Shown here in pieces: positions 1 to 64,000 of a stretch of DNA of 64,000 nucleotides. Made by a program: the position numbers and the translations under genes. A model generated the notes under the pieces. The model saw nothing but the letters and a program-made list of their open reading frames with translations. It ran no database searches and was not told where the DNA came from. Source of the stretch: Paludibacteraceae bacterium (GTDB lineage Bacteria; Bacteroidota; Bacteroidia; Bacteroidales; Paludibacteraceae); NCBI GenBank assembly GCA_017509715.1, contig JAFWOU010000029.1, positions 127,838 through 191,837 of the forward strand, in the 5' to 3' direction. Every line of letters starts with the position of its first letter. Within the stretch, counting starts at the first letter, position 1.

Positions 1-764
1 ATCGCGATTTCTATCCGTTGATGTTTGCCGATGATGTGCGAATATACATAGCCGGATATGTGAGTAACGAGGAAGAACCGGATAATGTTCATGGTGGCGT
101 GAAGGCAGTACGCGAAGTGGTGACAAAGATCCTTAATGATGGTTATACAACTAACATCATTGGTATCATTGACCGAGATTACTATGAGTATCGAGCCGAA
201 GGAGATGAGACGGGAGCGGATCATACAGGGCATATATTTAAGACAGATTATCGTGATTTGGAGATGACTTTATTCACATTATCATCTGCATGGTCTGCAA
301 TCACGTCTTTACCGGAATTTACAACTACTATTTATTCCGATTGGGAACTCGTTATTCGTCATTTGGGAGCTATTCGTGTTGCTAATAGGCATTGCAGTGT
401 ATATGAGCATTTTGATATTTCGGTAGGAAACTTATTTGATTGTCACACACGTGCTTTGATTCCCGATTGGCAAGAGATAGCATGGTCGATGGCTCAAAAG
501 GAATGTAGCAAAAGTCTTGAAAAAAGTATGCTAACCATTGTGGAAAATCGTTTCCACTTATCAACGTCACATATGGCGTCATACGCTCGCGGACATGATG
601 CGTTTAAGTTATTAGCAATCATGCTGCTTAAAGATTATACAGAGAAGAAATTGGTTGAGTTGATGATTAACCATTGTAGTTTTGAAGACTGCAAATCTCT
701 ACAACTATATCGTGATATTGCGGCATGGGAAACGACGCATGTGAAGATGTTGAGGAGTGCTTGA
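1..764 (+). CDS. DUF4435/TOPRIM-like protein, AriB-like paralogue; 5' end lies outside the window
   Basis: The frame is open to the left edge with no in-frame stop from nt 3. The C-terminus aligns with the 5232..6074 protein (LYRDIAAWETTHVKML vs LYADIAGWEASHVRIL; IIDRDYYEY vs IKDADFDRA). Confidence 0.55.
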   Translation, partial: RDFYPLMFADDVRIYIAGYVSNEEEPDNVHGGVKAVREVVTKILNDGYTTNIIGIIDRDYYEYRAEGDETGADHTGHIFKTDYRDLEMTLFTLSSAWSAITSLPEFTTTIYSDWELVIRHLGAIRVANRHCSVYEHFDISVGNLFDCHTRALIPDWQEIAWSMAQKECSKSLEKSMLTIVENRFHLSTSHMASYARGHDAFKLLAIMLLKDYTEKKLVELMINHCSFEDCKSLQLYRDIAAWETTHVKMLRSA

Positions 765-832
765 TGGCGAAAAGATATATAAAAAAGTGACGCAGACAAA
801 TGTCTACGCCACTTCTTTTTTGAGCGCTACGA

Positions 833-1219
833 TTAGCTTCGCGGATGCTCTTGGTCGTAAGCCGCACCCTCTACCATCCAGTACCAAGCCTTGAGCGTCT
901 TCTTGCCTCCGGCGAGGTCCTTCTGCGCGATGAAGGCTTGCTGGTCGTTCGTGATCTTGCTCAGATCCTTACTACGATCGCTGACAGCCGCTGCAATCGA
1001 TGCAAAGCGTACGCGTGCATACAACTCACGGGTGCTCGGTGCCGTACTGCGCTCTACTTTCTTACGCATATAGATGCGGTTGCAGTTCGGATTCTCGGTT
1101 GCTGCTACGCGGTGCGTACCAAGCAGCATTTTTGCGCAGCTGTGCTGTCCGTTCTTACCGGGTTTACTCAATGCACCGGATACACTATCGATACCGGCGC
1201 TCCATTCTACTTTTGCCAT
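833..1219 (-). CDS. small conserved hypothetical protein (paralogue family A)
   Basis: 128-aa ORF. It shares a core (Y-x-R ... T/S ... R-x-R-F-A) with the 2494..2835 and 8157..8348 products. The overlapping plus-strand ORFs look like shadows. Confidence 0.5.
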   Translation of the reverse strand: MAKVEWSAGIDSVSGALSKPGKNGQHSCAKMLLGTHRVAATENPNCNRIYMRKKVERSTAPSTRELYARVRFASIAAAVSDRSKDLSKITNDQQAFIAQKDLAGGKKTLKAWYWMVEGAAYDQEHPRS

Positions 1220-1280
1220 AATTCTAAAAATTTTTGTTAAGGTTTAAATTTAATTGTTTAGTTCATTTTTTTATTTCTCT

Positions 1281-1715
1281 CTATGTAAAGGAAAACATCG
1301 CTTCGCTCTCAAGAAAACGAGGAATTGATAGTCGCTCAACAGCGCCTTCTCGGAATCGTTCCATAGTCTGCTTGTGAGCAAGCTCCCAGACAGTCTATAG
1401 ACCTATTCCGCATAGTACCGATGATATAATCGTTACTACCAATTCCTCATAAGAAAACATGCGGAAAACAACCATGCGGACAGTATGTGAATATTATCTA
1501 CAATCGTTTTCTTCCCGGTTTTCGGCTCTTCTATAGACAGCGATGAGGACATATAGCAGGTACTCTGCGAGTGGAAGTGGTTAGTAGGTCGTCTGGGAGT
1601 CTCGCTCACAAGCGAACTAATATGCAGTTACACTCAAGGGCGTGTAGCCCAGGATGTCAAATCGGTAGTTATAGAAGATGTTTTCCTAAAAGCGAAGCGC
1701 GTTTTCCTTTAAATA
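1281..1715. repeat. nested inverted-repeat element, copy 1 (candidate structured RNA or recombination substrate)
   Basis: Outer arms are aaggaaaacatcgcttcgct (1288-1307) and agcgaagcgcgttttcctt (1691-1709). Inner arms are cttgtgagcaagctcccagac (1371-1391) and gtctgggagtctcgctcacaag (1591-1612). It contains no ORF. A second copy lies at 7490-7923. Confidence 0.6.
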
Positions 1716-1719
1716 AAGA

Positions 1720-1899
1720 TCACTTTTTGACGCCCTGATACTCTTCGACTGTCTTAGTCGAGATAGTAGTCGTCACTTTGGATGAGTCACCTACTTGCGT
1801 GTAGGTAGATGTGGTACTGATGGTGCGCCATGCCTTACAGGACGTGAGGCCCATCGCCACTGCTCCGAGTAGGAGCATTACAACAATTACTTTTCTCAT
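1720..1899 (-). CDS. small lipoprotein (59 aa, below the ORF-track cutoff)
   Basis: Hand translation gives MRKVIVVMLLLGAVAMGLTSC..., a signal peptide plus lipobox LTSC. Its ATG overlaps the stop of the upstream gene (ATGA at 1896-1899). Confidence 0.4.
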   Translation of the reverse strand: MRKVIVVMLLLGAVAMGLTSCKAWRTISTTSTYTQVGDSSKVTTTISTKTVEEYQGVKK

Positions 1900-2096
1900 G
1901 ATCGTTTTTTGTTTTTGTAATTGTAGGTGTAATCGATGCCGAACAACGCACCGGAGAAGGTGGCTACTTCACCAAATCCGACGAGAAGCGATTCGTGTAT
2001 CTCTCCTTCTGGTGCGATGAACGTCCCGATGAACAGCAGCACTATGCCACCTACTGACAGCACTGCTGCGGTGATTAACTGAATATTCAATTTCAT
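1896..2096 (-). CDS. small membrane protein (holin-like size)
   Basis: The internal ATG at 2096 gives MKLNIQLITAAVLSVGGIVLLFIGTF... with two hydrophobic segments. It is translationally coupled to the lipoprotein ORF. Confidence 0.45.
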   Translation of the reverse strand: MKLNIQLITAAVLSVGGIVLLFIGTFIAPEGEIHESLLVGFGEVATFSGALFGIDYTYNYKNKKRS

Positions 2097-2230
2097 TTTC
2101 TCATGAATTTGCGCAGCATCTGACTCCCTATTTTTTGAAAGTGGAACGCAGTGAAACGTTTTTTGAGAGGAATCAACGATTCCGTTTTTTTGTAAACACA
2201 CAACACCTCTGATTATTTTTGATATTTTTG

Positions 2231-2353
2231 CATCAATAGCAGGTACATCTTCGATGTGAGGATTCGTTAGTAGCAGACTATCTGTAAGCTTGTTTACAAG
2301 TAGGCTGGTAGTAATGAATACTCATGGCGTTGCAAACGCAACTGGTATTGATG
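2231..2353 (-). ncRNA. ~120-nt conserved hairpin element, copy 1 of 5 (candidate ncRNA or leader)
   Basis: The terminal stem is catcaatagcag / ctggtattgatg and the internal hairpin is acatc-ttc-gatgt. It is homologous to 9629-9746, 10558-10679, 36067-36180 and 43596-43747. It points the same way as the flanking genes. Confidence 0.35.
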
Positions 2354-2493
2354 TATTTTCGGTATATTTTTCTTTATCTGAATAATAGCCGTTGTGTGTG
2401 CTTTTTTGGTTACTGAAAATGTTTTCGTTGTTTTCTCGCGAAGCGTGTTTTCTGTGTCGTTTTCCTTTAAATATAAGGAGTCAAGCCGCATGG

Positions 2494-2835
2494 TTAGCCT
2501 CCAATCAGATCACCGCTTGCATCGTACTGATCGTTCAGCTTGTGCATCGCATAGCCAAACAACGAACCGTACTTGGTTTGGGACTTGTACTCAGCCACCA
2601 GTTGCGTCTTCTGCTCGCTCGATCCGGCTAGGATAGCGCGGACAGCGGTGGTTACTTTGGCGAAGCGCGCCTTAGCCGCAGTCTGCGAAGCAGACGGTTC
2701 CTTGGTGGATGGGTTACACAACTTACCGGTATAGACTTTGCCGGTACGTTTGTTGGTGCGGAAGTACACATCGCTGTGCTCACACACCTTTTTCTTCATG
2801 CTCTCAATCAGAGCCATAGGTTTGATTTCAGCCAT
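2494..2835 (-). CDS. small conserved hypothetical protein (paralogue family A)
   Basis: 113-aa ORF. The segment VYFRTNKRTG...AAKARFAKVTTAV aligns with the 833..1219 and 8157..8348 products. Confidence 0.55.
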   Translation of the reverse strand: MAEIKPMALIESMKKKVCEHSDVYFRTNKRTGKVYTGKLCNPSTKEPSASQTAAKARFAKVTTAVRAILAGSSEQKTQLVAEYKSQTKYGSLFGYAMHKLNDQYDASGDLIGG

Positions 2836-2873
2836 TTGAAATAGTTAGGGTTTAAGTTTAACAATAATATTTT

Positions 2874-3245
2874 CTAAGCATCGCAAATCTCAAGCCGGAT
2901 CTCTTCGTGAGCCGATTGCTCAGCGAGCCAACGAGCCGTTAAACTCTGCTCATCGGAGCCGCTGATAAGGATACAGCCTTTACTGTGCTCAGGGCGAGTG
3001 CCTCTATGAAACCGGATGCCGCTTCTGCCGGGTACTTGCCGAACGATGGGAAGGAGCCGCTTGAACTTCGGAGATTGCGTTACACCCACTCCGTATATCA
3101 ACGCAGGTATGATATAATCCGCATTCTCCAGCGTGTCGCAGATCGGGATGAGCACTTCCTCAAATCTACTTTCCGTAGCCAGAAACAGTCTCCCTCTCAC
3201 TGCCTTTCCATTCGCCGGCATTCTAATCAATTTGTAATATGCCAT
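2874..3245 (-). CDS. small YkuD-motif (L,D-transpeptidase catalytic-like) protein
   Basis: 123-aa ORF. The segment GIRFHRGTRPEHSKGCILI matches the His ... Ser-x-Gly-Cys arrangement of L,D-transpeptidase/peptidase folds. Confidence 0.45.
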   Translation of the reverse strand: MAYYKLIRMPANGKAVRGRLFLATESRFEEVLIPICDTLENADYIIPALIYGVGVTQSPKFKRLLPIVRQVPGRSGIRFHRGTRPEHSKGCILISGSDEQSLTARWLAEQSAHEEIRLEICDA

Positions 3246-3378
3246 AATTTATGTATTTAGTTATCCTTATAATTAATCGAAACGTAAACCAATGTAATGT
3301 TTGCGGTTCGAAGAGGAGGAATTGAGACAATTTTACGAATTACGTAGTAATGATGTCATTGATCTCCAATTCCGACGA

Positions 3379-3410
3379 CAAAGATACATATAAAAAGAGC
3401 GAAATGCAAG
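3379..3410 (-). promoter_or_regulatory. Bacteroides-type promoter (minus strand): CTTG-N20-TAtcTTTG
   Basis: Plus-strand caaagata at 3379-3386 is the reverse complement of TATCTTTG. caag at 3407-3410 lies 20 nt away. It is part of a module repeated at 12034-12065. Confidence 0.5.
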
Positions 3411-3527
3411 CGTTTTAAGGTTGGAGTGTTACGTACAGTCGGATTTTGTGTTAGATAGTCCAAATTGAGCGGAAAATGAGAGAAACGACTGCAAAATTGG
3501 AGAAAATCACATTTTTTTTGTTAAAAT

Positions 3528-3559
3528 TTTGTTTATGTCCAAAAATTTTTGTATCTTTG
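3528..3559 (+). promoter_or_regulatory. Bacteroides-type promoter: TTTG-N20-TAtcTTTG
   Basis: TTTG lies at 3528-3531 and TATCTTTG at 3552-3559. The ATG of the HNH gene is 29 nt downstream. Confidence 0.65.
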
Positions 3560-3587
3560 CACGCTGAATTGTGCAAAGCGAGATACA

Positions 3588-3947
3588 ATGGATGAAGAAC
3601 TTATACAAAGGATATGGGAGAAGGGGACGATTGTACCCAATTATGACCCCAATTTGTTCCGCCAAGATGCTGCCGGAGCGTGGATAGCTCGTGCAGAGTG
3701 GGGGAATGTTCATAGTCCATTAGGATGGGAGGTTGACCATATCTATCCACAATCGAAAGGAGGAACGGATGAGTTATTTAACCTACGTCCGATGCAGTGG
3801 GAAAATAATCGCAGTAAAGGCGATGATTACCCTCGTTATGTAGCGAAAATTGTCTCGAAAGAAAATCGTAATGTAGAAGAGTATACGCCATGTATGGTGG
3901 CGCAAGCAATACAAGAACTAATAGCATCCCATTATGGAAATCATTAA
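3588..3947 (+). CDS. small HNH endonuclease
   Basis: The segment GWEVDHIYPQSKGGTDELFNLRPMQWENNRSKGD carries the H-N-N(H) motif. The start was moved to the first ATG after the promoter. The stop overlaps the next gene by 14 nt. Confidence 0.7.
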   Translation: MDEELIQRIWEKGTIVPNYDPNLFRQDAAGAWIARAEWGNVHSPLGWEVDHIYPQSKGGTDELFNLRPMQWENNRSKGDDYPRYVAKIVSKENRNVEEYTPCMVAQAIQELIASHYGNH

Positions 3948-5226
3948 ACGATTAGATGTAAAGGGTCTTTATGGCTTTTACGACTATTCAATAGATTGTG
4001 CGACCGGAGAACATGTGAAGATTTTAACCGGTCCGAATGGTTATGGTAAGACAACGCTATTGCAGATGATTCACCATTTGCTTGGCGCAGACTTTTGGTA
4101 TTTCTATACGATACCATTTTTGTCGTTTGAGTTGGAATTAGCCAATGGTCGTCGATTCATACTGAAGAAACTTAAGGAAGCGGAAGATTCGGAGGTGGCT
4201 CAAGCATCGATGTCGAATCCTTTGCAGGTGACTTATTTTGAGGGCGAAAAACAGATTGAGCAATATCAGATAGTGCATAATTATATTGATTATCTCAAGA
4301 TTAAAGTCAATTGGAATCAATTACAGAATCAATTGTTTGTAAGTGGAATGAGTTGGGAAGACTTCTTGAAGCAGTATTATCATGCCAATGAAGATCAGTA
4401 CTTACAACAGAAAGGTCCTAACACATTAATGGCTTTACAGGTTGGTCATGCATCTTTGAGTATTGCACGACTTACGCAAGGGCATGTTGATACGCTTATG
4501 CCTAATGGAATGCCATTTAAACGCTATGTGGCTTCGACAGTTGAAGTAAATAATCATCTGCGTAATGAAGATTTTCGTAAGGCGCTTGCAATGTATAATG
4601 AGGTAAGTCAACGATTGGATGCATCGTATATCAAACGTTTGACAGAGATAAAGCCAGAACGGCCTCAAGATGTTGAAATTCAGCAGAAGCGATTGAATGA
4701 GTTGCGTGTTCGTATGGAGCGGATGGCTAAATATGGTTTGACCAAGACAGAGGAGATGATAGATACGATACCGCAGCAGTATTCGGGGACGATTGAACTA
4801 TACATACAAGATACGCAGCAGAAATTAGATGTTATAGAGCCATTTTATAGAAAACTACGTAAATTTGATGACTTGATCAATAGTCGCGCTTTAGCTCATA
4901 AGAAAATGCTATTGTCTCCCAAGGGATTGGTGCTGAAGGATGAGAATAATGTAGAGGTTCCGTTGACGGGATTATCCAGCGGTGAGCAGCATTTGCTGAT
5001 ATTATTCTATCATCTTATCTTCCAGACTCAACCCAATAGTGTTATCTTCATAGATGAGCCTGAGATGTCTATGCATCCGGCATGGTTGGAGGGAATGTTG
5101 CGTGATTTCAAGGAAATCGCTCAGATGAACAAGTTCCAGATTATCTTTGCGACCCATTCTGTGGCATTCATTGATGGCCAATGGAACTTGTCCGACGATT
5201 TGTACAAGTTGCATCGTAAGGCGTAA
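3934..5226 (+). CDS. ariA: ABC-type (AAA_15/21-like) ATPase, AriA-like
   Basis: It has Walker A GPNGYGKTTLLQ, signature LSSGEQ, Walker B VIFIDEPEMSMHP and ATHS. A long helical insertion lies between the lobes. A DUF4435 gene follows immediately. Confidence 0.6.
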   Translation: MEIIKRLDVKGLYGFYDYSIDCATGEHVKILTGPNGYGKTTLLQMIHHLLGADFWYFYTIPFLSFELELANGRRFILKKLKEAEDSEVAQASMSNPLQVTYFEGEKQIEQYQIVHNYIDYLKIKVNWNQLQNQLFVSGMSWEDFLKQYYHANEDQYLQQKGPNTLMALQVGHASLSIARLTQGHVDTLMPNGMPFKRYVASTVEVNNHLRNEDFRKALAMYNEVSQRLDASYIKRLTEIKPERPQDVEIQQKRLNELRVRMERMAKYGLTKTEEMIDTIPQQYSGTIELYIQDTQQKLDVIEPFYRKLRKFDDLINSRALAHKKMLLSPKGLVLKDENNVEVPLTGLSSGEQHLLILFYHLIFQTQPNSVIFIDEPEMSMHPAWLEGMLRDFKEIAQMNKFQIIFATHSVAFIDGQWNLSDDLYKLHRKA

Positions 5227-5231
5227 GGGTT

Positions 5232-6074
5232 ATGGGTGGATTACAGGAAACAGAGGAAAGACATTCTACGTTTGTAGATAATCTGCGGCTGGAATGGCAA
5301 TCTGACCAGTATTATGGCAAGCATATAGTGCTGGTGGAAGGAGAGGATGATGTGACATTCTACAGCAAGTTGTTCCAAAACAATTGCTTAGTTAAACCTA
5401 CATTCGGTTGTGCTAAGTTGATAGAGTATCACCAAGATATGGATGCAGCATGGACAGAGTCGTGTCATATAGCTATTAAGGATGCAGATTTTGATCGCGC
5501 CAATGGAGCGTTGATTAGCATGTCTGGTTTCTTCTATACGGATAGTCATGACCATGAGATGATGGCGGCCAGTTCGAACTCCTTTATGACTGAGTTGCTT
5601 GGAACATGTGGTTGCACCAGCAGTGTTGCGGCAGTGCAGAATGCCATATTTGCGGATTTGCGTGTGCTATCCACATTCAAGTGGTATAACTACACCGAGC
5701 ACACTCATTTGAGTTGTGATAGCGGAGTAGATATTGTAGGCGCAAGGGTACAGAATATGCAGAATCCAGCATGGTTGTTGGCACAATATCAGAGTGCTAA
5801 AGACAATAGGACACCCGGAAAAGTAATTACGGCATCGGTAGCGGATTATCAGGCATTTGCTGTTTCGCATAGTACGAACGATTATGATTTGACGAATGGT
5901 CATGATTTCTTTAAACGATTATGCGGAGGAGTGAATGGGACAGTGCATAAGCAGAATTATAAAGAAATCAATAAACGTGTGCAGACTGGTTATCAAGTAC
6001 AACATTTTCGTCCGACACAGTTATATGCCGATATTGCCGGATGGGAGGCTAGTCATGTGAGAATACTGAAATAA
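5232..6074 (+). CDS. ariB: DUF4435/TOPRIM-like protein, AriB-like
   Basis: VLVEGEDDVTFY and IKDADFDR are acidic motifs typical of DUF4435. It starts 5 nt after the ATPase stop. Confidence 0.6.
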   Translation: MGGLQETEERHSTFVDNLRLEWQSDQYYGKHIVLVEGEDDVTFYSKLFQNNCLVKPTFGCAKLIEYHQDMDAAWTESCHIAIKDADFDRANGALISMSGFFYTDSHDHEMMAASSNSFMTELLGTCGCTSSVAAVQNAIFADLRVLSTFKWYNYTEHTHLSCDSGVDIVGARVQNMQNPAWLLAQYQSAKDNRTPGKVITASVADYQAFAVSHSTNDYDLTNGHDFFKRLCGGVNGTVHKQNYKEINKRVQTGYQVQHFRPTQLYADIAGWEASHVRILK

Positions 6075-6125
6075 TGTTAATCCTGCATACGATGGTATGT
6101 GGGATTTTTTGTTAATAGTATTGAT

Positions 6126-7004
6126 ATGGAAGTTACGCAAGAGAATCGGTTTGATATAGCACCAGAGACGAAGTTGTGGCGATACATGAGTTTTGCCAAG
6201 TTTGCGGCGTTGCTGCATGACAAGCAATTGGTACTATCGCCATTACATATGTTCGAAGATCCGTTTGAAGGAGCAGGAGGAAAGGCTTGTAATATGGAGA
6301 AATTAGGTGATGCTATTATTGATACCTTTCATTCTTTGGATAGTGCGAAAGATGGGATCGAAGAGTTGGAAGCGCGAAATATTGGTATTGACAAACAGAA
6401 AGAGGTAGCTAGGCTTTGGTTAAAAGTGGGAGATGATTATGGTCATGTCAATAGGATGTATACGTTTGTCAATTGTTGGCACGAGAATGAGACAGAATCG
6501 GAGGCGATGTGGAAGTTATATACCGCTCATCAACCGGAAGGAGTGGCTATACAGACTACATACGGAGCTTTGAGGAAGGCGATAAATCAGCCGGAGATTC
6601 AGATAGGTCGAATAACGTATGAGAACTTTGATGTGGCATTTATGCCAGGTGATTCATACGGATGGTATAAGCGTAAGTCGTTTGAACATGAGCGAGAGGT
6701 ACGAGTGATGATAGAACCGGATGATCCTGAACATCTAAAGCAAATTGAGGATGCCTACAAAAAGAAGCATCAAGTGCGTATTTCGTTAGATGTGGATATA
6801 AAAGCATTGGTGGAGAATGTATTTGTATCACCATATGCAAATGATTGGTTTAAAGAGCTTGTGGAGAAAGAAATGAAGGCATGTGGACTTGATAAACCGG
6901 TGGTGTATTCTAAAATGAATGAACAAGCATTATTTTTCTTCTCTCGAAGGCAGCTGCGTCAGATGTGGAAAAGTACGCTGGAAGGTAAGAATCTAAATAA
7001 ATGA
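6126..7004 (+). CDS. DUF2971-like protein
   Basis: LWRYMSFAKFAALLHDKQLVLSPLHMFEDPFEG, FVNCWHENETESEAMWKLY and FEHEREVRV resemble the DUF2971 motif set. The start was moved to the ATG at 6126. Confidence 0.5.
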   Translation: MEVTQENRFDIAPETKLWRYMSFAKFAALLHDKQLVLSPLHMFEDPFEGAGGKACNMEKLGDAIIDTFHSLDSAKDGIEELEARNIGIDKQKEVARLWLKVGDDYGHVNRMYTFVNCWHENETESEAMWKLYTAHQPEGVAIQTTYGALRKAINQPEIQIGRITYENFDVAFMPGDSYGWYKRKSFEHEREVRVMIEPDDPEHLKQIEDAYKKKHQVRISLDVDIKALVENVFVSPYANDWFKELVEKEMKACGLDKPVVYSKMNEQALFFFSRRQLRQMWKSTLEGKNLNK

Positions 7005-7011
7005 ATAAGTT

Positions 7012-7488
7012 ATGAGAATTGATGAAGTAAAAGATATGCTTCCGCAGAAGCCGGAGAGGATGGAGAGTGTAGAGGAGCCGAAGAGGAGTGAGTTGGTGAA
7101 GGCGAGCTATGATTTGATTGGTTGCTTGCATGAGGTGTATAAGGAGTTGGGGGCAGGGTTGCCGGAGTATATCTACCAAGAAGCTGTGGCGAAGGTGCTG
7201 AAGGCGAAGGGATTGGTGTTTCACAAAGAGATGAAGTTCCATCCTACATTTATGGGAGAACAGTTGGAATCATACATCAAGATGGATTTGGTGGTAGAAT
7301 CACCGGCTGGAAACACCATCGTGGAGTGCAAGGCTTTGACGCAGCTCACGGAGAAAGAGCACTATCAGACCTTTGGCTATCTGCGTGCCACCAAGTTCCC
7401 GATTGCTATTCTCGTTAACTTCGGCACGGATAGGCGAGCGCAGATAGAGCGCTTCCACTACGCTGATAACAAACTCTATGTTTTCTGA
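7012..7488 (+). CDS. GxxExxY protein (PD-(D/E)XK-like; family often encoded in 23S rRNA intervening sequences)
   Basis: It has GAGLPEYIYQEA (the GxxExxY motif) and a DLVVE...VECK nuclease-like core. Confidence 0.7.
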   Translation: MRIDEVKDMLPQKPERMESVEEPKRSELVKASYDLIGCLHEVYKELGAGLPEYIYQEAVAKVLKAKGLVFHKEMKFHPTFMGEQLESYIKMDLVVESPAGNTIVECKALTQLTEKEHYQTFGYLRATKFPIAILVNFGTDRRAQIERFHYADNKLYVF

Positions 7489-7489
7489 T

Positions 7490-7923
7490 GTTTACCGAAA
7501 ACCTCGGCAGTACGGCCCACATGGCCTGAATGTAATCACCTAACCACGTGCTCGTGAGCAAGCTCCCAGCACGTACTTATCTGCTTACCTTCCAGTCCGA
7601 TATGAATATCGTACTACTGCCTCTCTAGAAAACTAGATAAGAAAACCTTACTTTCACGCAAATATGGCAACCACCATATTTTTCATCGCGTGAAAAGACA
7701 AAATCAGATGGTTGTCTGATTTTCGAGGGAATAGGGGAGGAGAATCGTTTTCTTGGACTGAAAGTCGTTTTCTTATGAGGCATCCGGCAGAGTAGCTGCT
7801 CACACAACGAATCCCCAAACTATCTGGGAGACTTGCTCACAAGTAGAGTGGGGATTGGTTGAGGGTAAGTCACTGTTAAGTGACTGGGATGCCGTGTTTT
7901 CGGTTTAAAATGGTTTTCGGTTA
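7490..7923. repeat. nested inverted-repeat element, copy 2
   Basis: Outer arms are taccgaaaacc (7493-7503) and ggttttcggtta (7912-7923). Inner arms are ctcgtgagcaagctcccag (7551-7569) and ctgggagacttgctcacaag (7824-7843). The junction sequences and a 14-nt motif indicate inverted orientation relative to copy 1. Confidence 0.6.
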
Positions 7924-8151
7924 TCGAAGCGGATAGCCGAGCCAGGAGCTGAAGGAATCGACAACGGATTCCTCCAATGTCTTTGACTTGCAGAGTTTTT
8001 CGTCAAGGCCGAATTTCTCGCAATATGCCTTAAGCATACGGGAGAACTCCATCGGTGTCACCATCCTCGTCGGATCGTGCCAATATTCTTGCATCTGCTT
8101 CTCCAGCGTTTTGCGCAAAGCGGATTTTTTATACTTCTTAGGTTTGTTCAT
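7921..8151 (-). CDS. hypothetical protein
   Basis: 76-aa ORF that continues the minus-strand gene string. No motif was recognised. Confidence 0.4.
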   Translation of the reverse strand: MNKPKKYKKSALRKTLEKQMQEYWHDPTRMVTPMEFSRMLKAYCEKFGLDEKLCKSKTLEESVVDSFSSWLGYPLR

Positions 8152-8156
8152 AGACG

Positions 8157-8348
8157 TTAATGTTTTTTATACCGTTGTCCCCAGGTCTTCGCAAACTTCT
8201 CTCTTGCAGCCTTCCGTGCCGGAGTATCTTTCCATTTCGTCGGACACCGCTGTACAATCTGCTTGCCCTTGTACATCCGGAAGTAATAACCATCCTTCCG
8301 AAGCATCCCTTTGAGGCAATCAATAGGTAGAATAAGTTCCGCTTTCAT
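8157..8348 (-). CDS. small conserved hypothetical protein (paralogue family A)
   Basis: Start set at the ATG at 8348 (MKAELILPID...). GYYFRMYKGK...AAREKFAKTWG aligns with the other two family members. Confidence 0.45.
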   Translation of the reverse strand: MKAELILPIDCLKGMLRKDGYYFRMYKGKQIVQRCPTKWKDTPARKAAREKFAKTWGQRYKKH

Positions 8349-8527
8349 AATCTTATTTGTTTTCGTTTCTATATTTGGGGGCCCCAAACAATTTTAATTT
8401 TTGGGGAGAGCGGAGGCGCAAGTTGCCCCCACCAATTAGCGGAGTGGTTTGGTCCTTGCAATCTTGCTGCCGAACGCGATCGCATCTCGTTACCATTGCG
8501 TACGTCACAGGTACATCACGCATGCGC

Positions 8528-8920
8528 TTACGCAGACACTTCCGCGCCATACAAGAAACACTCCGGCAGCTCGTCATAACCTTCTACCTTGTCGTACTCA
8601 GCCTTCCACTCTGGTATATCCACATCATCGTGCATAATATCCGTCAGTATATCAGCGTCCTCAGCAATCATCTTGAAGCACGCTGCCATCTTCGGATTAG
8701 CCGTAACGGTGATAGCCAAGTTCTGCCCCACCATACGATGTTCGTTGCAGAACAACATGCTATTCTTCCCATCGCACAGGAACACTAACGCATGATGTCC
8801 GTCCCGCTGCGTCCACCGGTTGATTGGTGCAAACAAATCCAACATATGGTGTTCTTCATTACTCAATACTTGCTCCTTCTGAGCCTCATTCTCTTGATTA
8901 ATTTTGGTTTCCATTTTCAT
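8528..8920 (-). CDS. hypothetical protein
   Basis: 130-aa ORF. It overlaps the upstream gene by 23 nt, consistent with operon packing. Confidence 0.45.
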   Translation of the reverse strand: MKMETKINQENEAQKEQVLSNEEHHMLDLFAPINRWTQRDGHHALVFLCDGKNSMLFCNEHRMVGQNLAITVTANPKMAACFKMIAEDADILTDIMHDDVDIPEWKAEYDKVEGYDELPECFLYGAEVSA

Positions 8921-9359
8921 TTTCGTTTTGAGGTTGATATTTAAAATTCATTCCGTACTTAATGTCCATCCCATATTCTTTCGCTTCTTCGAACGTATAA
9001 ATACCTGGACGACCATTGTAGATTGCGCTGACCAACGGCACCGTCTTTATGAGCGTATCAATCCGAATGCAACCGTTGAGGTTCGTGGGCTCTTTCTTCG
9101 GCTTGGCTCGCGCCTTAGCTCGCTCTATCTCATCCTGCTGCGCAGCATCATCCAATGCAAATCGCGGATTCGGATTGACGAAGAGTCCTTTCTTCTTCCG
9201 TTCCTCGATGATGTGATAGACGCGATTTCGCTTGTCTTCATCCAGTCCGCACCAGTAGCGAAAACAAGACTCATACTTGCTTCGCGTATCGTAAGTAGGC
9301 AGCGGTTTGAGAAGCTTATGCCATACATCATCTCCGAAACTATGAAATTCCTTTTCCAT
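8898..9359 (-). CDS. hypothetical protein
   Basis: 153-aa ORF with coding-like composition. No motif was recognised. Confidence 0.45.
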   Translation of the reverse strand: MEKEFHSFGDDVWHKLLKPLPTYDTRSKYESCFRYWCGLDEDKRNRVYHIIEERKKKGLFVNPNPRFALDDAAQQDEIERAKARAKPKKEPTNLNGCIRIDTLIKTVPLVSAIYNGRPGIYTFEEAKEYGMDIKYGMNFKYQPQNENENGNQN

Positions 9360-9628
9360 AAGAAAAATTTATTTAAAGAAAAGCAGCATGCAGCCGTAAC
9401 ACCCGACTAAATTATAAACTTGAAACTTGAAATTCTAAATCGCCTATACATAGTATAAGCGCTACGGCTGCATGCTTTTTTTTCTTATTAATTTTCTTTT
9501 GCTCCTTTTCTTTTATTGGTTTCTTTTGAAAAATTGTTTTCGATTGTTTTCTTAATTGTTTTCTTGGGGACGATTGACACCTCCAGCTTTTTTGATAGTG
9601 TTATGCAATAACACGCTTTTTTGTCATT

Positions 9629-9746
9629 AGCTAGCAATGGCATCTATGATGCGAGGATTTATTGTGAAGAGACTATCTAAAAGCTTGTTTTTAAGTAGGC
9701 TGTTCAAAATATAGACTCGATGTACTGCAAGTACGATTGCTACCTA
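9629..9746 (-). ncRNA. ~120-nt conserved hairpin element, copy 2
   Basis: The internal hairpin gcatc-tat-gatgc carries compensatory changes relative to acatc/gatgt in the other copies. It shares the core gaggatttattgtgaagagactatct...aagtaggctg. Confidence 0.35.
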
Positions 9747-9817
9747 ATGTGTTTTTCTTGTTTTTTTTTGATTACTCTTATAAAACACCCGTTCAATCGT
9801 CCCGTTTTCCTTTACAA

Positions 9818-10348
9818 TCAAATAACAGCAATATAATGCTCCGTCTTCACCTCGAACTTCGGATGCTTGGCGACATAGCGTTCAGCATCGGTGTTCATGT
9901 TATTCTTGCACTTCTGCTGCTTGGCTTTGAGATCTTTAATCTCCTTCTCAAGGCGTTTGAACTCCTTGTTCTCCGCACGCCAACTAACCGCATGCTCACC
10001 GGTGTACTTGTCGGAATCGGACAGGTCAATCGCCTCCTTGTTCTCTTTGTACTGGTAGCGGCAGTTCTTGTACTCAAACTCCTTCTTACCGTCTGCAAGC
10101 ACTTCTTGTACTTCCGGCATCGTTTCTGCAAAGTCAGCAGCAGCCTTGTCAATAGTTATTCCATACTCCGGATCATCCATCTTTACGGCATTACCGGCAG
10201 CCTTCTCGAGTTCTCGATAGAAACGAAGTTTCTCAATCGGGTCGAGGTTGCAAGCCGTAGCGGCTTTGTAGATGAGGTTCGTCAACTGTTCTCTTGTTAC
10301 TTGTCCTCTTGCTATCAGCTCCGGACATAATACTAATACATTTTCCAT
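9818..10348 (-). CDS. hypothetical protein (charged, coiled-coil-like C-terminal half)
   Basis: 176-aa ORF. The plus-strand ORF 9737..10330 is its shadow. Confidence 0.5.
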   Translation of the reverse strand: MENVLVLCPELIARGQVTREQLTNLIYKAATACNLDPIEKLRFYRELEKAAGNAVKMDDPEYGITIDKAAADFAETMPEVQEVLADGKKEFEYKNCRYQYKENKEAIDLSDSDKYTGEHAVSWRAENKEFKRLEKEIKDLKAKQQKCKNNMNTDAERYVAKHPKFEVKTEHYIAVI

Positions 10349-10557
10349 AATTGTTTTGTTTATTGTCCCAAATACTATTTGGGTTTACGTTTGTTAATTG
10401 CGTCAGATTATATCTGACATTAGTTCGTTTCCTGCTCGGAGTGTCAGCTCCGAGATTTTTGATTGTTTTTTTCATCAATAGCAGTTGCAACCATTTTTGT
10501 AATTTTTTGGCATTTTTTGTAAGGCAGCAACTCCTCCAGTGTTTTTGACTGTTTTTT

Positions 10558-10679
10558 CCATAATAGCAGTTACATCCTGGATGTGAGGAATTATTGTGAA
10601 GAGGCTATCTGAGAGTTTACTATCAAGTAGGCTATTCAGAATAAAGGCTCATGGCGTGCAAGCGCTACTGCTATGATGG
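10558..10679 (-). ncRNA. ~120-nt conserved hairpin element, copy 3
   Basis: The terminal stem is ccataatagcag / ctgctatgatgg and the hairpin is acatc-ctg-gatgt. It shares the core gaggaattattgtgaagaggctatctgagag...aagtaggct. Confidence 0.35.
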
Positions 10680-10802
10680 TGTTGTTTATGTTTTTGTTTT
10701 CGATTAAATTATAAACAGCCGTTGCTGCCGATTTTTCTCTAACTTTTTTTGGTTACCTTGAAAACTATAATTATTATAATCGAGTTATAATTGCTATAAT
10801 TT

Positions 10803-11450
10803 TCAACATTCCATGTGATGCGTCATCTCCCATTCCATGATGTCTTTTGGCTCGCCCACTGTCAATGTCGCATAGATCTTCTCTAAGCGTTTAGGCTCGA
10901 TGTTACGAGGATCAAGAGAAGGGTCATGAAGTGTCTGAGCGGCATGGCGGAGGCGGCGAAGGATTTGTGCGCAACGGCGGTTCTCTTCCCGCGAGACAAT
11001 GCGCAGGTTGATGGTGCGGCAATCGTCGATATTGCCGTTGATATGGTCTATCTCCTCACCCTCTTTTCGCACACCAATCCAAGCCAGTACGACAAGCAGG
11101 TGTACATCATACTTCTTGCCGCCGAATATCACGTACGGATAACGAGGTCCGTTAGGAACACCGTTGGGCGATTTTTGGCCGTAATTCTTCTTGCGGTTGT
11201 ACTGGATGCTGATTTGTCGTAGCCCGTACTTGGTGAGCGAATAGACTCGTCCACCTTTGGACAGATAGAGGTGTACGCCGGGAATGGCTTGCTTAAGGAG
11301 CGAGCCGTTACGGAGGCGGAGGATACGTGGTTCTTCAGAGACCACAGTGAAGGGCACGGGTGGTAGCGGCCGCCGTGGTGTTTTGGGTTTTCTGCGTTGG
11401 TTGCGCAGATGACGCTCTGCGATACAGAGCGATTTGCATTTAGCTTTCAT
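10803..11450 (-). CDS. HNH endonuclease (homing-endonuclease-like HNH_3 type)
   Basis: HLLVVLAWIGVRKEGEEIDHINGNIDDCRTINLRIVSREENRRC is a typical H-N-N/H motif context. Confidence 0.65.
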   Translation of the reverse strand: MKAKCKSLCIAERHLRNQRRKPKTPRRPLPPVPFTVVSEEPRILRLRNGSLLKQAIPGVHLYLSKGGRVYSLTKYGLRQISIQYNRKKNYGQKSPNGVPNGPRYPYVIFGGKKYDVHLLVVLAWIGVRKEGEEIDHINGNIDDCRTINLRIVSREENRRCAQILRRLRHAAQTLHDPSLDPRNIEPKRLEKIYATLTVGEPKDIMEWEMTHHMEC

Positions 11451-11588
11451 TTGCGAAAGATTTGTGCGATGTCTCGTATGCGAGTGGCCACTCTATGCAC
11501 GTGCGAGTCACACTCAACTTTCGCTGTTTAACTATGATTTCAGATGCATAGCGTATCTATGCAACGCCCCTCAAATCGAAAGGCGCTG

Positions 11589-11620
11589 CAAAGATACTAC
11601 ATTTTAAATTAAATGCTCGG
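11589..11620 (-). promoter_or_regulatory. possible promoter (minus strand), -7 box TAtcTTTG only
   Basis: Plus-strand caaagata lies at 11589-11596. There is no good TTTG at the -33 position. Confidence 0.3.
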
Positions 11621-11634
11621 ACATTTTGACAAAA

Positions 11635-11880
11635 TCAATTTTTTGGTGTTTTTTTTGTGTACCGATAGACTGTTTTTCGGCCAATTCCAAAGAATTCAGC
11701 AGTCAGTTTAGTCTGTTCCGGTTGTTTGCTGAGCCGGTCATAAACGATTTTGACGAAATCATGTTTGATGTCGTCGAAAAAGAAATGATAATCCGCAATG
11801 GATTCAGGTTTGTCTCCGATGGTAGCATCCAGCATGTGCTCGAACCAAAGGAGCGCTTCTTCATGAAAATCTGGTTTCAT
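11635..11880 (-). CDS. small protein with C-terminal helix-turn-helix
   Basis: 81 aa. TAEFFGIGRKTVYRYTKK resembles an HTH recognition segment. Confidence 0.45.
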   Translation of the reverse strand: MKPDFHEEALLWFEHMLDATIGDKPESIADYHFFFDDIKHDFVKIVYDRLSKQPEQTKLTAEFFGIGRKTVYRYTKKTPKN

Positions 11881-12033
11881 AAAACTTTAAAATTAAGTTA
11901 GTAAATATTTTGGTTTTCCTCTTCCAAATAATCGGTACGTAAACCAATATCATGTTTACGGACCGAAGAGGAGAAAACGCAACCATTACATTTTTTACGA
12001 AGTAAATTAATCATGGATTGCCGTTTTCGACGA

Positions 12034-12065
12034 CAAAGGTACTGCTTTAGCGCGGCATGAACGAG
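12034..12065 (-). promoter_or_regulatory. promoter (minus strand), -7 box TAccTTTG, within a conserved leader module
   Basis: Plus-strand caaaggta lies at 12034-12041. The flanking ttcgacgacaaagRtac block is shared with 3371-3388. The -33 element is weak. Confidence 0.4.
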
Positions 12066-12173
12066 GAAAGAGGGTGAGAAATGGAAATTGATGCGATTTT
12101 TTATGAGATAAGACGCAAATATATTGTCTTTTGCGTACAAAAATGATTATTTTAATAAATTCATTATTAAAAT

Positions 12174-12205
12174 CTTGCATATGTGGGAATTTTTTTGTAC
12201 CTTTG
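12174..12205 (+). promoter_or_regulatory. Bacteroides-type promoter: CTTG-N20-TAccTTTG
   Basis: cttg lies at 12174-12177 and TACCTTTG at 12198-12205. The ATG at 12230 is 24 nt downstream. Confidence 0.6.
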
Positions 12206-12229
12206 CGCACGAATAATAATGAAGTTAAA

Positions 12230-13096
12230 ATGGAACAAAAGTTTGAAAAGGTTTATTCGCTAACGTTTGATACGCAAGAAAAAGCAGCAGAGGTGTTAGA
12301 TTCTATGCAATATACGTATAAATCTGCGTTGTATAATTACCATATGGGAGGGCAGTTTACCCCAAATCAGTTTATAGTAACGTTCCCCGAAGGAGCGAAG
12401 TCATTATTATCAGAAGAACTACAAAATCAAGCAACCGAATGTGTGTTCCCGTTTCAAGGAGGATATTTTATACCGACAGTCTATCGATTTATTGAAGAAC
12501 AATATGTCGATGCTTATTTAGAAACAGGGACATTACAGTTAACCACATTTAAGAGATGCGGCAAGTTAGAAGATCCATTGCGAAAAGATGGAATGGAAGG
12601 AGAATGTACAATTGTAGGTGTTAGTGAGGGTATGACGATGGAAACCCATATGCGAATGGGAGATGAAGCATTGATGCTATGTACAAGTCTTGCGGCGCAA
12701 TATGTTGATAAGAATGGCGAAAAATGTAATTGCGCATTGGAGATATTTGATGTTGGAGGATTTGTCAATGCCTGTAGCAAAGCAATCATAGCGAAAGGAT
12801 ATCATATAAAAAATGTGCAGATTGGGCCATGCTTCTATTCTAAGAAGACAATTTATGGAGAGTTGATGGAAGAAGAAGTAAAGAAAATGGGAAAGAACGA
12901 AAACTTGACGTTGGAGGATATATTTGCGATTCCACAACGAGTTGCAGGTCCTAAGGCTTTTTTTCAGAAGCCTATAGAGAAAGCCTCTGAAATGGAATAC
13001 AGGATGGTTTGGTTGGTTTATCCTAATCCACAAGAAGATACATTGCTAATACAAGTAGAAAATCCTAAAAAATACGCAAGAAAGATATCATTATAG
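12230..13096 (+). CDS. hypothetical protein, possibly DUF2971-like
   Basis: The start was moved to the ATG after the promoter. LQLTTFKRCGKLEDPLRKDGMEGE, LMLCTS and EMEYRMVW loosely parallel the motifs of the 6126..7004 protein. Confidence 0.5.
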   Translation: MEQKFEKVYSLTFDTQEKAAEVLDSMQYTYKSALYNYHMGGQFTPNQFIVTFPEGAKSLLSEELQNQATECVFPFQGGYFIPTVYRFIEEQYVDAYLETGTLQLTTFKRCGKLEDPLRKDGMEGECTIVGVSEGMTMETHMRMGDEALMLCTSLAAQYVDKNGEKCNCALEIFDVGGFVNACSKAIIAKGYHIKNVQIGPCFYSKKTIYGELMEEEVKKMGKNENLTLEDIFAIPQRVAGPKAFFQKPIEKASEMEYRMVWLVYPNPQEDTLLIQVENPKKYARKISL

Positions 13097-13134
13097 CGCA
13101 AAATGATTACAAAAATAAAATATTTTGCAAAAAG

Positions 13135-13168
13135 TGGCATATACATTTGTATATGTCATTTTTTTTTT
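13135..13168 (+). terminator. rho-independent terminator-like hairpin plus T10
   Basis: The hairpin is tggcatatac-attt-gtatatgtca, followed by ten T. It lies 39 nt after the 13096 stop and overlaps the next promoter. Confidence 0.5.
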
Positions 13169-13177
13169 GTAACTTTG
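13146..13177 (+). promoter_or_regulatory. Bacteroides-type promoter of the polysaccharide locus: TTTG-N20-TAacTTTG
   Basis: TTTG at 13146-13149 sits in the hairpin loop. TAACTTTG lies at 13170-13177. Confidence 0.6.
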
Positions 13178-13231
13178 CGGCCGATTTATTGTGTGTGTAC
13201 GGAAATGCGCGTGTACGCATGGACGATTTAG

Positions 13232-14125
13232 ATGCAGAATAGGTATAAAGTGATGGACATACCAAGAATCATAGAATTACCGAAATTCCTTGATGAACGA
13301 GGGAACTTATCATTTTTAGAGAACGACAAGCAGTTGCCGTTTGTGATTAAGCGTGTGCACTGGATATACGATGTGCCCGGAGGAGAAGAGCGAGGCGGAG
13401 TGGCATATAAAACTACCGAAGAGTTTATCGTAGCTATGTCTGGTAGTTTTGATGTGGTCGTGAGCGATGGTGAACGAGAGTGGAAGTTTACGTTGAATCG
13501 TTCTTACAAAGGCGTGTATATACCAGCAGGTTTATGGAGATCGATTGAGAATTATTCTTCGAACTCCGTAGCCGTAATCGCTGCATCCACTTTCTACGAT
13601 CCTTCTGATGCAGTCCGCGATATCAATGAGTTGATAACGAATGATGCATCAGCGATGCCGAATGAGCCACTGCGTTCAATGAGTCGCGATAAATCGCTTA
13701 ATGAGGAAAAAAAATATAACGTTGAGGATTGTGGGATTATAGAGTTGGATAGACATCATTCGCAGCGGAAAGGGGATATAAGTGTGGTAGAGAATGGGAA
13801 GGAAGTGCCGTTTGATGTGAAGCGGATTTACTATCTATATGATGTGCCAGGAGGTGCAGATAGAGGAGGACATGCACATAAGGCGTTGTATCAGTTGATA
13901 GTAGCAGCGAGTGGGGCGTTCACAGTGGTGCTGGATGATGGGACAAATAAGAAGGCGTATACGCTGAATCGGCCGTATCAGGGATTGTTAGTGAAGCCAG
14001 GGATATGGAGAACGCTGACGGACTTTTCGGGAGGCTCGATATGTATGGTGCTAGCAAGCGAGTTGTATAGTCCGGATGATTATATCCGAGAGTATGAGAA
14101 GTTTATGAAGTACCGTGTTGAATAA
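13232..14125 (+). CDS. tandem-duplicated WxcM/FdtA-like sugar 3,4-ketoisomerase (two cupin domains)
   Basis: There are two internal repeats (ELPKFLDERGNLSFLE...YDVPGGEERGGVAYK and IELDRHHSQRKGDISVVE...YDVPGGADRGGHAHK). An alternative start is the ATG at 13253. Confidence 0.7.
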   Translation: MQNRYKVMDIPRIIELPKFLDERGNLSFLENDKQLPFVIKRVHWIYDVPGGEERGGVAYKTTEEFIVAMSGSFDVVVSDGEREWKFTLNRSYKGVYIPAGLWRSIENYSSNSVAVIAASTFYDPSDAVRDINELITNDASAMPNEPLRSMSRDKSLNEEKKYNVEDCGIIELDRHHSQRKGDISVVENGKEVPFDVKRIYYLYDVPGGADRGGHAHKALYQLIVAASGAFTVVLDDGTNKKAYTLNRPYQGLLVKPGIWRTLTDFSGGSICMVLASELYSPDDYIREYEKFMKYRVE

Positions 14126-15226
14126 ATGGCAGATCAACGATATAAATATATTGATTTAGGAGCGGGGCTGATGATTCTGTGGATGATTATGGGGCATGCG
14201 GTGAATCAAGCTTCGATGGCTGAAATTATTCAATATGGCCTATGGGGAACGACAGGGGTGAGTGCTTTGCCGGAAGGACTGCATGCGCGGTTGGTTAGTG
14301 ACGGATCGGTGGATATCATTGGGTTAGGGTATTATATACCAAACCTCTTGTTCTTCTTTATGCAGTGGTTTTTCTATAAATCTGGACAGTTCTTTACGAA
14401 GCGAAGCATAAGAGAGGAGTGGAAGAAGGACTGGTGTAAGTTGATAGTTCAGTTCGTAATATGGTCAGTAGTCGGTTATGTGTTATATGTAGTACTGCTG
14501 GGTTTCCAAGGAGGTTTGACATTACGAAATGCAACGTATAGTATCGTGAGAGGATTTTTCTTGAATGGTTATATACCATTGAATTATCCCTTATGGTTTT
14601 TGTTTTCACTTTTTGTGGTGAAGCAAGTAGCGAATGTGGTGTTGCCGCAGAAAGATGATAGATATTTCCATTTAAAATGTGCTCTTGTAGTACTTTGTAG
14701 TTTCGCAATTGGATTTGGCGCATATTTATGGAAACATCCCTTCTTTCCTAAATGGGTAGCAAATGGCTCTGTGGGGTTGGCTTTCTTTTCGATGGGATAT
14801 TGGTTGAGTAAGTATGAGACCAAATGGTGGTTGATAGTGTTGTGTATATTCGTTTATATACCGTATTTAATATGGGGATTACCTACGTATGGAAGTGTCG
14901 GCGCTATAAATAATACATGCGATAGTATAGTAGGATATTTAGCATCCTTACCTGTGTTTTTTGCGGGAATAGTGGTGTTCAACGGCACTTGCCGATTGAT
15001 AACAAAGTATCTGCCACATATATCTGTTCCGTTTGAGATGATAGGAAAGTATGCGATGATTATCTATGTAAGTCATGGCTTGTTCTCAGAAGGTATCCCT
15101 ACTATATTGGCTACTTTTGATTTAACATCGTTTATGTCATTCCGTACTTGTTTTTGGATTATTGTCATAGCGTATGTGGTCTGTTTGCCGATATTCTGTT
15201 TTATGAGTAAAAAAATAAAATATTAA
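14126..15226 (+). CDS. acyltransferase family 3 membrane protein (O-acyltransferase)
   Basis: 366 aa and highly hydrophobic with about 10 predicted TM segments. It sits between sugar-modifying enzymes. Confidence 0.6.
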   Translation: MADQRYKYIDLGAGLMILWMIMGHAVNQASMAEIIQYGLWGTTGVSALPEGLHARLVSDGSVDIIGLGYYIPNLLFFFMQWFFYKSGQFFTKRSIREEWKKDWCKLIVQFVIWSVVGYVLYVVLLGFQGGLTLRNATYSIVRGFFLNGYIPLNYPLWFLFSLFVVKQVANVVLPQKDDRYFHLKCALVVLCSFAIGFGAYLWKHPFFPKWVANGSVGLAFFSMGYWLSKYETKWWLIVLCIFVYIPYLIWGLPTYGSVGAINNTCDSIVGYLASLPVFFAGIVVFNGTCRLITKYLPHISVPFEMIGKYAMIIYVSHGLFSEGIPTILATFDLTSFMSFRTCFWIIVIAYVVCLPIFCFMSKKIKY

Positions 15227-15230
15227 ATAT

Positions 15231-16331
15231 ATGAATAAACTAATTGCAGTAACGCGTTCCTCGATGCCGAGCTTTGAGGAATATTGTGAAGAAATCAAAG
15301 TGTTGTGGGAAAACCGTTGGTTGAGTAACCGCGGATGTAAACACAAAGAGTTCGAAGCTCAACTGGCCGAGTTTTTCGGAGAGCCGAATGTGTTCCTCTA
15401 TGCCAATGGTCATGTGGCATTGGAAGTAGGTATTGATGCATTCCATTTTCCGAAAGGTAGTGAAGTGATTACTACTCCATACACTCACTGTTCGACAACT
15501 CACTCGATTGCACGTAATGGATTAGTGCCTGTGTTTGTGGACGTGAACGACAAGGATTACACGATTGATGTAATGAAGATCGAGGATGCTATCACGGATA
15601 AGACGGTAGCTATCATGGCTACGCATGTGTATGGGGTGATGTGCGATGTAGAGGCAATTGACAAGATTGCAAAGAAGTATGGTTTGAAAGTGATCTACGA
15701 TGCTGCACACGCATTTGGTGTAAAAAAAGAAGGTAAAGATGTGAGTCATTGGGGAGATATGGCGATGTTCTCGACGCATGCCACGAAAGTGTTCCATACT
15801 ATCGAAGGCGGAATCACGGTATTCAAAGACGAAAAATACCAAAAGCGCCTTAATACGCTTGTCAATTTTGGTTTTGATGGTCCGGAAGATGTAGTTCATA
15901 TCTCGACCAATGCTCGTATGAATGAGTTTGAAGCTGCTATGGGTATTTGCAACTTGCGCCATTTCTGGGATGAGGTAGCAAAGCGCGAGAAAGTTGCTGC
16001 ACGCTATCATCAACATCTGGATGGAGTAGAGGGTATTCATTTCATTGCTCCGCAGCCAGGAGTTACGCAGAACTATGCTTATTTCCCAGTATTCTTCGAT
16101 GGATACAAATATACACGCAATGAGATTCAAGCACGTTTGGCTGAAGATAATATCTTAGCGCGTAAATATTTCTATCCGATTATACCGGATTTGTCATGCT
16201 ATCAGATGAATTATGCCGGCCAAACCTTCCCTGTCAGCAAGCATGCAGCAGATACAGTTCTTGCATTACCGATGTTCGCTGACTTGACGGAGCAGGATGT
16301 TGAACGTATTTGCAGAATCATATTAGACTAA
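15231..16331 (+). CDS. DegT/DnrJ/EryC1/StrS family sugar aminotransferase (FdtB-like)
   Basis: Its size and layout fit this family (...DAAHAFG...FSTHATKVF... with Lys in the HATK context). It is adjacent to the FdtA-like gene. Confidence 0.75.
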   Translation: MNKLIAVTRSSMPSFEEYCEEIKVLWENRWLSNRGCKHKEFEAQLAEFFGEPNVFLYANGHVALEVGIDAFHFPKGSEVITTPYTHCSTTHSIARNGLVPVFVDVNDKDYTIDVMKIEDAITDKTVAIMATHVYGVMCDVEAIDKIAKKYGLKVIYDAAHAFGVKKEGKDVSHWGDMAMFSTHATKVFHTIEGGITVFKDEKYQKRLNTLVNFGFDGPEDVVHISTNARMNEFEAAMGICNLRHFWDEVAKREKVAARYHQHLDGVEGIHFIAPQPGVTQNYAYFPVFFDGYKYTRNEIQARLAEDNILARKYFYPIIPDLSCYQMNYAGQTFPVSKHAADTVLALPMFADLTEQDVERICRIILD

Positions 16332-16359
16332 AAAAGATTCGATTCCGAATTCACATGGT

Positions 16360-17145
16360 ATGAAAGTAGTATTATTAGCCGGTGGACATGGGACGAGGAT
16401 TAGCGAGGAGAGCATCTTCCGTCCAAAGCCGATGATTGAAATCGGAGGAAAGCCTATCTTGTGGCACGTCATGAAATGGTATAGTAAGTTCGGCATCAAT
16501 GAGTTTATCATCTGTGCCGGATATAAGCAGGATGTGATTAAGGAATGGTTTGCGAACTATTTCATTCACACATCTGATATTACGTTTGACTTCACCAAAG
16601 GGCGCGACATCATCGTGCATAGTCAGCATGCGGAGCCTTGGAAGGTGACGGTTGTGGATACCGGACTGAACACCATGACCGGTGGACGTATCAAACGCGT
16701 GAAGGACTATATCGGTAACGAACCGTTCTGCATGACCTATGGCGATGGCGTGTCTGATGTGGATATCAATGCGCTTATTGCATTCCATAAGACGCAAGGA
16801 CATAAGGCTACTCTTACCGGTGTTCAACCTGATGGACGATTCGGAATCATGGATCTCAACGGAAAGCAAATCCAATCTTTCCGCGAGAAGAGTAAGGAAG
16901 ATATGGGATGGATCAACGGAGGTTTTATGGTCCTTGAACCTGAAGTGTTGGATTACATAGAAGGCGATTCAACAACCTTTGAGCGAGAACCGCTGGAGCG
17001 ATTGGCTAATGATGGGCAATTGGATTGCTACAAGCATGATGGTTTCTGGCAGTGTATGGACACACTACGTGATAAAGAGAAACTAGAAGCGCTTTGGGCA
17101 TCCGGAAATGCACCGTGGAGCGCGAATACCCCCCCCAGAAAATAA
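16360..17145 (+). CDS. rfbF: glucose-1-phosphate cytidylyltransferase
   Basis: The N-terminus is MKVVLLAGGHGTRISEES..RPKPMIEIGGKPILWHVMK. It is ~260 aa and is followed by rfbH and rfbG. Confidence 0.8.
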   Translation: MKVVLLAGGHGTRISEESIFRPKPMIEIGGKPILWHVMKWYSKFGINEFIICAGYKQDVIKEWFANYFIHTSDITFDFTKGRDIIVHSQHAEPWKVTVVDTGLNTMTGGRIKRVKDYIGNEPFCMTYGDGVSDVDINALIAFHKTQGHKATLTGVQPDGRFGIMDLNGKQIQSFREKSKEDMGWINGGFMVLEPEVLDYIEGDSTTFEREPLERLANDGQLDCYKHDGFWQCMDTLRDKEKLEALWASGNAPWSANTPPRK

Positions 17146-17176
17146 TGAAACTATTCGTATTAAAAGCAGCGTAATT

Positions 17177-18514
17177 ATGACACGTAAAGAAGAATTGAAA
17201 CAACAGATATTAGACTTAACCCGTGAGTACTATCATGAAGTGCATGAAGTGAAGCCGGAGTTTGAAGAAGGAAAGACGTTCGTGAACTACGGTGGACGTT
17301 ACTATGACGATGAGGAGATGGTGAATCTGGTGGATTCGTCGTTGGACTTTTGGCTGACAGCCGGTCCTTGGGCACATAAGTTCGAGACACGTTTGGCGAA
17401 GTGGTTGGGCGTGAAATACTGCGCGGTGACGAACTCCGGAAGTAGTGCAAACCTATTGGCGTTCTATGCGTTGACATCTCCGAAACTCGGGGAACGTGCT
17501 ATCAAACGTGGGGATGAGGTGATCACGGTGGCTGCGGGATTTCCGACAACCGTGAATCCGATTATTCAGTTCGGTGCAGTGCCGGTGTTCGTGGATGTGA
17601 AAACGAGTACGTTTGATATCGACGAGAGCCAGTTGGAGGCTGCTTACAGTCCGAAAGTGAAGGCTGTGATGTTAGCTCACTCGTTGGGTAACCCGTTCAA
17701 TCTGAAGGCAGTGAAAGAGTTCTGCGAGAAGCATAACTTATGGCTGATTGAGGATAACTGCGATGCCTTGGGCTCGGAATATACGATTGATGGTGAAACG
17801 AAGAAAACTGGCACTTGGGGACATATTGGAACCAGCAGTTTTTATCCTCCTCATCACATGACGATGGGTGAGGGTGGTGCTGTCTATACAGATGACCCAC
17901 TGTTGGATAAACTTGTCCGTTCGTTCCGCGATTGGGGACGTGACTGTTGGTGCGTCGGTGGTGTGGATAACACGTGTAAGATGCGGTTTACTGGTAAGTT
18001 CGGGGAACTGCCGGAGGGGTATGATCATAAGTACGTATACAGTCATTTCGGGTTCAATCTGAAGATTACGGACATGCAAGCGGCAATCGGTTGTGCGCAG
18101 TTGGAGAAGTTGGATCGGATCGTAGAGGCGCGTCGGAAGAACTGGCAGACGCTGTATGAGGGGTTGAAGGATCTGCCGCAGTTGATGATGCCGGAGCCGG
18201 AGGAGGGTAGTACCCCGAGTTGGTTCGGGTTCCTGATTGCTGTGCGTCCTGAGGCAGAGTTCACGCGGAATGAGTTGACGGGATTCCTGGAGAGTCGGAA
18301 GATTCAGACGCGGAACTTGTTTGCTGGTAACTTGTTGCGTCATCCGGCATTCGATGAGATGCGAAAGAGTGGCGAAGGTTATCGCGTAGTAGGTGAGTTG
18401 AAGAACACCGACTTTGTGATGAACAATGGATTCTGGATTGGTGTTTATCCGGGCATGAAGCCAGAGATGCTGAATTGGATGATAAAATCAATTCGTGAAT
18501 TTTGCGAGAGATGA
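17177..18514 (+). CDS. rfbH: CDP-4-keto-6-deoxy-D-glucose 3-dehydrase (E1, RfbH/DdhC-like)
   Basis: It is a DegT-fold protein of ~445 aa (start moved to the ATG at 17177) lying between rfbF and rfbG. SGSSANLLA and the FYPPHHMTMGEGG context fit this enzyme. Confidence 0.7.
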   Translation: MTRKEELKQQILDLTREYYHEVHEVKPEFEEGKTFVNYGGRYYDDEEMVNLVDSSLDFWLTAGPWAHKFETRLAKWLGVKYCAVTNSGSSANLLAFYALTSPKLGERAIKRGDEVITVAAGFPTTVNPIIQFGAVPVFVDVKTSTFDIDESQLEAAYSPKVKAVMLAHSLGNPFNLKAVKEFCEKHNLWLIEDNCDALGSEYTIDGETKKTGTWGHIGTSSFYPPHHMTMGEGGAVYTDDPLLDKLVRSFRDWGRDCWCVGGVDNTCKMRFTGKFGELPEGYDHKYVYSHFGFNLKITDMQAAIGCAQLEKLDRIVEARRKNWQTLYEGLKDLPQLMMPEPEEGSTPSWFGFLIAVRPEAEFTRNELTGFLESRKIQTRNLFAGNLLRHPAFDEMRKSGEGYRVVGELKNTDFVMNNGFWIGVYPGMKPEMLNWMIKSIREFCER

Positions 18515-19581
18515 GTTTAGAGAACTTTTATAAAGGCAAACGTGTACTTGTGACCGGACACACGGGGTTCAAGGGATCTTGGCTGAGTATATGGCTGCAT
18601 GAGATGGGAGCAGAGGTGATAGGTGTTTCGCTATTGCCGCAGACCAACAAGGACAATTATGTGTTGTCTGGGATTGGGAAACGGATAAAGGCTGATATCA
18701 TAGCCGATATTCGTGATGGTGCGTTGATGCAGCGCATCTTTGATGAGTATCAGCCGGAAATAGTGTTCCATTTGGCAGCGCAGCCGTTGGTGCGATTGAG
18801 TTATGATGAACCGGTGGAGACGTGGCAGACGAACGTGATGGGAACAATCAACGTGATGGAAGCGTTTTGGCATTGCGAGAGTGCAAAAGTGGCAGTGATG
18901 ATCACGACGGATAAGTGCTACGAGAACCGCGAGACGAACCATGCGTACACCGAGGACGAGCCGATGGGTGGTTATGATCCGTATAGCAGTAGCAAGGGTG
19001 CTTGCGAGATAGCTATCAGCAGTTGGAGACGGAGCTTTATGAATCCGGCTGCATTTGCGAAACATGGTAAGGCGATTGCGAGTGTGCGTGCTGGAAACGT
19101 GATAGGTGGTGGCGATTGGGCTAAGGATCGAATCATTCCGGATTGTATTCGTGCGATAGAGGCGAACGAGCCGATAAAGATTCGTAATCGTCATGCGGTG
19201 CGTCCATGGCAGCATGTGCTGGAGCCGCTGTGCGGGTACTTGTTGCTTGCGCAAAAGATGTGGGAGGAACCGACTTCGTACTGCGAGGGATGGAACTTTG
19301 GTCCGAAGATGGATGCCGTGGTGCCGGTATGGGATGTGGCAACGATGCTGACGAAGGAGATGGGACATGGTGAGTTGCTCGACCAAACGGATCCGAATGC
19401 GCCGCATGAGGCGAATCTGCTGATGCTGGATATCACGAAGGCGCAGACGAGACTCGGTTGGCAGCCAAGATTGAGTACAACAGAGGCTATTGCGCTGACT
19501 GCTGATTGGTACAAACGCTATCATGGCGAGTTCGCTTATGATATATGTGTAGATGAAATAGGAAGATTTTGCAGCAAATGA
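18511..19581 (+). CDS. rfbG: CDP-glucose 4,6-dehydratase
   Basis: It has FYKGKRVLVTGHTGFKGSWLSIWL. The ATG at 18511 forms an ATGA overlap with the rfbH stop. Confidence 0.8.
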   Translation: MSLENFYKGKRVLVTGHTGFKGSWLSIWLHEMGAEVIGVSLLPQTNKDNYVLSGIGKRIKADIIADIRDGALMQRIFDEYQPEIVFHLAAQPLVRLSYDEPVETWQTNVMGTINVMEAFWHCESAKVAVMITTDKCYENRETNHAYTEDEPMGGYDPYSSSKGACEIAISSWRRSFMNPAAFAKHGKAIASVRAGNVIGGGDWAKDRIIPDCIRAIEANEPIKIRNRHAVRPWQHVLEPLCGYLLLAQKMWEEPTSYCEGWNFGPKMDAVVPVWDVATMLTKEMGHGELLDQTDPNAPHEANLLMLDITKAQTRLGWQPRLSTTEAIALTADWYKRYHGEFAYDICVDEIGRFCSK

Positions 19582-20483
19582 GTAAAGAGAAACTATATAT
19601 CATCGGAGGAAGCGGATTCATAGGCAAGAACATGGTTCGCTGTTTGTATGATCGGTATGAGATATCGGTATTCGATAAGTATATCGATGATGCATACTTT
19701 GTTGCTTATCCGGATGTACAATGTACTCACATGGAGTTGGATAAAGAGCCGATACCCGCAGAGTGCGCAACTCCGGCATATATCGTTAATCTCGCGTCTA
19801 TCGTAACGGCAGAACGAGATATGGGGTTGTTTGACGCTATGATTCAATCGAACCTTAAGGTTTTGCTTAATCTATATGAGCGTTTTAAGGATAATAGCGG
19901 ATTGAAGTTGTTCGTGCAGTTTGGTAGTAGTGAAGAGTATGGAGAAGTGCCAAGTCCGTATGTAGAGACTATGCGCGAAGAACCTAATTCTCCCTATGCA
20001 TTGGTTAAGCAGTTGACAACCAATACGGCAATGATGCTGCATCGAAATTATGGATTTCCGATAGCGGTTGTTCGTCCGGGTAATTTATTTGGACCTTTGC
20101 AGAACAAGAGTAAGTTCATTCCGTACGTGATAGAGCAGTTGAAAGCGAATCAGCCACTGAAAGTGACGCCATGTGAGCAGAAGCGGGATTTTATTTATGT
20201 GGATGATTTTGTGGGAGGAGTAGAGCAGATATTGCTTCATGCAAATGCAGCGAAAGGAGAGATTGTGAATCTCGGATCAGGGGAAAGCATTTCGCTGAAA
20301 GAGATTATTGAGTTCTGTCGTGCAGAATTGAACTCTGCTTCTGTGGTAAACTATGGCGCATTGCTATATCGTGCCAATGAAGTAATGGATCTTCGTTGCG
20401 CGATGGAAAAATTTCGTTCCGTTACAGGAGCGGAGATAAAATGTGATATTAAGTCAGGTTTGAAAAAATATATAAATGAATAA
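19578..20483 (+). CDS. NAD-dependent epimerase/dehydratase (SDR), candidate CDP-dideoxyhexose synthase/epimerase
   Basis: It has a Rossmann motif IIGGSGFIGKN and an ATGA overlap with the rfbG stop. Specificity cannot be read from the sequence. Confidence 0.6.
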   Translation: MSKEKLYIIGGSGFIGKNMVRCLYDRYEISVFDKYIDDAYFVAYPDVQCTHMELDKEPIPAECATPAYIVNLASIVTAERDMGLFDAMIQSNLKVLLNLYERFKDNSGLKLFVQFGSSEEYGEVPSPYVETMREEPNSPYALVKQLTTNTAMMLHRNYGFPIAVVRPGNLFGPLQNKSKFIPYVIEQLKANQPLKVTPCEQKRDFIYVDDFVGGVEQILLHANAAKGEIVNLGSGESISLKEIIEFCRAELNSASVVNYGALLYRANEVMDLRCAMEKFRSVTGAEIKCDIKSGLKKYINE

Positions 20484-21753
20484 AATTGAAAACCTCATAT
20501 TAGGAGCTGGAATTGCTGGATTGGGTGCTGCATATGCGCTGCGCAAAGAAGGACAATCGGCATTGGTAGTAGAGAAAGATGCTACCTATGGAGGGTTGTG
20601 CGGAGATATAGAAATAGACGGATTCCGCTTTGATCGTTTCGTCCATTTCACATTCACGCAAAATGAGGAGGTTAATGCTATATTCAAGACTTCGTGCCGA
20701 GAGTTGATACGGCACATTCCGAATCCGTATAATATTTATCAACGTCTATGGATCAAGCATCCGGCACAGAATAACTTGTTTCCATTGGACGAAGAAGAGA
20801 AAGCGAAAATCATACAAGATTTCAAAGCGAGACCAGAGGTTGACGCGACGTATGTTCCGAAGAATTATGAGGAATGGTTGCGGGTGCAGTTCGGTAATTA
20901 TTTTGCGGAGCACTTTCCGATGGTGTATACCAAGAAATATTGGATGAAGGAGGCAAAGGATTTGCGGACAGAGTGGGTAGGAAATCGTGTGTATCAGCCA
21001 TCTTTGGACGAGGTGATAATCGGTAGTCAAACGGCAGAAACTCCAATAACATATTATGCCAAGGAGATGCGCTATCCGCAGAAGGGTGGTTATAAGGCAT
21101 TGCTGAAATCTATGGCAGATGTTGCCAATATCGAATACGGAATGTGCGTGACGGAGATATGTCCGATAGAGAAGAGAGTACGTTTCGCGAATGGAAGAGA
21201 GATTGAGTATGGGAATATCTATTCCAGTCTGCCATTGCCGGTAGTGATAGATAGTATCAAGAATGTGCCGGATACAGTGCGTGATGCAGTGAATCAATTG
21301 GAATGTACTTCCGGTTATCATATATCCGTCGCGCTAAGGACGAAGAACATTCCTCCGTACTTATGGTGGTATATCTATGATGAGGACATATTGGCTGCGC
21401 GTGTATATTCTCCGTCATTGAAGAGTCCTGATAATGTGCCGGAAGGATGCAGCAGCTTGCAGATGGAGGTATATTGTAAAGAGAATGAATATACCGAGCA
21501 GGAACTGATAGATGGGACTGTAGGTAAGTTGCTAGAGATGGGGATTATCAAGCTAGAAGATATCCTGTTTACGCATGTAGGATTTGAGAAATATGCCAAT
21601 ATACTATTTACCGAACCAATTTATAGAACACGAAAGATAGTTCGCGATTGGTTAACCGAGCAAGGAATTGTAACGTTTGGCCGTTTCGGAGAATGGGATT
21701 ATCTATGGTCAGACCAGAGCTTATTAAGTGGATTAAATATCTTAAGTAATTAA
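20476..21753 (+). CDS. FAD-dependent oxidoreductase, UDP-galactopyranose-mutase-like
   Basis: It has the dinucleotide-binding motif ILGAGIAGLGAAYAL...VVEKDATYGG. The C-terminal FGRFGEWDYLWSDQ resembles the Glf GR-x-x-Y-x-Y region. Confidence 0.55.
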   Translation: MNKIENLILGAGIAGLGAAYALRKEGQSALVVEKDATYGGLCGDIEIDGFRFDRFVHFTFTQNEEVNAIFKTSCRELIRHIPNPYNIYQRLWIKHPAQNNLFPLDEEEKAKIIQDFKARPEVDATYVPKNYEEWLRVQFGNYFAEHFPMVYTKKYWMKEAKDLRTEWVGNRVYQPSLDEVIIGSQTAETPITYYAKEMRYPQKGGYKALLKSMADVANIEYGMCVTEICPIEKRVRFANGREIEYGNIYSSLPLPVVIDSIKNVPDTVRDAVNQLECTSGYHISVALRTKNIPPYLWWYIYDEDILAARVYSPSLKSPDNVPEGCSSLQMEVYCKENEYTEQELIDGTVGKLLEMGIIKLEDILFTHVGFEKYANILFTEPIYRTRKIVRDWLTEQGIVTFGRFGEWDYLWSDQSLLSGLNILSN

Positions 21754-21757
21754 CGAT

Positions 21758-22765
21758 ATGAAAGATATATTTGATAAAACAGATCATTTCAAGGAACGCG
21801 AGAATATTTTATCGCATTTACTATATGGTAATCCTAACGATTGCCCTAATCCGTTAGTGTCTGTTATTATGCCAGTATATAATCGACCGGATACATTTCC
21901 TGCGTCATTAGCTTCCGTGTTAAACCAACAATGCGATTTCCCGTTTGAGGTTGTCGTAGTGGATAATAAAGCAGATGTTGATAGAACGGAGAGCCAGGAT
22001 ATCGTAGAGGCAACCGGGGCAAAAAATATTATGTATTATCGCAATGCCGAAAATATAGGGATGTATGATAACTGGAATCGTGGTATATGGTTGTCCAGAG
22101 GGAAATATTATACTTATTGTCATGATGATGACATATTGCTTCCTGGAGCATTGCAACGATTAATTGACTTGCAAAAGCAGATTGGTGAAAAAAAGTGTAT
22201 ATTTAGCAAATATAACATGATTGATGCGGAAGATAATTATATACGTAAATATGAGTACCCTCATAAGAAAGGTCTGCTAAAAGAACAAGATTATTATAAT
22301 TATACATTGTTTGATCATTTTGTAGGACCTATTGCAGTAGGTGTAGGTTGCTTGTTTAATCGCGAGTGTGCTTTAGAAATAGGAGGTTATGATAGAGAAT
22401 ATTATCCCTGTTCTGACATAGCGTTTCAAGCAAGATATACCTATTATTATGGTTCAGTGGTTAATAATATACCTACTTTTAACTATCGGGTTTCTATAAA
22501 CGATTCTAGGAATATTGATGTTATACTTAAAATACAGGAAATGACATGTGTTGTTCGTAAGTGTATTCAGCGAAAATTACATTTCCCCGATTTGATACTG
22601 AATTTACATACCAATGCTATGTATCGGTTAACTCCTTGGATAATGACAGACAAATTCTTAGTTTCCGATAAAACGAGATTAAAGCCATATCGTAGTTATG
22701 ATCCTTCTGTCAAAAAGTTTTTTATGTCTTTATCTCGTAATAAAGGATTTTCGTTGTTTAAATAA
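21758..22765 (+). CDS. glycosyltransferase family 2
   Basis: It has VSVIMPVYNRPDTFPASLASVLNQ...VVVVDNKAD and a DDD context. Confidence 0.7.
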   Translation: MKDIFDKTDHFKERENILSHLLYGNPNDCPNPLVSVIMPVYNRPDTFPASLASVLNQQCDFPFEVVVVDNKADVDRTESQDIVEATGAKNIMYYRNAENIGMYDNWNRGIWLSRGKYYTYCHDDDILLPGALQRLIDLQKQIGEKKCIFSKYNMIDAEDNYIRKYEYPHKKGLLKEQDYYNYTLFDHFVGPIAVGVGCLFNRECALEIGGYDREYYPCSDIAFQARYTYYYGSVVNNIPTFNYRVSINDSRNIDVILKIQEMTCVVRKCIQRKLHFPDLILNLHTNAMYRLTPWIMTDKFLVSDKTRLKPYRSYDPSVKKFFMSLSRNKGFSLFK

Positions 22766-22776
22766 AGTAAAAATCT

Positions 22777-23943
22777 ATGATAAGAACAAGTGACATAGCC
22801 AACGGCATCCAAACATCGTTCACGCGCCATTTATTTAACTTAGCGAAGCAGTACGACGATGTAATTGATTTTACTCTCGGTGATCCGGATGTACAGCCGC
22901 ATCAAGCCATCAAGGATGCAGCTTGTGCTGCCATCCAGCAAGGCAAGACGCGTTATTCACAGAATGCCGGTCTGCTCGAACTGCGCCAAACCATCCATGA
23001 TTACTATCTCCGCAAAGAGGGACTCTCTTATACGCCAGAGAACGAGATACAAGTCTCAGTCGGTGCTATGGAAGGACTCTATTTGGCACTCTTAGCAATG
23101 CTCAATCCCGGAGATGAAGTCATCATCCCTGCGCCGTACTACGTCAACTACACGCAGATGGTGGCGATGTGTCATGCCGTACCGGTGATTGTGGATAATC
23201 CCGAAGTGAAGGACTTGCACTATCGTCTGGAGGACATCGCTGCGGCTATCACGCCCAAGACACGTGCCATCATGATCAATACTCCCGGCAACCCAACCGG
23301 TGTCGTTCTCTCCCAGGAATTGCTGCATGGCATTGCCGACTTGGCCATCAAGCATGATTTGGTAGTCATCTCGGATGAGGTATATAAGTGTCTCGTATAT
23401 AACGCAACCGAATGGAAGAGTATCGCATCATTCGAAGGTATGCGAGAGCGCACGGTTATCGTCAACTCGCTCTCAAAGGAGTTCTGCATGACCGGATATC
23501 GTATCGGGTATGTACTCGGACCATCGGAAGTCATCACGTCCATGACCAAATTACAAGAGAATGTAGCCGCATGTGCGCCGCTACCTAGTCAATATGCTGC
23601 TATTGAAGCATTGGGTAGCAAAGAAGATTACAGCAAAGACATGGTAGCTATCTTCACGGAGCGCAAGAACTGCATCGTGGAAGGTATTCAATCCATCGAA
23701 GGACTGTCATGCTTACCTCCTGATGCAACGTTCTACCTGATGGTTGATATAACTAAGACGGGTATGACGAGTGTGGACTTCGCGATGGAACTCCTCAAAG
23801 CCGTTCATGTTGCTGTTGTGCCGGGTATTACCTACGGTAAGTGTTGCGATAATTATATTCGTATCGCATTTACCCGCGAGTTGGATTATATTCGTGAAGG
23901 AGTTAGACGTATAAATCAATTTATGAAATCATTGAGTTTATGA
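22777..23943 (+). CDS. PLP-dependent aminotransferase, class I/II (aspartate-aminotransferase fold)
   Basis: It has the lysine context NSLSKEFCMTGYRIGY and is 388 aa. Confidence 0.7.
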   Translation: MIRTSDIANGIQTSFTRHLFNLAKQYDDVIDFTLGDPDVQPHQAIKDAACAAIQQGKTRYSQNAGLLELRQTIHDYYLRKEGLSYTPENEIQVSVGAMEGLYLALLAMLNPGDEVIIPAPYYVNYTQMVAMCHAVPVIVDNPEVKDLHYRLEDIAAAITPKTRAIMINTPGNPTGVVLSQELLHGIADLAIKHDLVVISDEVYKCLVYNATEWKSIASFEGMRERTVIVNSLSKEFCMTGYRIGYVLGPSEVITSMTKLQENVAACAPLPSQYAAIEALGSKEDYSKDMVAIFTERKNCIVEGIQSIEGLSCLPPDATFYLMVDITKTGMTSVDFAMELLKAVHVAVVPGITYGKCCDNYIRIAFTRELDYIREGVRRINQFMKSLSL

Positions 23944-25139
23944 AAAAGATATTGATGTTAGGTGGCTCGTTGTACCAGACGTATGCCATTAAGGAAGCAA
24001 AACGCCTTGGGTATTATGTTATCACATGCGACTATTGTCCAAATAATCCCGGACATCAGTTCGCCGATGAGTATCATAATGTATCCACTACCGATAAGGA
24101 TGCTGTGCTGAATTTAGCGCAAGAATTGCATGTTGATGGTATTGTGGCTTACGCATCAGATCCGGCTGCACCTACAGCGGCTTATGTAGCAGAAAAATTA
24201 GGATTGCCGACCAGTCCATACAAGTCCGTGGAAATTTTGTCGAACAAGGACTTGTTCCGTGACTTTTTGCAGAAGAATGGCTTTAACTGTCCGAAGGCTA
24301 AAGGCTATACGAAAGCGGAGCATGCTAAAGGAGATATCCATCTGTTCCAATTGCCGGTAATGGTCAAACCTGTGGATTCGAGCGGTAGCAAAGGTATCAC
24401 CAAACTGACGGATTGGGCAAATTTGGATGCTGCTATTGAAGAGGCTTTGTCCTATAGCCGCTCCAAGCGTTTTTTAATAGAAGAGTTTATCGTAAAGAAA
24501 GGACACCAGATTAGTGGTGATGCCTTCTCGGTTGATGGTAAGTTGGCTTTCTATAGTTTTGGTAATGAGTTTTATGACCCAAACTGCGATAAGGATTTTG
24601 CACCTCTCGGCGAATGCTGGCCATTCCAAATGGATCAACGATATATTGAGGATTTAGCAGAACAGTTACAACGACTTTTTACACTATTAGGTATGCGTTC
24701 AAATGCCTACAATGTAGAAGCAATTGTCGGAAAGGACGATAATGTTTATTTATTAGAAGTAGCGGCACGAAGCGGTGGTAGTTTGATTCCACAATTAACG
24801 GAATATGCCACTGGAGTGAATATGGTGACATATGTCATTAAGGCTGCAATGGGAGAGGATTGCTCCAGTCTGCAGATGGCTCCTGACAAGGGGTATTGGT
24901 CGAACTACATGGTGCACAGCAATGTAACCGGTAAGTTCAAGTCCATTCATTTCGATGAGGAGTTTGAGAAAAACCATCTGGTGGATTGGGTGACGGATTT
25001 GAAAGTGGGAGATGAAGTTCATCGCTTCCGTGGAGCACAGGATTGCATCGGCGAATTTATTCTACGATATGATAGTGTGGAACAGATGTTTGATGTGATT
25101 AAAAATATCGAGAGTTATATCCACGTAGAAGTAGAGTGA
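23940..25139 (+). CDS. ATP-grasp domain protein
   Basis: Its N-terminal pre-ATP-grasp layout is MKKILMLGGSLYQTYAIKEAKRLGYYVI. The central region is VMVKPVDSSGSKGI ... LLEVAARSGG. It forms an ATGA overlap with the upstream gene. Confidence 0.65.
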   Translation: MKKILMLGGSLYQTYAIKEAKRLGYYVITCDYCPNNPGHQFADEYHNVSTTDKDAVLNLAQELHVDGIVAYASDPAAPTAAYVAEKLGLPTSPYKSVEILSNKDLFRDFLQKNGFNCPKAKGYTKAEHAKGDIHLFQLPVMVKPVDSSGSKGITKLTDWANLDAAIEEALSYSRSKRFLIEEFIVKKGHQISGDAFSVDGKLAFYSFGNEFYDPNCDKDFAPLGECWPFQMDQRYIEDLAEQLQRLFTLLGMRSNAYNVEAIVGKDDNVYLLEVAARSGGSLIPQLTEYATGVNMVTYVIKAAMGEDCSSLQMAPDKGYWSNYMVHSNVTGKFKSIHFDEEFEKNHLVDWVTDLKVGDEVHRFRGAQDCIGEFILRYDSVEQMFDVIKNIESYIHVEVE

Positions 25140-25140
25140 T

Positions 25141-25830
25141 ATGGATAATATAATAATAGTTGGCATAGGTAATACCGCTAGTAACATATATAAGTTTGTT
25201 GAGAAGTATAAGCTTTTCCATGTGTTGGGCTTTGCGGTAAATAGGGAATATGCGACCAATGACACATATTTAGAAAAACCTATCTTTTGCCTTGAAGAAT
25301 TAGACAAAGTAATTGATAAGTCAAATGACTATCTTTTTGTCGCTATCCAGTGGAATCGATTAAATGCAGACAGACGCAAAGTCTATGTTAAATTGAAGAA
25401 TGAGGGGTATAAGTTCGCTAATCTGGTATCCCCATTGGCTTCTATCAACGGACGTCTAATCGGTGACAATTGTTGGATTACTGACTTTGTATGTATAGAC
25501 ACCGATGCTATTATAGGAAATGATGTGTTTGTGAAAGTTGGAGCATGTGTGTGCGATCATGCGATAGTTAGTGACCATTGTTTTATTGGGGCAAAGTCTG
25601 TAGTAGGAGGAGGCGTCAAGGTGGGTGAACAGAGTTTTGTTGGTCTTGGAGCTATTGTTTTTGATGACACTACTATCGGTAGAAAATGTATAGTTGGTGC
25701 AGCCACGGCATTAAAGCGTAATTTGCCGGATTATTCTGTATACAAAACAGCAAGTGATATATACACTCTTAAAACATATGCTGAGGATGTCATAGAGGCG
25801 AAGCTTGAGTTTAGAAAAAATATTCGATGA
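25141..25830 (+). CDS. NeuD/PglB-family hexapeptide-repeat acyltransferase
   Basis: It has an N-terminal Rossmann-like IIIVGIGNTASNIY. The C-terminal half carries left-handed beta-helix repeats (IGNDVFVKVGACV..., IGAKSVVGGGVKVG...). Confidence 0.65.
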   Translation: MDNIIIVGIGNTASNIYKFVEKYKLFHVLGFAVNREYATNDTYLEKPIFCLEELDKVIDKSNDYLFVAIQWNRLNADRRKVYVKLKNEGYKFANLVSPLASINGRLIGDNCWITDFVCIDTDAIIGNDVFVKVGACVCDHAIVSDHCFIGAKSVVGGGVKVGEQSFVGLGAIVFDDTTIGRKCIVGAATALKRNLPDYSVYKTASDIYTLKTYAEDVIEAKLEFRKNIR

Positions 25831-25875
25831 GAATTAAATAGACAAGAAATAGCGATTTGTAAATAATACTAAGTA

Positions 25876-26856
25876 ATGAATAATAAACCATTAGTAGCGA
25901 TAAGGTGCTTTGTATATAATCACGAACCATACCTCCGTGATTGTTTAGACGGTTTTGTGATGCAGAAGACGAACTTTAGGTTTGTAGCCGTAGTGCATGA
26001 TGATGCATCAACGGATAATAGTGCAACTATAATTCGTGAGTATGCGGAGAAATATCCGGATATCATTAAACCAATCTATGAAACAGAGAACCAATATTCT
26101 AAACGCGACGGTTCATTAGGTCGAGCAATGAATGATACAATCGCTACAACGGGTGTTAAGTATATTGCGTGTTGCGAGGGAGATGACTATTGGACGGATC
26201 CGTATAAATTGCAGAAACAGGTGGATTTCTTAGAGACTCATCCGGATTTTGTCGCCTGTTGTACTCGTTATCAATATTATTACCTAAATACCAAGAAATA
26301 TGACATTGACCATTTTGAAGGATTGTTTGATAATGGACAAGAAGGTATAGAATATAATCACGATAATTATTTTGAGATAGGAAGGCTGCCGCAGGTTCTA
26401 ACGATGATGTACAGGGCCGACACTTTCCCCCCCGATGCATATTATCACAAGTTAAAAAATGGCCAGGATGATGCCATGTATTATTGCATGACATTATATG
26501 GAAAGATATGGTTGATGAATGAGGTAACGGGCGTTTATAGAAAACATGATTATAGCATGACTTGGGAAGTGAGTCAAGGAGGAGCAATAGCACAAGCGAA
26601 GATGCTTCATGATATATTCCTTGATTGCTGGCAGTATGAGAAGAGCGATGTTTTGCGAGGGACGGTATTGTGGTCGATACAGCAGTTGTGTACATCGACT
26701 ATACGTTATTCTAATCCGCTGAATAAGGGACAGATAAAGCAATGCCTGCAAGAATGGAAAAGCATTGCTAATAAAAACGAAACTTGCTCATTTTATAAGA
26801 AAATAGCAAGGGCAATGATTGTGCGAATAGTGAAAAGACCATACAAAAAGAAATAA
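25876..26856 (+). CDS. glycosyltransferase family 2
   Basis: It has VAIRCFVYNHEPYLRDCLDGFVMQ...VVHDDASTDNS. Confidence 0.65.
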   Translation: MNNKPLVAIRCFVYNHEPYLRDCLDGFVMQKTNFRFVAVVHDDASTDNSATIIREYAEKYPDIIKPIYETENQYSKRDGSLGRAMNDTIATTGVKYIACCEGDDYWTDPYKLQKQVDFLETHPDFVACCTRYQYYYLNTKKYDIDHFEGLFDNGQEGIEYNHDNYFEIGRLPQVLTMMYRADTFPPDAYYHKLKNGQDDAMYYCMTLYGKIWLMNEVTGVYRKHDYSMTWEVSQGGAIAQAKMLHDIFLDCWQYEKSDVLRGTVLWSIQQLCTSTIRYSNPLNKGQIKQCLQEWKSIANKNETCSFYKKIARAMIVRIVKRPYKKK

Positions 26857-26857
26857 T

Positions 26858-27838
26858 ATGAAACAAGAAAGACCATTATTGATAGTAACATCCTGTACCC
26901 GAAACTACGGATGGGTGACGCGTGCATTCCTCGAAGGAAATACACGGTGGGCGGATTATATCGTGATCGTTGACCAGATGTCTACGGATGGTACGCGCGA
27001 AATGTGTGCAGAGTACAAGAACGTTGTGCTTGTTGATGATCCTGATATGACGTATAAGGAGAATACACGCGCGAAAATGGGATTTATGAAGGGTAGAGAG
27101 TTGGCGGCAGGACGAGATGCTATTTATTTTGCGTTGGACATTGATGAAGTGATGCCGGCAAACTGGATGCAGACAGAGGATGGAAAGAAGATACTTGCGT
27201 CAAAACCGGGAGATATGTACCAAATAGAATGGGCGAATATCATGCCGGATGGGAAGACATACGTTCGTAGCGGATGGCAATATAAAATTTTTCACGATAA
27301 TGGAATGGATTGGCAAGAAGTGAATGGAGAAATGCATACACCATTATTGCCCTATACAACATGGGAAACCATTCCAGAAGAGATCCACGATTTTCCGTTA
27401 ATTCATTTCGGAGAATATCATCAACAATGGATACATTATAAGTTACTATACTATCAAATGTTAGATGTGCACCAGCGAAGAAGCAAGAGCGCTATCAGTA
27501 TATATAGAACATATCATGAGCATAAAGGCGATATTGCAACTCATGCAATGCCAATTGATAATGTATGGCAATACCCGGGTGTAGATATAGTTAAGTTAGT
27601 GGATGTTACATCAGAACCAATCTTTATAGACTACATGCGTGAATTGGTTAAAGAAGATGGTATAAAGAGATTTTGGCCGTTGGATATATGGGACGCAGAT
27701 CTACAGGACAAACTATCAGTACATGAAAAATGTCCGCTTATATGGAGGATGTTTCATCATTATTTAAGAGTGACACAACCATATTGTCAAAAGACATGGT
27801 GTCGCGCAATAGATAAAATACTAAGAGGTATAGTCTGA
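26858..27838 (+). CDS. putative glycosyltransferase (GT2-like)
   Basis: IVIVDQMSTDGTREMC and LDIDEVM resemble the GT-A DxD-type layout. The match is weak. Confidence 0.4.
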   Translation: MKQERPLLIVTSCTRNYGWVTRAFLEGNTRWADYIVIVDQMSTDGTREMCAEYKNVVLVDDPDMTYKENTRAKMGFMKGRELAAGRDAIYFALDIDEVMPANWMQTEDGKKILASKPGDMYQIEWANIMPDGKTYVRSGWQYKIFHDNGMDWQEVNGEMHTPLLPYTTWETIPEEIHDFPLIHFGEYHQQWIHYKLLYYQMLDVHQRRSKSAISIYRTYHEHKGDIATHAMPIDNVWQYPGVDIVKLVDVTSEPIFIDYMRELVKEDGIKRFWPLDIWDADLQDKLSVHEKCPLIWRMFHHYLRVTQPYCQKTWCRAIDKILRGIV

Positions 27839-27870
27839 AAACGAGGATCGAATATAGAAGGTATTTATAC

Positions 27871-29436
27871 ATGATAGAGAATAAAAATCCATATAATCAA
27901 CAAAGACCACCGATGCCGATGCCTCCAATCGAACGTCCTATGGGAAGAAGAGCACGTTGGGGAGCACAATTGATGTCCGGTGCCGCAGCACGCATTATAT
28001 CTTTGCCTAATTGGATAGCAACATATGCAGTAGTAGCGTATATGATTGCCTTAGCTGGTGTGAGCATGGTTTACTCCAACTATGCTATGGAATGGTATTT
28101 TGGCGTGTTTGGTATAGTGTGGGTAGCGGGATTCTTTTTTCTTAGTGCTCATTTTTCGCGAGAATGGAGCGAGCTGCGAGTTAAAAGGAAAAGATCATTC
28201 GAAAAGAAACTATTTTGGACAGGTTTTTGGTTACACATAGGCTATGCATTGTTCATACATTATTTTTACATATCCATGACCGGTCTACCGCATGAGTTTC
28301 AACAGGCAGATTCAACCGGATATATAGAGTTAGTGTCTGAGTGGTGTGATTATTGGGATAATGGCACATTATGGAGTATAATGGTAGATTATGCGCAAGA
28401 AAAAATAAGCGACATGGGTTACCCATTATTTGAGTTATTGCCTGTAAGATGGTTCGGCGCGGATGCCGCATTGATTGTATTACGATTATTAAATGCACTG
28501 ATGAGTTCTTACACAGCGGTGTTGATATATCGTATAGTAAGTCGTTCAATGGACGAGACAACATCACGAATAGCGGCGATATTTTGTATGCTTCATCCTG
28601 TATTAATCTGTTACACCGGAATATTGCTAAAGGAAGTGTTGATGACTCTATTAACAGTACAGTTTGTTGATTTCGGAGATAGATTATTACGCAATAGAAA
28701 ATATACGTTTGGAACAATAGCTCCACTTATATTAGCGGGAGCATCGCTATTCTTCTTCCGTACGGTACTTGGAATGATAGCTTTTATGGCATTGTTCTTC
28801 GCATTGGTTATGATGAGTAGTCGAATCGTCAGTTACGGAAAGAAAATAACGTTGGGTGTTATTATTGCGAGTATATTAGTGATGTCTGTATCAGATAACA
28901 TCATGCGAGAAATTAATTATATTACTAGTACAGATGCACGTGCCGAACAAGAAACGAGTATGACTAATAGATATGGAACGGAAGGAGGAAAGAAAAGTGG
29001 TAATACATTTGCCAAATATGCAGGAGCTGTAGTGTTTGCGCCTCTTATCTTTACCATTCCATTTCCAACCATGGTTAATGCAACAGAAGGACAAGAAGAT
29101 ATACGATTGATACATGGAGGCAACTGGATGCGAAACGTGATGTCCGGATTCGTGATATTGGCGATGTTTATGCTGTTGTTTTCGGGCGACTGGCGAAAAT
29201 ATACTCTGCCATTAGCGCTGATGCTGGGATATTTGCTGATGCTTGCTTTCACGCAATTTGCCCACTCACTACGATTCCATATACCGGTGATGCCATTTGA
29301 GATGATGTTCGCTGCGTATGCGATAACGAATATGCGCAAGAAACACAGGACCTGGTATTTGATATGGTGTATCGTAATGGTGGTGGCTTGCTTTGCGTGG
29401 AACTGGTTCAAACTCGCCGGGCGAGGATTGTCATAA
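27871..29436 (+). CDS. polytopic membrane protein (GT-C/ArnT-like glycosyltransferase or polymerase candidate)
   Basis: 521 aa with many hydrophobic segments. An acidic loop motif (QQADSTGYIELV) follows the early TM helices. Confidence 0.45.
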   Translation: MIENKNPYNQQRPPMPMPPIERPMGRRARWGAQLMSGAAARIISLPNWIATYAVVAYMIALAGVSMVYSNYAMEWYFGVFGIVWVAGFFFLSAHFSREWSELRVKRKRSFEKKLFWTGFWLHIGYALFIHYFYISMTGLPHEFQQADSTGYIELVSEWCDYWDNGTLWSIMVDYAQEKISDMGYPLFELLPVRWFGADAALIVLRLLNALMSSYTAVLIYRIVSRSMDETTSRIAAIFCMLHPVLICYTGILLKEVLMTLLTVQFVDFGDRLLRNRKYTFGTIAPLILAGASLFFFRTVLGMIAFMALFFALVMMSSRIVSYGKKITLGVIIASILVMSVSDNIMREINYITSTDARAEQETSMTNRYGTEGGKKSGNTFAKYAGAVVFAPLIFTIPFPTMVNATEGQEDIRLIHGGNWMRNVMSGFVILAMFMLLFSGDWRKYTLPLALMLGYLLMLAFTQFAHSLRFHIPVMPFEMMFAAYAITNMRKKHRTWYLIWCIVMVVACFAWNWFKLAGRGLS

Positions 29437-29468
29437 TAGAGCAGCGTTTTTAATTTAAAAGTTCATTT

Positions 29469-30380
29469 ATGAAGATATTAGATAGTATAATAGAATTAGG
29501 TACACGTCGTTGGGCATTGGGATTTGTGCGCGGAGGAATGGAAGCCGTAATGGAAGGCGACCATTTGGAAGTCGATTGGGTGAAGATGCCTAAAGACAGA
29601 TGGTTCGCAGATCCGTTTGTGTTGGACGTAACGGAGGATGAGATCTTGCTGCTCGTTGAAGATTTCGGATATGATATACGCAAGGGCATTATCTCGCTGC
29701 TTCATATCAATCGAGTTACGATGGAGATAACGGCTCGTAAGCCATTGCTTGAACTGCCGACACATCTTTCTTTTCCGGCCATATTGCGAAAGGATGGGCA
29801 TATCTATGTATATCCGGAGAGCGCAAAAAGCGGAAGGTTGGATATGTATGAGTATGATGCAGAGAAAGAGGAATTGACGTTTGTAAGGACGATATGCGAC
29901 GATGTAATATGGGATTCGTATATAACGGAGGCATTTGGAGAACCGCTACTATTTACCGGTGCGCACACCAACAATGACTACATATTGGATATATATCGTT
30001 GGGATAGCAAGAAGGAACGTTTTCTACATTGTGATGAGGTGCATTCCGAATTTAAGAATTCTCGTTTAGGCGGTGCTTTGTTTGAATATCGCGGAGAGAT
30101 GTATTATCCAGCACAGAATTGCGAGAGGGTTTATGGAGGGGCGATTGACATTAAGAGAATAGTCGAAAGTCGAGAGCCTAAAGTCGATAGATTTAGAGTG
30201 GAGACTGTAAAGCATCTGGAGTCACCACATCCGACGATGAAGTTGGGAATGCATACGCTGAACGAATATAAAGGAGTTGTTGTGATTGATGTGCATGGAT
30301 ATAAATATGGATGGAAGGGAGCCGCGATAGCGTGGTTAGTTGCTCTAAAGAAGAAAGTAAAAGGATTTACGAGTAAATGA
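29469..30380 (+). CDS. hypothetical protein of the polysaccharide locus
   Basis: 303-aa ORF in the operon string. It contains WFADPF. No function was recognised. Confidence 0.45.
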   Translation: MKILDSIIELGTRRWALGFVRGGMEAVMEGDHLEVDWVKMPKDRWFADPFVLDVTEDEILLLVEDFGYDIRKGIISLLHINRVTMEITARKPLLELPTHLSFPAILRKDGHIYVYPESAKSGRLDMYEYDAEKEELTFVRTICDDVIWDSYITEAFGEPLLFTGAHTNNDYILDIYRWDSKKERFLHCDEVHSEFKNSRLGGALFEYRGEMYYPAQNCERVYGGAIDIKRIVESREPKVDRFRVETVKHLESPHPTMKLGMHTLNEYKGVVVIDVHGYKYGWKGAAIAWLVALKKKVKGFTSK

Positions 30381-30405
30381 GAGAAAAAGTTAACGAATTA
30401 GAGAA

Positions 30406-31143
30406 ATGATACCGAAGATTATACATTATTGTTGGATGGGAGGTGCACCATTGCCAGAGTTGGCAGAACGGTGTATGGCTAGTTGGAAAGAACATATGCC
30501 CAACTGGGAGTATATGCGATGGGACGAGAGTAATTTTGAGATAGCTGCTGCTCCAGTGTATGTAAAGCAGGCGTATGAGGCGAAAAAGTTTGCCTTCGTA
30601 TCCGATTATGTGCGGCTGTGGGCACTAGAGAAGTTTGGTGGACTTTATATGGATATAGATTTCCTAGTTCATCGTCCATTCGATGATCTGATGGACAAGT
30701 ACGCTGCTTTTGCGGGAGTGGAAGGATGCAAGCGGCAAGCGGTGATGATGGGAGTGATAGCGAGTGAGGCACATGGAGCGTGGGTGACAGATATGCTACG
30801 CACGTACGCTACGCGCGCGTTTATTAGGGAAGACGGGAGTTTGGATTTGACGCCGAATACTACGTACTTTTCAGACAGATTGGAGTCGCAAGGTTATATC
30901 CCAGATGGGAAGGAGAAGGATGTTTTTGTGGATGGAGAATTCTTCTTGCACGTGCTACCTGTATGGGCATTTTGTCCACGATTGACAACAGGGGAAGATG
31001 TTCGAAATGAAAATACATACTGCGAACATATGGGATTGGATTCCTGGAATACGCATACCAACTGGCAAACGAAGTTGGTGAAATATCTAAGCCCCAAATG
31101 GAAAATCAGAATCATCAAACTCAAGCGTAAACTGTTTGGATAG
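30406..31143 (+). CDS. glycosyltransferase, GT32-like (DXD sugar-binding family)
   Basis: It has IPKIIHYCWMGG...FVSDYVRLWALEKFGGLYMDIDF. Confidence 0.65.
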   Translation: MIPKIIHYCWMGGAPLPELAERCMASWKEHMPNWEYMRWDESNFEIAAAPVYVKQAYEAKKFAFVSDYVRLWALEKFGGLYMDIDFLVHRPFDDLMDKYAAFAGVEGCKRQAVMMGVIASEAHGAWVTDMLRTYATRAFIREDGSLDLTPNTTYFSDRLESQGYIPDGKEKDVFVDGEFFLHVLPVWAFCPRLTTGEDVRNENTYCEHMGLDSWNTHTNWQTKLVKYLSPKWKIRIIKLKRKLFG

Positions 31144-31171
31144 TTAGAGAATAGTGAAGAGACAATATAAG

Positions 31172-32149
31172 ATGAAAGTACTATTTGTAGCATCGGGAAA
31201 TAAGAAAGTAGGACAAGTGAATTCATTTGTTCGGTCGCAGTATGACTCGCTGGAGAAAGAGGGACTGGAGATGAGACTGTTTCCGGTTGTGGGGCATGGT
31301 GTGATGGGATACTTGAAAGCCGTGGTGGCTCTTCGGAAAGTAATTAGGCAAGAAAAGCCGGATATCATTCATGCGCATTACTCAGTGTGCGGACATGTGG
31401 CAGTGCTGGCATGTTTGGGATTATACCACAAACCGAAGATCGTGGTCTCCATCTTGGGCTCGTTCCCGACGCGGAGTAGAAAATGGAAGTTAGTGCGGTA
31501 TTGCATAAAGCATATTTGGAATGCAACCATTGTAAAATCGCAACGAACAGCAAATCAACTGGGTGTACCCGTACATATCATCCCCAACGGAGTTAATCTG
31601 GATGTGTTTCATCCGATGAATCATGCAGAAGCGAGAAAAGTTGTCGGTTTCGAGGATGGAATCAAATACATTATATGGTGCAGCAATCCGTATAATAGAC
31701 CGGAGAAGAACTGGCCTTTGGCTGAAGCAGCACTAAAATTAACAAATGGCAAATTTCCAATTACAAATGCAACTCTTGTGGCTGTCTATGATAAATCGCC
31801 ACAAGAGGTTGCAGTTTATATGAATGCTGCCGATTGCTTGTTGTTGACGTCGGATTCGGAGGGAAGCCCGAATGTGATCAAAGAAGCGATGGCCTGCAAT
31901 TGCCCGATAGTAACAACGAATGTTGGAGACGTTACCGAGCGATTAGAGAACTTGGAAGGATGCTATATAGTTGAGGATAATGATTGCCGTTTTACGGATA
32001 GACACAAGGCTGCAGTTCTAACGGCAGAAGAGATAGTCAAGGCCTTGGAGTTCGGAAAGCGTACTGATGGACTAAAACTCATTCAGAAAGATGGACTGGA
32101 GATCACACAAATAGCACGTAGAATTCGAGATGTCTATGAGCATTTGTGA
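31172..32149 (+). CDS. glycosyltransferase family 4 (GT-B fold)
   Basis: It has MKVLFVASGNKK... and a C-terminal ...LLLTSDSEGSPNVIKEAMACNCPIVTTNVG motif. An alternative start is at 31154. Confidence 0.65.
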   Translation: MKVLFVASGNKKVGQVNSFVRSQYDSLEKEGLEMRLFPVVGHGVMGYLKAVVALRKVIRQEKPDIIHAHYSVCGHVAVLACLGLYHKPKIVVSILGSFPTRSRKWKLVRYCIKHIWNATIVKSQRTANQLGVPVHIIPNGVNLDVFHPMNHAEARKVVGFEDGIKYIIWCSNPYNRPEKNWPLAEAALKLTNGKFPITNATLVAVYDKSPQEVAVYMNAADCLLLTSDSEGSPNVIKEAMACNCPIVTTNVGDVTERLENLEGCYIVEDNDCRFTDRHKAAVLTAEEIVKALEFGKRTDGLKLIQKDGLEITQIARRIRDVYEHL

Positions 32150-32188
32150 TGTATAAAATATTAGTTTTAAAGTATAAAATTTAGAGAT

Positions 32189-33589
32189 ATGAGTTTATAT
32201 AGTAGTATAGATAAGTATATATTGATACCCACAGCAGATATGCTAACCCATCGGGGGATAAGCAAAGAGTGGCGTATTATGGATCGTTTAGACATGGTCT
32301 CAGAAGAACAATTGCGTGAATTTCAAAACCAACGTTTGCAAGCGTTGATGAAGCATTGTTATGTGAATGTCCCTTATTATACACGTATTTTTAATGAACG
32401 CGGATTGAAACCTGAAGATATTCAATGTCGAGAAGATCTTCAGAAATTGCCTGTCCTTACCAAGCAATTGGTACGGGAACATTACGATGAGTTGACTAGT
32501 AATGATATATCGTCTCGACATATTCAGAAATGCAGTACAGGAGGAAGTACCGGAACACCGATGCAATTCGTGGAAGATATGCCAAGTTGGAATATGTCAT
32601 GGGCTTCGTCGTATAGAGCATGGGAATGGTACGGCTTCCATGTGGGAGAGAAATTGTTAACTTTAGGAGGAAATTCTTTAGTTAAGAAACGAAAGATGTT
32701 TACCCCCAAGGATATATTTGATCTATTCATCATGCGCAATAAGAAGAGAAGTAGTGCAGAAGTCGATGATTCTGCAATGCGAGCTCACTATGACGCATAT
32801 ATGGCATATAAGCCGAAAGCATTACGTGGCTATGGAAGCTCGTTGGTTATTTTCGCTCGCTATATAGCGAAGAAGAGTTTGCCGGTGCTGCCGATGACAT
32901 GTATTTTAACGACGGGAGAGATCTTGATGCCGGAATATCGCAAGATACTACAGGATGTATTTAATTGCCCAGTTTATGATGAGTATGGAGCAGGCGATGG
33001 AGGAATTAATGCGCATGAGTGTTTGCTCCGAGATGGTTTGCATATATCGGAAGAAACATGCGTAATTGAGATGACAGATAAGGATGGAAATGTACTGCCG
33101 GATGGGGAAATAGGGTATGTGACATCAACCGATTTGGGAAACTACGCTTTTCCATTCATTCGCTACCAAGTAGGAGATATGGCTTATATCAAGCCCGAGA
33201 AATGTTCCTGTGGTAGAGCGTCGCGTGTGATAGGACAAGTGATTGGTCGAGCAGGTAAGTTGCTTTATAATAAACAAGGTGTACCTATCTCGCCGACAAT
33301 GTTACCTATTATGCTTTATCGCGATAATGACTATCATAATGAAGCCAATTGCGTGATATACAATAAGATTGATCAGTTCCAGATCCGACAGGATAAGAAT
33401 GGAGATATACGCATACTATTGAAACTGAAAGACAAGAATGAGGATCATCAACAGTTCGAATATTGTGTTACAAACTTTGAGATGCATTTTGTCGGCTCTA
33501 AAGTATCATTAGAGTTCGTGGATTCTATACCTCCTATGCCGAGCGGTAAAGAGGATTATTGTGTTAGTGAATATGAATATACTAAATAG
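32189..33589 (+). CDS. phenylacetate-CoA ligase / CapK-like adenylate-forming enzyme
   Basis: It has the AMP-binding-like motif CSTGGSTGTPMQF and is ~466 aa. The locus context is typical of CapK-type proteins. Confidence 0.6.
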   Translation: MSLYSSIDKYILIPTADMLTHRGISKEWRIMDRLDMVSEEQLREFQNQRLQALMKHCYVNVPYYTRIFNERGLKPEDIQCREDLQKLPVLTKQLVREHYDELTSNDISSRHIQKCSTGGSTGTPMQFVEDMPSWNMSWASSYRAWEWYGFHVGEKLLTLGGNSLVKKRKMFTPKDIFDLFIMRNKKRSSAEVDDSAMRAHYDAYMAYKPKALRGYGSSLVIFARYIAKKSLPVLPMTCILTTGEILMPEYRKILQDVFNCPVYDEYGAGDGGINAHECLLRDGLHISEETCVIEMTDKDGNVLPDGEIGYVTSTDLGNYAFPFIRYQVGDMAYIKPEKCSCGRASRVIGQVIGRAGKLLYNKQGVPISPTMLPIMLYRDNDYHNEANCVIYNKIDQFQIRQDKNGDIRILLKLKDKNEDHQQFEYCVTNFEMHFVGSKVSLEFVDSIPPMPSGKEDYCVSEYEYTK

Positions 33590-33598
33590 GAGATAGGA

Positions 33599-33880
33599 AT
33601 GAATAGCAAATATTATAAGTCAATTGTTGTATTGAGGAAGATTGCTATGATGCAAAGACGTTTTGTCTTGCCATTTAAACTGGTTCGTTCCAGATTTTAC
33701 AAGCAACCATCCTATTTTCCTGAGATGAATCGGAAGTCTAAGATTAGTATATTTATGGAACTTTTATTCCATATTTTTCCGCTATGGTGCAATAGCGTGG
33801 CCTATTTGAGTGGATTGCAGATTGTTGTTAAAGATATACAGCAAGATAATAATTTTTCGATTGAATGTTTAGAAAAATAA
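33599..33880 (+). pseudogene. short ORF, possibly a 5' remnant of a longer gene
   Basis: 93 aa and tightly wedged between two genes. The segment YFPEMNRKSKISIFMELL vaguely recalls the N-termini of sugar-transfer-associated ATP-grasp proteins. This is not verifiable by eye. Confidence 0.2.
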
Positions 33881-33887
33881 TACGAAT

Positions 33888-34841
33888 ATGAAAACCATTG
33901 GATTTCCAATCTCTCATAAAGAGAATGAAAAAAGAAGAGCCGTTATCCCGGAACATTTGAAGGACTTTACGTATTGTGGTCAATTGTACGTGGAGAAGGG
34001 ATATGGTGTGGATTTAGGATTTGAAGACGAAGAATATGCTTCACTTGGATGTAATGTATGTAGTAGGGATGAGGTGTTAAAACAAACTGTAATCTGTGAC
34101 CCTAAAATTGGTGATGCCGATTATTTGGAATCATTGTATAATCAAACTATTTTTGGATGGATACATGCTGTACAGAACAAAGACATTACGGATAAACTAA
34201 TAGAGGGTAAGTTGACAGGAATTGCATGGGAGGATATGTATGATATGGGACGCCATGTATTCTGGAAAAATAATGAGATAGCTGGAGAAGCAGCATTGTG
34301 TCATGCATATTTATTACATGGAGTATTTCCCAACCAGACAAAAGTAGCAGTGTTGGGACGTGGAAATGCTGCACGTGGTGCAATTAGAACACTCAATTAT
34401 ATGGGAGCTGAAGTGGTAGTATATGATAGGCATATGGAAAAATTGTTTCGAGAGGAACTGCCACAATATGATGTCGTAGTAAATGCTATATTGTGGGATA
34501 CAAAGCGGAAAGACCATATTATATATCGTGAAGATCTGAAGCGTATGAAAAGAGGAGCTTTGATTATTGATATCAGTTGCGATAGAAATGGCGGTATAGA
34601 AACAAGCGTGCCTACTACTATTAATAATCCGACATATGTTATAGATGGTATAACCCATTATGTAGTTGATCATACACCCTCTTTATTCTATAAATCAACA
34701 TCAGAGGCAATAAGTAAGCAAGTAACTTGTTTTTTGGAAGATATAATCAAGCAAGGAGAAAATGAAATATTAAATAATGCTACTATAATTAGAGAAGGTG
34801 AGATTTTGGATTCACGTATTATTACATTTCAAAATCGATAA
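33888..34841 (+). CDS. alanine dehydrogenase/PNT-fold enzyme, N5-(carboxyethyl)ornithine-synthase-like (opine-type)
   Basis: It has MKTIGFPISHKENEKRRAVIPEH and the Rossmann motif VAVLGRGNAARGAIRTLNYMGAEVVVYD. It is ~317 aa. Confidence 0.5.
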   Translation: MKTIGFPISHKENEKRRAVIPEHLKDFTYCGQLYVEKGYGVDLGFEDEEYASLGCNVCSRDEVLKQTVICDPKIGDADYLESLYNQTIFGWIHAVQNKDITDKLIEGKLTGIAWEDMYDMGRHVFWKNNEIAGEAALCHAYLLHGVFPNQTKVAVLGRGNAARGAIRTLNYMGAEVVVYDRHMEKLFREELPQYDVVVNAILWDTKRKDHIIYREDLKRMKRGALIIDISCDRNGGIETSVPTTINNPTYVIDGITHYVVDHTPSLFYKSTSEAISKQVTCFLEDIIKQGENEILNNATIIREGEILDSRIITFQNR

Positions 34842-34931
34842 ATGGATGATGGCATGCACACAACAGGAAAATGGTGCGTGGAAACATTAAATCGCATTTG
34901 TATTTTGTAATAAAAATTTGGTTGTAATTAT

Positions 34932-35945
34932 ATGAAACTTTTAATTACAGGTGGTGCCGGGTTTATCGGCAGTAACCTATGTGAATGGTTTGTGAATAAC
35001 GGTTACGATGTGGTGTGCTTGGATAATCTGAGTACAGGATTTATGCATAACATCGAGCCGTTGATGGAAAAGCCGAACTTCAAGTTTATCAAAGGTGACA
35101 TACGCGACCTCGAGACATGTCGCGAGGCAGTGAAGGGTTGCGAGGTAGTGCTGCATGAAGCGGCATTGGGTTCGGTGCCACGAAGCATCAATGATCCGAT
35201 TACGACCAACTCGACGAATATCAGCGGATTCTTGAACATGCTGGTGGCAGCACGGGATGAGAAAGTGAAGCGGTTTGTGTATGCAGCTTCGAGTTCGACA
35301 TACGGAGACAGCAAGGAGTTGCCGAAAATAGAGCATAACATCGGAAGGCCTTTGTCGCCATACGCGATTACGAAGTTCGTGAATGAGCTGTATGCGAATG
35401 TGTTCACATCGCTGTACGGGATTGAGACGATTGGCTTGCGGTACTTCAATGTGTTTGGTCGTCGGCAAGATCCGAACGGGGCGTATGCTGCGGTGATACC
35501 GTTGTGGGTGAAAGCGCTGATCAATCATGAGAGTCCGTTCATCAATGGCGATGGGTCGTATTCGCGTGATTTCACGTACATCGACAATGTGATCCAAGCG
35601 AACTACTTGGCAGCGACGGTGTCGCATGATGAGATAGTGGAGCGAGCATCGCTGTACAACATGAACTTGCCGCAGAATGCACCGGTGGATCTGGTGTTCA
35701 ATGTGGCGTATGGAGGGAACACGACGCTGAATGATTTGTTCCGGTGTCTCCGCGACAACCTTGCGCAATACGACCCAGCTATCGCTTCTATCGAACCTAC
35801 ATACAGAGAAAATAGGGCAGGGGATATTCCGCATAGCCAGGCATCGATTATCAAGGCACAGCGCATACTCGGATATAATCCGAAGTTCAGTGCATTGCAA
35901 GGCTTTGAGCAAGCGTGTGAGTGGTATTATAACAATTTGAAGTAA
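34932..35945 (+). CDS. NAD-dependent nucleotide-sugar 4-epimerase (WbpP/TviC-like SDR)
   Basis: It has MKLLITGGAGFIGSNLCEW...DNLSTG...FKFIKGDIRD and a YAITK catalytic context. Confidence 0.75.
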   Translation: MKLLITGGAGFIGSNLCEWFVNNGYDVVCLDNLSTGFMHNIEPLMEKPNFKFIKGDIRDLETCREAVKGCEVVLHEAALGSVPRSINDPITTNSTNISGFLNMLVAARDEKVKRFVYAASSSTYGDSKELPKIEHNIGRPLSPYAITKFVNELYANVFTSLYGIETIGLRYFNVFGRRQDPNGAYAAVIPLWVKALINHESPFINGDGSYSRDFTYIDNVIQANYLAATVSHDEIVERASLYNMNLPQNAPVDLVFNVAYGGNTTLNDLFRCLRDNLAQYDPAIASIEPTYRENRAGDIPHSQASIIKAQRILGYNPKFSALQGFEQACEWYYNNLK

Positions 35946-36034
35946 TGAGCCGCTACGCAAAATGAGCCATTGCATTAAATGAGCCGCTGCGCTTAATGAG
36001 CCACTGCGTTGAATGAGTCGCTGGCGCTGAATGA
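35944..36034. repeat. tandem repeat, 17-18 bp x 5.3 (AATGAGCCNCTGCGNNN)
   Basis: The units start at 35944, 35961, 35978, 35995, 36012 and 36030. The first begins inside the epimerase stop codon. Confidence 0.9.
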
Positions 36035-36066
36035 TATATAATCAAAAAAACATAAAAAATAAATTA

Positions 36067-36180
36067 GATAGCAATAGCGATTGCATCGCACTAAGTCTTT
36101 GTTACTATCGGCTTATCCGAAAACAAGCTTTCAATAATCCGCTACTTACAAATCCTTACATCCAAGATGTCATTGCTATC
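36067..36180 (+). ncRNA. ~120-nt conserved hairpin element, copy 4
   Basis: The terminal stem is gatagcaat / attgctatc and the hairpin is acatc-caa-gatgt. It is the reverse complement of the minus-strand copies, so it is again co-oriented with the neighbouring genes. Confidence 0.35.
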
Positions 36181-36217
36181 TAATGCGAAAATATAAAAAA
36201 TATTTATATCTCATAAC

Positions 36218-37315
36218 ATGAGAATATTAGAATATAAGGATATTGATCGAGCGGATTGGAGTAGGTTGGTTCAATCATCTGCCACTGGTACTTGGTTCCA
36301 ATCTCCGGAAGCATATGACTTCTTTGCATCCATGCCAGAGCTATTCAAGCCGTTTGCAATAGGAATTTGCAATTTGAAGCAATCGTTCCGTGAGGATAAG
36401 AAATTTGAAACCATAAATGCGCAAAGCACTTTGCGTGCTGTTTGTGTTGGGTACGTAACCGTAGAGAAGAATGCACTGAAACAGATGCTGACTCGTCGAG
36501 CGATTATCATCGGAGGACCATGTCTAGCGGATGATTGTACGGATGAAGAAGTAAATGCGTTGCTTTGTGCGTTAAAAAGCACCCTCCTTTCAGGGAGGGA
36601 TGGGGTAGGCTTTCGTCCTATTTACATCGAATCGCGCAACTTCAACGACTATAGCCGGTGGAAAGAGGCGTTTGCAAAAGCGGGATTTGAGTATATGCCT
36701 CACCTCAACTTCCATGTGGATACGAGCAGCGTGGAGGTAGTGGAGAGTAATCTCGGGAAGAGTCGAAAGCGCGACATCCGTACATCCTTGCGCGATGGAG
36801 CGACGATCATTGAGCAACCGACGTTGGAGCAAGTGCGGGAATATTATGCGATTCTGGAGCACTTGTACAAAACACGTGTGAAGACTCCGCTGTTCCCGTT
36901 GTCATTCTTTGAAAAACTATGGCAGCATAAAGATGGACGGTTCATTCTTGTAGCGCTGAACGATGAGATCATAGGTGGAACCGTTTGCGTTGTGTTCAAC
37001 AGAGATAAATTTGAACCCACAACACGCCCGAGTGTTGTGTATGAGTGGTTTGTGTGCGGACGTGACGGAGAATGGAAGTCAATCTTTCCGTCTTCGTTGG
37101 CTACCTATGCCGGAATCAAGTATGCTGCAGAACATGGGTGCGCGAGGTTTGATATGATGGGAGCCGGTAAGCCGGATGAGGCGTATGGAGTACGGGACTT
37201 CAAAGCACGATTTGGGGGCAAAGAAGTCGAGCATGGAAGGTTCTTGTGCATCACGAAGCCGGTGCTTTATCAAATAGGTGTATTAGGCGTTAAGATACTT
37301 AAGAGTATCAAATGA
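36218..37315 (+). CDS. FemAB-like / GNAT-fold aminoacyl (peptidyl) transferase
   Basis: Its N-terminus is MRILEYKDIDRADWSRLVQSS..GTWFQSPEAYDFF. The 365-aa two-lobe size is typical of FemAB-family proteins found in polysaccharide loci. Confidence 0.5.
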   Translation: MRILEYKDIDRADWSRLVQSSATGTWFQSPEAYDFFASMPELFKPFAIGICNLKQSFREDKKFETINAQSTLRAVCVGYVTVEKNALKQMLTRRAIIIGGPCLADDCTDEEVNALLCALKSTLLSGRDGVGFRPIYIESRNFNDYSRWKEAFAKAGFEYMPHLNFHVDTSSVEVVESNLGKSRKRDIRTSLRDGATIIEQPTLEQVREYYAILEHLYKTRVKTPLFPLSFFEKLWQHKDGRFILVALNDEIIGGTVCVVFNRDKFEPTTRPSVVYEWFVCGRDGEWKSIFPSSLATYAGIKYAAEHGCARFDMMGAGKPDEAYGVRDFKARFGGKEVEHGRFLCITKPVLYQIGVLGVKILKSIK

Positions 37316-37346
37316 TTTAGGATTTCAAAATTCAAAATTCAAATTT

Positions 37347-37706
37347 ATGACGAAGGATGAATTAATGGATAAGTGTGTTGAGTTCTCGATTAAGATAAAT
37401 AAGTTGCGTAAGTACTTAAGAGAGAAGCAGCACGAATACAATAATTCCGACCAAATTCAGCGTTCTGGAACAAGCATTGGAGCGAACTATAGTGAAGCTT
37501 GTAATGCGGTAAGTATGGCTGATTTTGTAAATAAGTTGGCTATTGCTCAGAAAGAAGCCCATGAAACAATTTATTGGTTGCGAGTATTGTACGGATCGGA
37601 GTTAATCTCAAAAGAGCAGTACGATGATCTTATGGCTGACGTACAAAGCCTACATAAGATTCTTTCTGCAAGCGTTGCTACTCTCAAAAACAATGAGAAC
37701 AAATAA
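37347..37706 (+). CDS. four-helix-bundle protein (23S rRNA intervening-sequence protein family)
   Basis: It has QIQRSGTSIGANYSEA...KLAIAQKEAHETIYWLRVL, the hallmark of this ~120-aa family. Confidence 0.75.
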   Translation: MTKDELMDKCVEFSIKINKLRKYLREKQHEYNNSDQIQRSGTSIGANYSEACNAVSMADFVNKLAIAQKEAHETIYWLRVLYGSELISKEQYDDLMADVQSLHKILSASVATLKNNENK

Positions 37707-37768
37707 ACTTGAAATTATAAATTTGAAATATTAAATTTGAAACTTGAAATTTTAAATTTGAAATAATT
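37707..37768. repeat. AT-rich tandem repeats (AAATTTGAAA units), inverted relative to 37321-37346
   Basis: The downstream tract is aacttgaaattataaatttgaaatattaaatttgaaacttgaaattttaaatttgaaat. The upstream tract is gatttcaaaattcaaaattcaaattt. Together they bracket the four-helix-bundle gene. Confidence 0.7.
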
Positions 37769-37771
37769 AAT

Positions 37772-38806
37772 ATGAATATTTGGATAGATATAAATCATAT
37801 TCCGCAATGGAACTTCTATAAGCCGCTGGTGGAGACGGTAACGAGGAAGGGACACCGCGTGTGGCTGACTGTGCTCGATAGAGGGAAGTTGGCGAAGATT
37901 GTGAAACGTGAGACGGAGCAGTTGGCGCATGTGCAAGTGGATATAGTAGGCAGACACCGAATGACCAAATGGTCTGCAATTCTGGAAGCGAATATACTGA
38001 GAGACTTGCAGTTATTGCATTGGATTCGGGGAAAGAAAATAGATGTCGGTTTCTCGAACGGGATGCAGTTAGCGATGGTGTGTGGGTTGAAAGGGATACC
38101 GAACTACTCGTTTGATGATGATCCGCAGACACGCGACAGGAAATGGAAGGAGAAATGGAACACGGAGTGTAACTTCTGCATATATGAGGACGAGACGATA
38201 GGAGCACCGTCGCATGTGTTGCGGTGCACGAAAGAATGGGCGTATCTCAATCCTCGGACTTTCGTTCCGAAGGTGGAGGTATTAGAGAAATATGGGGTGA
38301 AGCCAAAGGAATACATCTTCTTGCGCGAGGTGAGTGTCGGGACAATCAACTATGCCGGACAAGCAAGCGGGGCTATATTGGGAATAAAGGATATGATACC
38401 CACGGACATGCGGGTGCTCTTTTCGCTGGAGGAGAAGAAACGTCGAGACGAATATCCGGCGGATTGGATTCTGCTGCAGGAACCCATCGAAGACATTCAT
38501 AGTCTCATCTATTACTCTGCTGGACTTGTCTCTTCCGGAGACTCGATGGCACGCGAAGCCGCGCTATTAGGCGTACCGTCGTACTATCTCGGCATACGGT
38601 ACTCGATGCCGGCTAATGCTGCGGCGAGCAAGGTGGCGAGTTTGCAGAATCAGCGGACGATGGGGTTTGAGGAGTGGATTGGTTCGCTGCCCACTGATCA
38701 GGCAGAGTGTGCTAAAAAGCAAGATGCACTACGGAAGCATATTGATAGTGAGTTTATTGATATCAATGCTTATATGCTTGCCCTCGTCGAGAATATTGAA
38801 AATTAG
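37772..38806 (+). CDS. DUF354 protein (predicted GT-B-like enzyme), full length
   Basis: It has MNIWIDINHIPQWNFYKPLVETVTRKGHRVWLTV and a C-terminal SGDSMAREAALLGVPS. It is 344 aa. Confidence 0.65.
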   Translation: MNIWIDINHIPQWNFYKPLVETVTRKGHRVWLTVLDRGKLAKIVKRETEQLAHVQVDIVGRHRMTKWSAILEANILRDLQLLHWIRGKKIDVGFSNGMQLAMVCGLKGIPNYSFDDDPQTRDRKWKEKWNTECNFCIYEDETIGAPSHVLRCTKEWAYLNPRTFVPKVEVLEKYGVKPKEYIFLREVSVGTINYAGQASGAILGIKDMIPTDMRVLFSLEEKKRRDEYPADWILLQEPIEDIHSLIYYSAGLVSSGDSMAREAALLGVPSYYLGIRYSMPANAAASKVASLQNQRTMGFEEWIGSLPTDQAECAKKQDALRKHIDSEFIDINAYMLALVENIEN

Positions 38807-38830
38807 GGAGTAGTAAAAATCGCAATCTCC

Positions 38831-39327
38831 GCTTATCCCTTTTTGGCGTATTTTGTTTTGTATGTTCTCTTAAAGGAACAAGCCTCCCTCCAGCTTGTTC
38901 CTTTAATTACATTGTTGTTTTCATTTATCTCTTAAAGGTACAAGCTATGCCAACATTTATACTCCATGCTTGTACCTTTTAATATATTATGTAATCTTAA
39001 TTTCTCTTAAGGGTACAAGCTTCATCCCTAGTTGCAGTACTGGCTTGTTCCTTTAGTGTGGTAATTTTTCTACAATTTCCCTTAAAGGTACAAGCTATCT
39101 CTCTTGCTTGCTCCTCTACATCGTAGTAGAGTAGGCTTGTACCCTTAGTGCTTTTTATCTATTTATTAGTTCCTTAAGGGTACAAGTCAACACCTCTCCC
39201 CCCTTTGGCATGCTCTTTTAAGTATATATAATCATTTTATTTGTATGTATAGTGGGGTACAAGCTGAAATACCCCCTGGCTTGTACCCTTAAGGCAAAAA
39301 AAATCACAAGCTTGTACCTTTTTATGG
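38831..39327. repeat. array of about 6 inverted-repeat units with conserved arms (CTTAARGGTACAAGC / GCTTGTWCCTTTAA) and variable loops
   Basis: Arm pairs lie at 38870/38892, 38930/38968, 39006/39042, 39081/39134, 39173/39207 and 39254/39278, plus 39309. Loops range from about 8 to 40 nt and are unrelated in sequence. Confidence 0.8.
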
Positions 39328-39334
39328 CCTAAAA

Positions 39335-39366
39335 CTTGCACAAGTCGAAAAAAAATTGTACCTTTG
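39335..39366 (+). promoter_or_regulatory. Bacteroides-type promoter: CTTG-N20-TAccTTTG
   Basis: cttg lies at 39335-39338 and TACCTTTG at 39359-39366. The ATG at 39390 follows. Confidence 0.6.
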
Positions 39367-39389
39367 CAGTCGCAAAGGAATTTAGAACT

Positions 39390-40046
39390 ATGGCAAAAGA
39401 CAAACGTGTACATCAACCATTGAAGAAAGTGCGGATCACAGCCGTTCGGCAGACGGTATATCCGGACCTGATGGCTCAATACGAGAACCTCATTGAACAT
39501 GCGTGTACTATTCACGAAGGGCAAGAGTGGGTGTCGATCGACGCACAATGTCCGGAAGGCTTATGTGCCGCTGCGTGGGCATCGATGCGGGAGTTCGTGG
39601 TGGCTTTGGCGCATGGCAAGGGCAACTTCTATGACGGGTGGATGAAGAATCCGATGAGCGCGATGATCAGTTGCAACGATGGATTCCGGCCGTTTAGTTT
39701 TTATGTTGAGGCAATCGACGAACCAGCTGAGGAACCTAATGTGATTGTTGAGGAGCCAAGGAACAAACGGTTGCGTGGAGATGGTGCTGTGGATGAGCGT
39801 GTGAAGATGTTGGTGCGTGTGATCGGGAAGGCTGTGCTGCCGCGACGACAACTGGTGGCTGACTTGCAACTGCGGCAGAAGAGTAGGCGAACGTTTATTG
39901 ATCATTACCTCAAACCGGCATGTGACATGGGATTGATTGCTTTTGCGTACCCAAACTCTCCCACCAAACCCGAACAGGCCTACAAGCTGACGCAGAAAGG
40001 CTTGGAACTGTTGGCAACGCTAAATGGTGAGGATATGGAGACATAG
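39390..40046 (+). CDS. fusion protein: TIGR04076-like Cys-rich domain plus C-terminal winged-helix domain
   Basis: The N-terminal part is VRITAVRQTVYPDL...CPEGLCAAAW...ISCNDGFRPFSFYVE. The C-terminal part is RRQLVADL...FIDHYLKPACDMGLIAFAYPNSPTKPEQAYKLTQKG, paralogous to the 42053..42316 product. Confidence 0.55.
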   Translation: MAKDKRVHQPLKKVRITAVRQTVYPDLMAQYENLIEHACTIHEGQEWVSIDAQCPEGLCAAAWASMREFVVALAHGKGNFYDGWMKNPMSAMISCNDGFRPFSFYVEAIDEPAEEPNVIVEEPRNKRLRGDGAVDERVKMLVRVIGKAVLPRRQLVADLQLRQKSRRTFIDHYLKPACDMGLIAFAYPNSPTKPEQAYKLTQKGLELLATLNGEDMET

Positions 40047-40114
40047 ACTGTAGAGTAATTCTAAGCAAAATAATTGTTTATTGCTGCAAAAATCATTTTT
40101 TGAGCAAAAAGATT

Positions 40115-40145
40115 GACATAAATTTGCATATGTCGATTTTTTTTT
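40115..40145 (+). terminator. terminator-like hairpin plus T9 (overlaps the next promoter)
   Basis: The hairpin is gacata-aatttgca-tatgtc, followed by nine T. It lies 69 nt after the 40046 stop. Confidence 0.4.
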
Positions 40146-40154
40146 GTACCTTTG
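40123..40154 (+). promoter_or_regulatory. Bacteroides-type promoter: TTTG-N20-TAccTTTG
   Basis: TTTG lies at 40123-40126 and TACCTTTG at 40147-40154. Confidence 0.6.
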
Positions 40155-40208
40155 CACCGCAAAGGTAAATGAATATAAATATTAGTTGAATTTAATAGAA
40201 AAAGATAT

Positions 40209-41600
40209 ATGAAAATCTCTATTTTTGGTTTAGGTTATGTAGGCTGTGTGGGTGCAGCATGTTTAGCCAAGTTAGGCCACACCGTGATTGGCGTGGATGT
40301 CAATCAGAAAAAAGTGCGATTGATTAACGAGGGTAAGCCGACCATCATCGAGGAAGGGATAGCCGAGTTATGCGCTGAAGCACATGCGAAAGGGTTGATG
40401 TCGGCTACTATGGACGTTCGTGAGGCTGTTCATGCTACTGACGTTTCCTTCATTGTGGTCGGTACACCTTCATCTAAAGAGGGACACCTTAACCTCAATT
40501 ACATTTACAAAGTGGCGGAGCAGATTGGTGCTGCTTTGAGCGACAAACCGGCTAACAAAGACGGATTGCGCCATATCATTGCGATTCGATCGACGGTGCT
40601 GCCGGGGACGAATGAGAAAGTGGGGGAGATCATAGCTCAGTCGAGTGGGTTGGTACGAGGGAAGGACTTTACCATCGTCAGCAATCCGGAGTTCCTGCGG
40701 GAAGGGACGTCGGTGAAAGATTATTTTAACCCGCCTTTGACGTTGGTGGGCACCGACATGCCGGAAGCAGAGGCTGTGTTCCGGGAGATATACAAAGGCA
40801 TTGAGGCGGAGTTCATCTGCACCGATATCCGCGTGGCTGAGATGATGAAATACGTGAATAACACCTATCACGCGCTGAAGATTGTGTTCGGCAACGAGGT
40901 GGGAAACATCTGCAAAGAGCTCAACATCGACAGCCACAAAGTGATGGAGATATTCTGCAAAGACAAGCAACTCAATATCAGTCCGTATTATTTCAAACCC
41001 GGTTTTGCGTATGGTGGTTCGTGCTTGCCAAAAGATATGAAGGCACTCAAGACCCTGGCGCATGATCATTATGTAGAAGTACCGGTGATTGAAGCAATTG
41101 GCGAGTCGAACGAGTTGCAGAAACGTCATGCAGTGCAGTTGATCATGGCGCAAGGACAGCGCAAAGTGGGTATTTTGGGCCTGTCGTTTAAGTCGGGAAC
41201 GGACGACCTGCGTTGTTCGCCGATTGTGGATGTGGTGGAGAGTCTGCTGGGCAAGGGATTCGAGATCCGGATTTACGATAAGAACGTGAAAGTGAGTGAG
41301 TTAACCGGCACGAACAAGGATTTTATCATGGCGAAGATACCGCACTTGCAGCATTTTGTGACGGACGACCTGGAGGCTGTGTGCCGTGAGAGCGATGTGC
41401 TGGTGGTGACGAATAAAGAGAAAGAGTTCGCCGAACTGCTGGCTCGCTACCCCAATAAAACGGTAGTGGATCTTGTTCGTCAGTGGAAAGAGGTGGATTA
41501 TGAAGGTCATTACGAAGGCCTTTCGTGGGGCGATATCAACACCAACCGCACAGGTCAAGAAACCACTATAGCACAGGATTTCCGGCAGACGGAGTTCTGA
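40209..41600 (+). CDS. nucleotide-sugar 6-dehydrogenase (UDP-glucose/GDP-mannose dehydrogenase family, AlgD-like N-terminus)
   Basis: It has MKISIFGLGYVGCVGAACLAKLGHTVIGVDV and a catalytic Cys context FAYGGSCLPKD. Confidence 0.8.
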   Translation: MKISIFGLGYVGCVGAACLAKLGHTVIGVDVNQKKVRLINEGKPTIIEEGIAELCAEAHAKGLMSATMDVREAVHATDVSFIVVGTPSSKEGHLNLNYIYKVAEQIGAALSDKPANKDGLRHIIAIRSTVLPGTNEKVGEIIAQSSGLVRGKDFTIVSNPEFLREGTSVKDYFNPPLTLVGTDMPEAEAVFREIYKGIEAEFICTDIRVAEMMKYVNNTYHALKIVFGNEVGNICKELNIDSHKVMEIFCKDKQLNISPYYFKPGFAYGGSCLPKDMKALKTLAHDHYVEVPVIEAIGESNELQKRHAVQLIMAQGQRKVGILGLSFKSGTDDLRCSPIVDVVESLLGKGFEIRIYDKNVKVSELTGTNKDFIMAKIPHLQHFVTDDLEAVCRESDVLVVTNKEKEFAELLARYPNKTVVDLVRQWKEVDYEGHYEGLSWGDINTNRTGQETTIAQDFRQTEF

Positions 41601-41729
41601 TCTCGTCAAAAGGTGTTGTCCGATAAAATCGACTGTGCTAAATTCTTGACCTATTTTATCGAATCCTACCCACAATCTGTAGATGCTGTCCGCACGGCAG
41701 ATATGAGTTTTGGGGAGAAATTTAAGTAG
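41601..41729 (+). pseudogene. DUF354 3'-end remnant #1 (42 codons)
   Basis: It translates to SRQKVLSDKIDCAKFLTYFIESYPQSVDAVRTADMSFGEKFK*. This aligns with the end of the 42445..43200 ORF (SRREKMLSDIIDCAKFLTYFIEQYP...FWERFK*). It abuts the dehydrogenase stop codon. Confidence 0.7.
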
Positions 41730-41795
41730 GGTAGGTATTGGACTAATTTTTGAGTTGCTAACATTAAGACTTGTTACCACCCAACACCACCACCC

Positions 41796-42053
41796 AGCCT
41801 GGCCCTTTTTTGAGGAGATTTATATTTGAGTAGAGTTAATACATGGCCTGGTCCTTTTTTGGGGGGTAAGTTATCCAGTAGTAGTTATATATAGCTTGGA
41901 TGTTTTTGAACTAGTCTCCTTCCATGGCTTGGATCTTTTTGAACCTCCCCATCGCGTCCAGCCAATAGAGTAGGTCTCTCCCCAAAACAAAAAACACCCA
42001 TGCCACTCATAGCTTGGATGCTTTTGAATTATTGGCTTGGATGTTTTTGAACC
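41796..42053. repeat. array of direct repeats GCYTGGNYSTTTTTGRR (6 copies; 2 more at 42333-42366)
   Basis: The copies are agcctggcccttttttgagg 41796, ggcctggtccttttttgggg 41845, agcttggatgtttttgaac 41893, ggcttggatctttttgaacc 41926, agcttggatgcttttgaat 42011 and ggcttggatgtttttgaacc 42034. Confidence 0.8.
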
Positions 42054-42316
42054 TAATCTTCCTGTTGGTTCTGTGCCTCAAACTCCTTCAAATGTTTCAT
42101 CCCCTTCTCCGTTACAAAATACGCTTGCTCCGGTTTGTTCGGTGTCTCTACATACAAGAACCGCACATAACCCATCTCCATGGCCGGATTCAGGTAATGC
42201 AACCGAAAATTGCGACGATTATTCAGATGCATATCTCCCTGGATCTGCCTCCGTGTCTTCGTCTCATCACCGATGCTCTGCAACAGCGCCTCAATCTTAT
42301 TATGCCTTACATTCAT
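42053..42316 (-). CDS. small winged-helix protein (paralogue of the C-terminal domain of 39390..40046)
   Basis: 87 aa, with RRQIQGDMHLNNRRNFRLHYLNPAMEMGYVRFLYVETPNKPEQAYFVTEKG. Its own promoter lies at 42373-42404. Confidence 0.55.
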   Translation of the reverse strand: MNVRHNKIEALLQSIGDETKTRRQIQGDMHLNNRRNFRLHYLNPAMEMGYVRFLYVETPNKPEQAYFVTEKGMKHLKEFEAQNQQED

Positions 42317-42372
42317 ATCTCCCTCCTTCCTTGACTTGGATCATTTTGCTTGGATGTTTTTGAAATCCGCTG

Positions 42373-42404
42373 CAAAGATACAACAATTTTCTGACATACA
42401 CAAA
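42373..42404 (-). promoter_or_regulatory. Bacteroides-type promoter (minus strand): TTTG-N20-TAtcTTTG
   Basis: Plus-strand caaagata lies at 42373-42380 and caaa at 42401-42404, 20 nt apart. Confidence 0.6.
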
Positions 42405-42444
42405 TTTGAGGACTACAAAGTAGCGTTTCGATATACCTTTTTGA

Positions 42445-43200
42445 CAATTTCCATTGTATCACGAACTGGCATACCTCCATCCGAATCATTTTACACCCGA
42501 TCCGAAGATTGTCGAAGCATATGGCATCGATACATCCAAACCCTATTTCGTCATGCGCTTCGCTTCCCTCAATGCCCACCACGACTCCGGCATCAAAGGC
42601 ATCAACACGGAGATTGCGCAGAGGCTGATTGATATTCTTGAGAACTCAGGTTCAGCTTGTTCCCTTTCTACCTCTTCGGGGAACAAGCCTCGCATATACA
42701 TTACTTCCGAACGTCCGTTGGAACCGCAGTTTGAGCAATATCGTATTAAGATCAACCCTCTCGACATGCACCACGTAATGGCGTTTGCATCGCTCTACAT
42801 TGGTGATAGCCAGACCATGGCTGCCGAAGCCGGAGTCTTAGGCGTTCCCTTCGTCCGCTTCAACGACTTCGTTGGCCGCATCGGCTATCTCCGCGAACTG
42901 GAAGATGTCTATGAACTCGGTTACGGAATCCATGCCACTCCATTGGCTTCCGATAGTCCGATCCGTCGCAACGATGGTTCCCTCCAACCGAGTGGAGTAG
43001 AAGAGCTCTACAAGCGCGTTGAGCAGCTGGTCGCTATGCCATCCGATGAACGCCGTGCCTCTTTCCAATCCCGCAGGGAGAAGATGCTCAGCGACATAAT
43101 CGATTGTGCAAAATTCTTGACCTATTTCATCGAACAATATCCCTCCTCTGCCTCAGAAGTTAAAAATGCCACCCCTGATTTCTGGGAAAGATTTAAATAG
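42445..43200 (+). pseudogene. DUF354 gene lacking about 150 N-terminal codons (3'-end copy #2)
   Basis: The frame opens just after a stop at 42442. LYHELAYLHPNHFTPDPKIVEAYGI aligns with residue ~153 onward of the 37772..38806 protein (TKEWAYLNPRTFVPKVEVLEKYGV). There is no ATG or promoter in front; the only start is TTG. Confidence 0.6.
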
Positions 43201-43223
43201 CTTGTTCCCTTTTGGGGGTACTT

Positions 43224-43394
43224 GTTCCTTTTTGGAGTACTTGTTCCCTTTTGGCTTGTACCCTTAAGGAATTAATTAAAAACTTAAAAACGCTAAAAGG
43301 TACAAGCTAACATAGTCACCATTGGCTTGTTCCTTTAAGGAGCATTAAAATAATAAATAATAATTAAAAGGTACATGCTGATGGCACGGAAAAT
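43224..43394. repeat. direct repeat A (~170 bp), partner at 46148-46313
   Basis: The two copies are near-identical apart from one 6-nt indel. They contain GCTTGTACCCTTAAGG / AAAAGGTACAAGC motifs. Confidence 0.9.
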
Positions 43395-43412
43395 GTAGGA
43401 GAAAGAGTAGGG

Positions 43413-43474
43413 AATGGCGGTGCAAAACGAGCAATGGCGGTGATAAAAGAGTAAAATGGCGGTGTAAAACCGAT
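43413..43474. repeat. tandem repeat x3 (AATGGCGGTG-N10-12)
   Basis: The three units are aatggcggtgcaaaacgagc, aatggcggtgataaaagagtaa and aatggcggtgtaaaaccgat. Confidence 0.8.
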
Positions 43475-43595
43475 AAAGATACAGACATGGCATCAGAACT
43501 TAAAAAGAAGTTAAAGGAAAACGACACAAAAAACCTGGGAAGAAAACAATCGAAAACATTCTATCTAGGTAACCAAAAAATTATAAAAAAAATAA

Positions 43596-43747
43596 CGCTA
43601 TGGACGAATGAAAGGATATGAACGTGCCGTTCCTGAGGCTACTTGCTTATTAGCTTACTTGAAAATAAATTTTCAGATAACCTACTAATCAACTACCCTC
43701 AATAACATAAATGTTATTTAATATCCCTTTCCATTCAACCCATAGCG
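43596..43747 (+). ncRNA. conserved hairpin element, copy 5 (longer, divergent)
   Basis: The terminal stem is cgctatgg / ccatagcg, extended by gaatgaaaggatat / atatccctttccattc. The internal hairpin is aataacat-aa-atgttatt. The core gcttacttgaaaataaattttcagataacctac matches the other copies. Confidence 0.3.
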
Positions 43748-43836
43748 GCAAAAATACAAAAAATACAAATATAGTTTTCTTGGTTAGCCCCCAATGGCCA
43801 GTATTACCAACAAAAGTAAAATATTTAGAAAAAAGT

Positions 43837-43869
43837 CTCACATAAATTTGTATATGTGAGATTTTTTTT
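43837..43869 (+). terminator. terminator-like hairpin plus T8 (overlaps a promoter)
   Basis: The hairpin is ctcacata-aatttg-tatgtgag, followed by eight T. Confidence 0.45.
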
Positions 43870-43878
43870 GTAATTTTG
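43847..43878 (+). promoter_or_regulatory. Bacteroides-type promoter: TTTG-N20-TAatTTTG
   Basis: TTTG at 43847-43850 sits in the hairpin loop. TAATTTTG lies at 43871-43878. Confidence 0.6.
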
Positions 43879-43970
43879 CAATCGCAAAATTAGTTGACTG
43901 ACTTTGGTCAGGTGGGGTACAAATTGTACCCCTACTGAAAATGTAAAATATATTAAAGACACCGGATATT

Positions 43971-44363
43971 ATGGCTAACGAATCAGTAATCAAATTGTTT
44001 GAAGGTAAGCAAGTGCGTATCGTATGGGACGAGGAGCAAGAGAAGTATTATTTTTCTGTGCTGGATATTGTGCAAGTATTAACAGATAGTGCAGATGCAA
44101 AGCAGTATATCAAGCGTTTGCGTACGCGTGATGCAGAACTGAACCTCAAGTGGGGTACAATTTGTACCCCTGTTGAAATGGAGGCTTTAGACGGGAAACG
44201 TCGTAAGGTTCAAGCTGCTGATTTACAAGGTATATTCCGCATTATACAGTCGATACCATCGAAGAAAGCAGAGCCAGTAAAGCAGTGGTTGGCTGAGTTG
44301 GGACAGATGCGAATTGATCAGATGATAGATCCAGAGCACCAAGGGAAGAGTAGTGAAATATAA
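43971..44363 (+). pseudogene. Bro-N domain (DinD/antirepressor-like) gene, apparently 3'-truncated
   Basis: It has IKLFEGKQVRIVWDEEQEKYYFSVLDIVQVLTDS...KQWLAELG, typical of a Bro-N domain. The ORF stops at 130 aa without the usual C-terminal domain. Confidence 0.5.
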
Positions 44364-44411
44364 TATGTATAAGATGGAATAAGTCCGGTTGTTGCCGTTT
44401 GAGAACGAACA

Positions 44412-44504
44412 ATGAGAAAAATCGGAATTTCCGAATAATCTGTCAAGATTACCAGGCCCTCTGCTTGTAAGGCAGATTTAGAGTTTTGGAAGATGTTTAA
44501 ATGA
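44412..44504 (+). pseudogene. direct repeat C containing a degenerate DUF354 3'-end remnant (#3)
   Basis: Bases 44412-44492 are about 98% identical to 49198-49278. It translates to ...SVKITRPSACKADLEFWKMFK* (compare ...QTCNADQEFWKRFK*). Confidence 0.65.
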
Positions 44505-44707
44505 TTTTTGATTGTCCTTCTCCGGTCGCACTCATGGCCGGGAGCGGATCGAAGCCTTGCAGCTGACGAACGAGCAAGTCGCGAAGCGGATTGTCAAGAT
44601 TTATGAAGATGTAATCAAAAAGTGAGGAATGGTGCGTGGTTCGTGGTGTAAAAATCTTGGTTGTGTGCAAAAATATGCAATAAAAAATCGTGGAATGGTG
44701 CAAAAGA

Positions 44708-44739
44708 TTTGCGTATGTCATTTATTTTTAGTACTTTTG
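44708..44739 (+). promoter_or_regulatory. Bacteroides-type promoter: TTTG-N20-TActTTTG
   Basis: TTTG lies at 44708-44711 and TACTTTTG at 44732-44739. Confidence 0.6.
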
Positions 44740-44763
44740 CAGCGATTTTTAAATATATAGGAT

Positions 44764-46113
44764 ATGAGACGGAAGATATATGAGCAGTTGGTGCAGTGGA
44801 AAGAACATGAACAAGGACATGTGGCACTGCTGATAGAAGGTGCACGACGCGTGGGGAAGAGTTATATCGTGGAAGAGTTTGCGCAGAAGGAATATAAGAG
44901 TTATATTCTCGTGGACTTTGCGCATATAACGAAACCACTGAAACGTGTGTTCGATGACTATCTGGAGGATACGGATACGTTCCTGTTATACCTGCAACAC
45001 GTCACCGGCAAGAAGCTGTATGCGCGTGAGTCGCTGATCATCTTCGATGAGATCCAGAAATATCCGAGAGCACGTCAAGCTATCAAGCATCTGGTGGCAG
45101 ACGGACGGTATGACTACATAGAGACGGGATCGTTGGTAGGAATAAACAGTCAAGCAGAGGATATACTGGAGCCATCGGAGGAACGTCCGTTGACGCTGTA
45201 TCCGATGGATTTTGAGGAGTGGTTATGGGCAATGGGTGATGAGATGACGATGCCGTTTATCCGAGATTGTTTTGCTCATCAGCGTCCGTTGGGTCCGGTG
45301 CACAGGAAGACGATGGATCTGTTTAGGCAATATTTGATAGTAGGAGGCATGCCGCAAGTGGTGCAGAAATATGTGGAGACGCGTGATTTTCGTGAGGCAG
45401 ATAGGCAAAAGCGTGATATTCTGTCGTTATATAGGCGCAGCATAGGCAAGTACGCAAAGGGATATTCGGAGAAAGTGCGGCAGATATTTGACCAGATACC
45501 GGGAGAGTTGCAGCAGCATGAGAAGCGATTCCGTTTGTCGGACTTGGAAGAAGGAGCGCGGTACAGGAGTTATGAGTCGTCGTTCCTATGGCTTCAGGAT
45601 GCGATGATGACAAACACGTGTTATGCGGTGACGGAGCCGACAGTAGGGATGAAGTTGCGGCGCGTGGATAATGTGTTCAAGAGCTATATGAATGACACGG
45701 GATTATTGTTAGCCCATGCGTTCGACGAGAAAACGATACAAGGAGAGGAACTGTATCAGAAATTGCTGCTGGACAAGCTGGAGATCAACGAAGGGATGCT
45801 GGTGGAGAACATCGTAGCGCAGATGTTTGTGGCGAGTGGGCATAAGTTGTATTTCTACAGCAGTTACGATAAGGAAGACGCATCGAATCGGATGGAGGTA
45901 GATTTTCTGATCGAGAAATCGACGCTGACGAATGCGCACAACATCCATCCGATAGAGGTAAAATCGGGGACGAACTACACGACATCGTCGCTGAATAAGT
46001 TCCTGACGAAATTCAAGGCGCAGTCGGCTCAGCCGTACGTGATTCACAGCAAGGATTGGGAGGTGAAGGACGGAGTGATTTATATGCCGTTCTATATGGT
46101 GGCGCTGTTGTGA
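44764..46113 (+). CDS. AAA ATPase with DUF4143-like C-terminal domain
   Basis: It has Walker A LLIEGARRVGKSY and Walker B-like LIIFDEIQ. The C-terminal VDFLIE...IHPIEVKSG is nuclease-fold-like, as in the AAA_14/DUF4143 family. Confidence 0.65.
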   Translation: MRRKIYEQLVQWKEHEQGHVALLIEGARRVGKSYIVEEFAQKEYKSYILVDFAHITKPLKRVFDDYLEDTDTFLLYLQHVTGKKLYARESLIIFDEIQKYPRARQAIKHLVADGRYDYIETGSLVGINSQAEDILEPSEERPLTLYPMDFEEWLWAMGDEMTMPFIRDCFAHQRPLGPVHRKTMDLFRQYLIVGGMPQVVQKYVETRDFREADRQKRDILSLYRRSIGKYAKGYSEKVRQIFDQIPGELQQHEKRFRLSDLEEGARYRSYESSFLWLQDAMMTNTCYAVTEPTVGMKLRRVDNVFKSYMNDTGLLLAHAFDEKTIQGEELYQKLLLDKLEINEGMLVENIVAQMFVASGHKLYFYSSYDKEDASNRMEVDFLIEKSTLTNAHNIHPIEVKSGTNYTTSSLNKFLTKFKAQSAQPYVIHSKDWEVKDGVIYMPFYMVALL

Positions 46114-46147
46114 TATTGATTTTTGAAATTAAGATTTTTGATATACA

Positions 46148-46313
46148 AGTTCCTTTTTTGGAGTACTTGTTCCCTTTTGGCTTGTACCCTTAAGGAATTA
46201 ATTAAAAACTTAAAAACGCTAAAAGGTACAAGCTAACATAGTCACCATTGGCTTGTTCCTTTAAGGAGCATTAAAATAATAATTAAAAGGTACATGCTGA
46301 TGGCACGGAAAAT
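46148..46313. repeat. direct repeat A' (partner of 43224-43394)
   Basis: See repeat A. Confidence 0.9.
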
Positions 46314-46328
46314 TGTAAAACAATAGAT

Positions 46329-46666
46329 ATGGAACAGAACGAGAATACAGGTGATATTCTGATCTATCAGAGTGAGAACGGTTTGACTCGCATCGATGTG
46401 CGGCTCGAACAAGAGACTGTTTGGCTGACGCAACAGCAGATGGCTGAATTATTCCAAACATCGCGTACCAACGTGGTGGAACATATTCAGCACATCTACG
46501 AGGAAAGAGAGTTGAGTCCGGAAGCAACCTGTCGGAAATTCCGACATGTTCAAAAAGAAGGCAGCAGAATGGTAGCACGTGAGATGCGAACACGTTGTCA
46601 CCGGTGGAGGAGGCGTATCTGGAGACGATAAAAGCGTTGGCTGCGGAGACGAAGGGGAAGAAGTGA
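46329..46666 (+). pseudogene. RhuM-family gene remnant (N-terminal ~75 codons joined out of frame to a short C-terminal piece)
   Basis: ILIYQSENGLTRIDVRLEQETVWLTQQQMAELFQTSRTNVVEHIQHIYEE is typical of a RhuM N-terminus. The frame then breaks. A different frame reads ...VEEAYLETIKALAAETKGKK* ending at 46666. Confidence 0.5.
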
Positions 46667-46744
46667 GAGAGAGCAAGTATGGAGCAGAGTCTTGCGACGC
46701 AGAAGGAGATATTTGGGAAGTTGGACGAGTTTATATTTGGATGA

Positions 46745-46864
46745 AAAATAAACAGCAAAAAAATCGACTATGCCAAGTTCCTGACGTACTTCATTGAGAA
46801 CTATTCGCAGCCTGCTACCCAAACTTGTAATGCTGATCAGGAGTTTTGGAAGAGGTTTAAGTAA
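46745..46864 (+). pseudogene. DUF354 3'-end remnant #4
   Basis: It translates to KINSKKIDYAKFLTYFIENYSQPATQTCNADQEFWKRFK*. Confidence 0.7.
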
Positions 46865-46894
46865 CCGAAAAAGAAAAATCCATCTATAATAAAT

Positions 46895-48403
46895 ATGTAT
46901 ATTCAATCCTTTAAAGCAAAAGGGCAGCATGTGTTTGGTAATTACCAAATCAACATGGATAAGAACGGAAACAAAATCAGTACTTCTGTAGCGGATGCTA
47001 TGGCAGAATCTGAGATTGTGTATGGGAAAGATCCTAAAGGGAAGAATCAATATACATATATTATCGGTGATAATGGCTCCGGAAAGACATCGTTATTAAA
47101 GTCTTTAATTATCGGTATGTTGAGTCAATATACCCAGCATAATTGGACAGAGGTACGATATGGAGGATTATCCTATATGCAATATTTTCATCAGCCATTC
47201 ACTACGTGGGATAAGTATGAAACTGCGAGAATAGGTGGCTGTGAAGCTATAGCCTATTGGGGCAGTCAACGCTTCTTACTTCCCAATAAGAACATTGATA
47301 ATAGGTATTATGAGTACAACTTTGGATACGAAGGAATGAAATTGCCAGTATTGTACACTTTGTTATTGCATAATACTAATTTACCGAAATTAAACAAGTT
47401 GTTAAGAGGAGATGAGGATGTACAATGGCGAGTGGATATAGAATATCTACCACAACCGCACTATGAATATGCTGGATTTGGAGATAAATGGGTTGAGGTG
47501 GATCCTACATTAAAACCTAAGTTGTCTTTATTACTTAAGATGGTTGAAACAGAATTGACTGCGGATATACCACCTCAAGGGGATGATTATCAGGGTTTTT
47601 CAAGTGGAATACTGAATAATCGTTATTTCCCGCGTATTGCAATAAATAACGATAAGTATCGTAAAAAAGTATTTGAACTAATATATCATTCGGTGATATT
47701 TCAAAAGCTTTTGGAAGTGGCACCGTTATTGTTGGCCGAAAAGGAGGATTCCAACAAGCGAATATACGATGGTCGTACTCATTCTGCATATAGGATAGAT
47801 AAGGATATCCTGCAAACACTTGGAGAACATGATTTATGGATATTGCCTCTATTGGCAGATATAGGGGTGGTGCAATATGATATTTTCGTTAATGATGTAC
47901 GATTAGATGAGTTGAGTAGTGGTGAACAAATCATGATACAACTTTTCTGTGATCTTTCACCTATGTGCGTCCTTCATCCAGAGAAGAAAGATTTCTTGAT
48001 TCTATATGATGAACCGGAAACATCGCTGCATCCCAAATGGCAGCAGAAATTTCCGGAGTTATTCAGACAGATAGTAGAGGATTTGTATGGGATAACTGAT
48101 TCTCATTTTATCTTCTGTACACATTCACCGATGATTGTGATGCAAGCTACGCAGTCGGAGAACACATCCGTTATTAGGTTTTCGTATGAAGACAAGGTGT
48201 TTAAGAGCGAGAAAGTGCTGAATATCAATCGTTTCTATGTGGAACAAGTCTTGCTGGATGACTTTGGACTGAATTACTATAAGAAAGAAGAGATAGAGGC
48301 GATGGATAGAAGTATACAGCAGATGTCATTGCCGGATGCAATATATCATACGCAAGAACTGAAGAACAAAATAGACAAATTGTACGCACAAATACTCGAG
48401 TAA
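46895..48403 (+). CDS. ptuA: Septu PtuA-like ABC-type ATPase
   Basis: It has Walker A IIGDNGSGKTSLLKS, signature LSSGEQ, Walker B LILYDEPETSLHP and CTHSP. An HNH partner follows with a 1-nt overlap. Confidence 0.7.
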   Translation: MYIQSFKAKGQHVFGNYQINMDKNGNKISTSVADAMAESEIVYGKDPKGKNQYTYIIGDNGSGKTSLLKSLIIGMLSQYTQHNWTEVRYGGLSYMQYFHQPFTTWDKYETARIGGCEAIAYWGSQRFLLPNKNIDNRYYEYNFGYEGMKLPVLYTLLLHNTNLPKLNKLLRGDEDVQWRVDIEYLPQPHYEYAGFGDKWVEVDPTLKPKLSLLLKMVETELTADIPPQGDDYQGFSSGILNNRYFPRIAINNDKYRKKVFELIYHSVIFQKLLEVAPLLLAEKEDSNKRIYDGRTHSAYRIDKDILQTLGEHDLWILPLLADIGVVQYDIFVNDVRLDELSSGEQIMIQLFCDLSPMCVLHPEKKDFLILYDEPETSLHPKWQQKFPELFRQIVEDLYGITDSHFIFCTHSPMIVMQATQSENTSVIRFSYEDKVFKSEKVLNINRFYVEQVLLDDFGLNYYKKEEIEAMDRSIQQMSLPDAIYHTQELKNKIDKLYAQILE

Positions 48404-49164
48404 TGAAATATGTAGGACGAGAAGAGTTTGAGTGGGAATGCGAGTTGGCTCAGAAAGCATTGCAAAAATACTCAAGTGGGAAGAAATACAATAATGAAGT
48501 CGTACAAAATATGCTACGACAGGTTTACCATGGTTGTTGTGCATATTGCGAGGGAAGAGTAGAGCCAACGGCATATTTTGAGATAGAGCATTATTATCCG
48601 AAAAAGAACAAGAGCCATAGAGAGTATAAGCAATGGGTGACAGAATTTAAGAATCTGCATTATGCATGCCCGAGATGCAATCGATTGAAAGGAAATAAAG
48701 ATCCAAAATTTTATCATATTTTGTCACCGAATTATTACTTTGATAATGGGGGTTGGGTGACGAAACCGAATGAAATAGACAGCAGTTTATACTATGCCGG
48801 ACATAAGGTGTTTGCGAGGAAAGGTTCGCTGCAGGGGGCAGGAACAATAGCTGTGTTCAAACTGAATGAACGTCAGTCGCTGTGGATAGATAGATTGAGG
48901 AAATATGCGGAATGCTACTATTTGATGAATGTGATATATGGATTATTGGGGAAGAGTAGTAAGGAAGTGAAGGATTTGGATAGTGCACTGCAGATTTTAT
49001 TTGGGCAGTTGGTGGCTTATACTAATCCTGATGCGGCTTATTCGACTATGATTGTACAGAACTTTGGCACGGAAATTTGTAAATTGATGAAAGTATGGCA
49101 GTATAAGAGAAATGAGAAAAGTATATGTGAACAATTTCGGAAACGGATAATGGGGATAGCCTAA
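48403..49164 (+). CDS. ptuB: Septu PtuB-like HNH endonuclease (TIGR02646-like)
   Basis: It has CAYCEGRVEPTAYFEIEHYYPKK...NLHYACPRCNRLKGNK. A TAATG overlap joins it to ptuA. Confidence 0.7.
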   Translation: MKYVGREEFEWECELAQKALQKYSSGKKYNNEVVQNMLRQVYHGCCAYCEGRVEPTAYFEIEHYYPKKNKSHREYKQWVTEFKNLHYACPRCNRLKGNKDPKFYHILSPNYYFDNGGWVTKPNEIDSSLYYAGHKVFARKGSLQGAGTIAVFKLNERQSLWIDRLRKYAECYYLMNVIYGLLGKSSKEVKDLDSALQILFGQLVAYTNPDAAYSTMIVQNFGTEICKLMKVWQYKRNEKSICEQFRKRIMGIA

Positions 49165-49197
49165 TAGATGTTGGGATAATATAGAATGAAATTAAGG

Positions 49198-49290
49198 ATG
49201 AGAAAAATCGGAATTTCCGAATAATCTGTCAAGATTACCAGGCCCTCTGCTTGTAAGGCAGATTTAGAGTTCTGGAAGAAGTTTAAGTAG
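49198..49290 (+). pseudogene. direct repeat C' containing a degenerate DUF354 3'-end remnant (#5)
   Basis: It is the partner of 44412-44504 and ends ...CKADLEFWKKFK*. Confidence 0.65.
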
Positions 49291-49335
49291 ATCTATATAG
49301 ATGAACGAATCTATGTGTGATATAATACGTGAGGA

Positions 49336-50682
49336 ATGAAGGATATCAGTAAGGAACAAGGGATTTTTATTCTCCGTGTTTATGATGCATGGTGCAAAGA
49401 TCCACGGATTCCAAAGACAGATAATCCGATGAAGTATCTGCATCCGTTCAATCCGGATGAATTTCTTGCGACTTTACCTGTAGATACACCGTTGGACGTG
49501 GCGGTTGATAAGTTAATTCAACATTGTTACGAGCATGGAGGAAGCATAATGCCTCCGGCATATCAGAAACCATATCGTGTTCAAGGAAAGAATGCACAAA
49601 CGTTATACATCATCGGGAACGGATTTGACAGATATCATGGTGCAGAATCTTCTTATTAGCATTTCCGTCAATACTTATTGCGCTGCATGCCTCAGATAGT
49701 CGGTTCATTTGACTTATATTGGGGACCACGAACATTGTCGCGCTCCTTTGAGCACAAGGATGATTATATGCGTTGTCTATTGCCTAATCGGCACAATTAT
49801 CCTCAAAACAAATGGACGGAAGATCATCTGTGGTGTGATTTTGAACGCTATATGGCAGAACTGAACCGGGAGAAAGTGATGACATTGGCTGATATGTATT
49901 TACCACGAGTAGATGAAGGTGAGGAAGGTTTTCGTTATGCAGATTATTATCTACCCATAGACAGAATAAAGGAGCAAATCTACTTTACAACCTTTGAAAT
50001 GCGCTACCGATTTCATAAATGGATAAATACTCTGCATTACGCGAAGGGTTTTCGGAAGAAGATGCTTCCGCTGGATACTGATGCGCTGTTCCTGAATTTC
50101 AACTATACCTTATTCTTGGAATCCGAATACAACGTACCCCAAGAACAGATATGTTACATCCATGGTTCCAGGAGAGACAAGTACGGCAGTTTGGTATTGG
50201 GGCATTCGGAAGATTCCGATTTGGCGTTTAAAAAATGGTATCATAAACATGAGAATGAAGCGCGTTTCCGTCCGAATCTAAAGGATAAGAAAGGACGATG
50301 GTATGCGAATGACAGGTTAACTTATCTGTCGTATTTCATTGAAGACGAGACAAAAGGCAATTGGAGATTACCGATCCGATACTATGCGCAAGAGGCTATA
50401 CAGGAAGCGATAGAAGGTTATTACGAGCAAAGTATGAAGTACACATCCGGTATTATATATCAGAATGCATCATTCTTTGATTCGCTGAAGTATATAAAAA
50501 GGATTGTGGTTGTTGGACATTCATTAGCAGACGTGGATATGCCTTATTTTGAGAAGATTATGGATTCCGTTGACAAAAATAAAGTGCAGTGGGAGATATA
50601 TTACCATACGGATAGAGATATAAAGAATATCAACCATTTCTGTAAGAGATTTGGTGTGTCGGCTCAAACTATGTATTTGTAG
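49336..50682 (+). pseudogene. AbiH-family abortive-infection gene interrupted by one in-frame TAG (49657-49659)
   Basis: ORFs 49336..49659 and 49678..50682 are in the same frame. Reading through gives LYIIGNGFDRYHGAESSY*HFRQYLL, which matches the AbiH N-terminal signature IGNGFD..HG..(T/S)SY..F..YL. Confidence 0.6.
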
Positions 50683-50915
50683 AGAGCCTGTGACGATTCG
50701 GTTATACCGACTTGTTAAACCGCAAGGTTTCTATATTATCGTCACTAGTGTGATGGCGTGTCCATCACGTAAACCATCGGGTTAGTAAATTTATTGAATA
50801 CTCCGAGTTAATGGTTATGAGAGTTGTTGCGAAAGCGATAGCTCTCTTTTTTTGACACCAATACGTCTTATTTTGCACGCAAAACTGATGATTTTAATAA
50901 TTTTTTTATTAAAAG

Positions 50916-50947
50916 TTTGTGTGTGTGGATTTTTTTTAGTATCTTTG
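50916..50947 (+). promoter_or_regulatory. Bacteroides-type promoter: TTTG-N20-TAtcTTTG
   Basis: TTTG lies at 50916-50919 and TATCTTTG at 50940-50947. Confidence 0.6.
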
Positions 50948-50969
50948 CACGGTGAAATACGAAACAAAT

Positions 50970-51425
50970 ATGAGCGAGAAAATTTCAAACAGAAATAATA
51001 CATCAACATGGGCATTAATCGTCTCCTTGATGGCTATGTTGTTGAGCCTATTGGTACTTATGCTGTGGATATTTGAAGTGATACCTCATTCGGTTATTAC
51101 ATCAGAAACGTTTATTGGCGCATGTGTAACGTTGTTATCCATTATTGTTACAATAGCGGTGGGATGGCAGATTTTCAATGCGATTGAGATGCGACAAATG
51201 ATGAGAGAATTAGAAGAAAAGCAGAAGAATATTGATGAGGCGCAGCGGAAATTAGATAAAGAAGTAAGAAAGAATTATAGTCATAGTCTACATCTTCATC
51301 ATATGACTCTTGCAATGCAACAGGAAGTGGCACATCAGTATGCTCCTGCAGTATTTTATTATTTCGGTGCGTTGTATGCCGGGATGGAATTAAATATGCC
51401 CTATGATAATAATGATTATATATGA
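50970..51425 (+). CDS. small membrane protein (2 TM helices plus a coiled-coil tail)
   Basis: Start set at the ATG at 50970 (MSEKIS...). The TM segments are WALIVSLMAMLLSLLVLMLWIF and FIGACVTLLSIIVTIAVGW, followed by the charged stretch RELEEKQKNIDEAQRKLDKE. Confidence 0.55.
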   Translation: MSEKISNRNNTSTWALIVSLMAMLLSLLVLMLWIFEVIPHSVITSETFIGACVTLLSIIVTIAVGWQIFNAIEMRQMMRELEEKQKNIDEAQRKLDKEVRKNYSHSLHLHHMTLAMQQEVAHQYAPAVFYYFGALYAGMELNMPYDNNDYI

Positions 51426-51601
51426 GTCATGTAAAATCCTGTTTGGCTCAACTAACGGGAGTAACAAAAATCCCTGCGCAAATGTATAAAGATATAGGAG
51501 ATATTGATGCGTTAATAAGAGCTTCAGATGAATATCATTGGATACGTACTCAATATGAACCATTGTTTGAGGAATTTAAGAGTAAGATATATCACAAATA
51601 A
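51422..51601 (+). CDS. 59-aa ORF (below the ORF-track cutoff), ATGA-coupled to the upstream gene
   Basis: Hand translation gives MSHVKSCLAQLTGVTKIPAQMYKDIGDIDALIRASDEYHWIRTQYEPLFEEFKSKIYHK*. It fills the gap before qatA. Confidence 0.35.
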   Translation: MSHVKSCLAQLTGVTKIPAQMYKDIGDIDALIRASDEYHWIRTQYEPLFEEFKSKIYHK

Positions 51602-51633
51602 CGATGTAGTATTAGATTATTAAATGAGTTTAT

Positions 51634-53502
51634 ATGTGGTCGGATAAGGAGACATCGAAAGATTTGTTAGGGTTTGGCGTTCATGCGTCATTACTTAAGT
51701 CTGTGGTCACGAATGAAAAGAACTTACCCATTACTATAGGATTATATGGTGATTGGGGAAGTGGTAAATCCAGTGTATTGGAGATACTTAAAGAACAGTT
51801 GAAAGATGAGGAGGGTGCTGTAGTCGTATATTTCGATGGGTGGACTTTTGAAAGTTTTGATGATGCGAAGATAGCTTTAATCCAAGGAATTGTTGATGAA
51901 TTGGAGAGTAATAAGAAATTTTTCTCTAAAGTGGGCGATGGATTAAAGGACTTGAAAGATGATTTTGTTAAATTGAAAGATTCTATCAATTGGATGCGAG
52001 TGTTGAAAGTGACGACCCAGATGGCAATCCCGACAGCTGCGGCGTTTGCAACCGGTGGGGCCTCAATTATTCCAAGTATTGTGTTGGCTCTGAAGAATAG
52101 CAAAGAGGATTTGCAGAACATCATCAATGAAGACAAATTAGAAGAGTTTATTAAGTCAAATATTGCAAAAGGGGAAGAAGAGAAAAAATATCAAGCAGTA
52201 AGAGAATTCCGCAGTGACTTTGAACAATTAATAAAGAAAAGCAAACAGGGGAAAGTCGTTGTGTTAATTGATGACTTGGATCGCTGTTTGCCGCGACATA
52301 TAATAGATAGTTTAGAGGCTATCAAGTTATTCTTAAACGTTCCCGGAACAGCATTTGTGATAGCAGCGGATGAGTATATCGTATCTAATGCTATTAAAAG
52401 CGAGTATAAATCATTGATAGAAGCATCTAACGGAGAGAACAAAAATAGAGAAGACCTAGGCAAATCGTATATGGAGAAGTTTATTCAACTGCCATATCAT
52501 CTGCCGATGTTGAGCAGAAAAGAAGTAGAGACATATGTGACGTTACTCTTCTGTCAATCATTCTTAGATCCGGAAGACTTCGAGAAGATTCAATCTGACT
52601 TTGCAAAATTTGTAGTCAATAATAAGTTCGAAAAATACGGATGGGATAATATAAAAGACATAGTTGATGAGTCAAAATGCGCAGAGTTGTGCGAAACAAT
52701 AGGTTTTGTATCGCATTTCTCATCCATCATCGGTACTGCACTGCGCTGGAATCCCAGACTGATTAAGCGTTTCTTGAATGCCTACGAAATCAGAAAGAGT
52801 TTGTTGGAGGTGTCTGGTTTAGCAACACAAGCCAATAAATTTGCACTTCTCAAGCTAATGTTAATAGAACAGCAACATGTGAATTTATTCCGGACACTCA
52901 ATAGTTGGGTCATGAGCAATGATGGTGCTGAAAATAAGGTTGGGGCATTAGAAGCATCCGTTGAGAAAAATGAATTTTCGGAGGAGTATGCTGAATGGAA
53001 TAAGCCTGAGATAAAGGCGTTGATAGAGAAAGAGCCCAAGTTTAGTTCTATCGATTTGAAAGAATTGTTTTGGGTGTCTAGGGACAATATAATTGATACA
53101 ATGAGTGGCACGACATTGATACCCGCTCGTGTTAAGAAATTGTTTAACGAATGCTACAGTGCATCTTCTGAACCCATTTTGAGAAATCAGTGCGAAGGGC
53201 AAATTAAACTGCTGTCTGCAGATGATTTGAGTGATTTTTATTCGTTATTAGAGGAGAAAACGTTATCTAATCCGGAAGATAAAAAATGTTATCATATATA
53301 TTACTTTTGCGTAATGAGTGATGTGGATTTTGCATATCAGAAACTTTTAGAGATTTTGTCACGAATAGATATACAAAAGATTCCGTTCTCGTTGGGAAAC
53401 AAGTTTAAAGATATTTGCACGAAATATGGCGCAGATACTAAATTGATGACTCTTTTAGAAGCAAATGAATTGTTGATTAAAACAATTAAAACCACAAGAT
53501 AA
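51634..53502 (+). CDS. qatA: KAP-family P-loop NTPase (QatA-like)
   Basis: It has Walker A GLYGDWGSGKSSVL and Walker B VVLIDDLDRCLP, the hallmark of KAP NTPases. Confidence 0.75.
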   Translation: MWSDKETSKDLLGFGVHASLLKSVVTNEKNLPITIGLYGDWGSGKSSVLEILKEQLKDEEGAVVVYFDGWTFESFDDAKIALIQGIVDELESNKKFFSKVGDGLKDLKDDFVKLKDSINWMRVLKVTTQMAIPTAAAFATGGASIIPSIVLALKNSKEDLQNIINEDKLEEFIKSNIAKGEEEKKYQAVREFRSDFEQLIKKSKQGKVVVLIDDLDRCLPRHIIDSLEAIKLFLNVPGTAFVIAADEYIVSNAIKSEYKSLIEASNGENKNREDLGKSYMEKFIQLPYHLPMLSRKEVETYVTLLFCQSFLDPEDFEKIQSDFAKFVVNNKFEKYGWDNIKDIVDESKCAELCETIGFVSHFSSIIGTALRWNPRLIKRFLNAYEIRKSLLEVSGLATQANKFALLKLMLIEQQHVNLFRTLNSWVMSNDGAENKVGALEASVEKNEFSEEYAEWNKPEIKALIEKEPKFSSIDLKELFWVSRDNIIDTMSGTTLIPARVKKLFNECYSASSEPILRNQCEGQIKLLSADDLSDFYSLLEEKTLSNPEDKKCYHIYYFCVMSDVDFAYQKLLEILSRIDIQKIPFSLGNKFKDICTKYGADTKLMTLLEANELLIKTIKTTR

Positions 53503-54329
53503 TGGGTACATCGCATAGACATAAAGCAGGTCCGATAGGATCTCCTAATTGGGGGAAATCATCAGCGGCTGTATCATCCATCGCTAATACAGAAAAAGCA
53601 GACGTACAGTTACAGCAAGATCCTTCGATTGCTATTCCACAAGAGGCGGTGGATAGAAAGCGTGTTGTATATGCAAAACGCATTAATACTCAGTATCATA
53701 ACGCTGTTCGTTATTTGGTACGTGCTGCCGGAGGACGAGCATCTGTAAGTTCAGGTCGCTCCAGAGCCGTAGGTAGAGCCGGTGTTGTATGGGCTACAGG
53801 ATTGGCACATGCTTTTCATGAGATTGCGGAACAGGGGTTAGTTACATGGTTGAACAGAAAGGGCTATAATTTTGGGGTTCCACATGATTGTCGCGAAACG
53901 TTGAATATCATTGAAGGTTTCGTGGTAGAATATTTTGTGGGAATGGATGGTACTGCTGCGAGTGAGGCATTAGAGCATGTGATGGATAAAGTGGAGCAAC
54001 TGGCAGAGGGGCAATCTGAGAAATTGGACGAAATTCTCCAAAAAATTATCAGCGAAGATGAAATAAAGGATTTGATAGATGATTTCTTTGGGATATATAT
54101 CTATAGCCATCTTTCTCAAAATTTCAAAGAGAAGTTAGAGAAGGATAAAGGTGTAGAGATTGCAACAAAAACGATGGATGAAATCAAGGAACTTATTCTT
54201 GATGATGTTCATCGTGGTATATCCGGAAGGCCTGCAAGTCGAGTGGATTGGAGAGGAATAGAAGGGGAACAGTTTATTAAGGATGAGTTCAATCGTATTA
54301 TACTAATTTTGACGAACAATGAGGATTAG
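53502..54329 (+). CDS. qatB: hypothetical protein in the QatB position
   Basis: 275 aa. It overlaps qatA by 1 nt and qatC by 11 nt. The assignment rests on position only. Confidence 0.45.
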   Translation: MGTSHRHKAGPIGSPNWGKSSAAVSSIANTEKADVQLQQDPSIAIPQEAVDRKRVVYAKRINTQYHNAVRYLVRAAGGRASVSSGRSRAVGRAGVVWATGLAHAFHEIAEQGLVTWLNRKGYNFGVPHDCRETLNIIEGFVVEYFVGMDGTAASEALEHVMDKVEQLAEGQSEKLDEILQKIISEDEIKDLIDDFFGIYIYSHLSQNFKEKLEKDKGVEIATKTMDEIKELILDDVHRGISGRPASRVDWRGIEGEQFIKDEFNRIILILTNNED

Positions 54330-55653
54330 AGTATTAGGATATAATGTGACGCGACAGAGGAAGAATGCTTATTTACATGTTTCCTTAGAGATTGAGTTTC
54401 CCGAAGGAAGCCGAACCACGTCGTGTAAGATTAATATATCTGAAATTGGTTACTTCTTCGGCAGAGTTCCAGACTTTGTCACATCGTTCTTGCTTATGTC
54501 TGCGATAGTATACGCAATTGATCGTTCTGTATATCGAGAGAAATACTCTGTGGATGGTTGGTCAAGAGAATTTGAAGTGGATTTTGCTCTTCCTACGGCA
54601 GACATTTTTATGGCTAATAAAGAACATATCGATGGGTTGCTTTCCTATTTGACAGGAGATTATTGGAATTGTAATTTTACTTCATATGTGCTAAATCAAC
54701 TGCCAAGATGGAGAGAATCCCACTATTTTGATGATGTAAAGCAAGTGAATCTTTTTTCTGGAGGAATGGATTCGTTGATAGGTGCTATTGATAGCATGGA
54801 ACGTATGATCGAAGGTACCGTGTTTTTAGCATCACATTACGATGATACAATGGGAGGACCGAAAACTGACCAAAAAAGATTGTTGCATCGTTTTGTCAGT
54901 GCATATAATGGGCGTTATAAGAAGTTTAGTACCCCTGTATTGATCTCACCTGAAGTTTCTTCCGATACGACTTGTCGTTCACGTTCAATGTTATTCATCG
55001 CTATTGCACTGCAAGTTGCCGCATATAGGACTGTGGATATCGTTGTTCCAGAAAATGGCTCTGTCTCGCTTAACTATCCGTTATCTCCTTCGAGAAGGGC
55101 ATCATGTAGTACACGAACTACTCACCCTGTAGTGATAGCCAAATTGAAGAAACTATTAGAAAATGTAGGCATGCCTATCAATATAGTTAATCCCTATGAG
55201 TTTATGACGAAGGGAGAGATGGTACAAGCGTGTGCAAACAGACCATTCTTGTTAGATGTGTTACCTGTATCTAATTCATGTGGGAAGAGAGCAAGAAAGC
55301 AATTCTTTTTAGAAGACCATAGTGCAACGCATTGTGGGCACTGTATGCCTTGTATGTACCGGAAAGCTGCTCTTGTTGGGTATGTTGATAGGAGTAGGTA
55401 TGGGGTGTCTATTCCGCGTTTATACGCAGAACGAATGCACAAAATTTCTGATGATTTCTATGCGATGCTAAATTTCTTAAAGAGAGATCTGACGGATGCC
55501 GAGATAGCACGCGAATTGAGGATCGCAGGTATGGGAGGAATGGATCATTTTGATGATTATGTGCAATTAGTGAAGCGAACTCGCGAGGAACTGAAGCGGT
55601 TGATAAATGCGGAAGGTTCATCTGATACGAAGATATATATAGGTTTATGCTGA
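54319..55653 (+). CDS. qatC: QueC-like PP-loop ATPase (QatC-like)
   Basis: It has the PP-loop NLFSGGMDSLIGA and a C-terminal Cys cluster SNSCGK...HCGHCMPCMYRK, like the QueC zinc site. Confidence 0.65.
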   Translation: MRIRVLGYNVTRQRKNAYLHVSLEIEFPEGSRTTSCKINISEIGYFFGRVPDFVTSFLLMSAIVYAIDRSVYREKYSVDGWSREFEVDFALPTADIFMANKEHIDGLLSYLTGDYWNCNFTSYVLNQLPRWRESHYFDDVKQVNLFSGGMDSLIGAIDSMERMIEGTVFLASHYDDTMGGPKTDQKRLLHRFVSAYNGRYKKFSTPVLISPEVSSDTTCRSRSMLFIAIALQVAAYRTVDIVVPENGSVSLNYPLSPSRRASCSTRTTHPVVIAKLKKLLENVGMPINIVNPYEFMTKGEMVQACANRPFLLDVLPVSNSCGKRARKQFFLEDHSATHCGHCMPCMYRKAALVGYVDRSRYGVSIPRLYAERMHKISDDFYAMLNFLKRDLTDAEIARELRIAGMGGMDHFDDYVQLVKRTREELKRLINAEGSSDTKIYIGLC

Positions 55654-56333
55654 TTGATGCGCATTGCCATATTGACATGTTGAAGAATCCGGAAGCGTAC
55701 TTGCAGAAGCAGGAACGGGATGGGAATATTACTATCGGGATGACGAATTTGCCAAGTCATTTTGAGATGGGGTATCCTTATTTTAGGAATTTGAAGCGTA
55801 GTCGATTGGCATTGGGGTATCATCCATTGATGGTTGCTGTGAATCCGAATGAATTGAGGTGCTTTAAAAAGTATTTGCCGTACACATCATATATCGGTGA
55901 GATTGGATTGGATTTCTCGCGAGAAGGGATAGGGTGCAAAGAGATGCAAATGGAGATGTTGCGAAAGATATTGGAGAGTATATCGGGAGAGCGAAAGATT
56001 GTGAGTGTTCATTCGAGGCGAGCTGAGAAAGAGTTGTATGGCTTGTTGCGTGAGTATGACATAAAGAATGTGATTTTTCATTGGTATGGCGGACCATTAG
56101 GATTGATAAGTGAAATAGAGTCTGCGGGATATTATTTCTCAATCAATGAGGCGATGACATATTCGCAGAAAGGGTGTGCTATTATAAAAAAGATGTCCAG
56201 AAGTCGGATTTTGACTGAGACGGATGCTCCGTATAATGAGAAGAATAACATAGTTGCTATGTTAAGACAAGTGGGCATGAGTGAGGAACTGGTAACGGAG
56301 AATTTTTATAGATTGTTGGAAGGAATTAAATAA
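55647..56333 (+). CDS. qatD: TatD-family metal-dependent hydrolase/DNase (QatD-like)
   Basis: It starts MLIDAHCHID, and has later SVHSR, IFHWY and ETDAPY motifs. Confidence 0.75.
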   Translation: MLIDAHCHIDMLKNPEAYLQKQERDGNITIGMTNLPSHFEMGYPYFRNLKRSRLALGYHPLMVAVNPNELRCFKKYLPYTSYIGEIGLDFSREGIGCKEMQMEMLRKILESISGERKIVSVHSRRAEKELYGLLREYDIKNVIFHWYGGPLGLISEIESAGYYFSINEAMTYSQKGCAIIKKMSRSRILTETDAPYNEKNNIVAMLRQVGMSEELVTENFYRLLEGIK

Positions 56334-56670
56334 TCCACAGATATTCAATAGTGGATAATCATATGTAAGAATCATGTACATTTAGGAATGACAACGGCAT
56401 TGAGAATTAAAAATACGAGAATTGAAGATTTTAGAAAGAATAATTGATGGATAAAATATATAATATATTTCTGTCTAAAAATCTTGTGGTTGAATAAGAG
56501 AAAAATTAGAAGAAGTGGCTTAAGAGAGGAACTTTCCCAAAAAGCAGATAAAGCTTTCAATGAAAGACTCCAGTAGGTAATGAGTCGCAATGTGAATAAT
56601 CATCGTGAGACTATTATAATAAGAAGCACATCAATATCGAAAAGAAAACATATTTAATATCTTTTACATT

Positions 56671-59346
56671 ATGGATACTATGAAGACCAATGAGGACTCC
56701 AACCAACGGACAGATCTTCAACACAAACAACGTACAATAAAAGATCTAATTCGTTTCATTAAGAATGTTAGTTATCGGAATGCAGACAAACATCTGCCGA
56801 CTCCTAATTTTTCTGTTTTATTAGGAGCAGGTGCTTCTGTGACATCAGGCATTCGTTCTGGTCAAGATCTAATTATGCACTGGAAAACAGAAATCTATAA
56901 AGATATGAATGATGCCTCAAATGTAGGTGAATTAACAACAGAGAAGATAAATGCGTTTTTTGACTCTACTCGCTTGGATTGGTATGATAAGTCAAATCCG
57001 TATTCATCTCTTTTTGAAAAGCAATTTGATTTACAACGTCAAAGGAGAATTTTTGTAGAAAAGGAAGTGGCGAATAAAAATCCCTCCATTGGATATGCTT
57101 ATTTAGTAAGATTGATAGATGAAGGGTATTTTAATACTATATTTACAACTAATTTTGACGATTTACTGAATGAGGCATTTTATCGTTATTCACATAGTCG
57201 TCCTATCGTCTGTGCACACGATTCATCAATTACTGGTGTAACGGTGACATCGGAACGGCCTAAAATCATTAAGCTTCATGGCGATTATTTATATGATAAT
57301 ATCAAAACCACATTGCGAGAGACAGAGTCCTTGGAGTCGAATATGCGCATGAAGTTCCAGGAATTTGCTAAGGATTTCGGATTAATTGTGGTGGGATATT
57401 CAGGACAGGATCGTTCCATTATGGATATTTTGACTTATTTATTACAGCATGAGGAGTACTTCAAAAATGGTGTTTATTGGTGTCTCAGGAAACAAGATCT
57501 CTTCCACTTGAGCACTGAACTTAAAAAGTTATTATGGAAGGAACGGGTGTACTATGTCTTAATAGATGGCTTTGATGAGTTAATGGCTGAATTTAATAAT
57601 GATTTGAATAATGGCTCATTACCTATAGATGATTCGTTCCTGAGTTGGAGACATCAAGAAGATACTATTAGAGAACTTACGGAAAATAAATTCCTTAAGG
57701 AATCTAAATCCTATATACTTGAGTCTGCATTTAATCGCCTTAATAAGGAGTTAAATAGTAGTAAGTATAATGATTTTATTAACTATCTTAAGAATATTAA
57801 TGAAAAATCGCGTGATGGAGGAAAGAATAATTCATATAAAAGGCGTCCAGAGAGAAAAAGTTATCTAAGAGACCTTTCGGACGAAGAGAGACAGACTCTT
57901 GAAGAGATGCAGCGTAATATTTTTATGGCGTCTCATAACAGAACTTCTCTGAAAGTTAAAACGCAACTAGAAAACATGGATATTCTTAAAATACCTGATA
58001 GTAAGTATAAATTAGAATTATTGCAATTATACGTAGATAGTCATGAGAATCTAACAGACCAACAAATACAATTATATTTTAATGAACTTATACGTTTGGC
58101 TCCAAAAGAGCAAAAATATTATGTTATAGCTTCTAATCGAATAAAGAATTACCAATTATCTATAAAATATATTGAGGATGCTCTTATGTATTTCCCCAAT
58201 GATGCATTTGTTCATGAGCAAATAGCAGAATTATTAATTGAACATTTCGAAGATGCAGGTGCAGCAACATTGGAAGATTTGCAGAAAGCAGAGGGGCATA
58301 TCCAAAGAAGTATCGAGTTAGATGGTAGTGTAAGAAATGATGCATATGGATATCAGGCTCGTTTATATAAATTCAAATATAAAAATGATATTCAAATATT
58401 GAAAAGTAAACAAGATGAATTATGCACGAAGCTATTAGAACAAGATCCTCACCATCCCAATGTATTATACGTTCTCAATCTGTGCAATAAACTAACAGAG
58501 AAGACTATAAAAGAAAGCATAGACTTTTACGCAAAGGCTGATGATAATATTTCTCTTGAAAAATGCTATATGCATTTGTTAGATTTATATGCTGAAGGCT
58601 CAACATATTCTTTCTCTGATATTTCGCAAATTTTTGCAGAATATGAATCACAATTTGAGCCATCTTCAAGTTATCAGATGAGAAAAGGAATGTTGTTAGT
58701 TCAATATGAATATTTGCAAGATGCAGTAGATATTTTTGAATCTCTCGAAGAAACTGAACGAGTTATCATACAAAAATTGAAATGTTATGCATATTTAGAG
58801 CAAAAAGATAAATTTGAAAGTTTATACAATAAAGCAAATAAAACGCCAGTAATCCAAAAGGCTTATTATGAGTTCTCAAATCAATACGAAGAGTTGAAAG
58901 AATATATTAAAACTAACGAACCGATAACATCAGAGAGCTCTATTGGGGAAGTGTTAGAATATGTATTTATATTACTGAAGGTTGGTGATTTCGCTGAAGT
59001 GGAAAGAATATTGAAACCATATTATGACTCTCCACAGTATTGTAATGGAGTTATAATAATAAACTATTTGTTCGCACGTCAAAAACTAGGCAAGAATGTA
59101 GATGGTCAAATAAGAAATAAGATAATAGATTCAAAATATATCCAGTATGAGGACCTCGAGAAAATAGGTGCCTATGGTGTGCTTGGAGATAAGCAAGAAA
59201 TGTATAAGCACCTCAGTAGACTTCTTAAACAGAAGCCGATATTTAAATATAGTATTGATACATGGCCGATAATGGACAAATATAGAAATGAAGAAAAATA
59301 TATTAGTTTTATGAAAAGAAATCCTCAAAGTTTGCGTGAGATATAG
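56671..59346 (+). CDS. SIR2-like (SIR2_2) domain protein with a long C-terminal helical-repeat (TPR-like) region
   Basis: It has VLLGAGASVTSGIRSG, IFTTNFDDLLNEAF and IIKLHGDY. About 550 residues of helical-repeat-like sequence follow. Confidence 0.7.
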   Translation: MDTMKTNEDSNQRTDLQHKQRTIKDLIRFIKNVSYRNADKHLPTPNFSVLLGAGASVTSGIRSGQDLIMHWKTEIYKDMNDASNVGELTTEKINAFFDSTRLDWYDKSNPYSSLFEKQFDLQRQRRIFVEKEVANKNPSIGYAYLVRLIDEGYFNTIFTTNFDDLLNEAFYRYSHSRPIVCAHDSSITGVTVTSERPKIIKLHGDYLYDNIKTTLRETESLESNMRMKFQEFAKDFGLIVVGYSGQDRSIMDILTYLLQHEEYFKNGVYWCLRKQDLFHLSTELKKLLWKERVYYVLIDGFDELMAEFNNDLNNGSLPIDDSFLSWRHQEDTIRELTENKFLKESKSYILESAFNRLNKELNSSKYNDFINYLKNINEKSRDGGKNNSYKRRPERKSYLRDLSDEERQTLEEMQRNIFMASHNRTSLKVKTQLENMDILKIPDSKYKLELLQLYVDSHENLTDQQIQLYFNELIRLAPKEQKYYVIASNRIKNYQLSIKYIEDALMYFPNDAFVHEQIAELLIEHFEDAGAATLEDLQKAEGHIQRSIELDGSVRNDAYGYQARLYKFKYKNDIQILKSKQDELCTKLLEQDPHHPNVLYVLNLCNKLTEKTIKESIDFYAKADDNISLEKCYMHLLDLYAEGSTYSFSDISQIFAEYESQFEPSSSYQMRKGMLLVQYEYLQDAVDIFESLEETERVIIQKLKCYAYLEQKDKFESLYNKANKTPVIQKAYYEFSNQYEELKEYIKTNEPITSESSIGEVLEYVFILLKVGDFAEVERILKPYYDSPQYCNGVIIINYLFARQKLGKNVDGQIRNKIIDSKYIQYEDLEKIGAYGVLGDKQEMYKHLSRLLKQKPIFKYSIDTWPIMDKYRNEEKYISFMKRNPQSLREI

Positions 59347-59478
59347 AATGTAAAAAACATAATTGATTGATTTGTTGTAACTTTATATGCGACATTTTGT
59401 GCGAAAATGTATGCACGCAAAATAGAAAAAGGCTCATATCATCGCGCATAAGTTTGAACAAAAAGTAAGAAAATAAGG

Positions 59479-60885
59479 ATGAGTTATTATAGTACACATT
59501 TTGGAGTGAAACACTCGGCATTTGTAGAAGCAGGAGTGTTTGATGGTCAGATAGGGGAAGATGCATCAATGCACATTAATCCGCTTATGCTTCGTAACTG
59601 CAAAGAAGCGGAGTTTGATGGAGCATATGAGGAGTTCTTGGCATACTTCAAACCGATTATGGATTTAGCTAAGCATGTCCAAAATGTAACGAGGAACGAT
59701 AGGTGTTTTCGTCAAATATGTGTGCGATTTCAATTCAAAGAGTTGCCCAATACCGGACTTGGATATGCGACAAACGGAAGTCATGGCAACGGGATTAGCG
59801 GTAAATTAGCACAACAGTTGGCTATAAATGCGATAGAGATTGTACGATTAGGGATAGAAGATCCAACTATATTTGCTTTATTGCCCCTATTTGAAGAAGG
59901 AATAGGAGCAGATAGGATAAGTGATATGACTATAACCATCCTATATAAGCGATTTTTAGCATATACAGCGCGCAAGGCTAAGGAATTATCCCTGCCGACA
60001 ATATTATTCGTTAACAAAACACAACAGGAGCGTTATCTCCTCCCACACTATAAGCGTAAATGTATGGTGCTAATCCCGGCATCTATTCTATCGGATTTGC
60101 CGATGGCTTCAGATCCGGCAGATATAGACCATGTGAGTGGCTATAATAGCAGTTTGCGTAAAATTATTTGCGAGGCTATTGGGCTTACATGGAAAGATTA
60201 TGAGGATATGCATAAATCTGATTTAAAACGAGAGTTGTTAGCAGATGCGGAACGGTTAGAGGGTATATTGAGTAAAGTATCGGTAGCGACATTCCAACCA
60301 TATGATTTTACAAGAGATGGAAAGCTAAAGTATCTATATCCATTTATTAAGGAAAATATCATTGAGCCAAATCCATTAAAACTTCCTGAGGTAACAGAAC
60401 GGAATGTAATGGATGTAGTTATGCAAATTTGTACACAGTTCAAAGACTTGATAGAGGTGCATCGTATGAGTGTTTTGTTATACAAAGATGGTAAACCACA
60501 AAAAGAGGATGTAGTACAACGGCTATTTTATTGTATAGCAACATCTTATTGTGATGCTAATGATATTGACATCAATAGAGAGTCCGATTCGGGATGTGGT
60601 GAGCTAGATTTCAAGTTTTCCGTAGGTGCTCATAAAAAGGTAATTATTGAAGTGAAGTTATCTGGAAATAATCAACTTGTACATGGTTTAACAACTCAAT
60701 TGCCCATTTATATGGAAGCAGAGAATACTCAAGAGGGTATATATATGGTTATGCGTATGTCGCCAAAGGATGATAATGAGATCGAAAAAGTAATTGAAGT
60801 GCATAAAAAGATGTCAGACGATACGACGAAACCACGATTATTAATTATTGATGCCGTACCGAAACCAAGTGCAAGTAAGGCTTAA
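59479..60885 (+). CDS. hypothetical protein with a C-terminal PD-(D/E)XK-like nuclease motif
   Basis: 468 aa. The C-terminal segment ...GCGELDFKFSVGAHKKVIIEVKLSG fits the D ... E-x-K restriction-endonuclease-like core. The N-terminal ~350 aa were not recognised. Confidence 0.5.
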   Translation: MSYYSTHFGVKHSAFVEAGVFDGQIGEDASMHINPLMLRNCKEAEFDGAYEEFLAYFKPIMDLAKHVQNVTRNDRCFRQICVRFQFKELPNTGLGYATNGSHGNGISGKLAQQLAINAIEIVRLGIEDPTIFALLPLFEEGIGADRISDMTITILYKRFLAYTARKAKELSLPTILFVNKTQQERYLLPHYKRKCMVLIPASILSDLPMASDPADIDHVSGYNSSLRKIICEAIGLTWKDYEDMHKSDLKRELLADAERLEGILSKVSVATFQPYDFTRDGKLKYLYPFIKENIIEPNPLKLPEVTERNVMDVVMQICTQFKDLIEVHRMSVLLYKDGKPQKEDVVQRLFYCIATSYCDANDIDINRESDSGCGELDFKFSVGAHKKVIIEVKLSGNNQLVHGLTTQLPIYMEAENTQEGIYMVMRMSPKDDNEIEKVIEVHKKMSDDTTKPRLLIIDAVPKPSASKA

Positions 60886-60947
60886 AACACCAAAAATCGT
60901 TCTTTTCATTACAAAAGTAAGAAATATTAAAGAAATTGGGTGAAAAA

Positions 60948-60979
60948 TTTGGAGAATTGAAATAAATGTAGTAATTTTG
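60948..60979 (+). promoter_or_regulatory. Bacteroides-type promoter: TTTG-N20-TAatTTTG
   Basis: TTTG lies at 60948-60951 and TAATTTTG at 60972-60979. Confidence 0.6.
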
Positions 60980-61022
60980 CAGCGGATTTGCAATTTATAA
61001 TTGATGTGTGATAAATAGCAAA

Positions 61023-61976
61023 ATGGATGTTAACGTACGAAATATCAGCGAATACATCGAGAAAATGGTAGGTGCAGAAGTGCAGATCGAGCCATTAGAT
61101 AAGGCTAAAAGGCAAGCACTTCCGGTTCTGATTACGAATGCCTATCAGTTGCTGCAATGTCAGTTGCTGGGTGCGGAGGTGAGTCTGATGGTTTGCAAGG
61201 ATGCCAATGCGACACCGATGCAACTGAAAAAGCATTGTGCGATAGTAGAAAGGGCATTGGAGATGCATGCTGCTGTGGTGCTGCCGGAAGTGAAGCCGTA
61301 CAACATGAAGCGGTTGGTGGATGCACGAGTGAACACGATTGTTCCGGGACGTCAGTTGTTCCTGCCTTCGCTGCTGATGGATCTGCGTGTACAACGTAAT
61401 CCGGTGGATATGGTAGGCAAACCGATGCCGGTGATGGCACAAGTGGTTGTGCTATACCATCTACAGAAGCATAGTCTGAACTGGATGTCGGCTCAGCCTA
61501 TTGCAGAGTTGATGGACGTATCGTACCCGAACATCAATCGCGCTGTGAAATGGTTGGCAGACAATGGGTTTGTTGAGTTGAGTCTAGGCCGTGAGAAGCA
61601 GATGCAGTTCATCCATGAAGGTAAGGAACTATGGGAGCAAGCGTTGCCGGTGCTGCAGAGTCCGATTGAGCGTGTGCTACGAACGGATCGAATGTTGGAT
61701 GCGTATGTTTGCGGAGAGGAGGCGTTGGCTGAGTTGACGATGTTGGCAGAACCGCAGGAACGGCATTGGGCCATTACGAAACAGGAAGCGCAACAGTTGG
61801 GTGCGGAGTTGCACAAGGAGTTTGGTGAGCATGTGGTGGAGGTTTGGCGCTATAATCCGAAGTTGATGGGAGAGAACGGGATGGTGGATAGGCTGTCGTT
61901 GTATTTGTCGCTACGGGACACAGAGGATGAGCGGGTAAGGAAAGAGGTAAAAGGATTGGTAATTGGTAAATGGTAA
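61023..61976 (+). CDS. winged-helix protein, AbiEi-like antitoxin/regulator candidate
   Basis: SAQPIAELMDVSYPNINRAVKWLADNGFVEL is MarR/wHTH-like. It is directly coupled to the downstream nucleotidyltransferase-fold gene by a 7-nt overlap. Confidence 0.4.
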   Translation: MDVNVRNISEYIEKMVGAEVQIEPLDKAKRQALPVLITNAYQLLQCQLLGAEVSLMVCKDANATPMQLKKHCAIVERALEMHAAVVLPEVKPYNMKRLVDARVNTIVPGRQLFLPSLLMDLRVQRNPVDMVGKPMPVMAQVVVLYHLQKHSLNWMSAQPIAELMDVSYPNINRAVKWLADNGFVELSLGREKQMQFIHEGKELWEQALPVLQSPIERVLRTDRMLDAYVCGEEALAELTMLAEPQERHWAITKQEAQQLGAELHKEFGEHVVEVWRYNPKLMGENGMVDRLSLYLSLRDTEDERVRKEVKGLVIGKW

Positions 61977-62749
61977 TTAGTGATATGATAACGGGATTGG
62001 AATTGTTTAAGGAGCGGTTTGCGGCATATGCGGACAGTTATGTGCTAATCGGAGGTGCGGCATGTTATGTGCATGAAGAGGCGGGTGCTCAGATGCCACG
62101 TGCCACAAAGGATCTGGATGTAGTGCTGGTGGTAGAGGCGTTGTCAGCTGATTTTGTGCGTGAGTTTTGGCAGTTTGCGCGTGAAGGAGGCTATGAACGT
62201 CGTCAACGAAGCGCTGACAAACATGAGTGTTTCCGCTTCCTTAAACCGCAAGACAAGCGTTATCCGAAGCAAATTGAGTTGTTTGCACGTGCCATAGGGG
62301 TGCTGCATATTCCTGACGATGCTCATTTGGAGCCTATACCGGCAGAGGATGAGTTGTCAAGTCTGTCGGCAATATTGATGAACGAGAGTTATTATCGTTT
62401 TACGATAGCGCATAGTCGGTTGGAGGACGGATTGCATGTGGCAAATGCGGAGGCGCTGATATGCTTGAAGGCGAAGGCGTACAATGATTTGCGTGCACGG
62501 AAAGAGCAAGGAGGCGATGTGGATTCGGATGATATAGAGAAGCATAAGAAAGATGTGTTCCGCTTGGCACCGATGCTGACGGAAGGAGCACGATATGCGT
62601 TGCCGGAGGAGATGGAGGCTGATATGCGGGAGTTTGTGGCGAGAGTGGCTGAGGAGTTGCCGAATGAGGATTTTCTGCGTGCCGTAGGACTTGGTGCGCA
62701 ACGTGTGGAAGGATTGCTAGATGTGCTGAAAAGAGCGTATTTGGAATGA
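61970..62749 (+). CDS. nucleotidyltransferase-fold protein, AbiEii/AbiGii-like toxin candidate
   Basis: LIGGAACYVHEE...RATKDLDVVL fits the pol-beta NTase pattern G-G/S ... D-x-D. It is 259 aa. Confidence 0.45.
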   Translation: MVISDMITGLELFKERFAAYADSYVLIGGAACYVHEEAGAQMPRATKDLDVVLVVEALSADFVREFWQFAREGGYERRQRSADKHECFRFLKPQDKRYPKQIELFARAIGVLHIPDDAHLEPIPAEDELSSLSAILMNESYYRFTIAHSRLEDGLHVANAEALICLKAKAYNDLRARKEQGGDVDSDDIEKHKKDVFRLAPMLTEGARYALPEEMEADMREFVARVAEELPNEDFLRAVGLGAQRVEGLLDVLKRAYLE

Positions 62750-63540
62750 AGCCGTGGGTGGTGACATATAAGGATGCGAAATCGCTGGTGATATGCGGGG
62801 ATATACATGGTGAGTTTGTGCCGTTGGTGTATGAGATGTGTGTGCGGTACGGGATGCGGGATACGCTGGTGATTGTGGCAGGAGATTGCGGATTCGGGTT
62901 TGAGAAACCGGGTGCGTATGATCAGGTTTTTCGGCGTATCGAGAAGCGTTTGACGCAGAACAACTGCTGGATAGCGATGGTGCGGGGTAATCATGACGAC
63001 CCTGCGTATTTTGCTACGGATTCAGCTGGACATACTGCGATTGAGCACATGCGCTGGAGGACAGTGCCAGACTATGCGGTGATTGAGGCTTGCGGACGAA
63101 CGGTGCTGTGCGTGGGAGGTGCGGTGAGTGTGGATCGGCAGATTAGGTTGCAAGAGATGAGTCGGCATCCAGGGAAGGTGTATTACTGGCCGGATGAAGC
63201 AGTTCGGTATGATGCTCCGGCACTGGAGGCGATACGGGATGCCGGACTGAAAGTGGATATCGTGGTGAGTCATACGGCTCCGTCGTTCTGTGAGTTTCAG
63301 TCGAAAAGCGGATTGGCGAGTTGGGCAAAGGATGATCCGGGATTGATTGCGGAATGTGAGGTAGAACGGCAGACGATGGATGCGATTTTGGCACATCTGA
63401 AGCGAGATGGACATCCGTTGGAGCGGTGGTACTATGGACATTTTCATAACTCGTGGCATAGCGAGATAGATGGTGTGTGGTACAAGATGCTGGATATTAT
63501 GGAGTTGCTGGAGGTGCCGAGGATAAAAGAAGAAAATTAA
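62746..63540 (+). CDS. calcineurin-like metallophosphoesterase
   Basis: It has ICGDIHGEF, AGDCGFG, VRGNHDDP, VSHTAP and YGHFH motifs. An ATGA overlap joins it to the upstream gene. Confidence 0.75.
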   Translation: MKPWVVTYKDAKSLVICGDIHGEFVPLVYEMCVRYGMRDTLVIVAGDCGFGFEKPGAYDQVFRRIEKRLTQNNCWIAMVRGNHDDPAYFATDSAGHTAIEHMRWRTVPDYAVIEACGRTVLCVGGAVSVDRQIRLQEMSRHPGKVYYWPDEAVRYDAPALEAIRDAGLKVDIVVSHTAPSFCEFQSKSGLASWAKDDPGLIAECEVERQTMDAILAHLKRDGHPLERWYYGHFHNSWHSEIDGVWYKMLDIMELLEVPRIKEEN

Positions 63541-63547
63541 ATAGAAT

Positions 63548-64000
63548 ATGAAAATAACATTGATTGCAGGTGCGCGACCCAATTTTATGAAGGTGGCACC
63601 GATTATTAAGGCGATTAAGGCGCATAATGAGGGGTTACCGGTTACGGGTGACAGGTTACGGGATGCTAACAAGCTGATTGAGTATCGGCTGGTGCATACG
63701 GGACAGCACTACGACAAGAACATGAGCGACACGTTCTTTGAGGAGTTGGGCATTCCGGCTCCGGACGCGAATCTCGGTTGTGGTGGTGGAAGTCAGGCAG
63801 AACAAACGGCTGCTATCATGGTGGCGTTTGAGAAAGAACTGATGGCAAATCCGACTGATATCGTGCTGGTTGTGGGCGATGTGACAAGCACTATGGCTTG
63901 TTCGATTGTGGCGAAGAAACTGAACACGAAAGTGTGCCATGTGGAGGCAGGAATCAGGTCTTGGGATCTGACGATGCCGGAGGAAATCAACCGAATGGTG
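63548..64000 (+). CDS. wecB: UDP-N-acetylglucosamine 2-epimerase (non-hydrolysing), 3' end outside the window
   Basis: It is not in the ORF track because it is open-ended. Hand translation gives MKITLIAGARPNFMKVAPIIKAI...LVHTGQHYDKNMSDTFFEELGIP...VVGDVTSTMACS...HVEAGIRSWD. Confidence 0.8.
   Translation, partial: MKITLIAGARPNFMKVAPIIKAIKAHNEGLPVTGDRLRDANKLIEYRLVHTGQHYDKNMSDTFFEELGIPAPDANLGCGGGSQAEQTAAIMVAFEKELMANPTDIVLVVGDVTSTMACSIVAKKLNTKVCHVEAGIRSWDLTMPEEINRMV

Follow-up and report, generated by a model that had tools for sequence, protein, structure and literature searches.

A candidate three-gene PARIS-like anti-phage locus with a conserved HNH nuclease gene in a Paludibacteraceae bacterium

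Introduction

Does a small HNH nuclease gene that lies directly upstream of a PARIS-like ATPase-DUF4435 gene pair belong to the same anti-phage system, or is it a chance neighbor? The question is raised by a locus in the genome of a gut/rumen Bacteroidales, Paludibacteraceae bacterium (GCA_017509715.1, contig JAFWOU010000029.1, positions 127,838-191,837, forward strand). The whole stretch of 64,000 nt that was analyzed is referred to here as the window, and all positions are counted along it. The caging of a nuclease by an ABC ATPase is understood structurally in two systems, PARIS and Septu. PARIS consists of the ABC ATPase AriA and the DUF4435/TOPRIM protein AriB (Rousset 2022; Burman/Deep 2024, PMC11464382), which form an AriA6:AriB3 complex that is activated by anti-restriction proteins (Ocr), upon which the released AriB cleaves tRNA (PMC11464382). 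The published PARIS systems fall into 11 clades, every one of them two-gene or fused. In Septu, an ATPase oligomer holds and regulates an HNH nuclease, now reported to cut tRNA-Tyr. The first-pass annotation of the locus found an ATPase gene flanked by both types of nuclease gene and proposed a possible hybrid or expanded defence system.

Organization of the locus

Three co-oriented genes on the forward strand were found between a promoter and a terminator-like hairpin. They are predicted to encode a small HNH nuclease of 119 aa (Pfam HNH_4; 3588-3947), an AriA-like ABC ATPase of 430 aa (AAA_15/AAA_21; 3934-5226) and an AriB-like DUF4435/TOPRIM nuclease of 280 aa (5232-6074). The HNH and ATPase reading frames overlap by 14 nt and a gap of 5 nt separates the ATPase stop from the DUF4435 start; the tight packing described in the first-pass annotation, and all of its coordinates, were reproduced when the sequence was read again. 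The HNH gene starts at ATG 3588 and stops at 3947. A longer form starting from TTG 3549 was rejected as this TTG lies within the promoter and the homologues also begin with MDEELIQ.

The promoter (3528-3559, forward strand), read directly from the sequence, consists of a -33 element TTTG (3528-3531), a 20-nt spacer and a -7 element TAtcTTTG (3552-3559). The promoter annotated earlier at this position is real; it belongs to the Bacteroides type and not to sigma-70, and a sigma-70 scan did not detect it. The pattern TTTG-N18-22-TAnnTTTG has 13 matches in the window, where 1.9 would be expected at random. This copy has the extended form TTTGyrTATGTC...TTTTGTAnCTTTG, which is common to six other copies preceding genes, and no further copy of the pattern occurs on the forward strand between 3560 and 7004. 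At the other end, a terminator scan identified an intrinsic-terminator-like hairpin (6079-6106, forward strand) with a 12-bp stem and a 4-nt loop; a U-tract extends from there to about 6112. The hairpin begins 5 nt past the DUF4435 stop codon and closes the three-gene unit; its RNA fold has an energy of -15.9 kcal/mol (z = -5.0), and none of the 200 shuffles folds equally well.

The ATPase and DUF4435 proteins

The ATPase matches Pfam AAA_21 (8e-23) and AAA_15 (5.5e-21, full length) and carries the expected motifs, namely Walker A at G33-T41 (K39, 4048-4050), Q226, the signature LSSGEQ at residues 347-352 (4972-4989), Walker B at D374-E375 (5053-5058) and H408 (5155-5157), all of which are invariant among 14 relatives. 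Its top PDB relatives are the AriA structures 8ux9, 8v45 and 8v46 (E 4.7e-15), with residues 4-416 aligning to residues 6-432 of 464, whereas the match to PtuA (8ee4) is far weaker and covers only residues 7-48 around Walker A (E 4.7e-6). The PADLOC models for AriA also match, although two of them have the lengths of Pfam models and are hence generic. Further matches were found to the PADLOC models AbiLi, mad3 and HEC-01A (1e-14 to 1e-17) and to NCBIfam MAD3 at 1e-10, far below the MAD3 cut-off. The identity to E. coli AriA is about 20%, and the nearest relatives are the ATPases of two-gene ATPase-DUF4435 systems. Judged from its sequence, the ATPase is AriA-like and probably not a PtuA.

The third protein matches Pfam DUF4435 (PF14491; 37 bits, above the cut-off of 27; E 3.9e-9) and the PADLOC AriB model (1.1e-8). 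Its putative functional residues are E36 (5337-5339), D84-x-D86 (5481-5489), D104/D107/E109 (5541-5558) and G223-H224-D225 (5898-5906), and the acidic residues of the TOPRIM fold among them (E36, D84/D86, D104/D107/E109) are invariant among 25-27 homologues. With the AF2 model (pLDDT 91), the top Foldseek matches in the PDB were AriB (8ux9_A and 8v46_D; probability 0.99, TM 0.45/0.42, full length). The next matches were generic TOPRIM proteins with E above 0.2, leaving AriB as the sole significant one. No sequence match to E. coli AriB was found, even by profile, and the two proteins are very distant; on its predicted fold, the protein is AriB-like. The first-pass reading of this gene pair as PARIS-like thus stands, with AriA as the best solved sequence relative of one protein and AriB as the best structural match of the other.

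The HNH protein

The HNH protein scores 26.2 bits with Pfam HNH_4 (cut-off 22; E 7.9e-6). The predicted catalytic residues are D50-H51 (3735-3740), N65 (3780-3782) and N73-N74 (3804-3809). W10, R25, D27, H51, N65 and N73 are invariant among 42 homologues, and all of 88 family members, linked and unlinked, have the D-H, N and NN residues. The spacing of 23 between H51 and N74 is the same as that between H840 and N863 in SpCas9. In the AF2 model (pLDDT 97), extra beta-hairpin and helix elements surround a minimal catalytic core; the match to Cas9 HNH domains is limited to the beta-beta-alpha-metal core and no overall fold match was found in the structural comparison. Catalytic residues are retained in each of the three proteins of the locus.

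Conservation of the gene trio

The order HNH-ATPase-DUF4435 was found to be kept in 31 non-redundant loci, down to 21% ATPase identity, from Bacteroidales, Treponema, one Bacilli MAG and one viral contig (L001, L003, L004, L005-L011 and L019-L020 all have the trio). It occurs in 23 of the 33 long-form HNH loci of species-representative genomes, in 4 metagenome loci and in 1 viral contig. Because it is conserved in so many non-redundant loci, the layout is more than chance. The HNH-to-ATPase gap in the 31 loci has a median of 1 nt and a maximum of 44 nt, with an overlap in 15 loci and a value of 25 nt or less in 29 of the 31; these overlapping or nearly abutting frames persist at ATPase identities of 21-68% and in different phyla, and the trio travels as a unit between unrelated genomic contexts. 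Pairwise identities are correlated between HNH and ATPase (r=0.81), HNH and DUF4435 (r=0.77) and ATPase and DUF4435 (r=0.91; Mantel p<=5e-4), which could in part stem from the common ancestry of linked genes and not from a physical interaction.

In the HNH tree, the 32 linked HNHs make up one contiguous block, except for a single nested locus (L032), and the stand-alone HNHs form sister clusters; within their own clade, the HNHs are linked in 32 of 33 cases. The 28 trio ATPases also cluster among the 89 labelled ATPases, with 2 Fitch changes (2-4 in 100 bootstraps), although their strict monophyly has only 29% bootstrap support. The first-pass annotation had allowed that the HNH gene might be variably present or a chance neighbor. 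Most relatives of the ATPase are two-gene, with an HNH in only 4 of the 64 metagenome loci that have room upstream. Since most of the relatives are two-gene and two such lineages (L101 and L102) branch from within the trios in the ATPase tree, the HNH is dispensable for the core machine. No residue or insertion that could mark a docking surface was found to be specific to the trio ATPases or trio HNHs. Taken at the level of sequence comparison, the HNH gene is a conserved, co-inherited operon member and not a chance neighbor, and the three genes share one orientation, show translational coupling and are inherited together as a unit.

Comparison with known systems and proposed mechanism

The locus resembles PARIS in having adjacent, co-oriented genes for an ABC ATPase and a DUF4435 TOPRIM protein in the ariA-ariB order, in keeping the TOPRIM E and DxD residues and all ATPase motifs, and in its defence-island location. 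It differs in the low identity of both proteins to their E. coli counterparts, in the length of the ATPase (430 aa here, 464 aa in AriA), in its Bacteroidales hosts as against the P4 satellites of enterobacteria, and in the conserved, translationally coupled HNH gene upstream, which makes a third conserved operon gene in 31 loci where published PARIS systems are two-gene or fused. The AbiL (AbiLi/AbiLii), MADS MAD3-MAD4 and HEC-01 systems share the two-gene logic of a sensor ATPase and a TOPRIM effector, but none has an HNH component, and the PADLOC models AbiLii, mad4/DUF4276 and HEC-01B do not match the DUF4435 protein of the window. Septu and Retron-Eco7 share with the locus an ABC ATPase gene that adjoins an HNH nuclease gene. 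Retron-Eco7/Ec78, in which a reverse transcriptase and an ncRNA are combined with PtuAB, shows that an ATPase-nuclease module of this kind can take up a third component, and Septu and Retron-Eco7 (Menshen paper) offer precedents for an ATPase-regulated HNH tRNase. Neither a reverse transcriptase nor an ncRNA (no Rfam match) was found at the operon of the window. The HNH-ATPase-DUF4435 layout, which the first-pass annotation had not recognized as described, is absent from PADLOC v2.0.0, NCBIfam 2026 and the searchable literature.

The trio looks like a new three-gene variant of a PARIS-like anti-phage system; as the same gene order recurs in about 30 other genomes, it would represent an undescribed three-gene version of PARIS. 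We consider it somewhat more probable than otherwise that positions 3528-6112 form one transcription unit for a three-component system of this type, with the HNH as an integral third subunit. By analogy with PARIS (PMC11464382), the ABC ATPase would oligomerize into a scaffold that keeps the TOPRIM nuclease inactive and would use its variable insertion and coiled-coil region to sense a trigger encoded by the phage; ATP binding or hydrolysis would then release the TOPRIM nuclease, which would cut host tRNA and abort the infection. The role of the HNH is, by analogy with the control of PtuB by PtuA, most likely that of a second nuclease effector under the same ATPase, which would add DNA or another tRNA species as a second target, so that escape by means of phage-encoded tRNAs would become harder. 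The full scheme, in which one AriA-like scaffold holds two nucleases of different chemistry, the HNH and the TOPRIM protein, and releases or activates both upon a phage trigger for a dual-effector abortive infection, is put forward tentatively.

Alternative roles of the HNH gene

An unlikely alternative is that the HNH protein is a regulator, sensor or assembly factor, which recognizes or nicks invading DNA and signals to the ATPase or which restrains the TOPRIM toxin. This would suit a small protein with additional elements around a minimal core whose gene opens the operon and shows translational coupling to the ATPase gene; moreover, the effector is already complete in the two-gene relatives, so that the added HNH could instead alter sensing. 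The invariant D-H, N and NN set, on the other hand, speaks for genuine nuclease chemistry, which a sensor could also use, and no HNH sensor is known to us from systems of the OLD, PARIS or Septu type.

It is rather improbable that the HNH is an independent small nuclease, either a one-gene defence or a selfish gene, which has been fixed in front of the ATPase gene in this lineage and just uses the same promoter. The closest relatives of the HNH are indeed small stand-alone genes, with sister subfamilies in Flavobacterium, Cyclobacteriaceae, Breznakibacter and phage contigs, and the best 80 of its 574 relatives in species-representative genomes are mostly unlinked. Proteins of this kind (about 100-130 aa, as in Breznakibacter xylanolyticus; compare Gme HNH 4H9D) belong to the same family and have the same catalytic core, and the long forms also share the C-terminal beta-hairpin and helix of the window HNH, but they are unlinked to an ATPase, fall into sister clades and are annotated merely as 'HNH endonuclease'. 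As these subfamilies live alone, also in phage genomes, the HNH could function independently, and the lack of trio-specific residues among the proteins compared is consistent with this. Against this reading stand the clade that the linked HNHs form by themselves, the overlapping or abutting frames kept over such divergence, the divergence of the HNH, which follows that of the ATPase nearly as closely as the DUF4435 divergence does, and the relocation of the trio as a unit among unrelated contexts.

Far less probable is a true Septu/PARIS chimera by descent, in which a PtuA-type ATPase with its PtuB HNH later gained AriB. A Septu pair at 46895-49164, confirmed as PtuA/PtuB, lies elsewhere in the window. 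The HNH has a weak pairwise likeness to the HNH domain of this PtuB (28% over 92 aa, E 2e-4); the PADLOC PtuA models also match the ATPase, but only in its C-terminal half (about 1e-20), whereas AriA aligns over the full length. A PtuB is about 210-330 aa long and encoded downstream of ptuA, while the HNH here is half that size, lies upstream of an AriA-like ATPase gene, lacks the PtuB C-terminal domain (119 against 253 aa) and is matched by no PtuB model in PADLOC, which gave only weak Cas9 HNH matches. The nearest relatives of the ATPase are two-gene systems. With its own nearest relatives being small stand-alone genes, the HNH was probably recruited independently and not inherited from Septu, and the Septu half of the hybrid idea is not supported.

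The downstream gene and the defence context

A fourth gene (6126-7004, forward strand, ATG at 6126) starts 51 nt past the DUF4435 stop and had been annotated as DUF2971-like. The position holds, but the Pfam DUF2971 match is sub-threshold (E 0.043, 15.6 bits against 22), and the protein is better matched by phrog_34615 (2.3e-40) and by PADLOC PDC-S31 (PDLC04993; 3.6e-23, 80 bits, in 3 stretches). PDC-S31 is a PADLOC candidate only, and its name therefore establishes no function for the gene. A four-gene system including this gene is very improbable and largely refuted by the comparative data: the gene is co-oriented with the trio and has no consensus promoter of its own that we could find, but a strong terminator hairpin separates it from the trio, PADLOC lists PDC-S31 as a single-gene candidate, and the downstream genes vary in every other trio locus examined, with no homologue downstream of the trio in L001-L011, L019 or the others. 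In L027, a gene for a DUF2971 protein follows the trio at a distance of about 590 nt, but the protein has no detectable similarity to that of the window. The gene of the window and the GxxExxY nuclease gene downstream would be independent cargo within one defence island with the trio. Another DUF4435 gene is present in the window, as is a Septu/AbiH/PDC-S01 island, and DarT, TIR, AbiEii and HipA genes were found beside other trios. The trio was repeatedly observed at the edges of capsule/polysaccharide loci in Bacteroidales.

Implications

In the trio, an HNH nuclease and a TOPRIM nuclease seem to be placed under a single caging-type ABC ATPase, and the lineage has retained this arrangement across Bacteroidales and handed it on to Treponema and a Bacilli MAG. 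Annotation tools would label the gene pair as PARIS and drop the HNH, so that the variant would be mis-described in gut/rumen metagenomes, and its position at capsule/polysaccharide loci may bear on gut phage-host dynamics. Should the HNH prove to be a second effector, the trio would illustrate how systems of this kind gain effectors that close phage escape routes, for instance by phage-encoded tRNAs, with the two-gene relatives as the natural comparison. If the dual-effector scheme is true, the second target would block the known PARIS escape route of replacement tRNA supply, and the system would be the first of the ABC-ATPase type in which a single sensor is shown to govern two distinct effector folds.

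Operon organization and the fourth gene

Three forward-strand genes are tightly packed in the window, namely an HNH gene (ATG at 3588 to 3947, 119 aa), an ATPase gene (3934-5226, 430 aa) overlapping it by 14 nt, and a DUF4435 gene (5232-6074, 280 aa) that begins after a gap of 5 nt. This layout, hereafter the trio, was read from the ORF listing and the raw sequence and agrees with the first-pass annotation, as do the 51 nt between the third stop codon and a fourth gene (ATG at 6126 to 7004, +). The promoter proposed at 3528-3559 was also recovered in the raw sequence, where it takes the Bacteroides form, with TTTG at 3528-3531 and TAtcTTTG at 3552-3559 (+) separated by 20 nt, and was missed by the sigma-70 scan of the window. 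The window has 13 copies of the pattern TTTG-N18-22-TAnnTTTG (1.9 expected), most of them ahead of genes and none on the forward strand between 3560 and 7004. A terminator scan and RNA folding identified a 12-bp hairpin followed by a U-tract at 6079-6112 (+), 5 nt past the third stop codon, with a folding energy of -15.9 kcal/mol (z = -5 versus shuffles). From these positions, the three genes are therefore framed by the promoter and the terminator without the fourth. No ncRNA or retron-like element was found near the operon, as Rfam gave no match in 1-12000 at E<=0.1.

The fourth gene had been annotated as DUF2971-like. Its location was correct and its family label is sub-threshold, with no Pfam match at E 0.01 and DUF2971 at E 0.043; its protein matches the PADLOC candidate PDC-S31 (3.6e-23) and phrog_34615 instead. 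Membership in the operon was rejected on the basis of the intervening terminator hairpin, of the downstream neighbours of the other examined trios, which all differ, and of the only other trio with a nearby DUF2971 protein (locus L027), as that protein has no detectable similarity to the one in the window. The fourth gene is separate island cargo, and so is the GxxExxY PD-(D/E)XK gene at 7012-7488.

Family assignment of the three proteins

The ATPase contains AAA_15 over its full length and AAA_21 in Pfam, and is matched by both the AriA and PtuA models of PADLOC. Its top PDB relatives are AriA of PARIS (8ux9, 8v45 and 8v46; E 4.7e-15) with residues 4 to 416 aligned, and the match to PtuA in the PDB is confined to the Walker A region. 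The motifs kept in its relatives are Walker A K39, Q226, LSSGEQ, D374-E375 and H408. The middle region is highly variable, with about 100 aa missing there in some trios.

The third protein scores 37 bits against Pfam DUF4435 (cut-off 27), and AriB is the sole PADLOC model that matches it. Searches of the PDB with phmmer and with a 27-sequence profile gave no AriB match, the best being RNase M5 (E 0.07). An AF2 model was built from an alignment of database homologues (pLDDT 91), and the AriB chains were its top and only significant Foldseek matches, covering the full length with a probability of 0.99 and TM of 0.45/0.42. Structure search is the sole source of this link. The TOPRIM residues E36, D84xD86 and D104/D107/E109 are kept in homologues together with a GHD motif. 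The proposal of a PARIS-like ATPase/DUF4435 pair is thus upheld by AriA as the closest PDB relative of one protein and AriB as the top structural match of the other.

The HNH protein was assigned to HNH_4 (Pfam, E 7.9e-6, above the cut-off), and only weak Cas9-HNH matches were obtained with PADLOC. Foldseek searches of the PDB with its AF2 model (pLDDT 97) gave no overall fold match, only 33-36-residue matches to the beta-beta-alpha-metal core, mainly from Cas9 HNH domains and with E above 0.3; outside this core, nothing solved there resembles the fold. Its catalytic residues (D50-H51, N65 and N73-N74) are kept in homologues. None of the three trio proteins has a specific NCBIfam 2026 model.

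Conservation of the HNH linkage

ATPase homologues at 66-98% identity have a small HNH-homologous ORF directly upstream and a DUF4435 gene downstream, as do the three subfamilies next in similarity, at 31-35% identity (P0014, P0015 and P0016). The upstream ORF is 119-136 aa long in this combined set, and the genomic contexts are unrelated. Remoter ATPases at about 28% identity (P0024, P0066 and P0114) have the ATPase-DUF4435 pair only.

An HNH-alignment scan of 185,579 species-representative genomes gave 574 relatives, and the best 80 of these were examined. Thirty-three are long-form proteins (about 117-129 aa) and 47 are short-form (about 100 aa). The ATPase gene directly follows 23 of the 33 long-form genes, with DUF4435 after it wherever the contig continues; nine of the others adjoin different genes, and for one the contig leaves no space downstream. 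None of the 47 short-form genes is linked. In the HNH tree the 32 linked proteins are contiguous, with L032 alone nested within them, and unlinked proteins of the long and short forms fall into sister clusters of their own.

The order HNH-ATPase-DUF4435 recurs throughout 31 non-redundant trios. The HNH and ATPase genes in these are a median of 1 nt apart (15 overlap, 29 are at most 25 nt apart, maximum 44 nt), and the ATPase-DUF4435 junction is equally tight. Pairwise identities among 23 trios are correlated between HNH and ATPase (r=0.81), HNH and DUF4435 (r=0.77) and ATPase and DUF4435 (r=0.91), all with Mantel p<=5e-4. The first-pass annotation had considered that the HNH gene might be a chance neighbour; the recurrence of the linkage in unrelated contexts, the contiguity of the linked HNHs and the correlated identities show that it is not.

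Two-gene relatives and hosts

A metagenome scan anchored on the ATPase alignment yielded 80 loci. All 70 with room downstream have DUF4435 there, and only 4 of 64 have an HNH gene ahead of the ATPase. The 28 trio ATPases group together in a neighbour-joining tree built from 103 ATPases with PtuA as the outgroup; nested among them are the ATPases of two loci in which the HNH ORF is genuinely absent (L101 and L102). The trio and two-gene states require two parsimony changes on this tree, and two to four across 100 bootstrap replicates. Since NJ bootstrap support for strict monophyly of the trio ATPases is only 29%, our claim is that they cluster, with few gains or losses, and not that they have a single origin.

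Trios were found mainly in Bacteroidales (Bacteroides, Prevotella, Alistipes, Phocaeicola, Muribaculaceae, Paludibacter and rumen/gut MAGs), and also in two Treponema MAGs, one Bacilli MAG and one IMG/VR contig (L181). Some appear decayed, with the ATPase split by a frameshift in Phocaeicola faecigallinarum (L042) and the DUF4435 gene split in Paludibacter (L039/L146).

The nearest genome is the rumen Bacteroidales MAG RUG14367 (L021). The DNA is 90% identical between window 3400-5575 and L021 4813-6988, a stretch that starts upstream of the promoter and runs into the DUF4435 gene as far as about residue 115, where the homology ends. Protein identities are 98% for HNH, 96% for the ATPase and 64% for DUF4435. 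Homology is lost just where the TOPRIM domain ends, which suggests a recombinational swap of the C-terminal helical domain of the effector.

At L036 5382-6667 and L065 6935-7870, long-form HNH genes from the sister clade that stand alone adjoin other defence-like modules, with a ThsB-TIR protein and a SLATT_3/SLATT_1 membrane protein as neighbours in Breznakibacter and a patatin in a Marinifilaceae MAG. Phage-like IMG/VR contigs (L182-L187, L191, L200 and L207) carry stand-alone long-form homologues of the small HNH at 35-45% identity with no ATPase nearby; these may, for example, be ordinary phage HNH genes or decoys against HNH-containing systems.

Genomic surroundings

The trio sits in defence islands. 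A second DUF4435 gene occupies window positions 1-764 (+), its N-terminal ~34 residues lying outside the window. Its product shares 57% identity with the DUF4435 counterpart in another trio (L086) and belongs to a different subclade from that of the gene at 5232-6074. Two such systems, spaced by about 2.8 kb, are therefore probably present in the genome, with the ATPase and possible HNH of the first preceding the window start.

Trio loci recur at the edges of polysaccharide/capsule biosynthesis clusters in about 8 of the roughly 20 contexts examined, one of them in Treponema (window 12000-44000; L005-L009, L019, L025, L028, L033 and L095). The adjoining genes encode glycosyltransferases, epimerases, NTP-transferases, Acyl_transf_3, ATPgrasp_ST and UDPG_MGDP_dh. 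The CPS-like locus of the window has defence genes on either side, and a second island at 44764-50682 (+) comprises a gene resembling PDC-S01 (44764-46113, +, E 8e-116), a Septu pair and an AbiH-like gene (49678-50682, +). The Septu pair, annotated earlier at 46895-49164, was resolved into PtuA (46895-48403, +) and PtuB (48403-49164, +).

A 67-nt direct repeat (3266-3332 and 11921-11987, 76% identity) brackets an 8.7-kb segment containing the trio together with the PDC-S31-like and GxxExxY genes, and an 87-nt repeat family has three copies in this region (2237-2323, 9632-9718 and 10564-10650). Both could be sites of recombination through which island cargo is exchanged, or else repeated promoters or 5' regions belonging to paralogous small genes. 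Among the defence genes lie several small basic ORFs without Pfam matches (833-1219, 2494-2835 and 8157-8387, all on the reverse strand) and a DUF5675 gene (2874-3245, -). The basic ORF of 128 aa is 81% identical in DNA to a gene directly upstream of the L001 trio (L001 5110-5496), where its orientation relative to the trio is opposite, which suggests island rearrangement. An HNH_3 gene in the same island (10803-11450, -, E 2e-9, 215 aa) is unrelated to the small HNH.

Relation to known systems and role of the HNH

The published diversity of PARIS comprises 11 clades that are all two-gene or fused, whereas the system in the window adds an HNH gene; by the AAA_15/21 plus DUF4435 logic of PADLOC the pair would be typed as PARIS. 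No HNH-ATPase-DUF4435 operon is described in the searchable literature containing both 'DUF4435' and 'HNH', and the layout is absent from the Menshen, HEC-01 and class-4 OLD literature and OLD-class reviews, a scope that does not take in Krishnan et al. 2020 (NAR, ABC ATPase classification, PMC7544218). Since the PARIS clades are two-gene or fused and the searched literature lacks such an operon, we classify the trio as a PARIS-like system in which the HNH is an integral subunit, previously undescribed in that literature, in agreement with the initial impression of an unfamiliar layout.

The trio is a conserved, co-inherited unit, predicted to be co-transcribed, of an AriA-like ATPase, an AriB-like TOPRIM nuclease and an HNH protein with intact catalytic residues. 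By analogy with the PARIS model (PMC11464382), and from comparisons with Septu and Menshen, an oligomer of the ATPase would cage the TOPRIM nuclease and may use its highly variable middle region to sense a phage factor; the nuclease set free would then cut tRNA and abort the infection. The most economical reading is that the HNH would act as a second effector controlled by the same ATPase, for which PtuA-PtuB is a precedent, PtuB now being reported as a tRNA-Tyr nuclease.

The main rivals to a second effector are that the HNH has a regulatory or sensing role, or that it is an independent nuclease sharing only the promoter. Comparison of trio with two-gene ATPases and of linked with unlinked HNHs, in residues and indels, gave no docking signature beyond Y14 replacing F. 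Descent as a Septu/PARIS chimera, the hybrid suggested earlier, is not supported on its Septu side, as no PtuB model matches the HNH, which is half the size of PtuB and has small stand-alone HNHs as relatives, and the relatives of the ATPase are DUF4435-linked. Comparative support for the HNH as a third subunit is strong, and its reading as a second effector raises the question of one sensor governing two nucleases, which is open to direct test.

Follow-up and report, generated by a model that had tools for sequence, protein, structure and literature searches.

A variable defence-gene slot between DUF354 and wecB in uncultured Bacteroidales, punctuated by remnants of a DUF354 3' end

Results

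The DUF354-wecB junction is a variable slot between two conserved genes in one clade of Paludibacteraceae-like, uncultured Bacteroidales from gut and rumen, and in the 64-kb stretch of DNA analysed here (the window) this interval spans ~25 kb, consists mostly of anti-phage genes and contains five copies of a DUF354 3' end. The explanation that we favour, with about even confidence, is a defence hotspot between core genes that would have grown by recombination, with the conserved C-terminal half of DUF354 as its anchor and scars of 83-140 nt left behind. Defence hotspots of this kind are known, yet the scars here are unusually readable and no integrase is visible. The features of the slot and its flanks are as follows.

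37772-38806, plus strand: intact DUF354 gene of "type A", 344 aa (Pfam PF04007), closing the current polysaccharide locus
38831-39320, no strand: at least 5 hairpin units (GCTTGTWCC...~28 nt...GGWACAAGC) arrayed directly behind the DUF354 stop codon
39336-40046, plus strand: fusion of TIGR04076 and a winged helix (Fic-like_C) (NCBIfam TIGR04076; PF21247)
40209-41600, plus strand: ugd, UDP-glucose/GDP-mannose dehydrogenase (Pfam), its frame ending in a stop at the edge of remnant #1
41601-41729, plus strand: remnant #1, at least 129 nt (HMM E 3.9e-23 over 41604-41726)
42053-42316, minus strand: small winged-helix (Fic-like_C) gene (Pfam), flanked by 5 copies of ATAGCTTGGATGTTTTTGAAC
42454-43200, plus strand: #2, a 5'-truncated type-B DUF354 gene, residues ~149-386 of 386
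43200-43394, no strand: direct repeats and hairpin unit native to the DUF354 downstream flank, including copy a of a 172-nt repeat (43224-43394)
43971-44363, plus strand: truncated Bro-N domain gene, first 124 positions of the 286-position PDC-S13 profile
44412-44504, plus strand: remnant #3 in copy a of an 89-nt unit, the DUF354 tail being the last ~45 nt
44764-46113, plus strand: AAA_14/DUF4143 ATPase, PADLOC candidate PDC-S01
46149-46313, no strand: copy b of the 172-nt hairpin-unit repeat, 95% identical to copy a
46329-46631, plus strand: RhuM-like gene fragment, first ~87 residues (PDC-S05)
46745-46864, plus strand: remnant #4, 120 nt (HMM E 4.3e-17 over 46751-46861)
46895-49164, plus strand: Septu operon, PtuA of 502 aa and PtuB of 253 aa
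49198-49290, plus strand: remnant #5 in copy b of the 89-nt unit, travelling with Septu
49336-50682, plus strand: AbiH, split into two ORFs (49336-49659 and 49678-50682)
51634-56333, plus strand: Qat system, comprising QatA (KAP NTPase), a 275-aa protein, QatC (QueC-like) and QatD (TatD)
56671-60885, plus strand: SIR2-domain protein (891 aa) and a 468-aa protein, GC content 30-36%
61008-63540, plus strand: three genes of variable cargo, a wHTH-containing protein of 322 aa, a protein of 259 aa and a metallophosphoesterase of 264 aa
63548-64000, plus strand: 5' part of wecB (UDP-GlcNAc 2-epimerase; PF02350), the conserved right flank

A preliminary description of this DNA had placed the end of a full-length DUF354 gene at 38806 and the start of wecB at 63548, and domain matches to both families bear this out. 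It had also called the two genes common neighbours, and our comparison of the slot across about 100 related loci agrees: both genes are present in 37 species loci, with wecB orthologues 75-87% identical and downstream of DUF354, and in 12 of these the slot is empty, the genes lying only 3-125 nt apart. The other 25 species loci are filled with 0.47-5.3 kb of cargo that differs each time, and in further loci outside those groups the gap is >10 kb or unresolved. The closest relative (L071) has a slot of 790 nt, shares the truncated DUF354 gene with the window and lacks the entire segment from ~40050 to 42445, and the slots of L105, L111 and L120 carry defence cargo unlike that of the window. Rather than one block order without polymorphism, which the preliminary description had named as evidence against repeated insertion, we therefore find the presence/absence polymorphism that it had proposed to look for. 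The borders of variability are sharp, at the DUF354 stop codon on the left and 15-21 nt before the wecB ATG on the right, and homology of the window to its relatives starts again only at 63527-63533.

In the window, the slot contains what is left of regulator and sugar modules, together with Septu, AbiH, Qat, a SIR2 module, the DUF4143 ATPase and gene fragments. The preliminary description spoke of a stack of defence cassettes, but blocks 1 and 2 consist of regulator and sugar-metabolism genes. Septu, AbiH, Qat and SIR2 were correctly named as cargo, with AbiH split and Qat represented by QatA, QatC and QatD, and the supposed Bro-N and RhuM remnants are both truncated genes. The TIGR04076-wHTH fusion gene, which probably encodes a regulator, recurs in the slot in L026-L028, L071, L111, L119 and L120, and the AAA_14/DUF4143 ATPase family also occupies it in L024, L037 and L055. 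Truncated genes adjoin the scars: the RhuM fragment lies at #4, the Bro-N fragment at the 89-nt unit, a small truncated ORF is fused to the scar in L111, a RhuM-like peptide fragment, identified by reading the flanking translation only, lies beside remnant R2 of L120, and a 5' stub of a Fic gene lies at 43487-43513. Many cargo genes have a promoter-like module of their own. The hairpin motif occurs 22 times against 0.5 expected, and the array folds with a z of -5.1; L111, L119 and L120 have the same array in front of their wHTH gene, and the 43200-43394 unit follows DUF354 or a remnant also in L010, L119 and L120.

All five DUF354 3'-end copies reported between the two flanking genes were recovered. 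With an HMM made from 95 type-B DUF354 C-termini, three are strong (#1, #2 and #4; E 4e-17 to 2e-26), and the rest of the 64 kb holds no sixth match to this HMM. Remnants #3 (44466-44501, E 0.41) and #5 (49252-49287, E 0.076) are individually weak, covering only the last 12-14 codons, but the two copies of their 89-nt repeat (44412-44500 and 49198-49286) are 98% identical to each other and #3 and #5 are 80-83% identical to #4 at the DNA level. We regard them as real DUF354 ends because in L104 the 89-nt unit continues straight into the sequence that follows remnant #1; the matches are not unrelated low-complexity sequence. All five derive from the 386-aa type-B DUF354 and not from the 344-aa paralogue upstream, whose tail differs from those of the remnants and which is only 26% identical to #2 (BLASTP).

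Remnant #1 starts directly after the ugd stop codon, as had been noticed. Its best match is a P0106-type tail, and it is followed by native DUF354-downstream sequence, with GCCTGGYCCTTTTTT repeats at 41797-41862 and a flank 94% identical to L104 2570-2685. Copy #2, rightly described as the end of a 5'-truncated gene, aligns at 82% identity to residues 149-386 of the 386-aa homologues, contains a 13-codon in-frame hairpin insertion (42655-42688) and shares its truncation point with L071. Its identity to L010 and L071 swings from 51% to 96% per 60 nt, and DUF354 is mosaic, with a C-terminal half ~80% conserved where N-terminal halves diverge. The final 14 kb of the slot, from AbiH to the three genes before wecB, contains no remnant.

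The order of intact gene, cargo, scar and native flank was found independently in L104, L119, L120, L028 and L058. L104 has an intact-looking DUF354 tail, the Septu operon, the 89-nt remnant and native DUF354-downstream sequence, and its Septu cassette is 98.4% identical to 46868-49291 of the window, where the DUF354 tail in front is a different one. The same architecture with other cargo in L119, L120, L028, L058 and L111 upholds the earlier proposal of repeated insertion at the DUF354 3' end, which is regenerated while the old end is left behind. In L105, the 89-nt unit and 85 nt to its left are 98% identical to copy a and lie between unrelated cargo. Nine of ten independent scars measure 83-140 nt (P < 5e-6 under a uniform model of 45-1160 nt). 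Alignment of the remnants, proposed earlier as a way to define a common att or crossover core, gave no single core, since their 5' edges spread over ~57 nt in three divergent lineages. In 22 of the 25 filled slots of other species no DUF354 remnant was found.

As the preliminary description had stated, no integrase is visible in the window: none of the 58 longest non-overlapping ORFs scanned, a set without the individual glycosyltransferase genes at ~15.2-32.1 kb, matched an integrase or transposase. The window contains no tRNA or Rfam element. Scanning covered ~20 kb per relative in addition to the 64-kb window, and the genes that were called or scanned in the slots of the ~100 related loci included no tyrosine, serine or DDE recombinase.

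Discussion

In the route that we infer, foreign DNA would enter through homologous recombination, for which the conserved C-terminal half of type-B DUF354 would serve as anchor. This DNA would carry its own DUF354 tail together with the donor's downstream DNA and would join illegitimately at its far end. A joint beyond the recipient stop codon would leave no scar, as may be the case for most filled slots, and a joint within the last ~80-140 nt of the recipient gene would let the old tail survive as a scar downstream of the new cargo. Repeated events would stack blocks, the newest nearest the intact gene. Long scars would be direct repeats able to loop the cargo out, so that only short or diverged ones would persist; between scar and resident gene, identity is 66-85% and uninterrupted matches extend over 7-41 nt, a poor substrate for such loss. 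Scars and short shared linkers (hairpin unit, 89-nt unit, promoter modules) could in addition provide internal homology for cargo swaps between strains.

Homology-facilitated illegitimate recombination with a one-sided anchor has been described for transformation of Acinetobacter and Streptococcus pneumoniae. As in that process, the inferred route would combine one conserved anchor, the DUF354 C-terminal half, with attached foreign DNA and a non-homologous far joint near the anchor, but we know of no demonstration of it in Bacteroidales. Core defence hotspots are known from P. aeruginosa (cDHS1 and cDHS2; Johnson et al. 2023, PMC10250203) and from an atlas of E. coli hotspots (Hochhauser et al. 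2023, PMC10121019), and the same flank-driven route has been proposed for them (Johnson et al. 2023, PMC10250203). Like them, the slot lies between the same two conserved genes, ranges from empty to tens of kb with varying content, is rich in defence genes, has a lower GC content and lacks hallmark mobile-element genes, and exchange through conserved flanks is the explanation favoured for both. Unlike them, it is found in uncultured Bacteroidales, is bounded on the left by the final gene of a polysaccharide locus and also houses a resident regulator and hairpin arrays. The hotspots of PMC10250203 are pictured as "scar-free", whereas here the tail of the flank gene has been left repeatedly, recording successive events.

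Some of our results speak against recombination through the flanks. Scar lengths are far from random, the one exact left edge of the 89-nt unit behind two unrelated left neighbours is not predicted by random joints, and the scars of L028 and L119 begin with 32-40 nt that nearly match the resident gene, the remainder being ~65-70% identical, a pattern that resembles an att core. Because of the clustering of remnant lengths, we retain, as an unlikely candidate, site-specific capture of cassettes in trans, with the recombinase gene lying at another place in the genome. An attB- or attI-like site would then be formed by the DUF354 tail, around its MLSEKIDxAKF codons, and the cassettes, themselves lacking an integrase, would bring either an attP-like mimic (for instance the 89-nt unit) or a new tail in place of the old. 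Satellites and degenerate tRNA-targeting islands, such as tycheposon remnants, accumulate in tandem by such insertion. Capture in trans would suit the narrow spread of the remnant 5' edges over three divergent lineages, the segments shared by remnant and resident gene before they diverge (32 nt identical in L028, ~39 nt near-identical in L119), the constant left edge of the 89-nt unit across contexts, its 98% identity between genomes whose wecB is 89.6% identical, and the Septu cassette behind two different DUF354 tails. Against it stand the lack of a tyrosine, serine or DDE recombinase in the DNA scanned, the scatter of the remnant edges and most filled slots being free of remnants, as well as the absence of a DUF354 tail from any viral contig. 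Across the family the conserved block is saturated at synonymous sites and therefore shares no site at the DNA level. Several remnants also have a cargo gene just upstream that has lost its 3' part, as illegitimate joints, and not cassette boundaries, would produce.

When integrative elements accrete in tandem at a tRNA or protein gene, direct repeats of its 3' end bracket the blocks, the gene is regenerated and older blocks move outward, and degenerate blocks can lack an integrase of their own. The slot resembles such tRNA-targeting islands and the tycheposons of Prochlorococcus (bioRxiv 10.1101/2020.12.28.424599) in its bracketing 3'-end repeats, regenerated gene, outward older blocks and degenerate blocks free of an integrase; it differs from them in having no integrase in view, repeat edges spread over ~57 nt, truncated genes at block ends and mostly repeat-free occupied sites elsewhere.

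The integron-like stack envisaged in the preliminary description does not hold up. Like integrons and chromosomal super-integrons, the slot does stack small defence modules, mostly of one or two genes, in a single direction from a fixed site, and a short repeated unit (89 nt, 98% identical) ends two of its modules. However, no recombinase and no intI gene were found in the 64 kb, the remnants do not fold like attC sites, their edges are scattered, they are missing from most filled slots of other species, several cargo genes beside them are truncated, modules have their own promoter-like sequences and only two of them share the unit. To our knowledge, Bacteroidetes are not known as integron hosts.

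It is improbable that the hairpin arrays and the TIGR04076-wHTH protein drive the instability, either through palindrome-induced breaks after the DUF354 stop that are repaired with foreign DNA or as a small site-specific wHTH element with a replacement DUF354 tail. Arrays lie directly after DUF354 stops or remnants in the window, L010, L111, L119 and L120, and ~120 nt downstream in L028; in L119 the intact gene body is followed by a new tail, hairpins and the wHTH gene and only then by an old tail, which has the native flank of L010; hairpin units are inserted in-frame within DUF354 itself; and the family occurs mostly on 1-2 kb contigs, which suggests assembly breaks at flanking repeats. But the protein resembles a sensor joined to a wHTH regulator, solved structures (MarR/ArsR/Fic C-terminus) match its wHTH half alone, and a model of only moderate quality (pLDDT 68) revealed neither a nuclease nor a recombinase fold. 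Every context found is the same chromosomal position, as expected of a local regulator, the repeat variant differs from one wHTH paralogue to the next, which resembles operator arrays, and most cassette boundaries are hairpin-free.

We also doubt strongly that remnants were kept because ~100 nt of DUF354 tail serves expression of the next gene, as a promoter, a ribosome-binding context or through coupling. Where the slot is empty, the start of wecB lies 3-60 nt behind the DUF354 stop, and Septu begins 30 nt after the stop codon of #4, AbiH 45 nt after #5 and a 142-aa ORF of L105 19 nt after the 89-nt unit, but inspection of the tails by eye revealed no Bacteroidetes-type -7 motif (TAnnTTTG), many cargo genes bring their own promoter-like module, and the remnants #1, L028, L111, L119 and L120 R2 precede repeat or hairpin arrays or a minus-strand gene, not a coupled gene.

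Chance matches or mis-assembly of a repeat-rich metagenomic region are scarcely credible: #3 and #5 are weak on their own, the breaks in short-read contigs coincide exactly with the 172-nt and 89-nt repeats and the block order between the two copies of each rests on short-read assemblies, but two independent assemblies agree on that order, #1, #2 and #4 match strongly, the stretches from 172a to 89a and from 172b to 89b are covered by the Logan contigs L100 and L103, and the same architecture occurs in the unrelated samples L104, L105, L119 and L120.

DUF354 remnants in the slot

The polysaccharide locus (~12-38.8 kb) is a co-directional series of sugar-nucleotide, acyl- and glycosyl-transferase genes, and at its end lies the interval between the 3' end of DUF354 and wecB, here called the slot. 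Upstream of the window DUF354 gene there are polysaccharide genes and one 23S_rRNA_IVP four-helix protein. Translation, together with an HMM built from 95 DUF354 C-termini and applied over the full 64 kb, confirmed the claim of the preliminary description that five DUF354 tails lie between the two flanking genes; all five are on the plus strand, and this HMM found no sixth tail elsewhere in the 64 kb.

Flanking genes and DUF354 remnants (window positions)
37772-38806, DUF354 type A, 344 aa, left flank
41604-41726, + strand, remnant #1, HMM E 3.9e-23
42454-43200, + strand, remnant #2, tail of a 248-codon ORF, HMM E 1.6e-26
44466-44501, + strand, remnant #3, last 12-14 codons only, HMM E 0.41
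46751-46861, + strand, remnant #4, HMM E 4.3e-17
49252-49287, + strand, remnant #5, last 12-14 codons only, HMM E 0.076
63548, start of wecB, right flank

The homologues of #2 are DUF354 proteins of 384-386 aa (5,242 matches), here called type B, and #2 corresponds to their residues 149-386. The type-A protein is a different paralogue, 26% identical to #2, and the remnants do not derive from its tail. Both #3 and #5 lie within an 89-nt repeat whose copies (44412-44500 and 49198-49286) are 98% identical.

Scar lengths in the window and its relatives (83, 89, ~98, 106, ~115, 120, at least 129, 138, 140 and 747 nt) are clustered without falling on one point, and the clustering departs strongly from a uniform model (P < 5e-6). 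The signs of a crossover core common to the remnants, as had been proposed, are mixed: scar and resident gene share identical runs of 32 nt in the related locus L028 and 41 nt in R2, one of the two remnants (R1 and R2) of L120, but the remnant edges, at 83-140 nt from the stop codon, are spread over ~57 nt. The runs measure only 7-14 nt in L058, L119 and L120 R1; across the surviving scars identity to the resident gene is 66-85%, with identical runs of 7-41 nt, and the C-terminal half of DUF354 is a recombination mosaic. Directly upstream of some remnants lies a gene cut at its 3' end, namely a RhuM fragment before #4, a Bro-N fragment before #3 and, ahead of the remnant in L111, a small ORF that is truncated; the peptide before L120 R2 is RhuM-like by reading of its translation alone.

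Smaller relics were also observed. A Fic stub (43487-43513) equals the opening 27 nt of a Fic gene that is intact in L119, while two pieces recur in L120, one of 102 nt (44511-44612, L120 5554-5655, 97% identical) and one of 69 nt (46672-46740, L120 5459-5527, 87% identical). These short relics are common to relatives but reordered, and therefore show that strains have been shuffled on a fine scale. The ugd ORF (40209-41600) exceeds its Pfam C-terminal domain by ~25 codons, and when it is aligned with the DUF354 tail its TGA stop falls on a CAA (Gln) codon; the final ugd codons may therefore be read from remnant-derived sequence.

Polymorphism among close relatives

Related loci compared with the window
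L071 (RUG12984): TIGR04076-wHTH gene as in the window (93% nt), at once followed by the 5'-truncated DUF354 (86%, cut at the same point), eight GCYTGGTCCTTTTTTGA repeats, small wHTH gene; wecB 790 nt past the DUF354 stop
L105: wecB 89.6% identical; 89-nt unit with 85 nt on its left, 98% identity
L111: other cargo, ~98-nt tail remnant, seven hairpins, wHTH gene, wecB
L119: intact DUF354, repeats and hairpins, wHTH gene, 106-nt remnant, Fic, wecB
L120: intact DUF354, cargo, 83-nt remnant, cargo, 138-nt remnant, hairpins, wHTH gene, wecB
L028 and L058 (other species): one remnant apiece, from their own tail type

Relatives are polymorphic in the slot (L071, L105, L111, L120) and do not repeat one block order, and the remnants are genuine tails, not chance low-complexity matches. 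L071 is without window 40050-42445 and without the 20 kb at 43201-63530, and the gap from #2 to wecB is 20.3 kb in the window versus 790 nt in L071. The 89-nt unit of L105 stands amid unrelated cargo (AbiJ, DUF4145 / KAP NTPase, HD-CE), the 3' part and flank of the L119 remnant equal the native tail and flank of the metagenome contig L010, and the smallest block, that of L028, is a gene-free 188 nt. The key case is L104, where a copy of the Septu cassette at 46868-49291, 98.4% identical to it, is preceded by a different, intact-looking DUF354 tail; past the stop codon of its 89-nt unit, the sequence is the one that follows #1 in the window.

Because L104 and the other relatives show it, the architecture of a fresh-tailed gene, cargo, an old tail and the native flank is real and recurrent. 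Direct repeats of the target 3' end with a regenerated gene occur in L104, L119, L120, L028, L058 and at #1-#5 of the window, and the architecture of these five loci supports the earlier proposal of accretion through a gene 3' end. Exact-protein look-ups with type-A DUF354, the truncated DUF354, Bro-N and PtuB returned the same clonal layout only, L104 excepted. Septu homologues 83-88% identical (L106-L110) lie in other polysaccharide-adjacent islands that lack DUF354 remnants and are therefore uninformative on junctions. One of them, L106, a related island without DUF354, has one IS3-family transposase at its far end.

The slot in other genomes

A survey with one genome per species gave 80 loci, and most of these belong to MAGs of Paludibacteraceae or Bacteroidales of rumen and gut origin. 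In 37 loci, type-B DUF354 has a wecB orthologue (75-87% aa identity) downstream; in the others, nothing recognisable was found within 10 kb of DUF354. The gap between the two genes is 3-125 nt in 12 of the 37 loci and 0.47-5.3 kb in the other 25, where wecB is inverted in five cases, and no remnant is present in 22 of these 25 filled slots, all in other species. Homology between relatives ends at the DUF354 stop codon and restarts 15-21 nt before the wecB ATG.

The slots of other genomes hold DUF4143 ATPases, wHTH proteins, HipA (L058), KAP NTPases (L095 and L111), FemAB-like proteins and GDP-mannose pathway genes, and in L038 and L065 sugar-pathway genes take the place of defence. The metagenome contigs L010 and L012 carry other defence sets directly 3' of a full-length DUF354, that of L012 being radical-SAM/SNF2/deaminase, RhuM and HamA. 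The slot shows the marks of a hotspot: the same conserved flanks in many genomes, variable size (gaps of 3 nt to more than 10 kb) and content including empty sites, and defence enrichment. Neither the window nor any DUF354-wecB slot that was examined contained hallmark mobile-element genes.

Cargo genes

The earlier cargo assignments hold: the window slot contains a TIGR04076-wHTH fusion, ugd, small wHTH, Bro-N, DUF4143 ATPase, Septu, a split AbiH, QatA/C/D and SIR2. The signature proteins of Septu (PtuA 3e-25, PtuB 8e-26), Qat (QatA 2e-98, QatC 1e-78, QatD 2e-45) and AbiH (2e-14) are recognised by PADLOC models, and a defence role is predicted for them; PDC-S01/S05/S13 are further PADLOC candidates. 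In both the Bro-N gene and the RhuM-like ORF, only the 5' part of a longer gene is left.

The SIR2 module (56671-60885, GC 30-36%) encodes an 891-aa SIR2 protein and, after it, a 468-aa protein for which Pfam, PADLOC, NCBIfam and PDB gave no match. The N-terminus of the SIR2 protein is similar to the SIR2 subunit found in short-Argonaute systems (PDB 8JKZ/8IN8, E 9e-22; PADLOC Aga_SIR2 models). The pair may be an undescribed two-gene SIR2 system.

The slot genes are co-oriented and several have their own promoter-like module of ~70 nt (repeats D3/D4); inspection by eye found no Bacteroidetes promoter motif in the DUF354 tails. The module, ~40-70 nt and ending ...TTTG...GTACCTTTGCA, precedes many unrelated genes in copies 67-84% identical (40087-40156, 43811-43880, 44703-44741, 50880-50949, 60943-60981, 12129-12206 and 13109-13178), in the polysaccharide locus as well as the island. 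As another portable linker, it could provide short homology.

Hairpin arrays and the TIGR04076-wHTH gene

The TIGR04076 plus winged-helix gene (39336-40046) is flanked by GCTTGTAYC hairpin arrays (38831-39320 in the window), and this module is conserved between DUF354 and wecB in at least 8 lineages, in either orientation; L026-L028, L111, L119 and L120 are among the carriers. The family has 1,116 members, chiefly on 1-2 kb contigs. Hairpin units (GCTTGTWCC...GGWACAAGC) also occur in-frame inside type-B DUF354, at one fixed position after '...RLIDILE'.

In-frame hairpin inserts in type-B DUF354
42655-42688 of the window: adds 13 codons
Protein P0003: ~39 aa added; P0002 also carries an insert
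4442-4729 of L120: ~106 aa, three hairpins, in an otherwise intact 492-aa gene

The hairpin repeat seems able to move or expand locally, and a surface loop tolerates it. Near every wHTH paralogue lies a repeat variant of its own (window 41891-42367; L071 1255-1570), which suggests that the repeats are operators. A role for the TIGR04076-wHTH protein as a hidden recombinase found no support: Foldseek and HMM matches were wHTH regulators and the Fic C-terminal domain only, and its N-terminal domain had no structural match. Judged on an AF2 model of moderate confidence (pLDDT 68), it looks like a regulator.

Discussion

Our results show that the slot is a core-gene-flanked defence hotspot with legible tail scars of a flanking gene, at the boundary of a polysaccharide locus. 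Such hotspots are known; the legible scars, the polysaccharide boundary and the setting in uncultured Bacteroidales are new, and literature searches on DUF354 and on defence hotspots linked to polysaccharide loci in Bacteroidales turned up no earlier account.

A homology-anchored mechanism with an illegitimate joint is the most likely explanation of these sequence comparisons, and we hold it with moderate confidence. Homologous recombination anchored in the conserved C-terminal half of DUF354 would import a donor tail with donor cargo, and the distal joint would be illegitimate, a process that leaves 3'-cut genes of the kind found upstream of scars. A joint past the stop codon would leave no scar and one within the last ~80-140 nt a short scar, while recombination between a longer scar and the intact gene would remove the cargo. 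In support, the surviving scars differ from the resident gene (66-85% identity), and the sole long scar, #2, survives beside a type-A gene without DNA homology to it. Scars and short shared pieces, such as the 172-nt hairpin unit (43224-43394 and 46149-46313), the 89-nt unit, the promoter-like modules and the stretch at 44511-44612 shared with L120 (5554-5655), would then permit cargo swaps between strains. A flank-driven route has been proposed for core defence hotspots, and that P. aeruginosa study states that its proposed route leaves no scars (PMC10250203); the route matches ours, whereas here scars are left.

It is possible, though rather unlikely, that a trans-acting site-specific system captures cassettes at the DUF354 tail. 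The non-random clustering of scar lengths favours such a system, as do the single left edge of the 89-nt unit behind two unrelated neighbours and the L028 and L119 scars, whose first 32-40 nt are almost identical to the resident gene before they diverge. A family-wide att site at the DNA level in the conserved KIDxAKFLTWFIENYP block was rejected, as synonymous sites there are saturated across the family and there is therefore no common DNA site. The absence of an integrase from the window, as first described, stands: no scanned ORF of the 64 kb, nor any in the slots examined, had a recombinase Pfam match, and tRNA and Rfam scans found no tRNA or Rfam family in the window. The DUF354 tail was not found on viral contigs, and there is therefore no sign of a phage-like element bearing attP. 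Tycheposons and tRNA islands share with the slot the 3'-end repeats and the regenerated gene, but not the element-encoded integrase beside an att site, which was not found here, the blocks being cargo only.

We think it improbable that the DUF354 tail is the fixed docking site of a 'gene-end capture' platform in Bacteroidales with its machinery outside the cassettes. In this reading, integrase-less cassettes ending in a tail-mimic (the 89-nt unit) would be inserted and exchanged there, and the machinery could be a recombinase unlinked to the slot, or else the TIGR04076-wHTH protein with its hairpin arrays as substrate. If true, the platform would be a functional integron analogue built from unrelated parts. 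A causal role of the hairpin arrays and the TIGR04076-wHTH gene in slot instability is very unlikely: they are always at the slot, with units even inserted in-frame into DUF354, but the protein is regulator-like and the paralogue-specific repeat variants suggest operators. The integron-like stack first proposed fails, with no recombinase, no intI beside the insertion site among the scanned ORFs of the 64-kb window, no attC fold (the remnants show no excess of folding over shuffles, #4 z +1.0 and #1 z -1.4; the 89-nt unit forms small local hairpins only), hairpin units absent from most block ends, mostly scar-free filled slots and 3'-cut cargo genes, whereas integrons have intI and, closing each cassette at its 3' end, an attC site, an imperfect palindrome that folds over its full length. 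Integron cassettes are also promoterless and share a common promoter (Pc); the slot genes are co-oriented, but several have their own promoter-like module.

At this slot, successive events in several lineages left a DUF354 tail behind, and the cargo of these lineages overlaps in part. The history of one hotspot is therefore directly readable, which would let homology-anchored illegitimate joining be told apart from an unseen site-specific system. In Bacteroidales that are abundant in gut and rumen but uncultured, a rich and poorly sampled defence repertoire adjoins the polysaccharide locus that determines phage receptors, and the anchor pair of DUF354 tail and wecB start is a simple means to mine it from metagenomes.

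Further features were observed around the polysaccharide locus. Small genes for 23S rRNA intervening sequence four-helix-bundle (bAvd-like) proteins (window 37347-37706; also L012, L070 and L106) recur within or beside polysaccharide loci, and inside the slot itself in L070. A 14-nt tandem repeat, TAAATTTGAAAYTT, in ~5 copies (37691-37774), lies directly 5' of the type-A DUF354 ATG. Upstream of the locus, a PARIS-like pair (AriA-type AAA_15/21 ATPase and DUF4435/AriB-like) and a second AriB-like ORF (18-764 and 3934-6074) are accompanied by HNH and PD-(D/E)XK genes, and defence genes therefore stand on both sides of the locus, as they do in L010 (DUF4062, TIR) and L012 (SLATT).

Follow-up and report, generated by a model that had tools for sequence, protein, structure and literature searches.

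Organization of the locus

Two co-directional genes, separated by a gap of 132 nt (59347-59478), were distinguished in the window (the whole 64,000-nt stretch of DNA analyzed). The first encodes an 891-aa SIR2-repeat protein and the second a protein of 468 aa (Table 1). Both open reading frames were located exactly where the first-pass annotation had placed them and, with hundreds to thousands of full-length homologs each, they are genuine genes rather than ORFs arisen by chance. The annotation had joined them into one candidate defence system, composed of a SIR2 NADase and a partner with a nuclease-like core. The neighbouring Qat (QatA, QatC and QatD by PADLOC) and AbiH genes that it described were confirmed. 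An AbiEi/AbiEii-like pair comes after the 468-aa gene, here and in six related loci (L019-L024).

Table 1. Positions of the genes, protein regions and intergenic segment considered.
Feature	Position	Strand	Description
SIR2-repeat gene	56671..59346	+	ORF, 891 aa; Pfam SIR2_2; cassette 1
SIR2 domain	residues ~45-330 of the 891-aa protein		Pfam, PADLOC, PDB profile
Low-confidence linker	residues ~330-400 of the 891-aa protein		helical or disordered in the AF2 model
TPR-like alpha-solenoid	residues ~400-885 of the 891-aa protein (~490 aa)		AF2, Foldseek
Junction between cassettes	59347..59461	.	~110 nt, absent from relatives of either gene; GC 0.295
468-aa gene	59479..60885	+	ORF; DUF8370/DUF8371; cassette 2
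N-terminal part, ~335 aa	468-aa protein		no recognisable fold; DUF8370
C-terminal PD-(D/E)xK-like core, ~130 aa	468-aa protein		E343, D377, E391, K393, Q407
AbiEi/AbiEii-like pair	61008..62749	+	322 aa with HTH and 259 aa; outside both cassettes

The SIR2-repeat protein

The 891-aa protein carries the SIR2 motifs GAGAS (at 52), TTNFDD (at 159) and KLHGDY (at 201), as first described. Pfam SIR2_2 covers residues 156-290 (E 1.2e-15), the pAgo-associated SIR2 models of PADLOC (PDLC02419) match residues 45-324 only (E 2e-65), and a profile search of PDB sequences retrieved the Sir2 of SPARSA (8jkz; E 2e-24, ~270 residues). Residues G52/G54/A55/S56, N161 and H203 are unchanged across 24 homologs, in which the SIR2 core is nearly invariant and the C-terminus variable, and the counterparts of N161 (TTNFDD) and H203 (KLHGDY) in SPARSA Sir2 lie, by alignment, in FTTNFDD and K(I/L)HGD. 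The NADase signature is complete, with an intact N/H active site. In the AF2 model the SIR2 domain is predicted with moderate confidence (pLDDT 35-85, pTM 0.53), and residues 400-885 form all-alpha helix hairpins (pLDDT 85-95). Foldseek related the whole model to SPARSA Sir2 (E 4e-8, ~25% identity) and to full-length DSR2 (E ~2e-6). Since an all-alpha hairpin solenoid is predicted and the C-terminal part matches TPR/HAT-repeat structures, the earlier description of this region as TPR-like repeats is a fair one.

Three kinds of known SIR2 systems resemble this protein: (i) the SIR2-APAZ proteins of short pAgo systems (SPARSA; PDB 8jkz, 8jl0, 8in8), (ii) Avs5 and other SIR2-STAND-TPR NLR-like proteins, and (iii) DSR2. 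The first share the same SIR2 subfamily, but the PADLOC match of the 891-aa protein ends with the SIR2 domain (positions 6-294 in a profile of 558 and 16-306 in one of 1010), and neither an APAZ domain in the protein nor an Argonaute gene among its neighbours was detected with Pfam and PADLOC. Membership in the short pAgo/SPARSA group was therefore rejected, the TPR-like solenoid replacing APAZ and no pAgo lying nearby. Avs5 likewise combines a SIR2 effector and a TPR sensor in one protein; however, the 891-aa protein lacks a STAND/P-loop NTPase module, its model being all-alpha after residue ~330, and scans with Pfam, PADLOC and NCBIfam detected no NTPase family.

DSR2 of Bacillus subtilis is the closest in design. 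It contains a SIR2 domain with N133 and H171 and an alpha-solenoid C-terminal domain by which the phage's tail-tube protein is captured (PMC11850899; bioRxiv 10.1101/2021.12.14.472415). Both are single polypeptides with an N-terminal SIR2 domain carrying the catalytic Asn and His and a long alpha-solenoid behind it, and the SIR2-repeat gene too occurs in defence islands and prophages. Beyond the SIR2 domain, however, the likeness is architectural only (11-13% identity, TM ~0.19), the repeats are TPR/HAT-like and not HEAT-like, and the protein is ~100 aa shorter. No DSR model appeared among the PADLOC matches at E<=0.01, and neither phmmer nor a profile search retrieved a DSR2 chain from the PDB sequences. 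Membership in the DSR2 family was ruled out, there being no sequence relation outside the generic SIR2 fold. The first-pass annotation had allowed that the protein might fall within single-gene DSR-type families; the DSR-like design and single-gene behaviour largely bear this out, and sequence membership in DSR2 does not. Judged from its sequence and predicted structure, the 891-aa protein is a candidate single-protein SIR2 NADase of DSR2 design that stands outside the DSR2 family.

Bacteroides of the human gut carry the family in abundance. The protein matches phrog_14359 (E 8.5e-133), and related SIR2 proteins occupy accessory positions in one Vibrio prophage and in Haloferax virus Halfgib1, whose relative is annotated as TPR. 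A requirement for an upstream AAA_14/DUF4143 ATPase, in the window the gene at 44764-46113, is improbable. In 10 of the 35 SIR2-repeat loci such a gene precedes the SIR2 gene by 35-90 nt, in the same orientation, and it stays in place when the region farther upstream changes (L018), but these ten loci form one subclade (SIR2 proteins 80-99% and ATPases 83-100% identical mutually), and other SIR2-repeat clades have a glycosyltransferase, RhuM or GmrSD_N upstream. The AAA_14 protein of the window shows no more than 25% identity over 136 aa, and its gene is separated from the SIR2-repeat gene by 10.5 kb in which three other systems lie.

The 468-aa protein

Homologs of the 468-aa protein carry PF28123/PF28130 in precomputed Pfam annotation (DUF8370 plus DUF8371). 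The motifs GELDFKF (at 374) and IIEVKLS (at 389) are present as first reported, and E343, D377, E391, K393 and Q407 are unchanged in 25 sequences with identity down to 39%. The AF2 model (pLDDT 82.5) contains an alpha-beta-beta-beta-alpha-beta core at 343-426 (H343-358, E364-366, E378-382, E386-394, H400-414 and E420-426; pLDDT ~85-95), with the PD-(D/E)xK motif on strands 2 and 3. Local Foldseek matches of the whole-protein model include PaqCI, NucS, Mrr-type enzymes and restriction endonucleases (probabilities 0.84-1.00), the best E-values for the nuclease part within the whole protein, 1.9e-3 (BFVD) and 4.6e-2 (PDB), lying below conventional significance. Mrr_cat was weakly detected in 3 of 25 family members (best E 0.0046), and the C-terminus gave faint matches to BbrUII/HgiDII (E 0.038) and EruA. 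The PD-(D/E)xK assignment, whose failure the first-pass annotation had named as speaking against its proposal, is supported by the invariant D377...E391-x-K393, the canonical core and the consistent, if sub-significant, PD-(D/E)xK/Mrr matches.

The N-terminal domain, for which the annotation had recognized no relative, likewise yielded no recognisable structural match with AF2 and Foldseek, and DUF8370 shows no resemblance to a known DNA-binding or CARF/SAVED domain. A sensor role for it is a guess, because the domain matches nothing. In overall plan, an N-terminal recognition-type domain followed by a C-terminal D...ExK...Q core, the protein is similar to Mrr-like type IV enzymes and to sensor-PD-(D/E)xK fusions (Can2/Card1), and like type IV enzymes it is encoded without a cognate methyltransferase in the window. 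It differs from them in that DUF8370 is unlike the known domains of these types and that all of its profile and structure matches are sub-significant. We regard it as a standalone DUF8370/DUF8371 protein with a candidate C-terminal Mrr-like PD-(D/E)xK nuclease core.

The family comprises 3267 representative clusters, nearly all of ~470 aa with both domains present, scattered sporadically over many bacterial phyla, with one match in an archaeal MAG; the protein itself belongs to phrog_30194 over its full length (E 4.5e-85). Type I R-M genes occur within 6 kb of a homolog in 12 of 73 genome loci, and in five loci (L033, L038, L040, L047 and L063) the homolog abuts hsdM, hsdS or hsdR at a distance of at most 110 nt on the same strand. 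PDC-M36 is a multi-gene PADLOC candidate. The N-terminal part of its component PDC-M36A is matched by 24 of 25 family members (best E 1.2e-11); the match of the 468-aa protein itself is partial, limited to residues ~27-175 (E 1.7e-5), and no PDC-M36B-type match was obtained among the window neighbours scanned with PADLOC models. We found no literature on PDC-M36A, phrog_30194 or DUF8370/DUF8371.

The gene could instead have a housekeeping function or belong to a mobile element, its product being for example a recombination/repair nuclease or a selfish-element protein, and simply accumulate in variable regions. Its product has no significant match to a characterized defence protein, its N-terminal domain is a DUF, and the gene often lies in capsule loci beside small mobile-looking genes (Bro-N, Fic fragments, RhuM and 23S_rRNA_IVP). 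We nevertheless consider this unlikely: the family is patchy across phyla, has repeatedly entered type I R-M operons and sites next to AAA_21/RloB and methyltransferase genes, and is distantly related to the defence candidate PDC-M36A, and no integrase or transposase consistently adjoins it across the loci examined. Both genes look like anti-phage genes and are candidates of known kinds.

Association of the two genes and proposed function

Searches by tblastn and HMM detected a SIR2 gene within 10 kb of a 468-aa homolog in 0 of 86 loci, and the 468-aa family in 0 of 35 loci of SIR2-repeat homologs, every positive control being matched. The SIR2-side sample is the smaller, its 35 loci representing ~15 non-redundant contexts, several with <1.5 kb downstream. 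Copies of the 468-aa gene that are 97% identical (6 contigs) are preceded by a Fic-like_C fragment and an ORF of 55 aa and in no case by SIR2, and homologs at 73, 59 and 43% identity also occur in loci lacking SIR2. Conversely, SIR2-gene homologs (89, 86, 45 and 44%) are followed by AAA_21 and RloB, by SodFe or by a convergent FabH gene. The two genes adjoin only in copies of this one island, present in four assemblies, which represent one lineage because their SIR2 proteins are 100% identical and the whole island is carried.

The boundaries of the two genes are sharp. By blastn, homology to partner-less SIR2 loci spans 56643-59351 only, and homology to SIR2-less loci of the 468-aa gene starts at 59462, so that DNA homology breaks 5-17 nt from each ORF and the intervening ~110 nt are unique to copies of the same island. 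A conserved two-gene unit was rejected on this ground, the junction being island-specific. The statement that no consensus promoter lies in between is shaky: a sigma-70 scan was uninformative (23 sites versus 24.7 expected), and TAAGTTTG (59449-59456), which precedes the ATG of the 468-aa gene by 30 nt, is an exact Bacteroidetes-type -7 motif, expected 0.07 times per 143 nt. It is a possible -7 promoter element, and it is not conserved upstream of homologs. As the genes are co-directional and only 132 nt apart, they may still be co-transcribed, and hence coincidentally co-regulated.

That the SIR2-repeat and nuclease-like proteins form one system, either as sensor/NADase and nuclease effector or as dual effectors, is therefore extremely improbable. 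Their spacing and orientation, their defence-like character and their adjacency in four assemblies would fit such a system, but these assemblies are a single lineage, each gene has near-identical copies elsewhere that lack the partner, the cassette boundaries nearly coincide with the ORFs, and the genes differ in GC content (0.326 for the SIR2-repeat gene versus 0.380 for the 468-aa gene). The two-gene system is unsupported because the genes co-occur nowhere except in copies of the same island, a pattern that the first-pass annotation had itself named as speaking against it.

Hardly more probable is a three-gene module in which the 468-aa protein acts with the AbiEi/AbiEii-like pair. In 6 of 6 contexts a 97%-identical copy of the gene is followed by a ~318-aa HTH protein and a ~255-aa AbiEii-like protein. 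The pair is 87% identical at the amino acid level in L019, but in L020-24 it is a divergent allele (only 30 and 45%) although the flanking 468-aa gene, still 97% identical, and a Metallophos gene are both >91% identical there; homology breaks at 60989. Of the 80 other loci that have a homolog of the 468-aa protein, 0 contain a relative of either AbiE-like protein, and the GC content is 0.38 for the gene versus 0.50 for the pair. AbiE pairs are, moreover, self-contained toxin-antitoxin modules. Replacement of the pair by a divergent allele indicates that cassettes have been swapped at this site.

The two genes are thus very probably independent single-gene cassettes, neighbours in one strain lineage only, and therefore do not constitute a new two-gene defence system. 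We propose that they came to adjoin through cassette shuffling in a defence island, and that this island occupies the distal end of a co-directional polysaccharide-biosynthesis locus in a Bacteroidales-like genome. In this reading cassette 1 would encode a one-protein abortive-infection NADase built like DSR2: its variable TPR-like solenoid may bind a phage protein, which would release or assemble the conserved SIR2 domain (N161, H203), and this domain would hydrolyse NAD+, stopping phage replication. Cassette 2 would encode a standalone nuclease, whose core (D377, E391, K393) is predicted to cut nucleic acid, most likely DNA, under the control of DUF8370 as a target- or signal-recognition module, as in Mrr-like type IV restriction enzymes or in proteins that fuse a sensor to a nuclease.

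A broader proposal has two parts: (i) DUF8370, as a new kind of sensor, and the Mrr-like nuclease could define a widespread family of defence nucleases, each a single protein, encoded within type I R-M operons and in the capsule loci of Bacteroidales, and (ii), separately, the SIR2-TPR protein could be an independently arisen DSR-like NADase, a pAgo-type SIR2 fused to a TPR sensor for a gut-phage protein. Taken jointly they are tentative, with a chance clearly short of even.

The pairing would have been a new one for SIR2, and its dismissal spares needless follow-up work; what is left are two single-gene candidates open to testing. In the SIR2-TPR protein, the SIR2 effector of pAgo type would have been put to use again with a repeat sensor, another modular swap of effector and sensor, in a family at home in Bacteroides of the human gut, a group in which tests of defence systems have been few. 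The DUF8370/DUF8371 family is large, phylogenetically broad and R-M-embedded, with half of the protein lacking a recognisable fold. The locus illustrates the swapping of defence cassettes, with boundaries nearly flush to the ORFs, within co-directional polysaccharide loci.

Co-occurrence of the two genes

Two adjacent genes of the window encode an 891-aa SIR2-TPR protein and, 132 nt downstream, a 468-aa DUF8370/DUF8371 protein (see the table), and both are genuine genes, because each protein has a large family of full-length homologs. The first-pass annotation placed the two ORFs correctly and its domain calls were largely right, and it proposed that the genes form a two-gene SIR2 plus PD-(D/E)xK defence system. 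This system is not real: inspection of gene neighbourhoods and co-occurrence tests by tblastn and HMM were all negative, and the genes were not found together in other genomes. They were seen side by side only in four assemblies; these contain the complete island, and the SIR2 protein there is 100% identical.

When one genome per species was scanned, 73 loci with a 468-aa homolog emerged, spanning Bacteroidota, Campylobacterota, Cyanobacteria, Chloroflexota, Pseudomonadota, Bacillota, CPR lineages and one archaeon. The SIR2 protein gave no tblastn match in any of 86 loci of this family (the 73 scanned and 13 fetched earlier), nor did the SIR2-domain HMM match the family's loci, while 14 of 14 positive controls scored above 560 bits. 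Reciprocally, the 468-aa-family HMM found no match (E ≤ 1) in 35 SIR2-repeat loci, including 21 from metagenomes. A 97%-identical 468-aa copy occurs on six different contigs, each time 3' of a Fic-like_C fragment and a 55-aa ORF and never 3' of SIR2 (0/6), and is followed on all six by a window-like HTH/AbiEii-like pair and a metallophosphoesterase gene. Homologs at 73, 59 and 43% identity lie at the edges of capsule loci beside a HipA, radical-SAM or GIY-YIG gene, with no SIR2 neighbour. Copies of the SIR2 gene at 89 and 86% identity have an AAA_21+RloB pair 460–720 nt 3', and those at 45 and 44% are followed by a superoxide dismutase gene or a convergent FabH gene. A link of the SIR2 gene to the upstream QatABCD module was also rejected: no SIR2-repeat homolog adjoins Qat elsewhere. 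The interval very probably holds two single-gene defence candidates that are independent of each other, a DSR2-like SIR2-TPR NADase and a DUF8370/71 nuclease candidate.

Features of the window discussed in the text
Feature	Coordinates	Strand	Product or position
AAA_15/AAA_21 with RloB/HNH, first copy	3934-5226		
Polysaccharide-biosynthesis enzymes	12-42 kb		DegT aminotransferase, Alg9-like GT, UDP-glucose dehydrogenase
AAA_14/DUF4143	44764-46113		ATPase
AAA_15/21+HNH, second copy	46895-49164		
AbiH	49678-50682		5' of SIR2-TPR gene
QatA/B/C/D	51634-56333		5' of SIR2-TPR gene
275-aa ORF	53502-54329		QatB position, between QatA and QatC
SIR2-TPR	56671-59346	+	891 aa
DUF8370/DUF8371	59479-60885	+	468 aa
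AbiE-like pair	61008-62749	+	HTH protein (322 aa), AbiEii-like protein (259 aa); 3' of 468-aa gene
Metallophos			Metallophosphoesterase; 3' of 468-aa gene

The SIR2-TPR protein

In the 891-aa protein the reported motifs are found at residues 52 (GAGAS), 159 (TTNFDD) and 201 (KLHGDY), and Pfam matches its SIR2_2 domain (E 1.2e-15). In 24 homologs that are only 44–48% identical overall, the SIR2 core (approximately residues 45–330) is almost invariant, with conserved G52-x-G54-A-S56, T159-T-N161-F-D-D164 and H203-G-D-Y206; variation is much greater in the C-terminal half. The PADLOC Aga_SIR2 models were matched (E 2e-65) over only their SIR2 part, and a search of PDB sequences reached the Sir2 chains of SPARSA (single-sequence query, E 9e-22; profile, E 2e-24) and no others. 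By these sequence matches, the SIR2 domain belongs to the pAgo-associated SIR2 subfamily; the protein is without an APAZ domain or an NTPase module, and has no Argonaute neighbour.

In the AF2 model of the whole protein (mean pLDDT 76.5), residues 400–885 are confidently placed as an all-alpha helix-hairpin array. Foldseek matched the model to DSR2 over its full length (E about 2e-6), to SPARSA Sir2 (E 4e-8) and to TPR/HAT proteins such as OGT, PRPF6, CTR9 and TTC7B. In DSR2, with the SIR2 catalytic residues N133/H171, the alpha-solenoid C-terminal domain captures the phage tail-tube protein and thereby switches on the SIR2 NADase (PMC11850899; bioRxiv 10.1101/2021.12.14.472415). The 891-aa protein shares the architecture of SIR2 plus C-terminal alpha-solenoid but is not a DSR2 member by sequence, the two being alike in design, not descent. 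From this DSR2-type architecture we infer that it may be a single-protein NAD+-depleting sensor-effector. The protein matches phrog_14359 (PHROG). Related SIR2 domains are also encoded at accessory positions of a Vibrio prophage (51% identity), and Haloferax virus Halfgib1 has one, 33% identical, in a 'tetratricopeptide repeat protein'.

In 10 of the 35 SIR2-repeat loci (comparison loci L015-L018, L106, L109, L111 and L115-L117, of the B. finegoldii type) the SIR2 gene is preceded on the same strand, at a distance of 35–90 nt, by an AAA_14/DUF4143 ATPase gene, which keeps this position in L018 despite a different region further upstream. These SIR2-TPR proteins form one subclade only (80–99% identical to each other, ~44% to the window copy), in which the ATPase gene is always present; the arrangement was not seen in the other clades of the 35 loci, including that of the window, whose own AAA_14 gene is unrelated to the subclade's ATPase (25% identity). 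AAA_14/DUF4143 plus SIR2-TPR may be a lineage-specific two-gene arrangement.

Cassette organization of the island

Nearly all ORFs of at least 200 aa in the 64-kb window lie on the + strand. The 12–42 kb part looks like a polysaccharide/capsule biosynthesis locus, and the 44–64 kb part is a run of co-directional defence-like cassettes, in the order listed in the table from AAA_14/DUF4143 to Metallophos. In other genomes, too, homologs of the two focal genes lie within or beside capsule loci, so long capsule operons may carry defence cassettes and read through them. A scan for sigma-70 promoters and terminators performed no better than on shuffled sequences and was uninformative on co-transcription; 30 nt 5' of the 468-aa ORF there is a Bacteroidetes-type -7 motif, which is not conserved in front of its homologs.

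The region is a mosaic of cassettes exchangeable one by one, as follows from blastn boundaries, GC differences and an allele swap. Similarity to partner-less SIR2 loci covers 56643-59351, ending 5 nt past the stop codon, and similarity to SIR2-less 468-aa loci covers 59462-60989, starting 17 nt before the ATG; the ~110 nt between 59351 and 59462 are common to neither set. The GC content is 0.326 for the SIR2 gene, 0.380 for the 468-aa gene and 0.50 for the AbiE-like pair. In loci L020-L024 a different allele, 30%/45% identical, takes the place of this pair, with the genes on both sides >91% identical and flanks 92–98% identical; the breakpoints are 60989 (~100 nt past the 468-aa gene) and 62747 (the start of the Metallophos gene). 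The segment 60989-62747 is a clean case of allelic cassette replacement. No junction repeats or att-like sites were found between cassettes. The swap, and the absence of the AbiE-like pair from 80 other loci, led us to reject a link between this pair and the 468-aa gene.

Two further observations concern the neighbouring modules. The 275-aa ORF in the QatB position, probably a divergent QatB, matched no PADLOC, Pfam or NCBIfam model, in contrast to QatA, QatC and QatD, which were clearly recognised. AAA_15/AAA_21 ATPase genes with RloB or HNH recur 3' of 86–89% identical SIR2 genes (L008, L025-L027), 5' of 468-aa homologs (L030, L036) and twice in the window, which suggests a further highly mobile cassette type in such islands.

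The DUF8370/DUF8371 protein

The window copy had no match in a Pfam scan; its homologs carry the recent entries PF28123 (DUF8370) and PF28130 (DUF8371). A profile search recovered 3267 representative clusters, nearly all ~470 aa with both domains covered and none fused to SIR2. The reported motifs are present (GELDFKF at residue 374, IIEVKLS at 389), and the invariant C-terminal residues are E343, Q347, D364, R367, E368, G372, G374, D377, K379, E391, K393 and Q407-L-P409. In the AF2 model (pLDDT 82.5, pTM 0.77) these residues map to a core comprising a helix (343–358), three strands (364–366, 378–382, 386–394), a helix (400–414) and a strand (420–426), a predicted topology that is canonical PD-(D/E)xK. 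No full-length structural relative was found in the PDB or BFVD; high-probability local matches are almost all PD-(D/E)xK enzymes, i.e., PaqCI (0.93), NucS/EndoMS (0.84), Mrr-type and other restriction endonucleases. Pfam Mrr_cat weakly matched 3 of 25 family members, and NCBIfam gave faint BbrUII/HgiDII and EruA C-terminal matches. The nuclease assignment made at first pass is thus supported by motif, topology and consistent weak matches, no single one of which is significant. A Schlafen likeness was judged non-significant (SLFN12, E 0.1 with the family profile); this match spans residues 374–430, aligning D-x-K...E-x-K...LPxY with the human Schlafen-12 nuclease core (PDB 7lrc).

The first ~335 residues contain the strongly conserved motifs NTGLGY, G-x-G-I-S-G and EEGIGADRISDM. 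That this N-terminus resembles nothing recognisable was borne out, bar the N-terminal part of the PADLOC candidate PDC-M36A, matched by 24 of 25 family members (best E 1.2e-11). Despite a PHROG family match, tblastn against GenBank phages found no match to the protein.

Neighbours in 73 genomes revealed no obligatory partner gene. Type I R-M subunits are the most frequent neighbours and lie at a distance of up to 6 kb in 12 of the 73 loci; in five (L033, L038, L040, L047 and L063) the homolog directly adjoins a co-directional hsdM, hsdS or hsdR (≤110 nt). N6_N4 methyltransferases and AAA_21/RloB also occur. Defence genes inserted into R-M operons classically show this pattern. In two distant genomes (L069, 8089-14040; L051, 5221-11401) gaps of 3–36 nt separate the tightly packed genes for the homolog, an N6_N4 DNA methyltransferase and a ~880-aa protein; the homolog may there be part of an R-M-like operon, in contrast to the solitary window copy. 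The 468-aa protein may be a standalone nuclease, Mrr-like or sensor-gated.

Literature searches returned nothing on DUF8370/8371, PDC-M36 or PDC-S65 under those names, nor on SIR2-TPR proteins, including in Bacteroides, under that name. Both proteins are of kinds already known, and their interest is modest; most intriguing is that a very widespread, R-M-embedded family of candidate nucleases has an N-terminal domain of no recognisable fold.
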